Below are positions 1 through 64,000 of a stretch of DNA of 64,000 nt, piece after piece (the first letter of the stretch is position 1; each line of letters begins with the position of its first letter). Under the pieces are notes generated by a model. The model was not told the DNA's origin, searched no databases, and saw only the letters and a list, made by a program, of their open reading frames with translations. The translations under genes were made by a program, and so were the position numbers. Origin of the DNA: Antedon mediterranea (taxonomy: Eukaryota; Animalia; Echinodermata). The stretch lies in contig NC_092678.1 in the NCBI RefSeq assembly GCF_964355755.1, positions 16,225,881-16,289,880 on the forward strand, in the 5' to 3' direction.

Positions 1-2
1 AG

Positions 3-3000
3 ATGAAGTTTCTAATTTGTTTGTTTGTGTGTGTTTCGGTAACCAACGGCGACCTGTATCTGCATAATCCTAGAGGTTCCAACAATCGACTTAATGAGCA
101 GTCAGCCAATAGGAACAATGCAAACAGAATGTTTGACTCGCAGGTTAGTAAGTGGAAGGAAGGTTGGAGGTGGGGGGGGGGGGTTCACAATAGCCATGCG
201 GGGCTAAATAGTGGGGAGGAGGATTGGCACAATGACATGGTGATAAATTGAGATCACGTCCTTGTTTCAGGAGTCTGTTTAAATTGGTTTATTTGAACGG
301 TAAAGTACCAGGGCCAGCATGAGGCAGACGAGGCACTCGTCTGAAATTTTCAATTTTCACCACCCACCCCAATTCCCCAGCACAGATCAACATTTTATAT
401 TAATAATTATATTTAAAGCATCTTTGCCTCATCTGTTTTTAACCTCTAGCTACGACCTTGAGTACCTACAGTATACAATTGAATTACCACAAAATTTCAT
501 AAATGAATGAAAATTATACATTTATTTCTGAAAATACATTGATTGCAATTGTAAAAAATGAATAAATATGATATGATAATATACAGTAGTAGAGTAATTT
601 AATGTATACTGTTTGTTCAGCTGTTTGGAGCTGATGCTTTTATAATAAAATGATAATAATGTATTTATTTAAATCTATACATTGTTATTGTATTGTACAT
701 GTTTTCTTTTACTTATTTCACACACATACTGTAATGTGCATGACTCTATAAAATGACTTTGAAATGTTTTTTTGAAAATCATAATTCTTTATTTATTCGT
801 TTCAATTTCAGTTAACCCAATACCTTGTTAGAAATGTTATTCAAATATATCTACTGTATGCATATACTTTTATACACTAAAGCTCTGTCTACACTATCAA
901 TCTAGTTTGACAAAATAAATGTGATGTGCCCAAATATGGTATTGGTAGACTATATAGTGATATGACATCATCATGATTGTCCATATATGGGCACACATTT
1001 GTTTGTCACATTAAGTTTGATAGTGTAGACAGAGCTTTAGTGTATAAAATTATATGCATATATAAAACCTCTATTTATGGGACACCGGAACAATATGCTG
1101 CAGGTGTCCTCAGAATAAAGGTTTTAAGACTATCTCTCCTAATTCATTGGAAGTGTCCCCTTAATAGATTGTAGCTGGCGTCTCCCGATGGATGGTTTCT
1201 ACTGATTCTACTGAAATTTATTATTTTTTTTTTTTTTAAATGTACAGAATAACAATAGGGGAGGTTACAACTTTGGTGATTCATCAAATAATCCATCTAA
1301 CAACGAAAACCAACAATATAGAATGGTAAGGCTAAATGTTCAATATTAATTTTAAAGCCTGTGTATCAGGGTCACAGGTCATGATGTGAGTGTTTCCTGG
1401 TGAGGGTGAAATGGCAATGCGCGCTGCATGCTATAGGTATATTGTATTAAGCTACTGTAGAGTACCTTTTGCATCAGGGAGTTGCGAAAAAAAAAACATC
1501 TGACCAATTACTCAACTCCCTGATGCAAAAGCTACTCCACAGTAGTTTAATACAATTACAACCCTTTTGGTGCAGTGCCCGCTACTTACTTAGGCTCGAA
1601 TCTAACCACTAGCCATCAGCGCAAGCTCGGTGGTCTAGAGGTATGAACGGCAGGCTAGTGATCTGGGGGTTGTGGGTTCAAGTCCCACCGGAGAATTACT
1701 TGCAAATTTGTTCTTCATACGTCATACTAAGTACATTTGAGGACGAAAAAATTCTCAAGTGTCCTCAAATGTACTTAGTATGAAGTAAAACTTATGTCAG
1801 AGTAGGGCAAAACATCTGACCATTGCTATATGTATTAAGTTTAAATAAAAGAAAGAATATGAGGAAGCACATGTACCTACCTTACTTTGAACGCACTCGG
1901 AATTTCAACCAATTGGCAAATAAATGAATAGGTTTCAGTGGTGTAACGAAGGGGAACCAAACCTTGAAATCCCCAGTGGTCTAATGGTACAGTAGGATGT
2001 CTGCATATTAAACAGAAGATTCTGTGTACAAATCACGGTTGAGGATACTTTTTCTCATTCTCACAGATTTCAACATTCATAAATAATTTTATTTAACCAC
2101 TGAGAGGATAGACATTTCATGCCTGTAAATTATATTTAAGTTTTTTAATTTCAATATCAAGGGTTATTTGGTGTTCTGGAGCAGAAAAAAGGCACTTTGT
2201 TTAGTAATCAATTTGAAGGTTTTTCAAATCAATAATGTTTATTTTCCAAATTCTTAAATGTCAGATATAATCTCAAGCAGATAAAAATAACAGGTTATAT
2301 TTGAAATAATTCGACCTTAACAATTGGCAGAAAAAGGAAAGAAATAATAATACAATTGGTAATCACTTTAAAGGTCATGAATACTTTGTATTTTCTTTTA
2401 ATTGTTTAAGAAAACAATGAAAGTGAACAATTTCTATATTTAGTTACATAGCAGAACTAATTCAATATTTTAAACTGTTGATGAAAACACAGTAGGCCCT
2501 ATTATCAAATATCTTTATATAAATAAGCTCGTTGCAGTCTTTTAGTGTCAATTCAGAAAGCATTTCTGTCATTTTTGTGCAGTCGACCAGGAAATTTGAA
2601 GTTTGCATTGAAAAGAAACACAGTGACTGAACAAAACTTATAGTTACAATACTAGAACTAATTAAATGTGCATTAAACTGTTTGTGAAAACCATGGAGTA
2701 ATCCATGGTAAACACAGTATTATCAAATATCTTTATATAAATAAACTTGTTGCGGTATTTTAGTGTCAAAATAGAAAGCATTTCTGTCATAACCCTTGTG
2801 CAGTTGATCAGAAAATTTTTAAAGTTCGTTCCAAAAGAAACACAGTGATATGGAACAAAACATAGTTACATAGCAGAACTAATTGAATACAATTTGTTGG
2901 TGAAAGCATAGTATTTATCAAAAATCTTAATATAAAAAAAAATTGTTGCAGTTGTACTACCAAATGGTATATATAAATTGTATCAAATTTCTAGTGCATT

Positions 3001-6000
3001 TGATCTAAAGTTTGAAACTTGCAAAACTTGGTTACAATAGCCTACATAAGCCCACTGTAGCAGAAAATAAAATGTAAATGGAGGAATAATCTGCGACTTG
3101 CGCACAGGTGTGGACGACACATACCACAACTTTCTTCTTCCCTAAAAGCCAATTTACACAGACACAGAGCGGTAACGGTAAGCGGCACTTGTAAGCGAAA
3201 AACTACATGACTTTTCCTATTTACACAGCGCGCAGAGTTCGCAAACGGAGTGGTGGAAAGTAGGTGCGTGTAGGCCTAGAGGCTAATGCATGTTACAGTC
3301 ACTGCTGGCCTGGATGTGACTGACGGTTAGTAGGCCTAGCACACACAGTTTTAGAGAGACTAATAACGTACTAAAATGTATATTTTCTTTTCACTATCCT
3401 TATACGAACAATTAGTCACGTCATAGGCGTTTGTATTTCTCAATAAAAAGAAGTTGCAAAACTAGGCTAGGCCTACTACGGCACTCGTATTTATTGTCGT
3501 CTTTGACTCGACGGACGTAAAAAAAGTTATTGATAGATGACGTCATTTCAATCATGGCCAGAATCCATAATTTCTGCGCGGTATTTTCACAAAATAGAAT
3601 CTGTTTCGATCCTGAGCGGATTTCCGCTCAACCGCTCTTCCGCTCCGCGTTCTGTGTAAATGGTCATAAGAAATAACATAGATTATATTTTTGCGTTTTT
3701 CGCTCAACTTTCCCGTTACCGCTCGTCTGTGTAAATTGGCCTTAAGGGTCGACCTTCGTGCCCGTTCGTCTGTCCACAATGACAGAGGCTAAATGGATCA
3801 ATACACCGGGGTAACCCCTACTCTTCCGGATGATGTACTGGGTAACATAATTGAATGCAATAACTGTTGGTGAAAACACAGTTACTTTACCAAATTGAAC
3901 AAAATTGTTGCAGTTGTAATGAATGCCCGATGGTATATATTATATTACATTTCTAGTGCATTTGATCTATAGTATGAAATGAACAAAACTTGCTTACAGT
4001 AGCCTACACACTGTAATAATACAGTAAGTGTATTGTATTGTATTATCAAATATATTTATATTAACAAAACGGTTGATGTAAAAATTAAATGCATGCATAT
4101 TAATTCTGGTGCACTTTATAAGAAAATCTCAAGTTTTGCAGCTCAGAAATACAAAACAAACGTGATATGTACTTCCTGTGCTGACTTAATAACCTTTGAG
4201 GAAATTCCTCTACATGGCCTTGATCTTGTCCATGAATTCAAATTACTAATTCATAATTGCGTGAGATTTATTTATAATTAATAATAATTGGACAAAGATA
4301 CTGTTTTCTACAGTATGGATTTAATAAGAAATAGTTAAATATTTCAGATTGGCCGAGTGGTTGAGACAGGGGTACTGTAAATCATAGCCATAGGTGGGGG
4401 CTAAACAGGCTTTAGCCCCCACCCACCCCCCTAAAATTTAACAGCCATATATTTTTTTACAATAAAATATGACTATTTTTATTTTTCTGCAATCTGACGG
4501 ATCATTTTATCATTTATGAAATAATCTATTCTAATCTATAATAACGCTTGATCTGCCCCTGATATGATAACCCTTTATTGAGTACTAAAACTTGAAGCTA
4601 AATGTATTATATCATAGATATTTATCTTACAAAATGACTCGATTAGAAGAGTATGGTATAAACGGTGTACAGGTATTTGCGAGATAATACAAATCTCGCA
4701 GATGGGTATGTGTACAAATTGTAAGCATCTTTTAGCAAACAAACAAGAAATGAATACAGTTCCTATCATGCGATATGTATTTGCTTTATGATATGGAAAG
4801 TATTTTATATTTTAAGGTCATGTCAACGTCATTACAACGTATTATTGTTTGAAGTCATTGTCGTAAATTTATTTGCTCTCTCTGATATGAAAAGTATTTA
4901 TATTTAGCCCTGATCACACTTAGCATTAACAGCCTAATTACCAAACTTGCATTTCTGTCCAACATAGTGTACCTTATGTGAATATAGTCAACTTTCCAAA
5001 CCCCAAACTCTCCCACAACCAGATTTTTCTTGAAGTCCAAAAGGTCCCAATCATTTTTACCATTAAAAACACATTCTGAATTCCAGACTTTGGAAAACCA
5101 GACTATTTGGCCAGCCCAAAAGTGTATTACCATTGTATATTGATAAGATGTGTATATTATTATGAACAGTTGATCGATTTTCCCAATCAATTGTCCCCCA
5201 TTCAATCCACCATAGTTTGTGAAAGCTCAACCATTAAACAATCCAACCAACCATCAATTTAAACTGTTGTTTGTTGAGGTTCGCTGATACTGATAGTAAA
5301 CATTTTTTCAGAAAGAAATTAGTGAAATTTGACATTTAGCATGAACGTATTAGTTACCTCTAATTTCTAATATCAAATAAGCCTATTAGATACAGTAGGA
5401 GAAAAACAATGGTTTTGCTAAACCTGCAACTTACCTTTAAAAAAGAAAAGCAAATTTAACCCACCATCAAACCAACATAAAAGTTATTAAATCATGTAGG
5501 GTGTTTTCAAGGTTTAACAATTGTTTTTAACCATTATTTTTAACCAAAAATAATGTTTTACCTTGAAAATATGTTGTTAATAACAAAAATGTATACTTTT
5601 TTTAATTGGTTTCACCAAGTAAATTGTACACTTTACATGGTTGAATGTTGGTTCGGTTGAATTTCAATATTTTTTTTTAGGTTTCCAGGGGTTTGCACGG
5701 TTTAGCAATACCATAAGTTATGAAAGGTGTTTGACTTCTCCCAATAGGTGTTCCCTAAGGTTCAACATGTAGACTTTTAACTTTTTGAATTGTGTGCTGT
5801 GAAACAAAAGAAAATCATTGGAAATTACTATCTACTTCCTCATTCTTACATAAACAATAGGAGCCCTGATTCAGCACATTTCACACACAAGGGAAGCTGA
5901 TTTTACAGGTTATTTCCTAGCTGATTTTAAAGCTAAGCTTTATTAGGCTCGTTTGATTTAGCATAGGTGTATACTGAATCGTTGGCGTCAGCTCTGCTAC

Positions 6001-9000
6001 TTAATCCATAGATTAGAATCCGGAGGAAATTATTCCTACTGTTTGATACACTAAGCAGTGTATTAGTGACTTGCTAAAAATAGAACTGTGTAGATTTATT
6101 TTTTGACAGTACTACAGAATAGCTATTGTTTTGTAGAACAAGATAATCTGGGCATTGTTTGAGTGATGGCATTTGACGTTTATTATAATCATCATCATCA
6201 TCAGTTGGCTGTGGAGTAGGCGACTACAAGCTTTCTCCAGCCACAACGGTCCTTGGCTAACTCTGACAGCTTATCAGTTGTAATCATGCCTCCTTCATCC
6301 CCTAAAAGCTGTTGGATGTATCTCAGAAAGTTGGTTCTCTGCCTTTCTCGTTTTCTTAAATTCCCATGTTGAGGAACATACAGAGCGTACTCTTTGCATG
6401 GTTCGTCATCAGGCATTCGAAGCGCGTGGCCCAGGAACTTTAATTGACGGGATCTAATATTTTCCATTAGCGGCCTGGTCTTGGTTAGGTCATAGATAGA
6501 AGCATTTGGCACCCTTATTATAATCACAACTGACATCTTTTACAATTTGTGAAAAAGATTATTTTCATATTTTTCTGAAATAAAATTTAAGGAACCACTT
6601 TCAAAAACTTTGGTTTTGTAAAACACATACCTACCATGATTGCACAGAATTTTTTGTTTGCGACCAGCCCCTGTGAAGAACAACCATGTGTTGATCTGGG
6701 CCTGCCGTGGATAAATTTGAATTGAATTAAAAAAGATCTGAATTTATACTCAATAAAATGTATTTAAAACATGCAGCCCATAGTACTGTAGTTGGTAGTA
6801 CTTAAAGATAAATACACAAAAACCACAGAAAAGTTATACAAATTAAGAATTTTTTTCTTATGATATGTACAATTTTATCTTTGTATGTGAGTTCAAAATT
6901 CTATGAACTTCCAAATATTAATATTGTGGCAGTAGACTAATTTAGCCTAGGTGAGAAAATCTGCAATTGATAGTTCAACAACATTCTCTGTTAAGATGCC
7001 TTTTTTGTTTTTGTTCAGGAGTATTTCATGAGTGGGCCATATATGAAGTATGTTGACGAAGATGGCGTACCTACCGGCGAGGGACAGTCGTTACTAAATA
7101 TTGAATGGACCAATCAGCACGGATGTGGTGGAGATGAGGACAGCGACCCTCACAAGACCAATTGTATGTTGATCATGCAGTACATGTGTCAAGATGATGA
7201 TGCAGCAGGAGGTACGGTAGAGTTCTAATTATTCATGTCAATATTGCTGTACCTTACTCTATTCCAATAAGTACAGTCGTATATTTATTTGTCATTCTAC
7301 CACAAACACTCACATGTTATCCCTATGTAGTCACTACCTATAATAGAGAGGTTTCGCAATCTTACGAATACGATAACGAAAACGGATACGTCACGCACAC
7401 GTATTCGTTTTCGTAAGCCCTAAAAAAAATCTGTTTCGCATGGCAACGAAATATTGAGGCGCGTCCAAAATATGACTGCGGTAAATTTGAGCGAAGCGCA
7501 GGTACGTGTTGCTTGGTGCTTGGCTGCCTAGGCCTAGCGTAACATTAAAGCAAGTGAGGACTTTAAAAACTGCTAATTATCAAAATTGACTTGGCATCTA
7601 TATATATCATATCATATATCATATCATATCATTTATTTCGCCAATATACAGAACAGTACAAAAAAACAATACAAAAGTAAGTCAATGAGGCCGGATAACC
7701 TAAAAGTTACAAATAAAAATAACCGTCGAGAGGCTCTCCACATCGAAATACTTACATAAAATGAATAATACATGGATTCTATTAAAATTTAGATAAAACT
7801 ATAAAATTCAGCAATGTGTTTTTATAAAAAATTGTAAATTTAAAAAGATAGAATTAAGAAAATATCTTTAAAATATACATATGTTCAGATTAAAACAGAT
7901 TGTTAAAAAATTTCTTAAGGCTATCCTTAAAACAGTTTATATTAATTAAATAATATAAATAATAATAATAATATAATATAATATAAATTTACGTAAGGGC
8001 AAAATTCGGTAAATCGCGCGTTATTTCTAGAATGTTTACTCGATGGTATATAAAGTTGGTTCGTACTTTCGGTACTAATTTTAACCACCTGATGTAACCC
8101 TGTTTACTAATTAAATTGAGTTCGATAATTAGTTATTGACGATTAAAACGAATTTAGGTTCAACGATTTGCCCCAAATAGGGGTGTTTTTCGATCGTGGT
8201 ATACACTGTCTAATGGATGTCCGTCTTGAAAAATACCCGCAGACAATAATACGAGGATGCTTCGCGTTTTCCTATCTCCTCCTACGATAATTTTTTTTAA
8301 TGGCTGAAAACCGGTTGAACAGCTCGAGTACAGCATCATAATGTTGAAGACAAGCCGATTTTCTTTAAAAAATACTATTTTGATAGATTTAATATACGTT
8401 TATACAAATGTATTGATTTGCGATGAATGGAACAATCCAATCTCTGTTCCACAAGTGTCTATTCCATCAGGCGTCGTAAAGGCAAGTACTGTATACTCAT
8501 AACAGAAATTCGATCCATTTTTTTCCAACCAACCCAACCATTTCAATCTGTGCTGCAGAGGTTGGATATAAATTTTTTTTAAACGGATAATGAGCTAGCG
8601 TTTTCACTCGCCGTATATTATGTACACATCTTTATTATTGCAGTTAAACCACCAACATCACCACCCTTCCCTCACTGGCATGAGTAGCGTTGTAAAACCA
8701 GTAGAGGATGGGCCTACGGTACATCACATGCCATAAACGCAGAACAACTTTGGTGGGTAGGGTAGGAACCAACTTAAGTATGAATTGGCTCTAAGAAACA
8801 ATTGAAAACCATTAGGCCTACTAATTAGGTTGAGTTAGATAATTTAATATTTATTGAGGATTAAATCGAATTTATGATTTTCCCCGAATAGAGGTGGTTT
8901 TCACAAATTGTTTTATATTATATAAACATATGTAACACGTCGTAGTGATGTATCGTTACATGTACTGTACTATTTCAATCGACTATGACAGTGATAGTTT

Positions 9001-12000
9001 CAACAAAGTATTAAATCGCAATGTTTTACTGTGTGTAGTGGTATATTATTTGTAAAACATGAAAACAATTAATATTTCGTTACTAAATGGATAAAGAATA
9101 TTAAAAATTGTTCCTCTTTGCACCCATCCTCTTCCCCATCCCTCAACCCTAATGTTACATACAAAACACAAATTAAGTTTGTTTAAATTTGACTTAAACA
9201 ATTGGTCTCATTTTGTGACAAGTTTCTCTTTCGGAAGTAATTCCCAGGGTGCTAATTTTAGTTGAGTACATAAATCACAGTGTCTATTTATTCGTTCCTG
9301 TAAACGACATGTATTATTGTCCTGCGGTACGTACATTTGAAATCGCCAGTTTTTTAACGCTGAAATTATTATGTATCCGAGAACCATCTGTGGGCACGAC
9401 CTAGATGGTACGCGAGCGAAGCGAGCGTACCATCTAGTTTTAGTAAATTACTTTCAATAAATCTATAATTATATTTTCATTCCTGATTCAAATGCAAAAT
9501 GTGCAAAATAGATCAAAAACTATACTCGTTTTGTAGTTACGAATATGGCTGGTGATATTCGTCAACACGAATATAATGCTTTACGAATATGAAATGGGGG
9601 TCAGCTCAAAAGTTTCACAAATGTATGACGTATCCGTTTACATTATCGTATTCGTAAGGTTGCGAAACCTTCCTATTGATATAATATTGGATGGCTTTAC
9701 TTTCATGATCATTGATGACATGTTTCCTGTTTCAAAAAGAGTACTTTTTTAAGAAGACCCAACAAGTTGTCCTCTCAATAAGGAATGTCCCCTGAATAGA
9801 GGTATCTAAGAGGATTGTTTCTACTGTATTAAAAATCATCTCTTATTGTGTGACACTTATTCAAGGGACACAACAATTGAATGGACATTTTTCTGTGAAT
9901 GAACACGGAGCAATATATGTTTTTACACTAACACTAATCCCTATTAGGGATTATTACGCTCTTGGAAAAACTAAATGAAAATCTGTCAAAAACCAGATTC
10001 ACTTTTAGTGATATCAAAGGCATTTTTATTAGGTATCTAATCCATATTCATTATTAGGTATCTAATCCATTTGCACAGTGGCTGTGTGTGACAGTGGCTG
10101 TGTTTGTGTGGACTAGTACACCGGGGTAACCCCCTACTCGTCTCGAAAGATGTTCTAGGTTCTTTAAAGTGCACACAAGCTAGATGGGTACACTGGACCT
10201 ACGATTTATAGTCCTTTTCCGAGAAGACTCGTTCTATCACCTACCATGGAGCGAGTTAGCCTCGAACCCTTGCCGATGTTATGGCTACGTAATTACGGTT
10301 ACGTAATTACGGTTCCACTGTCTTAATCGCTCGGCCACTCACTCGCTTTAACTGCTCGGCCACTCACTTGCTTTAACTGCTCGGCCACTCACTCGCTTTA
10401 TTATTAGGTATCTAATCCATATTAATTATTAGGTATCTAATGCATATTCATTTAGGTATCTAATGCATATTCATTTAGGTATCTAATGCATATTCATTTA
10501 GGTATCTTATGCATTATTCATTTTATTAATTCATCAGTATTTGATTACAATTGGGATTCCACTTATAAAATAAGATTTCTCATAATCATACTAGAAAATG
10601 TTGAAATCCGTAATGGTCAGAACACAAATACGCAGCAACACACTCGAATACAAAACTTGAATGAAAATCAAAACCAGGCCAATAATCGTAGGAACAACGA
10701 TGTACAAGCAAATCGTGGTTTACAGGAGCCTTGGGAATGGTACGATAAATGTTACAACAGAGAAAGAAATATGGGTAAGTGACATACTTTATTTCAACTT
10801 GTAGATTATCTTTGTTGTAAGTAAGTATTTGAATAAGTGATCAAATTGAATGAACATAGCTGTCTAATAATGATGTTGTTGATTGAAAATTTTACCTGAA
10901 AATGGAGAAGATAAAATAAGCACAATTGAATAATTTAACAGTCAAATTGAATGAGTAAAGAAGTTGAAAAGGGGATCCAATTAAATAAGCAATCTGATTG
11001 AATAAGGAAACTACGATTGAAAGATTGCAGAAGTTGAATAAGAACAGCATTTGAAAAAGAATAATTTTGTTATTAGAAAATTGTACCTGAAAATGGATAA
11101 GATAAAATAATCACTACAACTGAATAATTTAACAGTTAAATAAGTGCTCAAATTAAATGAGTAAAGCAGTTGAATAAGCAATCTGATTGAATAAGGGCAG
11201 AAGTTGAATATTAATAACGTCGTTGAATAATTGAATAATAATTAAACAGTCAAATAAGTGCTCAATTAAATGAGTAAAATAGTTAAATAGGGATCCAATT
11301 GAATAAAGCACTCCAATTGAATAAGTCACATCACCACACAATTTAAGTATATGATACAATTCTCTTCTTAAAAGGTCTATTTACGGCCGATCAGAACCTA
11401 AGAACTGATAACGGCAATGGATATAGTTCTGCAATTTACACACGACAGAATCCTCAAGGAACCCAGAGGGGGTATGAGTGCCCGGAAGAGCGTGACTATT
11501 ATCCCTATTGGCATCCCACCCCATGGAGAGATGTTGCAGTTCTTGTACAGAATGTATCTGAATGCAGGTTAGTGGATTTAGTTTCCTTCTGTTATTTTCT
11601 TTTGTTTTTCATGTTTTATTTATTGACCTTTGCATTCTAAACACTAAAGCATGTAATCACTAAATTGTGTAGTACCTCTTGTACATTGTGTAGAAACCTT
11701 TGACCATATGTACAAATAATTCAAATAAATCAAAAAGTCTTGAAGTTTTAAGCTTTTTCTACACCATCAAACTTTATGTGACAAAACAAATGTGATGTGC
11801 CCATAATATGGACATGTCAAACTAGATTGAATGATAGTGTAGTAGACAAAACTTTATAAATTGAGAAGCCCTCCATGTGCTAAAAATATCAGGAGGCATA
11901 CTGTAGTTTGGTCCTCTATTGGCTGGACACCCTGGAGGCATTATTTTTTTCCTATCCAATTAAGCCAGAAATCATGAATAATTATAAATAATTGCAGGAT

Positions 12001-15000
12001 AGCTGATCTTCCTAAATATACTGAATCTATCCCTCTAAATAATCTCAGCTCTCAACTATTAAAAAAATGTTCTTGAAAGACCTGAAACCGATGGCTCCAG
12101 TGTAACAGCTTAAAGCCTTTACCACTAGACCAAACATTTTGGTTCGCAAACGCTGTCTACACAAATTATTTAATCTCTCTGCATGCTTATATAACGCCCT
12201 CTATAATATTCCATATTATGTCAAATTTTTCTAATAAATTTGTCATGATTTCTGGCTTAATTGGATAAGAAAAAAAATAATGCACCCTGGAGAGTCTCTG
12301 TATTATGTGAGGTTGAACTGTGTTTTATTATCTTATACATAGGCATATGTTTATAGATTATATTATTACCCTAGTCACCTATAAAATGTTCATTCAATAT
12401 TTGCAGCACTTTACAAGGCGCAAGTTACAATGTCCAACCGTACTATGAATGCGTGGAGTTCTATAACAATGCTAGAACACAGCGTAAGCACTGGTCACGA
12501 TACAACAACCAGGCTGACTGTGAGGCGAATGACGGTGATTGGCTACCATTCACGGCCTATTTGGAGACAGCACCAAGTAAATGCGCTTTTTTGTTTTAAT
12601 TTCAATTTAGAAACAAATTCACTTAAGAAAATATTACCTTATTGCCATGTGTTTTGTGTATGATAAAACATATTTCATATTTCTATAGAAAATTACATTA
12701 TCAACAGATGATCTTAAATAATTTATTAATGAAATATAGGTTAATTATTTTACCTGAAAAATTAGGTTTTGATCATATGTATTCTTGAAGAAAGTTTGCA
12801 GAGTTAAAAGTCAATTTACATTATATTATATATATAGTCAAATATATCGTATCATATGCTGTACATTGATATTAAATAATAGTTTCTTTATTTCTCTCTT
12901 AAGCCTACACTACAGAATCCCAATGCAATGCAGCCAATAACCGTAATGATGGCGCAACGTATGTGTGGGGCAGGCCCGAAGGAGGCTTAGATCTGCAATG
13001 CCTCGTTGCCGTACCTGCTCCAGACTGCTTACAAGCCCCATGGAGTAGGGATAATCATCTAGGAAACACTAGAACCGGAGAGAATGCCCAGTACACCATG
13101 ACACTTCCGTATTTCCCATCGGGAAACTTTAAGAGATGCGCTTTCAGAATGCGGTATGACTAATAATTTATTATTTCTTTTTATTTCAAATTCAATTACT
13201 GTATTTATTCGATTAAACGCCCGCTTTGAATAAACCCCTTTAATAAACAAACCCCTCATAGAAAATCATTTGGAATAATCTTCATCCTCAAATAAAAGCC
13301 GTGGGGCGTGCAATTATTCCTCGAATAAACTCTCTGCCACATGCATATAAACAATATTGTATTACAACAAACGATAAGTTTACCAATTAACATAAAGAAT
13401 TAATTTTCATATTATAATTGAATTTATCTTTTGAAATCAGTGGTGATTCTTCTGCATGCCCCACCCGCAGAAGGCCTAGGTTTGAAGATTATGTAGTGGG
13501 ATTTATAATTGGATTGCATTAGCAGGGGAATTTACCAAACTCGTATGTCCAAATTTATCCTACATTAAGGGGTGAGATTATACTGCAAGCATTGATTAAT
13601 CATGGTATAAATCTTAAGTTTAGAAAAATAAATCTAGTCAACCAGTTGACTAATTTTGTTTTTCAAAACTTAATACTACCTGGACAATATCCATAGCTGG
13701 TATAAATAGTAGGAAAAACATCGAGACTTTACCTATATAGACAATTTCTTCCATTTTTTTTAGATATAACATCACAACAGATGACTATGACCCAGCCAAT
13801 ACAGATGCTAGCCATAACCAGAACTAGTAAGTGTAATACTGAATGCTTTTTCTTCTTTCCTAATAAAATTGGTATACCTGTAAAAAAGTTATCAGGTATA
13901 AAAATGGCATATCTACCAATCTACCTGTTGGAAATCAGCAGTAGCACACTGATTGCATCATTAGGCAAGATGCTTTACTCTCATTACCTTGTCCTTCGGA
14001 TGAGATGTTTTTCCTGTGTAAGTATGATGTATATATCAGCAGTTAAAAGAGCATTGCTGTAAAATGCCTGTGCTTCTTCAAGTAGTAATTGCAAGTTTTT
14101 TGTATATTCAACTAAATTCTTTCATTTGTTAAACCTTTTATTACAGTCAAACAGGAAGGGTATCACCAATCCAGAATAACCCTAACGTAGACGTTGGAGC
14201 TGACAGTGTTCCTCTTCGATTGGCTGTAAATACTGCACAATTTGGTCGAGTCTTTCAAGACAGGTCACATGTTTTCAAGATTGCTCCCAGACCAGACCGT
14301 GAAGGTATGTTTCATAACACACTTAAATGTATCCTGGCCGTTTGATTGGTTAATCATGTATCGCATGTCATTCAGTATAGTTCTACTAAATGGAAAAGTG
14401 ATATTTAATAGTGATATTGAATGGTACTATTTAATGGTACTATTGCACATCTAAATGTATTCTTACCATTTGCTTGGTCCCATGTATCACATGGAATTCG
14501 GCATTAGTTATACTAAATGGAAAATAATATTCAATGGGGATATTTAATGGTACTATTTAATCGTACTATTGCACGTTCAGCTTTTTGCAAACATTTTGTG
14601 CAAAAATTTGGGCTGTTGACTGAGGTGTTGAAAAACCAACCTGTAGTGTGTAACATTTATAACTGTTCTACTCTGCATCCAAAATTGGATATCGTGTTCA
14701 GGGAATTATCATAATTACTAAAAAATATACATTTTATTGCTTAATAGGTATTGAATCAGCAAAGATTGTGAACTTGAACGTTCGTGGAAAGCGTGGTAAC
14801 ATCGTGCAAGTGTATCCAGCAATTGAGTACGATTTTGTACCAACACGTTTAACGATCGATGAAGGAGACATGATTCATATACAATGGACAGGTAGGTTTT
14901 TGTAATCTTCTGTAATATCATTATAATAGGTAGCACACGTTATGACACCTAAGAGTATATTTGCCATCTGATTGGTTGATTTGGTATTGTTCGTTTTTAT

Positions 15001-16221
15001 TTTAAATCTATAAAACATATACTGTACAATACAGTAAACACAATAGATTTTGAATGACCCAATAATCCTTAAAACAAAAAATTAGTTTCCATTGGGGTCC
15101 TAAAAAAGTGTTTTTTAAAACAACACAAAAACACTGTCAAACCAAAAATGTTAATATCATGTGCCGTAAATAATGTTTTCCCATTTTAATGTACTATTTC
15201 ACACACATTTTGTAATGGGCGTTCAAATACCAACCTATAGTGTGCACCGTCACTGTCTATAACTGCTATGCTTCCGTGTACATCATCAGTAGTGCCTATT
15301 CTAGCATTCAATTTATATAAGAGGACGAAGTTAACTATATGATTGTATATTTTGGTTTTAATTAGGTTCCAACACACACAACAATGGAAACCCAGCTGGA
15401 GATGGGCAAGCTGGAGATGCAGGAGAAGGCAGAGGGGGTAAGATTCACAAACTGAATAGCTTTAAATTCTGTTAAATACCTGTGCCAAACATTCGACTTA
15501 TCACTAAGTTTACCTGTGGCCATCTTATGCAATATACAATAATTTTTATTGAAAACTTTTTACTGGATTCCCTCATAAAGCCACATTTTTTTGAAAAGCT
15601 TAGCACAAAATTCTAACTATAGAATTAGTTAATTATAATTAATTTAATTAATAATTAAATAAATTAGTATTGAATTGTCATGATTGATAATTGTTTTACA
15701 ATGCTGTTCTTTGTTACCCTCATTTCAAAACAAAACCAAATCCCATCCCAAATTGAATAAATAAAAAAAAAAAAAAAAATAAAATAAACTTTGTAATTCT
15801 TTTTCATATTTTAGGTACAGACCGCAATAACATTGTGCAGATAGCAGATGCCCTTGATAATTACCCTTTGCCCTTTGACATGACCAGCATGTGGCAGAAC
15901 GCAAATGTCATCTGGATGCACACACAGGATTCCTCAGAAACCCAACTGCCTGATATAGCAGCCGTTGATCTGGCCGTCAGTATGGCTTCTGCTGGATATT
16001 ACCAATGTATGTCAGCGGCAACGTGCGGAGGTCAATCGGCCCAAAATAAAAACAAGATTAACAATCTGCTTGACAATGCGCCTGCTTCGTACAAAGGAGC
16101 ATTGTTACAAATTAGCGCTGGTGAATATCATTACATGTGTACGAGAAATAACAATTTTACCAATCGTAGTCAGAAAGGAATGCTGGTTGTTAAAGAAACA
16201 AATAATGCGAAAAAGAAATAA
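3..16221 (+). CDS. DD3-3-like secreted protein (Dictyostelium DD3-3 homologue), 12 exons, ~682 aa
   Basis: Exons 3-143, 1248-1325, 7019-7211, 10595-10774, 11375-11567, 12407-12576, 12904-13153, 13764-13826, 14147-14304, 14748-14891, 15366-15437, 15815-16221. All GT-AG and phase-consistent (2049 nt). Signal peptide followed by [77 protein letters not shown] and [16 protein letters not shown], recognised as DD3-3 family motifs. Confidence 0.88.
879..1038. mobile_element. MITE with TIR AAAGCTCTGTCTACACTATCAAA
   Basis: Inverted termini. Degenerate relatives at ~11748-11856 and ~17270-17355. Confidence 0.7.
1624..1695 (+). pseudogene. tRNA-like sequence (pseudo-tRNA or SINE head, anticodon loop CTAGTGA)
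   Basis: A-box TGGTCTAGAGG and T-arm GTGGG-TTCAAGT-CCCAC. Acceptor and D stems are mismatched. Confidence 0.5.
2400..3060. repeat. Degenerate ~200-220 bp tandem repeat (~3 units; partial copy ~3845-4010)
   Basis: GTTACA..AGAACTAATT...TTATCAAA.ATCTT recurs at ~2443, ~2643 and ~2865. Confidence 0.65.
3147..3741. mobile_element. Non-autonomous DNA transposon, possibly PIF/Harbinger-like
   Basis: TIR GCCAATTTACACAGAC / GTCTGTGTAAATTGGC with T/A-rich flanks. Partial copy at ~37923-38060. Confidence 0.65.
6181..6536 (-). mobile_element. RTE-clade LINE 3' fragment
   Basis: ORF end [15 protein letters not shown]...[12 protein letters not shown] followed by a (TGA)n tail. Confidence 0.8.
7345..9674. 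mobile_element. TIR element (AT-flanked) carrying a nested Helitron
   Basis: TIR AGAGAGGTTTCGCAA..ACGAATACGATAA / TTATCGTATTCGT..TTGCGAAACCTTCCT. An uninterrupted, 5'-truncated copy lies at ~51228-51668. Confidence 0.75.
7597..9437 (+). mobile_element. Non-autonomous Helitron
   Basis: Begins TC and ends CTAG with the terminal hairpin CTAGATGGTACGC-GAGCGAAGCGA-GCGTACCATCTAG. Inserted between A and T with no TSD; the empty site GACA|TTTTAGTAAA is visible at ~51402-51415. Confidence 0.8.
10068..10400 (-). mobile_element. tRNA-derived SINE (Deu/Nin-domain-like) with a triplicated head
   Basis: Same family as 26955-27249 and 31582-31910. GCTCGGCCACTCAC x3 at 10329-10400. Sits inside an ATTAGGTATCTAAT minisatellite. 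Confidence 0.75.
10820..11325. repeat. Degenerate AATTGAATAAG-type tandem repeat
   Basis: Recurring AATTGAATAA/GTTGAATAA units with a ~180-190 bp higher-order duplication. Confidence 0.55.
11938..12283. mobile_element. Mutator-like MITE
   Basis: ~40 bp TIR GCATTATTTTTTT..ATCCAATTAAGCCAGAAATCATGA. 9-bp TSD ACCCTGGAG (11929-11937, 12284-12292). Confidence 0.8.
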
Positions 16222-18382
16222 GTATTTAACTCATCATTATAATAATAATAATAATAAAATCTTTATTTTTGCAAAGTATTGTAATAAAAATTAAAATCAA
16301 GGTTAAAAAAAAAATCAAAATGTTAGTCTTTAAAGATTTTAAGGGTATTTGAATTTTTCAGATTATTGTTTAGGTAATTCCACGGTTGAGCGTCACGATA
16401 TGTTAAACTTCTTTTTTTATATTCTGTATTTGGCTTGGGTAGGTAAACGTTGTTTGTTGACCTTGTGTTGTATTCGTTCTGCCTTTGTAAAATCCTATTT
16501 CTTAAATAATTCTGTGGTAGAGAAGAGGATCAGTCATAATTAATGTTAGTACCATAGCAAGTCGAATACTGTCTTGATAAATGTCCAGATAGAACACTTT
16601 TTTATGACAATTTACTACCCTTCGATGTTAATTTTACAAACAACCACCACCCAGAAAAGTATACCTTAGGACACTTATTCCTCGGAAAGCGAGGTTGGTA
16701 ATTGTCCTGGGAAATTTTTCTGGAAAACCTTGACAATTTTATTTTTGAAGCCTAGGTTTATACTAAGGAAAAAAATGTCATGAGCTATATCATCACTGCT
16801 AGTTGAGATTAGTCACTTAATTTTTGACCGTAAAAGTCTATCATGGAAAACTTGATTTTGATTGAAATTTGAACATTGAAAAGAAGTGCCTTATGTTGAT
16901 TGTTTATAATAAGTAGCGAATCTGGAGAATTGACTTCATTTTATATACCAAATAATTTGTTTACAAAATGTTTTATATGGCGTTAGTTAGTTGTAAGATT
17001 AATAATATGTAAATATGGGAAATTATTTTTATAAAATTGGTAACAAATTGTAGGCCTAGTAGGAGCAATATTATTATTATTATTTTATTTTTAATTATGT
17101 TTATATATACAGTATTTTTAAACAAATGTTTTTTTAGGTATTTGTGGTATATATTTTTTATTGTATTTTTTTTTATTTAGAAAAGTGTATGCAATTTAAT
17201 GTATTATTGGCTGCTGGTGTAAAAAAAAGTGTGTCGTTCTCAAAATAATATGGTAGCGATATGCTTAAATATGGTAGTAATATGACATCATCATGTCCAT
17301 GTATAGGCACATCACATTTTTTTGTCACATAAAGTTTGATTGTGTAGACAGCTGGGCTTAAGGAATCTAACCAATTAATGTTTTTTCATAATTTTAATTA
17401 TATAAATATTATTTTTCTAAATGAATGTTATAAACAGTAATATTAGATGTAGCAGCAATTATTGGTTTACACTATTTCCAGAATTTAATAAGAAAACACA
17501 AAGGTATATACTAGTTTAGGTTTTAGAAGACGCTTTTCATCTTGGCACATATGGCGTGCCATACGTACACTTGAGTTGAATTTCAGACAAAAATATCAAA
17601 ACATACAGTACTCCATGTTGAAAACATGCCATTGAACATGTGTGTATTTTATTGACTAAAGTAGATACACTTTCTTATTTAAATTTGTTCAGTGAAAATT
17701 TCGAATATTTTCATCATAAATATGTTTCCATTACTGTAGGCCTACTATGATGTAGTATAGTATCAGCAGCGTAGTGTCGAGACCCTTTGTTTGGACAAGC
17801 TGTATATTTTAGACATAATATATTTATACGTAGGCCTATTACTCTTCTAATAGGGATGTTTAAAAATTTACAATGAAATAAGTAGTTCCAATGGTCGATG
17901 TATCAGAAATTTGTCTGCTCAAAGACGGTGTCAAAATTATACAACAAAAAAACTAGTAGGCGGAAATTGCATCCACTTGTAGTTTTAGGGGAAATTTAAT
18001 GGGTTTTTTTTAAATATCAGTTAAAACTAACATTCCACTTTTATATTTTAAACTTTCGCACGTCAGTACTTATCTTATAGTTGTGCAGCTTATGTCAAGT
18101 GGCGTATTCTTGAATATATATTGTATACTACGTCATGCAGTAAACCTATTTACAAAGAGTGTATTTTAAATTGCAAAATTCCGCTCTGCCGGTTCAGACG
18201 GTCGGAAGTCTTTTTAAATACAATTTTCTATACTAACTTCTTGTTTGATTTGTTGTGATTATTTTGTTTGTTTGACTTAAATAACTTTCTATTAGTATTA
18301 CACCCATAATATAGGCGGCAGATCCAATATAAAAGATAGTAGGCAAAGTTCTTTCAGCAATTAATTTTCCCGTTTTTACCTA

Positions 18383-18714
18383 AAGCTTGGTTCCCACTAG
18401 CGACGCAACGCAAGGACGTAACGCAACGTCCAATCACAAGCGATGGGTTTTAGTCGAACTGTCGCTTCTCCTTGGTCAACTCGCTTGCGTTGCCTCTTCG
18501 TCCTTAAAGCGTGGTTCCCACTAGCGACGCAACACAAGGACGTAACGCAACGCAAGTGAATTGACCAATCACAAGCGATGACTTATTCGTTTGTGTTTGA
18601 ACTGTCTATAACTTCGCTTGTCATTGGTTAAAACGCTTGCGTTGCGTTTACGTCCTTGCGTTACGTTCTAGTGGGAACCAAGCTTTACGTTGCGCCCTAG
18701 TGGGAACCAAGCTT
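18383..18714. mobile_element. MITE (TIR AAGC(T/G)TGGTTCCCACTAG) with a same-family copy nested at 18507-18685
   Basis: Two sets of TIRs, one inside the other. Confidence 0.8.
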
Positions 18715-20483
18715 GAACTGGATCCTTCATTGCGACTCATGATATTGTCATTCATGAAAGACATATTCACTGAGAGATTCCCTCTTTTATTTTCGTTTTT
18801 CCATAAAGTGGAAGGAATAAACAACATGGTTTCTGTGCAGAATTATGGATCGGACCTCATACCAAATTATATCGCCACTTTATATAACAATCTTTAACTT
18901 GACAAGAGCAATGACAATATACAGCAGAAAAGACAAGCGTCTTTAATAACTTTGAAAGAAATGTTGATGAACTTTGACACAATCAACGATCAAATCCAGA
19001 ACCGGAATCACGCATGTGCATACATCAGTTTTTTTAACTTTTTTTTAACTTGTTTAAGTTTTTTTTACCTCAAGGAATCCAATGGAAATAAACCTGAGTT
19101 ATTAGTTTTCTTGGAAGATCCTGATCGAAATCACCTTTTCTCCCCCTTTTTATCTCTTTTGTAAGATTTTTTAATGGTTTTTAAATATTTTACAAATATT
19201 TTAAACTTTGTTTTTTATACGGTTTTAGATGTTTTAAAATAGTTTTATCATTGTTTTATATGTTGTTTTTATACTGTTTTATTCATGAACCTTTTTTACT
19301 TGTTTTTATGTGATTTTGATCAAATAAATGAATGAATGAATGAATGAAATACAAATTCAAGAACTAATACTGAGCTGATGTAGGATGCTCGAAATAAGTC
19401 TATTATCAGAAACATCTGGGGATTCTGCAAAATTGTTTCAAACGCGCGCGATTGATTATCCAAACTATTGCTTGTGATTGGTCAATTCACCTGCGGCTCC
19501 CAACCAAATACAAATAGGCCTACCTCAAGAAAACAGTTTATTTATTTATTTTTTAATTTCACAGCAAAAATTAACAAACTTATCCAAACATTGTTTATAG
19601 CCTATATGGATAGATTTTTGTCATTTGATTGGAGGATTTGGATCACAATCATTCGCTGTTAGGCCTACATTCGCTACTACATTCAAACATTACGTCATCA
19701 AATCTAGAGTGACGTGTTTGTTTGCGTTTTTCTAAACACACGTAAGTATATGTTCTAACTATTAACATTCAACAAGTAACATTATTATACTACAAACGTC
19801 TGGAATAAACGTCTGGAATTACGACTAATCGAACTGGTAGTAGTCATTGTAATTTCGCTCATCATAGTCCTTCTTTGTTTCACGTTCCTCCGCTACATCG
19901 AGTAGAAGGTCCAAAAGCCTCTTGTTAAATGGGTTAAAGTAGTTTAGGTCTTGAAACATAACTTGAAAAAACAGGAAAATAATTTGTTATATGAAAAGAA
20001 ATGTTGGTATCATGATATAAACAGTATTTAGTATGATAATTATCATCTTTAATTCATGGTACACAAAACTATTTTACAGTAGGCCTAATAATCTTCTTTA
20101 TTAATTATTATCAATACATTTATTATCAATAATTTTATTATATGAATTAAAGATGCCAAACTGAGATGAGAGTGCATCGTCTTTGGGTTGTTATTAGTCA
20201 ATACAGTTTTTTTTATAGGCCTACGTAATTTTAGTTGCTAAGGACCAGAGATTCAGAAATAAAAGATTGAATTGAATTGAATTGAAAATTATCAAAGTTT
20301 CCTTTGGGGTTGGGCTTGATGTGGTGTCAATGAAGAGTGGACGAACGTATACTGAAAAAACGCCGATCGTTGAGTTAATTCAGTATTAGGATTGTATTTG
20401 AATATTAACAATGTTCAATGTAATAACAATGATCGTAGGCCTAATTAGTTTGGTGGTAATAATGAACATGGCTTACTTAGCTT

Positions 20484-21559
20484 GGGTGTCACGAAACCTA
20501 AGACCACGAAAGCTAAGACCCCCAAAGACCTAAGATCACGAAAGCTAAGACCCAAGACCTAAGATTACAAATATTTATCTTTCGCACCTGCCTTGTATTT
20601 TAACTCCAAACATTTATTCTGAATACCACACCTTAGAATTGGCACTTTCATGAAAAAGAATCACATAAAAAGTAACAAATACATTTTTAAATTGATGATT
20701 TTACAGACGTTTTTCTCGCACACAAAATGACTAGCCTACAGTACAGTAGGCCTACCCCATGTTCAATGTTTTTGTTTCTATGGAACGTCAAAAGAGCAAA
20801 CATTATATAGAGGGCTGAAAACTCTGTGGAGTCCATCTACAGTGTGGATGGAACAATGTAAAATTAAAATTGTAATGATAATAGTATAATCATGCAAGTA
20901 CGAAGAAATAAATACTGGCAAATAAATTTTAATTTAAAAATCATGATAAGTTTTTTTGTTTCGTTTTCTTTCTGTTTTTATACTTGTACTATTATTGTTG
21001 CTCTTTTGGCGCTCTATAGAAACAAAAACATTGAGCATGGGGAGCTCGAGAAGTTAACATTACAGTATACAAAGAAACACATCTGTAAAATCATCAATTT
21101 AAAGGATTTATTTATTTGTTATTATGTGTTTCTCCTTCTGAAAGTACAATTATAAGTCCTAATTTTAAAGTGTGGTGTTCAGGATAAAGTTAGTCAACAA
21201 ATTTGGAGTCAAAATACAAGAAAGGCAGGTGCGTAAGAAAAACATCCTCTGAACCAACACAATGGAGTAAATATATACCAACAAACAACCCGTCAAGTTT
21301 GTTTGTTGTAAAGAAAAAATATACATTTACTCAACGGGCGAAAATAATGTGAGTTTATCTATGTTTTGCGGTAGTATTAAATTATATTTATGGTAATAAA
21401 TTAAACCTACTGTGTTTAAAATTATGTATGTATAAACAAGTATTGTTTTTAAGCTGTAGTATATCTTAGTATTTGTAATCTTAGGTGTTGGGTCTTAGCT
21501 TTCGTGATCTTAGGTCTTAGGGGGTCTTAGCTTTCGTGGTCTTAGGTTTCGTGACACCC
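20484..21559. mobile_element. Mutator-like TIR element with long, internally repetitive TIRs
   Basis: TIR GGGTGTCACGAAACCTAAGACC... about 90 bp. TACTTAGCTT is duplicated at 20474-20483 and 21560-21569. Confidence 0.8.
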
Positions 21560-21885
21560 TACTTAGCTTGGTGGTAATAATAATGGTCATGGTCTACTAA
21601 GTCTGGTGGTGATACTAATAATCATAGGCCTACTTAGTTTGGTGGTAATAATAATTATCATGGCCTACTTAGCTTGGTGGTAATAATAATGATCAAAGAC
21701 CTACTTAGTTTGGTGGTAATAATAATGATTATGGCCTACTTAGTTTGCTGGCAATCATGTCCTACTTTAGTTTGGTGGTAATAACGATCATAGGCCTACT
21801 TAGTTTGGTAGTAATAATAATGATGAGCATGGCCTACTTATGTTGGTGGTAATAATAATGATCATGGCCTACTTAGTTTGTTGCA
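21560..21885. repeat. ~35-38 bp minisatellite GGCCTACTTAGTTTGGTGGTAATAATAATGATCAT (begins ~20420, split by the TIR element)
   Basis: About 9 tandem units visible. Confidence 0.8.
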
Positions 21886-24096
21886 ATATGTGCCTGTCCA
21901 TTTGATTTCGCCCCGTGCGTTTGGTGTGCATTCACACGCGTATTCTGTTTCTCCACTTTCAGTCTCTACTGATACACAATCTCCGTTGATGCAACCACCG
22001 CACTGATCTGTACCATAATAAAAACAAAATTAGAAATAGATAATTTAACATCGCCAGATATGTAGGCCGAAATTGCTAATCCTATTTTGGATTGAAATTG
22101 TATTTCGAAAAAGATGGGATGAAGGTTGATCAACATCAAACGTCCAACGTCACCATCAATCCTTCTCTCTGATGAACTAAATAATATTACTAAAACAATA
22201 ATATAGAGCAAGAGTCTGTCCCGATCATAGAACCATGGGCTTAATGTAGGCCTATTTCGTCTTGACATTTCTAAATTACCCTACTCTGATTGTTTACTTT
22301 TTTTTTAAATTAAAATCTTCAATTTTTGGATTGTTATGTAAAAAGGAGAGAATGTATAAAACGTGTAAACAAAATGTATAAGAAAATACCTCATTTTTAG
22401 AAAACAGTTTAATACTAACTCGGTAGAAAAATAGTTGGCTATTTACCTGAATTCCTGCTTGATTTAATCACGTAACTATAAGAAATCGTCACAAGAACCA
22501 AAACCAAACACAGCGTGATTTTCATTTTTGCTTTTTGCTACAAGAAAATGAAGTTATTATTAAAACTCTCGAAATTAGAATTTCTGTTTTTTTAAAGACA
22601 GAACTAGCTGGTCTACAAATCACGTCAATTGGAATCTGTTTTTAAAAGACAGAATTTGGTCTACACATCGTGGGAAACAAAATTAATTGATTCAATTAAT
22701 ATAAAAAAAAAAGTAAGACTAAATTACTAACTTCACCTGAACAACTAATCCTCAAATTGTTATGAACGCTATATATTGCTTCCACAGGACCAACTAACTG
22801 TTCTGTCTACTTCTTCACCGATATTTAACTTTGATGAACCAACAGACATCTCATATCTATTTACAGAACCTCTAAGTTGTTGCTGCAGTTTGTTCCCATA
22901 TAAAAAATAATTCAATTATGTAAATGTTGAACACTAGTTCGGTAAACATACAGTCGCCTATGTGCAAACCAGAAAATCAAACATACAATAGCCTCCTATT
23001 CTGTCTATTCTTCTCCTACCATTTTACACTTAAAACTTGATCAACAGTGGTGGGCCAATATGAGTGGTATGAGTGCATTTTAGTGTTTTCTGATCAAATA
23101 ACGCCCACTGTATGTTGACCCAGTAATCATAATGGATTTATTTTTGTCTGACTTTTCATAATATTGGAATCAACAGGTTTTGTTTGTACCCATAGAAGTA
23201 TTAAAGAAGAGAGTCAACTACTGTACAACATAAAAATCACATGTCAGGTAGAAAGCCATCATGGAAAAGTTCCTTGGTCATGAATAAAAACAAATTTCGG
23301 CATAAAATGCACAATCTGACTGCATTTTCCTATTTTCTGTATTCGTTGTCTGAATTTTGGTTTTGCTCAAAGGTACCTGATTCTTCGGCTGTCGTTAGAT
23401 AGATCATAACTGACTATTGAAAGTCAACTAATTACAAATTAGGAGAAATTACATTTCAACAACCAAAACATAGAGTTCATTAGGGGGGATTATGTTCGAC
23501 ATTTGACCAATTGACCTTAAAAATAGTGTCCCTGCTTTGCCCCCCATGATTTCGATTTAGCCTTCTTATCTCTGGTTTATACGGGCAGTATAATGGTACC
23601 GGTAACTTAAGATGTTATCTCAACAAGGCCTTCAAAATGGTTGCAGACAAAAGCATTTAATAATATTATATTCAAATCAAAAGACAATGAATCGTCAATT
23701 AAATGTTGAGATTGAAGCTATTTAAGAGCATTCATAATAATAGTGTAAAGGTCCTTTGGGGAAAGGATATTACCTCAGCTAGGCCTACATAAGTAATACA
23801 ATTGAGACCAATTTGTTCCTTGTTTAACTTAACTTCAGTCAAGAGAAGATATTTGATTGGTTGATAATTTATATAAATTCCCAATATTCACTCCTTAAAT
23901 AGCGCCACGTTAATCAGTGTACCGTGAACATATACGGATTTTAATACCATAAACAATGCGATTTAGTTTCAAATTATTGCGATGACACTCGACATGTTAA
24001 GTGTTTTTCTTCGTGGGATATTGCAGAAATTTTATTGTACAAAGACATAATTTTAAGTTATTGTTTATTCAAACTCGAACACGGCGAGCTAACATC

Positions 24097-27000
24097 ATGC
24101 TTCCAAAAGGCAAATTGCCTAAAAGGGGTAAGTTATGTATCATTGTGAAAAAATTATCTCTTTCTATTCTAAGTATTTATTCATTTCTATGTTATTGGCA
24201 CAAAGTTTTAAACTATATACATTTTATAAACATATTTGACATTGTCGTTTGCGACAAACATCTGTCATACTATATTTGTACATTACCCTTTTATATCCTA
24301 CGATTGGGTGAAGTTACAAGGTTAGGTTTAGACAACAGAAGATTGACAAATAGCAAGAATGTTGTTAACGTCAGGGAGAAACATGTAACAAGATTTTGTC
24401 GTTTACATAGGCCTACTATTTTAAGTCTTGATAACCATTAGGGCTACTGTACTGCTGTTTATTATTATTAATACATTGTACATATTAAATTAAATCCTCT
24501 ACACATTTCATGAACTAATGAAAGCCAACGTTATAGTGCACAATAACTAAATGATTCAATACGCAATGACTGTATTTAACAGAACACTATACAAACCACA
24601 TGACTCTGTACACTTTACTATAATAATTCGTACGGAATATTTTTGGCCAATAAGAACTTTCATGATAGGATTTGAAAACAAAAACATGTGTTACCAGATA
24701 TAAAGCGTGGTTCCCACTAGCGACGCAACGCAAGGACGTAATGCAATGCAAGTGAATTGACCAATCACAAGCGATGGCTTACTCGCTTGTGATTGCTAAC
24801 TGTCTATAACTTCGCTTGTCATTGGTTAAAACGCTTGCGTTGCGTTTACGTCCTTGCGTTACGTTCTAGTGGGCACCAAGCTTAAAGTCTGAGGTACGGC
24901 GGTCACATAGCCAACATGTAGTTACGTAAAGCGTGGTTCCCACTAGCGACGCAACGCAAGGACGTAACGCAACGCAAGTGAATTGACCAATCACAAGCGA
25001 TGGCTTATTCGCTTGTGATTGCTATCTGTCTATAACTTCGCTTGTCATTGGTTAAAACGCTTGCGTTGCGTTTACGTCCTTGCGTTACGTTCTAGTGGGA
25101 ACCAAGCTTTAATGATTGTTTAGCTTAATCGAAACGTCGGGAGCTAGCAGCTTACCCCAGTTGTTTTCAAAAGTAGGCCTACATACGTGGTATTTTGCGC
25201 GATAAGATATCATTATATTGGATATCAGGGCGTAAATCCACTGTGGAGATTTAGAGGGTTCATGCCAAGGATTGCGTCTTTCTTTATTTGTTCTTCAGTG
25301 TCTGTTTTCTATTTGTATGATATTGAAATAAATCATATTAAATGTTCGTCATGAAAACAACTTTCATCGCGGTAAACACTCCTTGACAATTAAACTACCT
25401 GTCAGTATGTGTTTTATTATATTATCAAGATATTCCGTAAATAAGTGAAAATTCAATTATCATTCCAAAACCAAACATTAAATATAAACATTGCATATGT
25501 TTTAATAGTTTCGTTTTTAAAATAAAATTATTTTAAAAATGTAGTTTTCAACTATGCAAACAATAGGCCTATTATTATTATTAAATTATATACTTGCCCC
25601 ATAGACTGCAACTAATACAGTATTTGTACTGTATTTGTAATTTGTTATTCAATTATTTAATATTGATATACAATTAAATTGCATTTAAATATTTTCTAAA
25701 CGCCATTACTCTTTGTTTAGGAGATATTAATCCAGGATTTCACAAACCACACATTACACACATCGCATTGTTATAGAAATACCTAATAAGCCGTTGATAT
25801 GGTTATTTAGCGTAGCTTCAAGTATGCGCTGAGACGACCGTTACTAATAATATTTTAAGGCTTATATGTAGTCAATAGAAATCTTAAAGAACAGTGCGGC
25901 TACTAATCGCCGATTGTACAATTGATATACACAAAGTTGTGCAAACCATATTTTAGGGCCTAACAGATATCCTATATGTCTTCACTTTATTGGCATTAAT
26001 CAATGTTGAAGTTTGAATGGCGCGGAGTGGAACAGAATGAAATTATACCTTAAAAACTCGAAAAAAAAGTCCAAGGTTTTATGGTATAACATGAGCAAAA
26101 AGTTACGTTAATATACTAAATAATTGGAAATAATATAAATGTATTATTTATTAATTGAAAGATTGGAAATTTCAATTTCGTACTTAAAAAGTGTTATCAT
26201 ATAGGCCTACTACTCATTTTCCCATCCATCAACCGGTCGTTAAAATGGAACGTGCCTAAAAAACATTTTTTTTTCGCAAAATGAACATAATATTTTTGAA
26301 AAGATAATACAAGTGTACCGCATCGGTTGAGTGATTTAGGATTTAGTAAACGACACTGAGTTTTTATAGAGTGATATTATTACTGATTATCTAAATACTA
26401 TCCTCATTATAAATAATGTTTTATTTAGTACATATTCAAAGCAGTCGTATTGTTCTCCAAATCTATTAATGATTTAATTGTTGAAAGGGTATCTGAACAC
26501 AAATACCTAGGAACTATAGTTATGATAAACTTAAATAGAACGCTAATTCAAAATACTTGCTGGCAAAAAGCTTAGAATAATCTTCATGTCGAACTCCAAA
26601 CGAGATCTTTAAACAAAATAGGCCACGTTATTAGATCTTGCTTAGATCTACAGACCATCAGCTGTTTTACTTCATTTATTTTTAAATATTTTTAAATATT
26701 TAAAATATCAAATTTAAAAACAATATTTGATATTTTAATATTGTGAATTGAATTTGATTGATAATATGTAAATGCACTTTTATTTATAACGAATCAAGTA
26801 AAATATGATAAAACAGAAATTAATTATTTTATTATAACTGTACTTTTTTTTAGATAAAGGACATGACAATATTGTACCCGAGTATAGATGTTTAAAGGTT
26901 CCAGTTTCAATTGATCATACGGTGAACACATCCATTCTTGTAGTAAGAGACTTTTGAAATATATATTTATACTGGGCAACCTCTTCAGTCAAAGACTGGT

Positions 27001-28747
27001 CTCCCAGAGTGCCAAGTTATGATCACTGGCTGTGATGTACTAATAAACCGGGGTAACCCCTACTCGGGCCCCTACTCATCTCGAAAGATGTACTAGGTTC
27101 TTTAAAGTGCACACGAGCTAGATGTGTACACTGGACCTACGGTTTATAGTCCCTATCCAAGAAGACTCGTTCTACCACCAGAACCCCTGCCGATGTTATG
27201 GTTACGTAATTACGGTTCCACTGTCTAAACCGCTCGGCCACTCACTCACGACGTTATTATCCAAGATCAAACGGTTGCCTTAAAGATGTATTGTTCCCTG
27301 AAAAAATTGATTGTTGTTGAATAAGCCATTTTAATGTCACATAGGCCTAATAGTTATTCACTTTGACCGAAAATTCGGCCCCAAAAAAAAATGTATTTAC
27401 CTGAAAAAACTGTAATTTAAAGCAAAAAATAATCAAATTGGCTGCCAGTCATTTTTTTTTCATTTTATAAGTGAAAACATTATTTTTCGGGGTTTTTTTT
27501 CTATGGAAGTGATTAACTTTGTTAAAACTACAAAATGACCTATTTAAAGTCAGATTTTATCTTAATTTTTTATGTTTTTAGGGGACAATACATCTTTAAT
27601 CGATCCTGTCATTAATAACCCCAAACATACAGATAGCATGCATGCAGTTACCATATAACTGAAATATACCACAATTCGAATCCTTACTACTGTATGAAAT
27701 AGACGAGTTGTTTGGAGACAGATTATTCTCCGACTCTGTGTGCGTCGAGTTATTGCTTCCCACAAACAGTCTTATTTATTTTGTATCTTTTTGAGACCGG
27801 AATTGTTCAAGAGATGAGGTGTATATTGCTAGGCCTAGTTCTTTTCTAACTGGCTATTCCAGAGTGTCTCTTTTACACCAGAGAGATAAAATAATTTATA
27901 TAAGCTATATTTTCCTCCTTTGATCTCATCAAATAAAAGTAGAAAAATCGTTTGAGTTTGAGAGAAAAATTTGATTCAGTTGATTTTTATCCCATTTTAG
28001 ACTAACGGCCTTTTCCAGATCACGCTATCTATCTACCTCTTTTTCATAACAACCTGTACTGTATAATAATTAATTTTCTAAGGCAATTAATAATTGATGT
28101 CAAGTTATGTGTTTACGTTTTCATCATCAGGTCACAAATAGTTCTATTCCGTCTGTCAGCGACCACACAAAGATGAAAGAAATGCCAAGACAGCATTTTG
28201 CTTGGGCCTTGGCGAGTCTATTCTGTTTTCTACCATTCGGAGTAGCCGCCGTTATTAACTCAAGAAAGGTAACGTATTAGAGAATCATAACATTCCAAAC
28301 ATACATAAAAACGCTAGCTATATTATTGATTCATATCATTAACTACTAGTTTGTTTTCATCAAAGTATGACTTGTTTTGTTTTAAATTATGGAAGTCTAA
28401 ACAACTAGTTATAGGCCTATGCAAAGTTGCACCAGCGAGTATACTGCGCGTGGATTTGCTCGAATCCCTCACTCTCTAGTTGATGGAATCAGGGAAGAGT
28501 TAAATTACATGATGGAATCTGTTTTTTGTCTCAACTGTGTCACTTCTTTTCCTTCACATAGGTTCGTCCATTATTCCAGGAAGGCAAGTACCAGCTGTCG
28601 TCTGCTGCATCTCGTAGAGCCAAGGTGTACTCTGTGTTGTCGACTGTCATCGGTCTGTTAGTCGCAACAATCATCGCTAGTTTACTCTTAATAGATTGCC
28701 GTTTTTATGAAGACAACACCACCATTGTTGAACTTCACAATACCTAA
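24097..28747 (+). CDS. CD225/dispanin (PRRT/IFITM-like) membrane protein, 4 exons, ~132 aa
   Basis: Exons 24097-24127, 26854-26897, 28131-28268, 28562-28747, phase-consistent. MPRQHFAWALASLFCFLPFGVAAVINSRK/VRPLFQEGKYQLSSAASRRAKVYSVLSTVIGLLVATII fits the CD225 domain. The first two small exons are less certain. Confidence 0.78.
24703..24883. mobile_element. MITE, AAGC(G/T)TGGTTCCCACTAG family
   Basis: Near-identical to 18507-18685. Confidence 0.8.
24929..25109. mobile_element. MITE, AAGC(G/T)TGGTTCCCACTAG family
   Basis: Second copy 45 bp downstream; TA on both flanks. Confidence 0.8.
26955..27249 (-). mobile_element. tRNA-derived SINE (Deu/Nin-domain-like)
   Basis: Minus-strand head GTGAGTGAGTGGCCGAGCGG and core ..GGACTATAAACCGTAGGTCC...GCACTTTAAAGAACC...GAGTAGGGGTTACCCCGG. 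Confidence 0.78.
27284..27595. mobile_element. Kolobok-like MITE
   Basis: TTAA on both sides; TIR AGATGTATTGT.CCC. Confidence 0.72.
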
Positions 28748-29703
28748 ATTTTTGTGATTAAAATTAGATCTGCATGCATGTGTCTAATGTATAGGCTTTG
28801 TTGTCAGTTGTCAGTAATTGGTTAGATGTCTCGTAATACTATAACTAGGCCGCACACACACATAAAAAGTAATTCTCTCCCGTAGGACTCGAACCAACAA
28901 AATGAAAAGTCTGATGGCCTAATAAGTATTTAGTACACCACGGCGCATGTATGGAATATACATTTGACCAAACTTTCTCACACACAATCTACTTCGCAAA
29001 CAGTTATTCAAAATAAATATCGTGGATTTGATTTTAAATTATATAAAAAAAAGCATTCCCAACATACACTCAAACTTCAGTATGCAAACCTAGCAACCTG
29101 CGAGTGTGGCATGTTTCTAAAAATTAATTTGGAAAACTTAAACTATTCTCATCATAGTGCCAAACAATTTTCCTCAAATTTAAGTTACGTTCTTGTGTTC
29201 CTAAACAAATTGTCTTTAATTTTTAATGTTAAGGTCTTTAAAGGTTATTTTTATTGTATAGCTCGAAACTGACGACATAAACCATCCTCAACTTTAATTA
29301 AAGAATGTTTCTTAAATGTTTGGAATTACACAATGAATTTTCTAATAAGTTGCATAGATCTTGATTGATATAGTTATATTGTGTTATTGTGTTATTGTTG
29401 ACTCTTTGAACGACAGAAAGGTGATTTTATAACACGTCTTTGTGTTTATTTATTAGATCACGAAAAGAAATTGAAGACCAACTAAAACTTTCTGACAAAT
29501 ACATTCAATAGTAGCTATTCTTACATTTGACATGCCAAAAGCTATTTTCTATCAGCACCGAACTGTAAAAATAACTAAAATGACTTGTTTAGTTAAATTT
29601 ACTTTTTTTATCTATGAATTGGAAATCAAGATGAAATATACAGAATAAGATAGAGGGCGATGTTTTTTGTTTTCAGCACGTTTACACGCTCGAGATTTTT
29701 TAG

Positions 29704-29711
29704 TTCTTTTC
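29704..29711 (+). promoter_or_regulatory. Candidate TCT initiator / 5'TOP start of TMA7
   Basis: TTCTTTTC matches the YYC+1TTTYY consensus ~30 nt upstream of the ATG, as is typical of translation-related genes. Confidence 0.45.
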
Positions 29712-29739
29712 GTTTTTTTACGATCGCCGAGTACACATC

Positions 29740-32700
29740 ATGTCATCAAGAGAAGGTAAAACACACATAAATTAGTGTTAGTTGTTATTAAATTCTCTTT
29801 ATTATGAAAATTAATGTAATGAATTCAAGTGTACGGTTTATTTATTATCGACTAGACCTAGCCTATAGGCCTAGCTAGGCATATTTACTAGTAACTAGGC
29901 TAGGCTAGTAGTACTCTATACATGCAGTAGAGGCATCGGCCCCCGCGAACCTGTGGCGAATCCGGCCATGTAGGATAGGCTAGGCCTAGCCTAGTAGATT
30001 ACAGTAGTAATAGAGAAGTCTTGGTCGACTACATTAGTATTATTCAGTTTAGTCTAAGTAACTAAACTTAATTATAGAATATTAAAAATTGTGATCCGAT
30101 AATTGTTCCAATATATTACTCAATCATTTTATTTTTTATTAGGCCTAGCCTAGGCCTTATTTATAGGGTGTCAGATGAAATCGGTCGCGATAAAATCAAC
30201 TTCCGGTATTTTGTATGGCGCGCCGCTAGAGCTATACTTTTGATTATATCGGTCGCGTTTGAAATCGGTCGCGCTATTTTGTATGGATCGGGCTGGATGC
30301 GATGCATTTTTCGTTTATATAGATTTAATTGATATTTTTTAGGAACTAGATTATTTATGTGGATATTTTTTACTTGGTTAATAAATATTTATTATCAATC
30401 ATTAGGCCTAAATTAATTTTTTTTTTTTGTATTTCACAGGTCTCGGAGAAGGACTTTCTTTTCAAAATGGCCATTTCTAAACACGTTTAAATATTATATT
30501 AGGCATATAATAATTTACCTCTATTTATATGTACTGTAATTAATATATTATATAGAGAATATACGTCTGTCGTGTCTTTTATTATGCAAACAATTAGGCC
30601 TACGTATGGTTTTAGGATATTAATGAAATACAGTATATAGATAATAGGCCTACCGTATATTTCGGTGTATAAGTCGCACTTTTGACACGCAAATTTGACC
30701 TCTAAATTAAGGGTGCGTCTTATACACCGAACATAAATGCCTCACCACACAGATTGTACATATTGGCCTATCGTCACCTCGTTTGCTAGGCCTGAGTAGG
30801 CTAGGCCTAGCTACAGTATACTAACGTAACGGCAACCTGCTTCTGCCTAGTTTTCAAGGCATTTTAGCATGATGTTAATATTATACTAAATATGATGAAA
30901 AGATTTGTTCATTATGGAGCGGTTTTAGGCACTCCGATAAATTTCATTTGTAAACGTTTACGTACGATCGATTGGAATAGTATTTATTTATAGTTATACG
31001 CACGATCGCCGACCGCCGTACCCCTAGCGCAAGCCCTTCTTGTGGGCGGCCACATGGTGAACAGTATTCGACTAGTATATTCTCCAGGTGATTATAGGAT
31101 GGACCTAGCGTACACACTTCTCGGATACATAGAATACGATTGTCCGTGAAAACGTGCGCCCTCTCGAAATGATCGAGCGAGGCTAGCCTACACACGTACA
31201 TCGTGTTACACACACGGTCATGCACTCGATGTTGTTGCAGGTGCAAACTAATGAACAACAAGTTAGAAAGAACTTGTTGAGGCTGGGCACGGCCGAGCCT
31301 AGCTAGGTAAGAAAAAACCTATTTAAAGGACGCCATTGTAGATATAACAAAATATATTATTACAATAATATTGATTACAATTTAAAAAAAACATTGTTTT
31401 GATGAAATATAAGGTGCGTCTTATACATCGACGATATAAAAAATACCGATATTTTACTCTCAGTTAGGGGTGCGTCTTATACACAGGTGCGACTTATACA
31501 CCGAAATATACGGTATGCCGTTATAAATCAATCTACCGGCCTACAGAGGACTATAATGTACAATGATAGATGTGCGAATAATTGATTGATTGAAATTTAT
31601 ATTTATACTGGGTAACCTCTTCAGTCAAAAACTGGTCTCCCAGAAGGCCCAGTTGGTGATCAGTGGCTGTGATGTAGGCCTACTAATACACCGGGGTAAC
31701 CCCCTACTCGTCTCGAAAGATGTACTAGGTTCTTTAAAGTGCACACGAGCTAGATGTGTACACTGGACCTACGGTTTATAGTCCTTATCCGAGAAGACTC
31801 GTTCTACCACCAGCAGAACCATGGAGTGAGTGAGCCTCGAACCCCTGCCGATATTATGGCTACGTAATTACGGTTCCACTGTCTTCTTAACCGCTCGGCC
31901 ACTCACTCACATAATAATGTATGGATATTATGTGGACACGATTCTCAATTGAGAATCGTGTCCACATTATCCATACATTATTATGTGAGTGAGTGGCCGC
32001 AAAGAGGTAATCTGCACTCATATTTAACATTTAGATTTACGAACGACGTATGAATGCGAGACACTGAGTTGCACTTACTTAATTATTTACATTAAATGAT
32101 TATTATAAATGAAGAAATAAAAGATATTCAAATTAAAATCTATAGTATCGCCGACGATATATACGTAAATTCGTATTTTTCATACTGTCAAATTATAGAA
32201 AAAGTGCTTTATTCGGAATTATTATGGATAAGCAAGCCTGTGAGCTACAGCGATTTAATTGCTTTTGTTTTCCTTGCCTCCTTATATTTCCACGTGTCTT
32301 GATTTGGTTACCTATGTTTTAAATGTATTTCGATTTTAAAGGCTAAATACAGAATGAATGAATGAACATGATCTCATAATCGCGTCGAGCATCTATAGCT
32401 CATTGGATCGTTTCACAAAAACACGTGCAGGAGGCCTATAGACGTTTCAAACATGGTTATTAGTAATAGACGTCATCTTTACTTCGCCATGGACAACGAT
32501 CGTACGTGTTTTGTCCATGATTTGACACACTAAACAAGTGCGTGTTTTTTAAAAAGGGGAAATCCCGTCAGCAAAATAACGTATTGTTAGAGGAAACAGC
32601 TGCACGATCATAGAAGGCGCATCTCCAATATGGCTTATTCGGGGGTTTATTTCAGTAACTCGTCTTTTAACCATCCGCATATAATGATCATTTTACTAAA

Positions 32701-35700
32701 AACTATTTTAAACATTAGAGATAAAAGTATACACGTGATTTGCCTCAACAATAATCATTATACACTTAATATTATCCAACATAACGGATAGAAATAAAAT
32801 AGAAATAAAAATAAGGTGATCGAATTGTATGTTGTTAACGACATGGATATGATATAATCTGCCACAGTATGCATAAGTAAAATGGATACGCTGGCCTTAT
32901 GGGCTATATTGTAAAAATTATTGTTTTTAAATAAATTGTTCTCTTACGTAATTGTTTGCATAATAAAAGACACGACAGACGTATATTCTCTACATAATAT
33001 ATTAATTACAGTACATATAAATAGAGGTAAATTATGATATCTAATATAACATTATGCCTAATATAATATTTAAACGTGTTTAGAAATGGCCATTTTGAAA
33101 AGACACAGTCCTTCTCCGAGACCTGTGAAATACAAAAAAAAATAAATTAATTTAATGATTGATAATAAATATTTATTAACCAAGTAAAAAATATCCACAT
33201 AAATAATCTAGTTACTACAAAATATCAATTAAATCTACATAAACGAAAAATGTATATCCCGCTCTAGCATGCATCCCGCTCGATCCATACAAAATAGCGC
33301 GACCGATTTCAAACGCGACCGATTTCAAACGTGACCGATATAATCAAAAGTATAGCTCTAGCGGCGCGCCATACCAAATACCGGAAGTTGATTTTATCGC
33401 GACCGATTTCAAACGCGACCGATTTCAGACGCGACCGATTTCATCGTAAACCATTTATAGTAGCCTATTATAGGCCTAGTCCTTTTCTATGCCTAATTTA
33501 AACAATTTTTTTGTGCATAAATCATCAACAACCCATTATTATTCTTCTTTCTATCCATAATTTGTGATCATTTTTCCACTAAATAAATATATTCATCAAT
33601 TTGTCAACCACAGTTTATAGTTAAGTGATGCAATAAATAAAGGGGGCTTTGTAACTACAGTACTCTCTCTAGTCACTAGTGGAATAGTCTCCTGTCTGAT
33701 GTGGTTAATTGAAACATTCCATGGAAATTTATTATTTTGTTCTTTCTCCAACAATAACTTTTTCCAACAATCACTTTTTCCAACAATCACTTTCTCCAAC
33801 AATCACTTTCTCCAACAATCACTTTCTACAACAATCACTTTCTCCAACAATCACTTTCTCCAACAATCACTTTCTCCAACAATCACTTTCTCCAACAATC
33901 ACTTTTCCCAACAATCACTTTTCCCAACAATCACTTTTTCCAACAATCACTTTCTCCAACAATCACTTTCTCCAACAATCACTTTCTCCAACAATCACTT
34001 TCTCCAACAATCATTTTCTCCAACAATCATTTTCTCCAACAATCACTTTTCCCAACAATCACTTTTTCCAATATGCCTGTCTTTATACATTATTAATCAT
34101 GTGAAAAGAATACACGATATTTTTAATATCCTTTCTTCCACCTTTTGCATCATGTTTTAGTATTTACCGTGGATATGACATGATTAAATACACAAATACT
34201 AATTACTAAAGAAATTAAGCTCCAAAAAGTTTAGATTTTTACAATTTCATATGTTTAGTTCCATGATTTTAGTAAAATGATTGTTATGTTAGATATACTT
34301 CACTTGAAATTTTGGACCTGACAGTAAACACCACTGATTGTTAAAATGAGCACAATATAATCATGTGAAGAGAATACACGATATTTTTAACGTCCTTCCA
34401 CTCCACCTTTTGCATTATGTTGAAAAAACGACAGGAACAACGATCTTCTTTACTATCTAATCTTACTTATTGAGTTTCTGCGGTGCTGACATCACGACGG
34501 TAGGTGGTGCTGCGTGGTTGCTAGCCAATCAAAAAATGCGTTCAATCTGCCTGAATGACTCATCAGGTCACCAATGGTTTGGAATAGGCTTATGGAAGTA
34601 GTCATTTTAAAACGTAATAATTTTTAATAAAAACAAACTAAATTTTCAAAAGATTACTAAATACAGTATTTTTTTAATGATCTATTTATTCTTCAACTAC
34701 AGTTTAAGTTTAAAAAAATCAAGCTAAGATACATAATTTGATAGAAATACAGATCTATACAGTTTATCAACATAGTAGCGTTGAATGCATGTTTTGGTTG
34801 GCTAGCAACCATGCAGCGCCACCTACCATCGTGACGTCAGTAGTCAACATTTCAACTGTCCTAAAACAAACTGTAGAAATGTTCTTTTTAAATTGTAAAT
34901 ATATTTGTTATTTGTTTTACAGGAGGCAAGAAAAAGCCATTAAAGGCACCAAAAAAACAGCAACTGCAATTAGATGACGTATGTAACAATTTTATTCACT
35001 AAATCACACTGAAAGGAGATTTTAAAGAATATATGTATTGTCCCCCTGAAAAATAATTTTTCAAATTTTGTTTGTTGAATATGCCATTTTAATGTTACAT
35101 AATAGTTATCCAATTTGACCAAAAATTGTACGTAAACAACATTTATTTACCTGAAAAAACTGTAATTTAAAGCAAAAAATGGTCAATTGACTGCCAGCCA
35201 ATGAATTTTTGGTCGAATTTAACTATTTATTATGTTATTTTATAAGTGTTTTGGGGTTTTTTTTCTATGGAAGTGATTAACCTTATTAAAACTAGAAAAT
35301 AACCTAATCAAAGTGTGATTTAATTACTGTAATCTTAATTTTTCATGTTTTTGGGGGACAATACATCTTTAACTACTAATTATTTCACTTAATTCAATCA
35401 TACCTCTCAACTCTCCTGATAATGACGAGAGTCTCCCGATATTTCCAGTCATCTTCTAGTCTCCTGATAAAAATGCAATTTCTCCCCCAATATTTTGGAT
35501 AAACCAAAAAGTTTCCCAATATGTAAATTTATAATTTCTACTAATCTAGATATTGATAAGAGAATAAAAACATACTAATTAGTCCGTAAGATGTTTATAT
35601 TCATGTGTTATAACTCAGTGATATGAGTTGGCACTCCTGACATACATACCCATGTTTACAATTATAGATGCCAATATCTTTTAGGGTTTCATATGGTTTG

Positions 35701-36923
35701 ATGAATTATTTTAGCACCCTCTACAGTTTCATAAAACCTCCCTGAAATCTTTTTTTTTCAAGTTGGGAGGTTCGATTCAGATTAGATTTATTAAGTCATT
35801 CATACCTAGTATAATGATAATTGTTTTCTTGGCAGAAAAACACAAGCAAAACAATACACACATAATATTTACATTCGTGATCAACTTGGAACTAACAACA
35901 ACAACTGATTCAATTAATGTAATCAACACCAAGGCGCTTTCCTTCACAAGTTTTTGTAATTGGTTGCCCCACTTTCTGCATGCTTGCCTGATTTTTGTTT
36001 GACCAAATGGCTTGGTTTTTTAAAAAAATGCCTTGTTTGGGGAAAGGAGAATTTTTTTTTGTACAATTGTAATATGCTCCTCTTGTAACACTACCAAAGA
36101 GTACAAGATACTGGAAAGCTGTTAGAGATAAGAGTTATATCAAGATAAATTCAAATAACCATTTTACTGTATTTGAACTCCTGCTTATTACAATATCCTG
36201 TTCACAGCACCAATACAACCTAATGATATTATATATAGAGTTCTGCGGTGTGACGTCACAACGATAGATAGCGCTGCATTGTTGCTAGCCAACCAAAAAA
36301 TGCGTTCAACGCTCCTATGTTGATAAACTGTATAGATCTGAAATACATAGATTTATTAAAAACAAGTATTTAGCGATCTTTTAAAATTTTAGTTTGTTTT
36401 TATTGAAAATTATTCAGTTTTAAAATGACTACTTTAATAAACCTATTCCAAACCATTAGTGACCTTGGAGTTACTCAGGCAGATTGAATGCATTTTTGGT
36501 TGGCTAGCAACCACGCAGCGCCACTCCTCTCTAACAAGATTTCATTTTACAATATGCACAAATTTGCATTCAATATATTTTTTGTTTACAGGATGATATC
36601 GCACATAAAAATAAGTTAAAGGAAGAGAAGAGAGCTCTTGCAGAAGCAAAGGCAAAAGCTAGTAAAAAGGGACCAATGGGTATGTATGTGATACTGTAAG
36701 ATTTAAAAACAAAAATGGCCCAAAAAAGTAGGAGTTTTTTAAAATTTCAATACAATGAATTAAACTTTTCTGTGAGATGTGAGGCCACTGAAACACAATA
36801 GGAATTATTTTATAGAAAATTACTATTTTATCAGGCTTCACCATAACTTCAAGTTAAATTTACAGTCATTTTACATTTTTATTTTTAGGAGGAACTGGAA
36901 TGAAGAAATCTGGGAAAAAATGA
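29740..36923 (+). CDS. TMA7: Translation machinery-associated protein 7, 4 exons, 64 aa
   Basis: Exons 29740-29755, 34923-34978, 36592-36679, 36889-36923 give [64 protein letters not shown]. Confidence 0.93.
30653..31513. mobile_element. Tc1/mariner (pogo-like) non-autonomous element
   Basis: TIR CCGTATATTTCGGTGTATAAGTCGCAC, TA TSD, subterminal GGTGCGTCTTATACA repeats. Confidence 0.82.
31582..31910 (-). mobile_element. Full-length tRNA-derived SINE (Deu/Nin-domain-like)
   Basis: A-box TGGCCGAGCGG, B-box GGTTCGAGGC, conserved core, (TCAA)n tail. Confidence 0.82.
33742..34072. repeat. 17-bp minisatellite TTTCTCCAACAATCACT (~19 copies)
   Basis: Visible tandem array; explains the repetitive ORFs. 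Confidence 0.92.
34471..34841. mobile_element. MITE (TIR ..GACGTCACGA.GGTAGGTGG.GCTGC.TGGTTGCTAGCCAA)
   Basis: Inverted termini; homologous to 36238-36524 in the opposite orientation. Confidence 0.72.
35026..35368. mobile_element. Kolobok-like MITE, second copy
   Basis: TTAA flanks; homologous to 27284-27595. Confidence 0.72.
36238..36524. mobile_element. MITE, inverted copy of 34471-34841
   Basis: Internal sequence is the reverse complement of the upstream copy. Confidence 0.7.
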
Positions 36924-38283
36924 AAATTAACTTGCTTGCTTCTAACAACACAATATGGTAACCATTCTGGTGTGTAATATGGGTTAACCAAAGCAATTTT
37001 GGTATTAATAAACGTTCCACAAAAGTCTTCTGAACTCAAAATCTTCCCTGTTTCTACATAGAAAATGATGTCAAAAATCAATGGTATTTTACAATAAATA
37101 CTTTAAATATTTAAGTTTAATTTGTCTCTTTTGTTTTGTTGTATACCTGTGTACTGCATCTTCAAACAAAAATCTTTTTTATGGTTATAGTAACGGCATA
37201 CTTGGCAGCCTAGTAATATTACAACATAATATTTGCGGCAACCAAATACCAGCATTTGTGTGAATGATCGGTTATATTTCTCTGTGAGAGTATGACATTT
37301 TGGGATTGTTATAAAAAAAGAGACATTATTAGGTAACATCAGCAAGATTTAATAAGCCGAAGGCGTACTCCAGACTGAAAAGTGATTCCAACAGGAGGCG
37401 GAACCAACAAGATGGCGGCCGTAAATGTGTTCAAAAACATTATTTAATATAAAAAATAATCTAATATAATAAATTAAGACCACATCAATTACAACACATA
37501 TTCTTGTCGAAGCACAGTAAAGAATGCGTTTATGTTTAATACGCTTAACACGTTGCGTTGTGTATCGTAGAGTATATCTGATTCTGATTGTCCGATTGCA
37601 GCTGTCATCTTGTTGGTTGGCCCTCTCCATGGAGAATTACTTTTTGAACTGCGATAACGTTGTTTGACATCCAGCCTTTGGCTATACAAATCATTGGGTA
37701 ACATTGATGCGCGCAACAGCTAAACCCCATAGCATAAGCAGCCCAATGCAACTACCCTATGTTGGAGGGCCCCTTACAAGTCCTAATCAATTAGCCTTTT
37801 TTCTGCTTTTCTGAAACAATCAACTGTAAATTGATAGACCACCAGCCAAGGCCCTATCATACAAGGAACGGAACCATACAATACAAAAAGTGAGAATCCT
37901 CATGAGTACAGATAACATTCGAGGCCAATTTACACAGACGAGTGGCAACGGTAAGTGGAAAACCGCGTAGCTTGTCCCTTTTTGTAGAATCTGTATCTAT
38001 CCTGAGCGGAAACTGCTCGTCCTCTCCCCACTTTCTGTAAATGGCCATAGGAATAACATTCTAATATATTTATTGCCATTACCCCTCGTCTTAGTCTGGG
38101 TTCTAGACATAGTTTTGGCTTAATATTAGTTAAAAAGATATATATTTTGGCACATGTGGCGTTTCATACGTATACTACTTGAGCTTGAAACGAAACATTG
38201 ACTGATGGATTAACAGACTTGTAAATTGACCTTTATACAGAATTGGAGACAGCATAATAATGCACAAAGGAATGGTATGTGTA

Positions 38284-38657
38284 CCGTAAATCTTCTAATA
38301 GTAACCCACACTCTAATAGTAACCCACCTTCTAATAGTAACCCACACTCTAATAGTAACCCATGAGTCACAAAAACTTATGATGCAGCCGTATTTTTAAA
38401 ATAAGGTGATGCATGTTGATCTCGGGTGTGTGAGGGAGGATTGAATGTTTTTTAGTTTATGGAGTTCAACCAAATTTGTTTATTCGTACTGTTTTATTAT
38501 TTTGCTATGAGTTGCTGACCGGAAAAGTTGGGGGTGGGTTACTATTTTCCTGTGCCTAATTTAAGATTAGTAATAGTAACCCACTACTCTAATCGTAACC
38601 CACCCTAAAAAACAATCAAAGAATATTAACCCCGGGTTTCAATTAGAAGATTTACGG
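38284..38657. mobile_element. Tc1/mariner-like MITE
   Basis: TA-CCGTAAATCTTCTAAT...ATTAGAAGATTTACGG-TA with internal CTAATAGTAACCCAC repeats. Confidence 0.78.
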
Positions 38658-38921
38658 TATTTGCGAAAGAATAAAAAACAACTACTGTACTGAAATTCAA
38701 CAGATCACTTTGATCAAACTATATATACTTTATTTATTACCATTAGTACTGTACTTAAATAGTTTAAAATATACAACTACTGTATAACTGAACATACTTG
38801 TCTTGACTCCTAAAATTTAGCACATTAGGTTGATCTTGAAATTTAGTTTATTTAATAAAATTGGTCTTTAAACATAATTTAAATGTCTGCCACGTTTTCT
38901 TGATCAAATTTCCACTGTCTA

Positions 38922-39131
38922 AAGCTTGGTTCCCACTAGAATGTAACGCAAGGACGTAAACGCAACGCAAGCGTTTTAACCAATGACAAGCGAAGTTATA
39001 GACAGTTAGCAATCACAAGCGAATAAGCCATCGCTTGGCAATCACAAGCGAATAAGCCATCGCTTGTGATTGGTCAATTCACTTGCATTGCGTTACGTCC
39101 TTGTGTTGCGTCGCTAGTGGGAACCACGCTT
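38922..39131. mobile_element. MITE, AAGC(G/T)TGGTTCCCACTAG family
   Basis: Reverse orientation relative to 24929-25109, with a small internal duplication. Confidence 0.8.
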
Positions 39132-39451
39132 TATTGTGATTTGTTAATACAGTACTAAATAATTTGCAGCATTGTTCAATCGGAAGCTTTTGATTTACGA
39201 TGACCTACGACCTAACTAGGTCATGTCAATATATTGATCACATGCAGGGAAGTTGGGACATACTTCCCCACTCCTCACATAGGTTGTCAGGTGACAATCA
39301 ACAACACACCAACTGACCTAACTAGCATGTTTCTATGTCGTTGAACGTTGCAAATCAAAAGCTTCCAATTACTATATTAGTTTCAAAGTTGACAGACACA
39401 AGGGCACAATCACATCTGCTTTAAACAAGGATGCGTGTCGGGTATCTACGA

Positions 39452-42400
39452 TCAACGAGGACACATCAGATATCTTCCACCATCTATAGGCATAAAGCTT
39501 CCTGTTACAAACGATGCATCATCCGACGCTAAGAACACAATGGATTTTGCAACATCATCGCTTTCACCAATTCGTCCAAGCGGGTGGATCTTGGTGGCCA
39601 ACTAAAAACAGAATTTAAAAAGTAACTCTAGAATGCTAATTTCTATTTTTCATTATAAAATCAACCACCTTAAAATCCCACTCCTACCAAAAAATGAAGA
39701 AGCAGAACTAGAGTATAGTGGAAAAATCACTTTTCTAGATCTTATAGTAGTAGAAATTTGTAACTAAAGCCCTTTTTTTTACTTATGTACTGACAATGAG
39801 CTGATGCTATATAAAATAGTTTCACATAATTGCATTCACATAACACCGCCAAACACAACCAGTTTTAAACGACTTTACACTCAGTATGAACGGTTCTGAC
39901 AAAAAATACATAACTTTGTGTTGATACACTTGATTTTACAAAGTCATATTATGACAGCATATATGACAGTCATACTGCACAACATCACACTTGATTTAAT
40001 AGATAAGGTGGGGAACGCAAAATTTGTTAGTAAATTTGAACTTTTAAAAGGCTACTGGCAAGTGACACTAACAGCACGCGCCCAGGAAATGTCTGCGTTC
40101 TGTACCCCGTTCGGGCTTTATCAATACAGGGTGATGCCGTTTGGCCTTTAAAATGCGCCCGTGACATTCAAGCGAATGGTAAATCGACTTGTAGCTAACG
40201 TAGAAGGCTGCGAGGCGTATGTTGATGACATGATAGTATACAGTCAAACTTGGAAGCAACACATGCAACAGCTCAGTAAAATGTTTAAAGCCTTGTCACA
40301 AGCAAACCTAACTGTAAAGAGTGATTAAGAGTGAATTCTGTCACGCTACGGTTACTTATCTCGGACATGTTGTGGGGCAGGGCCGGTTAGACACATCAGG
40401 GCTAAGGTTGGGAGTATTTATCGGTACCCAGCACCCACAAACAAAAATCGTTGATGAGGTTTTTAGGGATGGTGGGGTATTATCGGAAGTTTTGTCCCAA
40501 TTTTTCTAACGTAGCAGGTCCTCTTACAGAATTGCTTAAGAAGAATGTAAAATTTAAGTGGTCGGATATATGTGAAAGTACCTTTAGAAAAAATAAGTCT
40601 ATGCTAATGTGTGAACCAATCCTTATAGCCCCGGATTTTAAGAAACAATTCCGTTTGTATGTAGACACCTGTGATGTGGGGATTGGTAGCGTTCTCATGC
40701 AGAAGAACGTTGATGGGATAGAATGTCCCGTATGTTATTTTTCTAGAAAATTAAGCAAACATCAAATGAATTATTCGACTATTGAGAAAGAATGTCTTGC
40801 ACTATTGGAGTCGTTAACGCACTTTGATGTATATCTAAGCACTACCGTAGACCCAATACTTGCCTTTATTTATAAAATGCGAAATAAAAATCAGCGGTTG
40901 CTGAGGTGGAGACTAACTTTACAATACAATGTTAATACAATGTTGAGATTAGGCATGTTAAAGGAAAGGAAAATGTGATTGCCGACGCTCTGTCTCGTGG
41001 GGTGTGAACACTATAGATGTAATGCAAATGAATATAGATGTGTAAAACTAAGAATTATAAAATTTAAAACCGGAAAAAAAATGTATATACTTGTGGAAAA
41101 AAAAAAGAAATAGTAAATAATAATAAAAGTGATATGTAACGAAAAGAAAAGTAGTAAATGCAATAAAAATTCAAATGTTGAAAAAATAAATAAATAAATA
41201 AAATGAAAATATATGATGTAATGTGAAATTGAAATTGTGTAATAAATTAGAGATGTTTTTGTAAATACCAGTGGTTCCTGTCGAAAAACTAACTTCAAGA
41301 GGGAGAGTGTTACGTGTGACGAGAGTCAGGTGTCGCATGCAAATGAATCAAGTCGCCGGTTGTCGGAGACGCTTGCAGTGAACTGTGTCCGAGACTGGAA
41401 GCGAGGCAGGACGATAAGAATGGAAAAGTTGTGATTGAATGTACGGATGGCTAGGCAAACCAACCACTCGGTATCATACGTATTGTTGTAACTCTATAGT
41501 TGTGTTGTTATGTATTTATGCATCCTGAAAGGAAATTAAATGGAACTCTGAGTGTTGGCTATTGTTCCAAACCTTGTTGTTTTTAGGTATTTCGGCCTAG
41601 GCCAAAAGTGGTCGTAACACTGAACATCACGCTTGACCGCACAGCATCAAACTTCACACTCGCACACAGCAAAACTGGGAAGCATAATTGATCATGTCAC
41701 AGGTCATGTTGCTGCATAACCCTTTCAGATAGGAAACCATAATCAGAACTTGTGTGAGAGGTTATGTGAGAAAATGGCTTTTAGAATGATTTCAGTTGAC
41801 AATTAAAACATTGTTCCTAGTGTGCTAATTACAAATACTACTACTACTTCTATTAATACTACTACTATATATAAATTAAAAGTTGATTCAGCCTATGTGT
41901 TTAAAACATACCTCTCTAACTTTGGTTATATCCTTACCAATCTTTTCATGGAGTGGGGTGTCAATAGATCCAGGACTGCAATGAAATACATTGTATTCAA
42001 AAGTAACTTTCATATTTATCAGGTGCATATGTGGGGACGAGGAGAGTAAGTCCGATTTGTTGCTGACCTTCCATTTTCAAGCTTTTTTAGCGGACTGCTG
42101 TGTGTGGATATAGTTACAGGAACAGGATTCCCCTTCCATCGCGGAGGTTTACACTAGGCAAATTTAAGTACTTATTAATATTTACGTAGCAAGTAAGTAC
42201 TTGACAACTGGTTAAAAAAAAAAGTTAACATTTATTTTTTAAATATTAATATTTACTTTATTTATTAATAATAATATACTTTCCCTTGATTGCGATCTAA
42301 TTATATAAAAAAATGCTATATGGGCTTATTGCAATAATTGTTTTCACCTTTAACAAAATCAGTTAATTCTTATAATTTTAGCAGCCTGCTATAACTACCA

Positions 42401-45400
42401 GCATGCATCGCACACAGATTGATATTTTTGTTTTACTTCTATGCACCCACTTTCGATCATCATGAAGAGAAAACAAATGTCCAGGTTTAATGTTTTTACA
42501 GTAATTATTATGCCTAATTTTTGCAAAATGTCAACAATTGCAAGTGTTTTTAACTTTGGAGGAAATAGAACTTACTTGACAGAATTAACCCTCACTCCTT
42601 TTGGCGCCAATTCTGAAATTATAATATGAATAAAGAAACTTAAAGATAACACTTGATACTTGGTGTCGAGATTAAAGATATCACACAAATGTGTAATGAT
42701 GAAATGATATCTAAACTAAATAGTATTTTAGTTGATGAATCTCATATTCTCAATAATAGTTACCAGATCTGGAAGATTAACAAACAATTCCAGTTAAAAA
42801 CTGACTTACATTTTCATTTTTACCTAGCGCTATTAGACTACACAACAATGAGTTCCAAGGATAAGTCATTAGGTCTTTTGTATTTTATATTGCTTGATCA
42901 GTTGTTAAGTTCCATGTTGATCATGAATGTAAATATTATGTGTGTATTGTTTTGTTTGTGTTTTTCTGCCAAGAAAACAATAATCACTGTACTATATGTA
43001 AGAATGACTTAATAAATCGAATCTGATAACACTTAAGTGCAGTGCTGTACATGCTAGGTTTGTAGGAACTTGCGTTTCGCCTACGTCCTTGCCTTCCATA
43101 TCTAGTGGGAACCACTAGTGGGAACCAAGATTTAGTAAATCAATTTTTTAGGTTTGGACCTCAAAGTACATACAAATAATTACAAATTGTAGGCCTACTC
43201 TCCACAACCGAAAGGTGTGTGTCACTGATTCGAAAGTGAGTACCCATAAAATACTGAACCTCTACAGGGTCAATATAAGCACATTGAGCACCATCTGTTA
43301 TACAGTGCACAAGGCAATATAAGCACATTGAGCACCATCTGTTATACAGTGCACAAGGACAATATAAGCACATTGAGCACCATCTGTTATACAGTGCACA
43401 AGGACAATATAAGCACATTGAGCACCATCTGTTATACAGTGCACAAGGACAATATAAGCACATTGAGCACCATCTGTTATACAGTGCACAAGGACAATAT
43501 AAGCACATTGAGCACTGTCAGTGGTACTGTACAGTATGTGCGCAATATAAAAATCATCATCAAATCATTTATACGTACCAAGTGCTGTAACTCGTGTGAA
43601 CTGATCTAGGGCGCTCTTTGACATGTTGTAAACTATCATATTAGGAACCTGCATGTAAACATAGTAATTCAATGTAAGAGAATAATATGGTGCAATGGCA
43701 GTAAACCACACTGTATATGAGGAGGCATGGGTTCAGGAACTGCCTGTATCACCTTGTTTATGCCCTTAGGCAGAATATGTTTATAGTCTTTCATATAGGA
43801 TGATAAATCATATGTATGTGTACAGTACATAAAAACTGTACACATAATATGCATAATGAAGAATTTGTACACTGTTTAGCAGAGATAAAAACCTGGAACA
43901 GCCACTATGTAGGTTACTGTACCTTCCTACAGTTTTAACGGGAATGTAAAGGCTTAGCAATTTTTTTTTTCTTCATTACAATTATGACATCATTTGAAAA
44001 TAATACTTACAGCTCTTGTTCCACAAACACTGGAAACATTTATAATTGAACCTAAAACAGAATAAAATTTTACTACTGAATAAATTATTATCTGCTGTAC
44101 AGATTATCTGATAACAGATGGACATTGACAGTGTGGCAATTGTAATGATAAATAATAGTGTATTCATTTATGTAGCACAAATTCCATACATAATGTTCAA
44201 ATGATGCTTTTAAATAACCCTGGTTACCCAAACATTTGGAAACATACTTCCATAGTATTGCCGAAGGATATAAGCAATGCCATGAGCATTAAACTCAAAC
44301 TCCCGATCTTGCAAGAAATCCAACTTCCAACACACTGCGTTACAGGCTCACAATCTATACAACACCTGACACGATATTCCCAGATAATCTTCATCCAAGA
44401 ACAGTAGTTCCAGGGGAGGATTTGACTGTACCAATAAATCTATACAGCATCTGACGCGATATTCCCAGATGATCTTCATCCGTGAACAGTAGACCCAGGT
44501 GTTTAACTGTACCATTAAATCTATCTGTTATCTGTTTAAGTTAAAGAATATTTTTTAAAACCTGCTGATAATCAATTACATTTATGGACACTAACCTTTA
44601 GATTTGATTAATGAAGGCACAAGAAGATTGGTAATTTGCACAACAGATCTAACATTGAGATTAAAGACTTGATCAAAAGTTTCCATTGTTGACGTTTCAA
44701 GTGTATTTTTGGCTGCTATTCCAGCATTGTTAACCTGAAATTACAAAAATACACCATTTTGTAAGGTTTCCTTGTAATTAATTTGCATAATTAATAGTGT
44801 AATGAATCTATAAAAAACAATCTGAACTTGTACTAATACTACACCATCCACTGAACTACTAGTCTACACCATCCTCTGGACTACTACACACCATCTCACA
44901 GACTACTACACCCCACCTCACAGATTAACTACACACCATATCACAGACTACCACACACAATCCCATGGACTGCAACACCATCCCATGGACTGCAACACCA
45001 TCCCATGGACTACTACACACCATCTCACAGACTACTACACCCCACCTCACAGATTAACTACACACCATATCACAGACTACCACACACAATCCCATGGACT
45101 GCAACACCATCCCATAGACTACTACACCATCCCATGGACTACTGCACCATCTCATGGACAACTACACCATCCCATGGACTACTACACCATCTCATGGATT
45201 ACAACACCATCCCATGGACTACTACATCATCTCATGTACTACACACCATTCCATGGACTACTACACCATCCCATGGACTACTACACCATATAATGGACTA
45301 CTACACCATATCATGGACTACTACATAATCCCATGGACTACTACATAATCCCATGGACTACTACACCATCCCATGGACTACTACACCATCCCATGGACTA

Positions 45401-47607
45401 CTACACAATCCCAAGGACTACTACACCATCCCATGGACTACTACACAATCTCATGGACTACTACACCATCCTGGACTACTACACCAAATGGACTATTACA
45501 CCATATCATGGACTACTACACCATCCCATGAACTACTACACCATATCATGGACTACTAAATAATCCCATGGACTACTACACAATCCCATGGACTACTACA
45601 CAATCCCATGGACTACTACACAATCCTATGGACTACTACACCATCCCATGGACTACTACACCATCTGATTGTACGATATCCTACCAATATATCAAGTCGT
45701 CCAAAGTGATCCAAAGTTGACTTAACAAAACGTTCTACATCATCTTCTTTACACATGTCTCCTTGCAGAATTAAAACCTGAAAAACATATGGATAATTAA
45801 ACAGTTTAAATAACTTTTTTAACCTTTCTAAAATACATTTACATAAATGGATTTGATGCCAAGAACTCATCTTCTTAAAGGTTGCCCATTGTCTTGTTTC
45901 AATCCCATAGGCCTACTCTACTCTTTATTTATTCTCTTTTCTTTCAAGTACCTATGTTACCAATAATAGCTCTCTGTAAAGTGTAAGTCAAATAAGTTGT
46001 GTATTTTGGTTTAGTAGGCCTAAAACCTTAGTTAGCAATCTCACCTGATCTGGAGAAAGTCCAGCTTCTTGACATACTCTTGCTGTTGCCTCCAAGTTTG
46101 ACTGGTTCCGACCAATCAAAGACACGGAACATCCTCTTAATGCAAATTCCTTTGCCGTTGCTGCTCCAATACCAGAACTTGCACCTAAAATATGACAAAA
46201 TTGTGTGCTATCCATAGAGGTAACATTTATAGCTCTCCAAGTGCTATCCACGATCAAGTTAGTCAAAATATATACAAGGTGGGAGTTTGAAACTACTAGT
46301 ACTATACCCTGCTTACTACTAGCCTCTAGGCCTAGATAGTAGTACGGTAGCGGGACGATTCGGCCCCGAGACGATTCGGGCCGGGACGATTCGGCCCCGA
46401 GACGATTCGGCACACTTACATTTATCGGCTTTGATATGAATTTATAAGCATAAATAAACTTTTTTCCCCAAACTTTATTTTCAGAGAGACTATATGGGGT
46501 AGTACTACTAGGGATAAAGACGCAATAAAGCAAACATTTTGAAAACATTGTCGAAAATGATCATTTTTTAGTCACGCGAACGATGAAAACAAGTTACACC
46601 CTCTGTTGGCCGCTTGGCGTAAGCACGAAATAAACAAGGTTTTTGACGTAATAAATTGAATATAAAATTACGTTTTTTTAGTAATTTATTATAATTATAT
46701 TGATTTTGTCAATATCAATAAAATAAGGATTGTTAAACACCTTTAAAAACTTGATAAATACCAACGAAAATGAATATGAATTTGGTCTAAAGTGAGACGT
46801 TTCGGCCCACCAAAAGTGGGCCGAATAGTCCCAGGCCGAGTCGTCTCAGCAGGGCCGAATCGTCCCTGAATCAGTAGTACTACCTAGCTAGCCTAGGCCT
46901 AGTCTAGAACTAGGCCTCCCATAGACCTAGACGGGCTTTTAGGCCTACCTAGGCCTAGATCTAGGCCGCCTGGCAAATAGAACTTCAGCCTCTACTACTA
47001 GCTAGTAGCTAGTGAGTTTAGAGAGACCTGCTGGTGGCCACGGCACAGTACAATAGGCCTGGCCTAGGGCCAGGCTAGCCTAGTACTCTAGTCTAGTTAG
47101 CTGGAGTGGAGGGCCGTTTACTACTAACCTAACAAAAAAGCTAGGCCTGGCCCTAGCCTAGTGTTACTAGGCCTAGGCCTAGTAGGCCTAGCTAGGCTAG
47201 GCCTAGATTAATATGGGCGAAGTCCCACTAGGCATACTACTACTAGGCCTAGGCTAAGCCTAGCTAGCATATAGGCCTACTAGGCCTAACTAAAAGGCCT
47301 AGCTAGGCTAGCCTACTAGCTAAATAAAAAAAGGCCTAGTTAGGCTAGGCCTAGATAGAGGCTAGCTAGCTAGTAGGCAGCTAATATAAGCTAAATAGGG
47401 CTAGCCTAGATAGATATAGGCTAGGCCTAGCTAGGCTAGGTAGGCCTAGCCTAGCCTAGGCTAGATTCATACCCTACAGTAACTCCCAGTTTTAATGTTG
47501 GGTTAAGGGGTGGGTACGAAACTGCATTAGCGCCAATATTGGAATGGATTTTAATGTTACTAACCTGTAATAAGTGCAGCTTTACCAGAAAACGAGCGCA
47601 TTTTCAT
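39452..47607 (-). CDS. Classical short-chain dehydrogenase/reductase (FabG-like), 9 exons, ~258 aa
   Basis: Exons 47607-47565, 46184-46045, 45777-45685, 44734-44596, 44051-44011, 43648-43579, 42612-42576, 41975-41912, 39601-39452. Motifs TGASSGIG, VNNAG, NVSS, YNMSK, VRVNSVNPG and FVTGSFMPIDGG. Confidence 0.92.
39985..41619 (+). mobile_element. 5'-truncated Ty3/gypsy LTR retrotransposon (RT-RNase H, PPT, 3' LTR), Gmr1-like domain order
   Basis: Degenerate RT (LKGYWQV, MPFGL, YVDD) and RNase H ending ENVIADALSRGV* at 41007. PPT AAGAGGGAGAG 41297-41307. LTR 41308-41619, TGTTACG...CGTAACA. Confidence 0.88.
43270..43515. repeat. 39-bp minisatellite (~6 copies)
   Basis: CAATATAAGCACATTGAGCACCATCTGTTATACAGTGCACAAGGA-type units in tandem (unit length approximate). 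Confidence 0.85.
44835..45667. repeat. 20-22 bp minisatellite CCATCCCATGGACTACTACA
   Basis: Long tandem array in SDR intron 3. Confidence 0.92.
46346..46872. mobile_element. TIR element with GGGACGATTCGGCCC repeats
   Basis: Inverted subterminal repeats; 8-bp TSD AGTAGTAC (46338-46345, 46873-46880). Confidence 0.72.
46880..47470. repeat. TAGGCCTA/CTAG low-complexity tract in SDR intron 1
   Basis: Dense, aperiodic TAGGCCTA, TAGGCTA, TAGCCTA and CTAG units. Confidence 0.8.
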
Positions 47608-47772
47608 GTAGAGAGCTAGGCCTAGCTAGGTCAGACTAGATGAGCAACATCAGCTGCTGTGCATCATCAAAAAAGACTATCTTTGATATCATGCACACAT
47701 TGTAGTATAGTAGTATGGATTCCAGGTGGTACGTCTAAAATTTAAAAAAAGAGGGCGCCAGTACTTGTAACC

Positions 47773-49810
47773 GGATGCTAGTCAAGCCGCCCCATCGCAA
47801 AGTCGCCCCATACAAAGTCGCCCCTTACACAGTCGCCCCATCGCAAAGTCGCCCCAAAACAAAGTCGCCCCAACGCAAAGTCGCCCCATCGCAAAGTCGC
47901 CCCATCACAAAGTCGCCCTTTCGCAAAGTCGCCCAAAACGTTAAAAAATAGTTTACAAGTGCGTAAAATGTCGCAATGATACACAAAATAACACGGAACG
48001 TGTAGGCATAAAAGGGGAAGCCCCGCCATGTAGTCTCAGGTCACACGATCGGCACGCACCCCCATCATCAGAGTGGAAACCCCGACTAATCACTCAGCGG
48101 TCGCACTAACGTGCTATAGCTTACCAGCAGAGGGAAACCCCGTAATTACTCCGCCGTTGTCGCACTACAACGCACCACATTCTGAAGATGGGGAAACCCC
48201 GCCGGAGTTTTACGATGATATCAGTCGCGTTCGAAATCGGTCGCGTTTAATTTTGGTCGCGATAAAATGATGTTATACGATCTAGATTATTTTTACTTTG
48301 GTCGATGAATATTTATTGTTATTATTAGGCCTATATTAATAATTGATTTTTGTTTTTATTTTACAGGTCAGTATATGATGGGAAAGATGTGTGCCTTAAA
48401 AAAATGACAATTTGTAAACATAGTTTAAGATTATAGTATTATCCAGCATAATGTCATTTGACAGTACATAATTATTTAAATGTGAAATATTTTATAGGAA
48501 ACGTAGACTGCGTCTGTGTCTTTTATTTTATATGCAACAAATTACGTAAAACAATTTATTTATAAACATTCAGTTTACTATTATTATACATAGTATTACA
48601 ATGGACATTGATTGTAAGCCTGGAATATCCCATCATTATATCAATTATAAAATTGCATCATATCACCACTATATGTCGTAAATGACGTGCGTGTGTGTAT
48701 TCGTCGTACGTATTATTCCATGCCTCTTCACTGTCTTGTTTAATTTAAAATTAAATATACACCCGATTTGAGGATATTTATTAGGCATGTTAATTAGAAT
48801 GTTCTAAAACCAAAAGGGTTGAAAAGAATTTCTCAGTAAAATGATCATTGTACTGTTGAATAAAAGGCGACTCGCTATCTGAAACATTCTCTGAAACCAA
48901 TCGGAGCTGCGCCTTCTGGTATCTGTTTCCTCACAGCTGCTACGTCTTTCTGCTGACCGTCGGAGATTCCCCTTTTTAAAAAAACACGCACACGATACTG
49001 TACGATGGTTTTTCCATGGTCAAAATGTAGCGTTTTAAATTTTACTAAAATACCTGCATGTAAAACAATCATATCGGCGATGAAATCCTTTTTTTTCCCT
49101 TCATTTTGAAAAGTCATTATAAAAGTAAGACACATAACTTGTCAATAAATGCAAAATGATCAATAAGTAGCCTATAACACTCATTGTCTTACAACACTGT
49201 TTTACAACTCATTGTCTTACAAATCTATACGAAGGCCTACACATTTATACATTTATTATATTATCCTAAAAAATGAGCTGGTATCCAGGCGTAGGTTGAA
49301 GAAAGATTCGTAATTGTGGCTCTGGTAACTAATTTAACATTTTCGAAACTATAAATCAGGGATAATCTTTTTAGAACTTTCAAACAAGGGACTATTTTTT
49401 TAATGATTTTTAAAAAGCACATCACTCCATTAAAACCTGTAAAATAAAAATTGTATGTATATAATAGGATAAACATTGTAATGTAGGCCTATACGACATT
49501 TAGCGCGACCAAAGTAACAAACGCAATCGATATCAAACGCAACCGATATGAAACAGCGTACTACTAAGGCGGCGCTTCATAATCATACCGAAATAAAACC
49601 GTGGGCGACTTTGCGATGGGGCGACTTTCCGATGGGGCGACTTGGCGTTGGGGCGACTTTGCGCTGGGGCGACTTTGTAATTGGGCGACTTTGCGATGGG
49701 GCGACTGTGCCCGGGCGACTTTGTTTTGGGGCGACTTTGCGATGGGGCGACTTTGTATTGGGCGACTTTGTATGGGGCGACTTTGCGATGGGGCGACATG
49801 ACTGGATCCC
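47773..49810. mobile_element. Mutator-like element with tandem AAAGTCGCCCC subterminal repeats; contains a relative of the 30167-33452 element (~48205-49560)
   Basis: Inverted repetitive arms; 9-bp TSD CTTGTAACC (47764-47772, 49811-49819). Confidence 0.82.
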
Positions 49811-51227
49811 CTTGTAACCCTAGCTATATACAGAGCCGTGACATTGTTTGGCTCTGACCCTAAAAAGAGGCACAAAAGCAGGATGTCGTCTATAAAAGAA
49901 AAACAATACAAATGTGTAATTTCAATTCCATATTTTTATTTCCAATCAGTGTCTTGCCTAAAATTTTCTTTTATAAAAGATAATATAACAGTTAAAACAA
50001 TCCTGGGACGACAGCGCACAAAATGCTCTATCTTCCATGGGATTATTGGAAGTTGACTTTAACATTCCACAAAATCACTTATATGCAATTTTTTCTTTCT
50101 ATTTTAACGATATTTATTGCCAGCACAATTACCGTAACCACTGTTATGATAATCTTGCCATAAACATGATAGGCCTACTTTTTCCCTGGCTTGACAGGTT
50201 TCATGGTGAAACGTTGCCTAACTAAATTTCCAATTCTTTCAATTCTCAAGAGTGTGTCATATGTTCTGTCCTGTGAAACCCCTAAAGCCAATTTCGGTTT
50301 TCTTTTCAACTTTTGGTTAGCGTCTCCAGTATTCAGGGGACACTTTCTTTTGAACAACCGAGGGGAAATAGTTTAACAACTAACTCCTCATTCAGGTAAA
50401 ACTTTTATGTAAAATGTGTTGGGTCCTGAAGGATTCACCTTAATGGGGTACTAACAGTAGCATTGGTCTCGTCTTCGTATATACCTACCTGAACAAGTAG
50501 ATAATGAGTTAAAGTACTTCATCTATTTTAGCCAAAAATCTAGTAGGACTACACATATTCACCTTAAACAAAATCATCCTTCTTTTATTTATCAGCCCCT
50601 TCATAGTATATTCACCCAAGTTAATCAGCACCTATAAATATTATATGGTGTTAAAGGCAATAATTGCTATGGTAATTATGGCAATAATGTCAATATATAA
50701 AATAATAAAATCGCATTAAGAAGTGTTCTGCGGGTAGGAAATGTAGATTCAAATATATATTTATTATCAAGGAGCATTTTGCTCTGACTCAGAATGGACG
50801 GTGTGAATATTTCGTTGAAAAATGTACTTCTCTATTTTTAACGACTACTTAATTCAACGAATACAAGACATCTCACCTAGGCCCTACTGTTTTATATTCA
50901 ATGTTTATCCATGGTAAATCATTGGCGAATGCGCTGGGCTGGGCATTTAATAATGCATTGCTCCAATCTTAGACGCGTCTAGGCCTCTACTAGAACAGTT
51001 TTACAGACGGCGCTTACAACATTGATAGGGCTATATCCAAACGCTACGCTCTCCAGTAGACTTGTCTCCAAAAAAAATAAATCTTTTCTCCCAGTTAATA
51101 CTTCATTCATTGGATGTGAATTATACATAACAGAACGAATTTGGTATTGTTAACCATGGCCAAATGTTGCTTCTTTTTACTTAATTTTAATGAGTTTTAA
51201 TAATAATAATATCATTACGTATTGGAA

Positions 51228-51668
51228 AAAATAAAAATCTGTTTCGCATGGCAACGAAATATTGAAGGCCCGTCCAAAATATGACTGCGGTAAATTTGAG
51301 CGAAGCGCGGGTACGTGTTGCTTGGTGCTTGGCTGCCTAGGCCTAGCTTAACATCAAAGCGAGTGAGGACTTTAAAAACTGCTATTTATCAAAATTGACC
51401 TGACATTTTAGTAAATTACTTTAGTAAATTACTTTCAATAAAAGTGTAATTATTTTATAATCATGAATCATTCCTGATTGAAATGCAAAATGTGCAAAAT
51501 AGCTCAAAAACTATACTCGTTTTGTAGTTACGAATATGACTGGTGATATTCGCCAACACGAATACGCTTTACGAATATGAAATAGGAATCAGCTCAAAAA
51601 TTTCACAAAATTTAATGTGTGACGTATCCGTTTTCGTTATCGTATTTTTAAGGTTGCGAAACCTCCCT
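51228..51668. mobile_element. 5'-truncated copy of the 7345-9674 TIR element without the Helitron
   Basis: Colinear with 7420-7596 joined to 9438-9674. Confidence 0.78.
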
Positions 51669-52773
51669 ATACTCTTCAAATTTTAGTTTATTCTCAAGTT
51701 AATTAGTTCTTCTCTATTTAGAAAAAAAGAGATATGTTTTTAAAATTTGAGCAATGTCATTTATTACAAAAAAAGATCATTGAGTATTAGTTACGTTTAA
51801 TACGGATATTGGAGCTTGACATTGAAAGGCACGAGAACACCTAGAAAGAATTTGTAAAATTTGTAAACAGAACAGGGTGAAAGACGAATTTAATTTAATG
51901 TTGATTGTACATTTTATAATGGAAAAGACACAAATGTATTCATACAGCAACTTATAAAATTTGGCCACCGCCAGACCTACCATATTGTTGTTAATTTCTA
52001 ACACAAACTTTGCATATAATTAGGAAACCACTTTGCATTTTGAAGCTAGGCCCTACGGTACTGTGTGGAGTGATTTTGTCTCAAGGAGTAATTGGTCGAA
52101 AGTTTGCCCTAATATGAAGTAATGTTCTACTTTAGGCCTATTCTAAGTATATTATTGAGAACATGACTAGACGTCATTTGGGTGGGACTTGCCGCATGAC
52201 CTCCAGTCGTTTGTACTCTAGACCACCAAGATTCTTTTTTTTTTTTCTCAAAGTACATCATTACGTCACAGTAGGACAACCATCTCACCAAAGAAATAAT
52301 AAATCATGGTGATATCGTAAGTTATAGTCAATTATGTTTTGTAGGGCCAACGGCGGCCCATGTACTTGACATGAATAGTAATATTTTTTGTATAGTTAAA
52401 ATATAATAATTGTATGTATATAATATTGTCATGCATTAAGGATTATTTTATATTGTATAGCGTGTATGTATGCATGCAGGTTATAATATGTATATGTATA
52501 TGTAAAGAGTAGACTGGTGAATGTATTTCTTCAGTACAATTTTAATTACTATGTAAGTATTATATTTCTACAAACATACTAATTGTTTTGAAGAAATCAA
52601 AAAAGTGTTTTTTAACCATTATTTTATTTATTTGAAGATTAGCTTAAGATAGCTTTATATAATTTTCTTCATTTTGTTTTTGTCTTAAACGTGGTATAAA
52701 TATAATGATAATTGCACTTAAAAAAACAGTTACAAATATTATCACAAATGCAACCAGCCAGGCAAACTGGGAT

Positions 52774-53267
52774 CTACGAAAGGAAACGGTTGTGACGCGT
52801 TGAGAATTGGAAAACAGTTCGATTGTATAGTTTGAAACGCATTGACAACATAGTGGAAACGGTTATGCAGCAAGCTTGAAAACGACCAGCAGCAGATTGA
52901 TGTAGTATACTCTCACCGTAAGTTAGGCCACTCTCTTCTAATAATCTAGCAGTGTGTAACTCATTCAGTACCGACTGCATCTCTTTATCTTCACCAATGT
53001 TTACCCGTTCTTCTGGGTCTAGGTGGAGATTGTAAAGTAACGAGGGATCGTCTTGACTAAGAGGAATAGCGTTACGACACCTGGCATTATACTCTAAATC
53101 TTCAAAAGATTCTATCATTACGGCATGCGCCTTGTACTGGTTGTAACGGTAGGCAAAAGGGCTTTTCCATGTATTATTGAAAAACATCAAACTTGACCTA
53201 GGGCTCTGTGGAAAAAATAGAAATAATTCACTGGAAATTTAATTTAATTTCAAAACGAATAAATTAT

Positions 53268-53306
<39 letters not shown>

Positions 53307-56023
53307 TTTATTCGGTCATCAATGTAAAAAATAACCAGGAATGAGAATAGGCTAAAGCCCAAACAGATTCTGTCACTCCATACAATACAAACAGTTAAGA
53401 TAAAACCATAGGACCTATACAAGAAAAATACAAATAAACTATACATAACATGAAATATAGTGTTTTGTTAAAGCAGCCTTAAATATTGAAATTGTTTGTG
53501 AATCTTTTATGTCATTTGGTATTTGCTCCCATAGTCTAGGAAAGGAAACAAATACAGAATTATAACAAGTATTGCCTTTCGAATTCCAACGTAAAAGCCT
53601 ACCCGGATATCTATCACTAGATTTTATACTCATTGAAAGAATGGGGGCAGTAACCTTTCAACACCTTAAATCCTAATGAAAGTCTATGTAATTTAAGCAA
53701 GTCATCAGTAGATAATAATTCAAGCACTTTCAAACTATGAAAATAAGATGTGTCCCAGGAACCTTCCTTTCTAAACATTATTATCCTTGTTGCTTTCTTT
53801 TGTATACTTTCTATTCTATTAATATGTGATTTCTCAAATAGTGCCCACATTGAACAACAGTAGGTAACCACTGGAAGTAATAGAGCTTTGTATAAGTTCA
53901 ACATAGCTAACCAAGACATATTTTTACTACATTTTAAAATGAAACCAAGCAATCTGCTTGCTTTACAACATATATAATTAACTTGTGTATGACACGACAA
54001 CAAACTAAAGAGTGAGATACAAAATATAAGCATGAAAAAAATAATACAAACAAGCCAATTTGTGTTAACAGATGGTAAGAAAGCAACTAACGACCAAGAG
54101 AACCATTAACACCATGCGCTTTAAGTTTGATCTGGTTAAGTATGTCCTACGGTTTGGTTTCTTTTGGAAAGGTAAGCTTTGAATTGAATAGATACCGAAT
54201 TATGTAACCCATTCCTGTGTCGTCTGAGGCCTACACTGCCACTGCAGATCGATGTAATAGGCCTACCGATTCATCGCTTTTCGATCATTCATTCATCAAC
54301 CATCTTCATAATCACCCTAAAATCATTAATCTATTTTTTTTCATATTAATCTTAGTTGTTGTTTTCTTCATTATTATCAATATAAAATCAAATATCAATG
54401 TTTTCATCGTCGTTATCAATTATAATAATCATTCATCCATCGAAACCCAGAAAGAATCAATAATACACAAACCTGTCCCATATTAAAAAGCACATCACTT
54501 ATGTCGTAACCATCAAGCTGTATATTGTCAACTGATGACCCAATTAAACTTGCGATCGTTGGGAATATATCAAGATGACTGATCAATTCCTTAGATATTC
54601 CAGGAGCAATTCGACTTGGCCAATACACCACACCGGGTACTCGTGTACCACCTTCAAATTCAGAAAATTTTCCACATCGAAATGGTCCAGATGAACCACC
54701 TTGAAAACCAGACGATTTGTCGGGACTGGAAAACAAAATTATATCAATTGTGAAACCTTCTTGGTATCTTAAATTTGGCTATGATTCTTTTAGTGTATAG
54801 TAATATATAAAACTCTATGTCAAATTTGTTTTAAATATATTTTGATTTTCAAATATGAAAGATTTTCTACACATAATGGTTTTTTTTTTACTTTTGTGAA
54901 TCTGTGTAAAATCGTTTTGATTAAACTTACCCATTGTCTGATGTAAATAAGAATAAAGTGTTGTCAAACTGTCCGATTTCTTTTAATTTAGTGATGATAT
55001 CTCCAATTTGCCAATCCATCTCAGCCAAGGAATCTGTATAATCTCCACCTAGGGTAGAATTATGAAACCGTGAACTGGCAAAATGTGGAACATGAGGTTG
55101 CAGAAACCAGTACATCAGGAGAAATGGATTACTACTTTCACTAAACTCTGTAACCCAACTTCTTGCGGCTATGGTTTGCCTTTCAATCAGTGTTAACAGA
55201 TTCACTGGTTGCTCAATAATCTCATCTTCTAGAAATAGTGGAAGAGGAGGTTCCGTACTTGTACAATCTGTTGTTACACAAGGTACATCTGGAGGAAAAC
55301 ATATATGAGGAGGACACCCGCTATGGTAAACTGATACAGGAAGGCCAAAGAAGTGATCGAATCCATGATGCTTTGGTAGGAACTCTCTGTTGCGACCAAC
55401 TCCAAGATGCCACTTGCCAATAAGAGCAGATTTGTAACCCTGGTCGGCGACGAGCTCTGCGATGGTCGTCTCATTTAGTGGAAGTCCAAGAGGACTGCTT
55501 AACGTTAGCAATGGCAGGTACTCATCAGTGATCCAGAAACCACTTCGTACTGGATATCTACCAGTCAGTAAACCAGCTCTAAAAAAATAAGTTTTTAAAG
55601 GAAAGTAGGCCTAATTCATAATGAAGATAATGACACATTTGCTCTTTTTTTGCAATCATCTTTCTGCTTTTAATTGCCGTACTAACTTGTTTGAATAGAG
55701 CTTAAGCTGGAATATGCAAATCACAAAATGAATGGACTTAATCCCATTCAGATTCAATAAAAAAGAAATTCATCAAACCTTGATGGACTACATATGGAAG
55801 CCGAACTGTAAAACTGTGTAAGCTTCAGGCCGTCTCGATAGAGTATATCAATATTTGGAGTGTCCGAGATCGGGTTTCCTGTCGCCTGTAGATCACCGTA
55901 GCCTAAATCATCAGCAAGAAATATTACAATATTCGGTTTGTTCTGAAGCCGACAAACTGAACATTTCAACAAAACTAAAAAAAATGATATATGAAACACC
56001 ATGTAAGTAAATGCAGCTTTCAT
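52774..56023 (-). CDS. Arylsulfatase A-like sulfatase, 4 exons, ~525 aa, frameshifted C-terminus
   Basis: Exons 56023-55779, 55578-54931, 54725-54473, 53205-52774. Signal peptide, PNIVIFLADDLGYGD, CSPSRAGLLTGR (formylglycine motif), GKWHLG, FTSDNG, FEGGTRVP. The ancestral frame continues to a stop at 52644. Confidence 0.88.
53266..54030 (-). mobile_element. CR1/L2-clade LINE 3' fragment in sulfatase intron 3
   Basis: KASRLLGFI..LYKALLLPVVTYCCSMW..IESIQKKATRII..LWEQIPNDIK, followed by an (ATT)n tail. Confidence 0.82.
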
Positions 56024-56319
56024 TGTTTTTATCAACTCAACTAATGACTGAATCAGACCACCAATAGGCTTATGGTTGTTTGCACCATGTGTATCGTTAT
56101 GTGAATATCCTGACACGCACACCCGAACTTTTTTTAGGTCGTATACTTTCCTGATATAATTTTATAAGGGTTAACTCTACCAGTACCATTCTTACTCCTG
56201 TAAGTTTGTAATTCAAACGTAAGCCTAATTGCAAGTACATAAAATATAATTGTAAAACATAAAACCTGGTTAGGCATAAAAAATGACATGTTTGTTATGA
56301 ATCGTGATAGGCTATATTA

Positions 56320-56630
56320 TTACTTACTACTTACTCCAGGTTCCAATTAGGCTTTCGCATGTCAGTGGTGCTAGCTTCTTTCTCCACCTTTGTCTATCCA
56401 GCATCTCTCCGCTCTTTCTCAGTTCTTGTACTGTGGGCATCATGTTATTTCTATTTAAGATATCTTTTATTGCATCTACCTTTTTCTTGGTCTTCCTTTA
56501 GGTCTCTTACCACATGGATCCCAAATCCAACATCTCTCAACTATTTTCTTATCATTCATTCTTTCCAGATTCAATTTTATTTCGGATGTTACATGTCTCC
56601 GGATCTCCTCATTTCAATTCGTGATTAAAA
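56320..56630 (-). mobile_element. RTE-like LINE 3' fragment
   Basis: Minus strand reads ...AQYKN*ERAERCWIDKGGERS*H.. (degenerate RTE-type C-terminus) with an (AGTA)n tail. Confidence 0.5.
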
Positions 56631-58473
56631 TAACCTAATGAGATTAGGATGTTTGCGATATATAAACTTGCAGCCTATTATGTTATGTTATGTAGATACC
56701 TTCCTCGTAACACCAAATATCGGCCTACAGTTATAAATAGAGATTGTAATTATATGATTAGTCATTATATATACAGTATATATCTGCAGCATTGTTTCAT
56801 ATTTCACGTATTGTTTGCAATGGAATAAAGTGTATAATACCATCAGTTACTTTGGATATTTTACAACAATTGTCGTCATTTAAACCAATTTTGTACAAGC
56901 AATCAAGTTTAAAAAATGCAATTTTTTGGAAGGCCACAATTTCACATAACAATAAAACCAACAATTGCAGAAAGTCATAACAATTGTTCAGTGTTCAACG
57001 TGTTCCCGAAAATCATTTGCTTTGATCTACCCGGAGTCAGCCATCACTATGTTGGTGCAATTAGAAAACGGTTATTACGAACGGCCATTCACAAACGATC
57101 TAAGGAATTGCGTAAGCTAAACAACGAACGTGATAAGAAACTTGCTGATGTCAAGTCCATTTTAAATTCGCTGGACTTTTAATTTCTCACTAAGGCTGTA
57201 CAACGCAATGTAAACCGAGAGGAAGATAAGGCAGTGTCGACGCACTCAAAGAAGATGTGTAATCTCACTAGAAATAAGGTAATTCCTTTTTCCATCAAAT
57301 ATGTTTTAATTAATCTGTCGTCTTTTCATCTCAACGAAGAGCAGGAGGACGTTTTAAAATTTGGTCTCACACATTCCATTGTACCACCTAAAATTTGCAA
57401 ATCTGATATTTACACATGCTTTGAAATGATACATCGTAATATGCTCAATCATATAACTGACCCGATCTTTTTGGGCAGGTTGAAATCGGACATCTCACAC
57501 CTAGCGCACCAATACGTCTCATCGTTTCGTCCAACACGTACGGATCTAAAGAGGTGTAAAGTATTGCAAGACCTTCGCAAGAACAAAGACATCATCATCA
57601 TAAAACCTGACAAAGGAAATGGGGTTGTTATTCTAAATCGTGTTGATTACGTCAATGGTATGTTGGAAATTCTAAAGGACTCGACTAAATTTCGTTTAAT
57701 TCACAATGATCCCACGATCACCAGAGAAGGACATTTACAAAGATTCTTGAGACAATTAAAAAGTAATGGGAAAATTGATCAAGTAATTTATAAGAAAATG
57801 TATCCCAATGGTTCACAACCCGCTAGGATGTATGGCTTGCCTAAGATGCACAAAACCCGTCCTCCCAATTCCACACCTAAATTTCGACCAATAGTTTCTT
57901 CTATTGGCGCTGTCAATTATAATATGGCGAAATTTTTATGCGAATTACTTAATCCGGTATTACCTAATCAATATGTGGAGACTAATTCATTCACATTTGT
58001 GAAGGAAATCCAACATGTTGACACTTCGCACACATGTATGGTGTCATTTGATGTTGTTAGTTTGTTTACGAACATCCCCCAGTTTGAATGCATTGATATT
58101 GCTGTTGACTATATCACTAATGATGTCAATTATAATATGAGCTTAAACAGAAGCGATTTACGCAAATTGTTTTTACTTGCTACGGAAAAAACCAATTTCA
58201 TATTCAATGGTGACATTTATGATCAAATAGACGGTGTGTCAATGGGATCCCCACTTGCACCTGTTTTAGCCAATTTATTTATGGGTCATCATGAACAAAC
58301 ATGGTTAAAGAACTTCTCACAAGCTTCGGTCATGTTTTACCTTCGTTATGTTGATGACAATTTTTTGTTTATTCAATACAAAAGATGATGCAAATACTTT
58401 CTTTGACTATATTAACGATCAGCACCCCAACATAAAGTTCACAATTGAATATGAGATTGACCATTGTCTTCCA

Positions 58474-59176
58474 TTTTTAGTCACGTGGAAGCGACTCTAT
58501 AGTTCACTATGTCGGTCGGTCGGTCGGTCTGTCGGTCTGTCGGTCTGTCCGTCTGTCGGTCTGTCTGTCGGTCCGGTATCACTATGCGTTTTATCGCTTT
58601 CTGACCTTATCTTGATATCAGTTTAATCTAGCTAAGTCAATTTTTCACAGTATATTCCTTATGGCCAGGAATCAATGTGGTTATGTTTTCACGGTGCGCA
58701 ATAAAAAACTACGCGGTCTACGCACGATTTAACGAAATCACGTTTGTAATCATATCTTCACAACCATGAATCACAATTAAATAAAATTTGGTACTCATAA
58801 ATTTCAGGGCATAAATCATCATATGGCAATACAATTACGTGCTAGCGCTAGTACTAGTACGTTTCAGGCAATTTTAAGCGTTTACAAAATTGCCATGAGT
58901 GCGCATATTTTTGCGCGCACGCGCACTGCACGTTAAATGTTATTGCGCACTCTTTTTGCCCGATTTCTGTTTTCTTGACTTACTTTTCAACTCGAAATTA
59001 CGTTATACGAGCACGTCAAAAGTGACAGGCTACGCACGTGTAAATTAAGAAAATATAACTGTTTTTAAAGATTTCAACATTTTTAAACATGTTCAGTAAT
59101 TTCGGTCAGTTGGTAGGTTGGTCGGTCGGTCGGTAAACACTAAGCACGCGACTGCAGCCATCTATATGGCCTTGTT
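58474..59176 (+). mobile_element. Helentron-associated (HINE/DINE-1-like) non-autonomous element
   Basis: Inserted in a T-run that splits LPFL|DI of the Penelope ORF. 5' hairpin and subterminal IR AGTC(A/G)CGTG...CACGCGACT, (GTCG/GTCT)n microsatellite, 3' stem-loop GCCATCTATATGGC, ends CTTGTT. Confidence 0.78.
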
Positions 59177-59987
59177 AGATATAATGTTAAACAATAATGG
59201 TTCTTCTGTCGTAACTTCGGTCTTCAGAAAGCCTACTTTCACGGGTCTCCTCACTAATTTTAACAGTTTCACTTCCTTTTCTTACAAAATTGGGCTTGTT
59301 CGTACTTTGATTGACAGCGTTTACAAACTCAGTATAATTAATGACAATATTTACAGATATCTTAGTAATAATGTTTCTCCTTGCAATGTTGCGTCAGTTG
59401 AGTCGATTATTGAACAAAACAAGGTTCTTTATTTTAAATTACCTTACTTACAGTTTGCCAAATGCGCACAACAAAGAATCGACAAAATTACATGTAAATA
59501 TTGGAAAGGTATTAATATTAAATTAGCTTTCAAATCATTCAAAATTTCAAACTTGTTTAGTCTTAAGGACCCTGTCCATGATGTGTTCCGCTCTCGTATT
59601 GTATATAAATTTAAATGTATGGGATGTAATTCCATGTATATTGGTGAAACCAATAGACGGTTATCAATGCGGGTACGTGAACATTTGAGGGACAAGGCTT
59701 CTCACATTTTTCAACATCTGCAGGATTCAGAACGGTGTAAGGCCCTCGCTAATGCGGGTTGCTTCACCGTTCTGGATTCTGCAGATTCCGCTTTAAAACT
59801 TAAGGTCAAGGAAGCCCTCCACATCTCGTGGAGTAAACCTTCCTTGAACAAACAAATCTATAACTTAGGCGTCACACTTGCCATATGATTGGTTGTTGCT
59901 TACATTCCTTGTTTAATTATGCTAATTACTTACTTATTTACATAAAATATGTCCTATTGGTATATAAGCACTCTAGGCGTTGTTTAC

Positions 59988-60025
59988 TGTTCTGACGATG
60001 AGAATAGTTTCTCGAAACATGTCAC
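59988..60025 (+). ncRNA. Minimal type I hammerhead ribozyme in the Penelope 3' region
   Basis: TGTT-CTGACGA-T-GAGAA(TAGT)TTCTC-GAAA-CATG-TC-ACA: catalytic core, 5-bp stem II, palindromic ACATGT stem III. Confidence 0.68.
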
Positions 60026-60900
60026 ATTTACATTTTAAGGCAATTTGCCTTTTTATTAAATGCCTCGTTATAGTCACCCTAACTCATAACAATGTATTTT
60101 GCATTTTTCATAAACTTATTAAAATACCTTATTTAGCCTCAAGTCACGTCAATGTAATCATTTTGTGCATTCGGGTATTCTTTGACAAATGCCTTCCCAT
60201 TCAAAGTTTTGATTTAAAAAAAAAACATTTTTCCAGTTTAATCTAGGAGATTTAATTTAATTTATTCGTTTATATCGACATAATAAAGAATGTGTAGTTA
60301 ACTTGAAAATTGGTTTTGAATTGAAATAATTGTTTGAACATTGTTATTACAATCGTTACCTGGAAACATAATGTTACTTATGTCATGTGGTATTGTATCT
60401 CAACCACGTGATAAAACCTTTCTATAATGATGTTCATTTACTAATTTCAGACTCGCATGCGCATTTAAGATCTCTAAGTGGCACATTCGCCTACTTCTAC
60501 ATTTTCTTATATCGTATACTTTCCTGATATATTTTGATAATGGTTAAAGTCTACCAGTAAATATATTGATGCTGTCCAAGATAAGCCTAATTGCAAGTCG
60601 TAAACATAAAAAAAAACACACATAAACCTTTTTTATGCATCGTGATAGGCTATTTACACGTTTCTAAATAATAATTTTTTTTAAAGAGTGTGATACCCTT
60701 TTTTTGCAGTTACTCTAAAGAAACCTATTTTACAAAATAATAAGTTCTCACTTATCTTCTAATAGGTTTTAGTACCAATAGTAGTTTAATTCCAAAATCG
60801 AATACATATAAACATTGTAAAAAAAAATGTAACCTTTATAGATTTCCTCTTTTTCAATCAATACCGTGTTTCTTTATAGTACAATTGTTTTTTCTTTTGT

Positions 60901-61738
60901 AACAAGGTCATATAGATGACTGCAGTCACGTGCTCAAGTTAGCGTTTACTGACCGACCGACCAACCGATCGAATTTGCTGAACATGTTTAAAATTGTTGA
61001 AAATGTTTAAAAACATTTATATTTTTTTTTAATTTACACGTGCGTAGCCTGCCATATTTTACGTGCTCGTATAACGTAATTTTGAGTTGAAAAGTGAATC
61101 AAATGTGATATTATTAAAGAAAGGTTGTAAAAACAGAAATCGGGCAAAAAGGGGCCATATTAATATTTAACGCGCAGTGCGCGTGCGAAAATCTGCTCAC
61201 TTATGGCAATTTTTAATATTCTTAAAATTGACCGAAACGTACTCCTATTTCATCGAAAATAAATTTTGACAATTTTGAAAATTTAAGCGCGCGTGCGCAT
61301 GTGCTACATGCGTTACGCACGAAATTGTATTACCATGTGATGATTTATGCCCTGAAATTTATGAGTACCAAATTTTATTTAATTGTGATTCATGCTTGTG
61401 AAGATATGATTACAAGTGCGCGTACGAATGAGTTACGTGCGCTCCGCCCATAAATGTTTTGCCATATGATGATTTATGCCCTGAAATTTATGAGTACCAA
61501 ATTTTATTTGTGATTTTTAATTATATGTTTGTTTGTTAAATCGTGCGTAGACCACGTATTTTTTGATTGCGCACCGTGAAAACATAACCACATCGATTCC
61601 TGGCCATAAGGAATATACTGTGAAAAATGTACTTAGCTAGATGAAACTGATATTAAGATAAGGCCATATACAAGTTAGTGTTACCGACCGACCGACCGAC
61701 ATAGTGAGCTGTAGAGTCGCGTTGCACGCGACTAAAAA
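60901..61738 (-). mobile_element. HINE-like element, second copy (3' fragment also at 62503-62534)
   Basis: Reverse-complement homologue of 58474-59176 with the same termini. Confidence 0.78.
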
Positions 61739-61973
61739 TAGATAGACATTATGCAATATGCATTCTTCGTAAGTCTCTCTGTGTTCTAATATCTTTTGAA
61801 ACGCTATAGTAATTCAATAGTAATTTAATTCCAAAATCGAATACAGATAACAACAGAAAAAATAAAGTGGGTTGTGAAGTAAATACAAAGTGACAACAAA
61901 GTATAACGAAAAGGATAGTATGAAAGTACAGTAATGGCAGATAAAAGAAGTACATTTAACTACAGTAAATCTT

Positions 61974-62461
61974 AAGATGTGTCAAAGGTCGATTCACCAA
62001 TGTGTAGTTTTTGCAAGGAAAAGCAGGAAGCACTGCTACATATGTTCTTTGAATGTGATCTGGTAAAGAAAATTTGGGAAAATGTAAAACAATATGTATC
62101 GAAATATCAACAATAACTTAATTATCACCAAAGAAAGTATATGTTTTGGTTTTGGAAAAACACACAGTGATGCAAACATTTTAATTTTAATTACAAAGTG
62201 GTACATATTTAGTTGCAAAATAAAAAAAAAATTACTTAATTATAATCATTTATTTCACATTTACCAAAAATACAAGGCAACCATATTATTAACAAAATGA
62301 TTATTATAAAGTTTATTTTTGCGATACATTTTTTTTTCTTTAATTTCATTACTCTCTTATTTTTGAGAGAGTATTATATCGTTTTAATAGTTACGTTGCC
62401 TTTATATATAAATGTTGTATTTTGCATGTGTTGAAATAAAATAAACAAAAAAGAAAAAAAA
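61974..62461 (+). mobile_element. 5'-truncated L1/Tx1-type LINE
   Basis: CSFCKEKQEALLHMFFEC zinc knuckle, A-rich tail, 16-bp TSD AACTACAGTAAATCTT (61958-61973, 62462-62477). Confidence 0.85.
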
Positions 62462-63500
62462 AACTACAGTAAATCTTTGTTAAATGTACTGTTAAATTTG
62501 GACACGCGACTGCAGTCATGTATATGGCCTTGTTTCTTAGAAAAATTCGAAAAGATGTTATTCTAAAACTATAGAATAACCAAATTCTGTCCTTGATAAA
62601 AAAAAAAGTATTTTTAAAAATCAAATCAAATGACATAATGCTTAATAAGAACAATAACATCTTTGTATCACGACGATACAATCAAATAATGACGTCATTT
62701 GAAGGCAGAATAAATGGTTACAAAAAAAACTTTAAGCTGAAGAGATAGTTTTCTACTGAAACAAAATTGATATAGATTATTGTAACAATTGTAAAGAATG
62801 AAATATAAGTGAGTGAATCTCACAAAAGACAAAAAAAAATGGTTACTATATTCTATCGTTCTATGATAAAAAACTGTTTAGATTGCTTTTGTTTTATATG
62901 AGAAAATGCATATTTATTTCAATTTTAGAAAAAAAGAAAATTCGCAAACTCTAATCTTAAATATATAGGATATTTCTCCATCTACAATACATTTTGGAGT
63001 TATGGAGCATATTTTTGCAAACACAAGCAACAAGAATATTACAACTATTCAACATACATTGCATGAAACCATAGATTTTCGCATATACCGGTACTCATTA
63101 AATGAAGGAACACCATGTTCAACAAACATCATCCGCATAACTAAGATGATTCAAAACAATGTTACTACATTGTCAACCCTGATTCAAAACCATTTAGTCT
63201 AGAATTAAGACTACTAATATATATATATGTTGTACAGGAGAGGAGACATAACCCCACCCTGTCTAACTCCATTGTTATTTATATATTTATCGTCGATCGT
63301 TATCGTTCTGGTGTAAATGGACCTTCATCCAGAATTATAACTAAGCTTTACAACATAGACACTGTACTATTTAACCAGTTATAGTTAGGATCTCCATCGG
63401 AAAGTTTAAATCGTTGTAAAGATGTTCGGATTAGTTATTTAAAACATAAATAAAAATAAAACAAAGATAAAGATATAATAAGCTTAATATAATTTATAGC

Positions 63501-64000
63501 TTAAGTTAGCTTTATATAATTTTGTTTATTCTGTTTATTTCTTAAACGTGGTATTAATAATAGTATTATTGCACTTAAAAGTGCAGTTACAAATATTATC
63601 AAAAATGCAACCAGCCAAGTAAACTGGGAGCTACCAAAGGAAACGGATGTGACGCGTTGAGAATTGGAAAAGAGTTCGATTGTATAGTTTGAAACGCATT
63701 GACAACATAGTGGAAACGGTTCGCATCCCTCGTTGCAGCAAGCTTGAAAACGACCAGCAGCAGATCGATGTAGTATACTCTCACCGTAAGTTAGGCCACT
63801 CTCTTCTAATAATCTAGCAGTGTGTAACTGATTCAGTACCGACTGCATCTCTTTATTTTCACCAATATTTACCCGTTCTTCTGGGTCTAGGTGGAGATTG
63901 TAAAGTAACGAGGGATCTTGTTGACTAAGTGGCATAGCGTTACAACACCTAGCATTATAGTTATCTAAATCTTCAGAGATCGTCGAAAAAGATTCCAGTA
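63501..64000 (-). CDS. Last exon (partial) of a paralogous arylsulfatase with a C-terminal transmembrane helix
   Basis: Highly similar to 52644-53110. LLYNLHLDPEER...ACCNEGCEPFPLCCQC...WLVAFLIIFVTALLSAIILLLIPRLR...YIKLT*. Confidence 0.85.
   Translation of the reverse strand, partial: LESFSTISEDLDNYNARCCNAMPLSQQDPSLLYNLHLDPEERVNIGENKEMQSVLNQLHTARLLEESGLTYGESILHRSAAGRFQACCNEGCEPFPLCCQCVSNYTIELFSNSQRVTSVSFGSSQFTWLVAFLIIFVTALLSAIILLLIPRLRNKQNKQNYIKLT

Follow-up and report, generated by a model that had tools for sequence, protein, structure and literature searches.

Excision scars of transposons are so far known from single-element experiments. For Sleeping Beauty, the available part of 10.1101/659086 gives TACAGTA/TACTGTA as the canonical scars, and TACATA, TACGTA, TATGTA, TACTA, TAGTA, plus TATA, as minor ones, and excision of Tc1 in C. 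elegans typically leaves a scar of four additional bases, according to the accessible sections of PMC13148408. The pogo-type element Passer favours AAGTACTT as well as the 5' ends of genes (PMC9976928, available text), ISL2EU combines GG ends with an AT duplication (PMC4482050, available text), and Sailor elements terminate in GT or CC (PMC8533490). No paper on genome-scale TAGGCCTA scars was found by a literature search that ran outside subscription journals and Repbase reports and in part covered incomplete texts; the available portions of PMC4700943 and PMC10045372 contain nothing on the motif.

In the window, i.e. the whole stretch of 64,000 bases analysed, six-letter GGCCTA additions after a TA are real and recurrent. 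Indeed, TAGGCCTA occurs 59 times, against 1.15 expected under an order-2 Markov model and a mean of 0.62 (maximum 3) in 100 dinucleotide shuffles. The excess claimed in the original prediction is thus upheld, the count being about 50 times above the Markov expectation. A TA..TA context surrounds 59 of the 174 GGCC sites in the window, and 56 copies of TAGGCCTA are left once those within one repeat or one tandem unit are merged. When the 20 copies located in clusters or arrays were masked, 39 remained versus 0.76 expected. The variants TAGGCTA (n = 15) and TAGCCTA (n = 19; expectation 4.1 each) were abundant too, as had been claimed, but TAGGGCCTA was found once only and, with TAGGCCCTA (n = 3), represents a rare form. 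TACAGTA/TACTGTA is also in excess in the window (56 versus 14), and no clean repeat pair among the repeat-pair alignments of the window shows an insertion of TACAGTA. Roughly delimited exons (approximately 4,172 bases) contained no motif, against 2.7 expected, a depletion that is not significant.

The five paralogous pairs on which the original prediction was built were all recovered where it had placed them; the names SINE, Kolobok and foldback are those of that prediction, the repeats and their ends being what was checked. In all five pairs, the empty site consists of a single TA and the filled site of TA, inner bases and TA, one of them with five inner bases. Further copies polarised three pairs as gains, one being ambiguous and one unpolarised. 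The gains comprise a dispersed repeat copy (TA-GGCC-TA, 31675..31682), with three other copies (27038, ~10110 and ~3795) lacking the unit; the left arm of a large inverted-repeat element (TA-GGCC-TA, 30595..30602), with TTACGTA in both the right arm (32949) and a related element near 48543; and a local repeat unit (TA-GGCCC-TA, TAGGCCCTA, 2493..2501; cited partner 2718), with three other units (2641, 2863 and 3848) devoid of it. In these three pairs, the other copies speak against a consensus with GGCCTA, which would be the deletion case. The 30595 pair has just about five matching bases on its 3' side, as the arms diverge there. The ambiguous site lies in the same left arm (TA-GGCC-TA, 30403..30410): the right arm (33153) lacks the motif, and the related element does carry TAGGCCTA at the equivalent position (48326..48333), the ambiguity of which the earlier caveat on polarity spoke. 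Since the closer right arm is devoid of a motif that the left arm has in common with a more remote relative, a loss or a second hit must be assumed. Both arm pairs (30595 with 32949, 30403 with 33153) are in inverted orientation, and the element, located within intron 1 of TMA7, has two sites on the arm at the start-codon side and none on the far arm. The unpolarised site belongs to a TTAA-flanked MITE (TA-GGCC-TA, 27342..27349), whose sole other copy in the window (35100) has a bare TA. Extra pairs at 8813, 34662, 35325 and 33007 aligned too poorly to be counted.

Among 72 repeat-pair alignments (9,900 columns, satellites excluded), the TA-GGCC unit made up four of the 14 distinct indels of 5-7 nt (p ~1e-8 at the motif density found in the window itself), in line with the enrichment sought, and the 30595 site is a fifth such indel, at an alignment edge. 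The forms found between TAs in the masked window were GGCC (39 observed, 0.8 expected), GCC (9, 3.0), GGC (4, 3.0), GGCCC (3, 0.1) and GGGCC (1, 0.1), besides the two-base forms GG (13, 18), CC (16, 18) and GC (11, about 12); GGGCCC was absent outside the clusters. The excess of GGC (p 0.35) and GCC (p 0.004) is modest there. The order of forms, with GGCC far above GGC and GCC, these two being equal, and with GG and CC showing no excess, was the same in 64 metagenome contigs. Drawn from 120 metagenome loci, this comparison set of 64 (265,030 bases, with masking of matched clusters) is not a random sample, as the loci were chosen for having three motifs, and yielded GGCC (148, 2.8), GCC (58, 12.7), GGC (53, 12.7), GGCCC (6, 0.6), GGGCC (11, 0.6), GG (43, 43), CC (38, 43) and GC (66, 58). 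The mirror forms GGC and GCC were near-equal throughout (15/19 in the window, 53/58 in the loci, and 7/7 and 3/3 in the stacks). Furthermore, they exceed expectation by 7 in the window and by about 86 in the loci, no less than all twelve inner single-substitution neighbours together (7 and 58), which makes it unlikely that GGC and GCC arose by later decay. An all-against-all alignment of the 120 loci was poor in clean cases: the unit filter retained two of its 63 indels 4-8 bases long, and one or two more could be seen by eye.

The base adjoining the TA was biased as well, with C enriched 2.1-fold and A reduced to 0.46-fold at 37 isolated sites of the window (p 1.3e-5), and C at 1.8-fold and A at 0.55-fold at 180 sites of the metagenome loci. 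The GGC/GCC sites of the loci had a like flank bias, and the ten in the masked window had none. Around the TA, the target preference is symmetric (G-TA-C). The TAGGCCTA words represent six-base gains at TA, and are probably fixed excision scars of a TA-duplicating cut-and-paste transposon with GGC (or GG) ends. Such a transposon would excise from TA, whereupon host end-joining would retain a few terminal bases. Staggered cuts may provide each flank with a TA-GGC 3' overhang. If the two terminal bases then pair (GC/GC) and one base is filled in per side, TA-GGCC-TA would result; if all three pair, with a central mismatch, TA-GGC-TA or TA-GCC-TA would arise in equal numbers, and slips of the fill could produce the rare GGGCC and GGCCC. 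The predominance of GGCC over equal GGC and GCC, the lack of GG and CC excess, and the symmetric G-TA-C bias would fit the repair of two such overhangs. Elements that end in GGC and leave three-base overhangs have about an even chance of being the source, and elements that end in GG or GGG and leave overhangs of two bases seem unlikely. A hairpin route, in which CC-ended elements yield GG tails, was dropped on reasoning, as it would shorten the strand needed for integration. As each scar would double the TAs, accessible chromatin at germline-active gene starts might be hit repeatedly, resulting in stacks.

Stacks of this kind are present; like the parallel TACAGTA/TACTGTA excess, they go unmentioned in the original prediction. 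Of the 97 motifs, 40 fall within 2.4 kb at two 5' gene ends, those of TMA7 and of a short-chain dehydrogenase gene, both stacks being located in first introns with strands mixed. The large stack of TA-delimited units in intron 1 of the short-chain dehydrogenase gene (46860..47470) holds GGCC (13), GGC (7), GCC (7), GC (10), C (11) and G (5), with identical neighbours in just three of 17 adjacent G/C units. The second, in intron 1 of TMA7 (29845..30160; GGCC 3, GGC 3, GCC 3), starts 100 and ends 420 bases past the start codon. The TMA7 gene was recognised from the translation of its first coding exon (29740..29755, + strand) and from later exons (34923-34979 and from 36592; Pfam TMA7, E 3.3e-05 and 1.6e-07), and the short-chain dehydrogenase gene from a first coding exon (47565..47607, - strand) with MKMRSFSGKAALI in frame with GASSGIG, and a next exon from ~46184 (Pfam adh_short, E 2.7e-07). 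Of the four gene starts located, the other two had no motif (DD3-3) and two motifs (arylsulfatase), in a comparison devised once the clusters had been seen. Elsewhere, a high-copy repeat contains four units sharing TAs (TA-GCC-TA-CAG-TA-CAG-TA-GGCC-TA, 20732..20754), with different letters there in other copies of the host repeat; TACAGTA/TACTGTA is stacked with GGCC forms on common TAs.

The original prediction had invoked a TA-targeting element with GG..CC ends. The excess, the indels and the polarity support it in part, none of its three refuting conditions having come true as far as the window reaches; the spectrum favours GGC ends over plain GG..CC ends, and the searches that follow yielded neither a source element nor a filled/empty pair in which one is still in place. 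An inverted-repeat scan at TA, run on 370,824 bases from 95 sources after 26 loci had been set aside as repetitive or high in GC, retrieved no TA-flanked GGC-ended element, the TA-flanked elements among the matches listed starting with CAC, CAG, CCG, CGA or AAG. Similarly, clustering of 2,050 TAGG starts gave no GGC-ended family, and the TAGG-start matches were rejected, as they were internal to further repeats, were satellites, or belonged to an element that has a duplication of eight bases. A weak candidate source (7346..9673; ends G[GA][GA]AGGTTTCGCAA, second right end at 51666), in which similarity ends at TA followed by GG or GA, was the only inverted-repeat element found with such a boundary, and a reading with an AT duplication fits it as well. 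A TA-flanked MITE with CCGTA ends (30653..31513), presumably resembling those of Passer/Tc2, has as its left TA the second TA of the TAGGCCTA at 30645. The ten reading frames that were profile-scanned, a subset of all frames, contained no transposase. In addition, no six-base gap was seen at eight of the 17 TAGGCCTA sites of 16900-26600 (17737, 17831, 22247, 23780, 24408, 25174, 25564 and 26202) in sequencing-run contigs with at least two letter differences from the window (one small-share run, and three of the four runs that cover most of the stretch, all four from one sample); this is weak evidence on present-day activity, as variants get lost in contigs and high-copy repeats hid 45 indel rows. 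From the spectrum, element ends TA-GGC and a target R-TA-Y (mostly G-TA-C) are predicted, which makes the element searchable.

The missing source element leaves some room for a host activity: ordinary TA-flanked elements (CAG, CCG or CAC ends) would break the DNA and a host polymerase would add G to both 3' ends, giving GG plus CC with no GG-ended element involved. Terminal transferase has a preference for G. In favour of the host activity, every enriched form fits a G-run followed by a C-run, the 370,824 bases searched contained no TA-flanked GGC-ended element, and the G-TA-C bias is like the Passer target, with two CCGTA-ended MITEs in the window. Untemplated tails should, however, vary in length, whereas GC, GG, CC and GGGCCC are flat outside clusters and GGCC is raised 50-fold, so this origin is quite improbable. 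Selection is very improbable as the cause; it would keep or multiply the motif as a transcription-factor site near gene starts, with slippage building the clusters and no transposons at all. The crowding of 40 of the 97 motifs into 2.4 kb at two gene starts and the tandem duplication that spread some copies (20436, 21625 and 21791) speak for it, as does a likeness, confined to sequence and position, to the site AGGCCTAG, which is bound by human ZFX at a distance of some 240 bases from start sites (PMC5848610, available part). Whole units were nevertheless gained at a bare TA within repeats without a nearby template, dispersed sites favour C, not G, past the TA, and the stacks are strand-mixed, with adjacent repeats in just 3 of 17 units. 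Selection could act after insertion.

Highly unlikely, too, is the idea that hAT, Harbinger or ISL2EU elements (TAGG, GGCC or AGG ends) left the motif behind when their termini collapsed together, suggested by an element in metagenome locus L018 that ends in TAGGG and has an 8-base duplication, by an AGGCC-ended element with TAA flanks at 3140-3748, and by the GG ends and AT duplication of ISL2EU in the available text of PMC4482050. The empty-site structure of the five pairs largely refutes it: the indels are of 6-7 bases at TA, not of 7-16 at TWA, AT or 8-mers. Indeed, 8-base direct repeats, as for hAT, flank none of the 59 sites, the TWA duplication of PIF/Harbinger is absent (TAAGGCCTAA 0, TTAGGCCTTA 0), and the AT duplication of ISL2EU (ATAGGCCTAT) occurs at two of 59. 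Equally little credit is given to an ancestral motif lost from repeats by deletion between two TAs; TA microhomology makes such loss plausible, and the 30403/48326 case and the 27342 site, having no third copy, agree with it, but the unit is absent from other copies in three of five pairs and the 50-fold excess would be left unexplained.

If the words are indeed excision scars, they log past jumps of elements leaving few copies, map germline accessibility and reshape promoter-adjacent sequence. Dispersed scars occur roughly once every 1.6 kb in the window, and seem to rank as a major source of small fixed insertions that can be counted. A broader claim, namely that an undescribed TA-cutting system (a GGC-ended family or a host G-tailing polymerase) acts as a site-directed mutator in several animal lineages, with hundreds of thousands of TAGGCCTA per genome stacked just downstream of germline-active gene starts, is improbable; were it true, the stacked words could offer ready binding sites of the AGGCCTAG type.

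Compared with the described systems, as far as the available parts of their sources go, the window resembles Sleeping Beauty in the structure TA, terminal bases, TA and in two mirror three-base forms, and its minor scars in the shorter forms GC, G, C, GG and CC of the stacks. The window differs in its G/C letters, in a four-base palindrome as main form and in scars fixed at about 0.6 per kb. Tc1, too, adds a few bases to its TA target when it excises, although six additional bases dominate in the window and the four-base forms TAGGTA/TACCTA show no excess. Elements of the ISL2EU and other PHIS groups share GG ends, a two-base duplication and a restriction to animals (PMC4482050, PMC4122938, available sections), but their duplication is AT in AATT, not TA, and the scar context predicted from it is found at two of 59 sites. 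The CCGTA-ended MITEs of the window would leave CCG, CGG or CCGG, which are barely raised (TACCGGTA 2 versus 0.4). The likeness to Passer itself, in the available text, extends to a palindromic G-TA-C target, a preference for the 5' ends of genes and for active promoters, and footprints of 0-4 bases.

The motif TAGGCCTA, in which a TA is followed by the six-base unit GGCCTA, was present 59 times in the window, versus 1.15 expected from an order-2 Markov model and at most three in any of 100 dinucleotide shuffles of the window; the 8-mer counts thus depart from the Markov expectation against which the original prediction had proposed to check them. Masking of clusters and tandem arrays (3,137 bases) left 39 copies versus 0.76 expected, and merging of those on one repeat or unit reduced the 59 sites to 56. 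With forms written as TA, a G-run, a C-run, and TA, the masked window contained (observed/expected) GGCC 39/0.8, GCC 9/3.0, GGC 4/3.0, GGCCC 3/0.1, and GGGCC 1/0.1, an excess of GG, CC, and GC being absent there. The same pattern is found in metagenome contigs, which look eukaryotic and contain retroelement-like frames and MITEs. Indeed, a scan for three close motif copies yielded at least 120 loci, and the 64 used (longer than 1 kb, with a G+C content of 33-50%, after exclusion of ten satellite-rich loci and masking of matched clusters), all chosen for carrying the motif, contained, among the matches listed, GGCC 148/2.8, GCC 58/12.7, GGC 53/12.7, GGGCC 11/0.6, GGCCC 6/0.6, GG 43/43, and CC 38/43. 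The three-base forms are too frequent to be later one-base losses, because they equal or outnumber the twelve inner substitution neighbours combined. Point-mutated neighbours of the motif in the window were few (17, versus 9.6 expected and 39 intact), which suggests that, measured against substitution, many scars are young. Variant-bearing contigs of one individual, lying over eight of 17 sites, had no six-base gap at TAGGCCTA, a weak result that gives no date.

Other TA-delimited forms were raised too. TACAGTA (29 copies) and TACTGTA (27 copies; 7.1 expected each), the canonical Sleeping Beauty-type scars, showed a four-fold excess in the whole window (56 versus 14) and had a more even distribution than the GGCC forms; a clean indel pair containing them was not found in the window. 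In one 20-base satellite unit, GTCTA was gained after TA (44859-44866), possibly a third scar type, TA-GTC-TA not being enriched across the window. Among the matches listed for the pooled metagenome loci, TACATGTA (34 versus 7.5) and TACCGGTA (14 versus 3.1) suggest other palindromic scar types.

All five pairs of paralogous copies with and without the unit (31675/27038, 27342/35100, 30595/32949, 30403/33153, and 2493/2718) were found as originally described. Self-alignment of the window, satellites aside, left 72 pairs with 9,900 columns. In these, 14 distinct indels of 5-7 bases had good flanks, and four of them were the unit following TA (2495, 27344, 30403, and 31677; p about 1e-8, because the chance that a random deletion of the same size takes out such a unit is 0.0018), bearing out the predicted enrichment among indels of this size; the 30595 pair sits at the alignment edge. 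The claim that these are insertions held for three pairs, as the units at 31675 and 2493 were each the sole one among four copies, and that at 30595 was missing from both the right arm of its inverted-repeat element and a related element. It is ambiguous at 30403, whose unit is common to the relative at 48326 and absent from the closer right arm, therefore requiring a loss or a second hit. The 27342 pair has no polarity, as the window contains no third copy of it. One further site, common to two copies of one element (7529 and 51338), is passive spread of the motif by its element. Two related metagenome stretches (L016:1988-2282 and L120:63-356) each carry a GGCCTA that the other lacks, which is the same process in another organism.

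The base adjoining the TA at isolated sites was enriched for C (2.1-fold) and depleted in A (0.46-fold) relative to all TAs in the window (37 sites, p 1.3e-5), as it was in the loci (1.8-fold and 0.55-fold, 180 sites among the matches listed); at GGC/GCC sites this bias was present in the loci and not detectable in the window. A transposase dimer gives rise to a palindromic target bias of this type. Furthermore, four start codons were located, and 42 of 97 motifs lay between positions -200 and +1000 relative to them (28, 12, 2, and 0), a post hoc test on four genes. First introns carried stacks of TA-delimited units at 46860-47470, which is 100-700 bases into a short-chain dehydrogenase gene, and at 29845-30160, 100-420 bases past the TMA7 start codon; in the inverted-repeat element of TMA7 intron 1, two sites lay in the start-proximal arm and none in the far one. 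Passer has AAGTACTT as its insertion site and a preference for 5' gene ends (PMC9976928). The stack units were GGCC, GGC, GCC, GC, G, and C, with balanced strands; in the large stack, just 3 of 17 adjacent units were identical, which argues against plain slippage. A TA once hit is hit again, as GCC, CAG, CAG, and GGCC have TAs in common at 20732-20754, and a CCGTA-ended MITE was inserted in the second TA of the 30645 site.

The window is animal DNA (34% G+C). The last exon of its many-exon DD3-3-like gene (1-16220) is 87% identical to the protein of the feather star Anneissia japonica, other matches reaching at most 62%, so that the DNA probably comes from a crinoid. It also contains a small CD225 (dispanin) family gene (28130-28700), an arylsulfatase gene (52640-56161, minus strand) whose last exon recurs with 90% identity at 63497-63975, a broken LTR-retroelement RT/RNase H remnant (39900-40975), and a Penelope-like reverse transcriptase that has a weak GIY-YIG match after it and is interrupted by an inverted-repeat element (57183-59885). 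Two long inverted-repeat elements start with GGGTGTCA (20484-21559 and 30167-33450), the former having a 9-10-base target duplication and being presumably Mutator-like. A relative of the latter is nested within an element (47772-49810) whose duplication is 8 bases long (CTTGTAAC) and which has 16-base subterminal arrays. A very high-copy MITE (18505-18687, 24701-25111, and 38920-39133; contig depth thousands of times single-copy) has TA-AAGC...GCTT-TA in three of four copies, and its duplication may therefore be TA, not TWA.

A strong and real mutational signature is thus present at TA, comprising the observed gains, spectrum, site bias, and stacks. The TAGGCCTA sites are probably excision scars. 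The predicted TA-targeting element agrees with the TA gains and the site bias, and the spectrum points to GGC ends more than to the predicted GG..CC ends, but inverted-repeat scans of 370,824 bases revealed no GGC-ended family. They revealed one inverted-repeat element with similarity ending at TA plus G[GA], a weak candidate source at 7346-9673 with ends G[GA][GA]AGGTTTCGCAA. An AT duplication fits this element equally, which would make it like ISL2EU, for which an AT duplication is described (PMC4482050); GGG/CCC scars were not raised. Remnants of hAT, Harbinger, and ISL2EU were ruled out by flank structure. That a host polymerase writes G tails at breaks would account for the absence of the element but not for the sharpness of the peak at GGCC, making this origin unlikely. 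Selection for a ZFX-like site (PMC5848610) leaves the gains inside repeats unexplained and is very improbable as their origin; it could act after insertion. Among the matches listed in a literature search, none was on these scars.

If the sites are excision scars, known systems offer a possible route. In established Tc1/mariner chemistry (10.1101/659086), the cuts are staggered, so that each flank keeps two or three terminal bases in the form of a 3' overhang. With GGC overhangs, GC:GC pairing of the tips and a one-base fill would give GGCC, pairing along all three bases with a G:G mismatch would give GGC or GCC, and slips of the fill would give the five-base forms; the main variant would be a two-base GG overhang from an element with GG or GGG ends. 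CAG tips are unable to self-pair, which fits the absence of the palindromic CAG product TACAGCTGTA (zero in the window). The stack units correspond, in G/C letters, to the series of Sleeping Beauty forms CAG, CTG, CG, C, G, CA, and TG (10.1101/659086).
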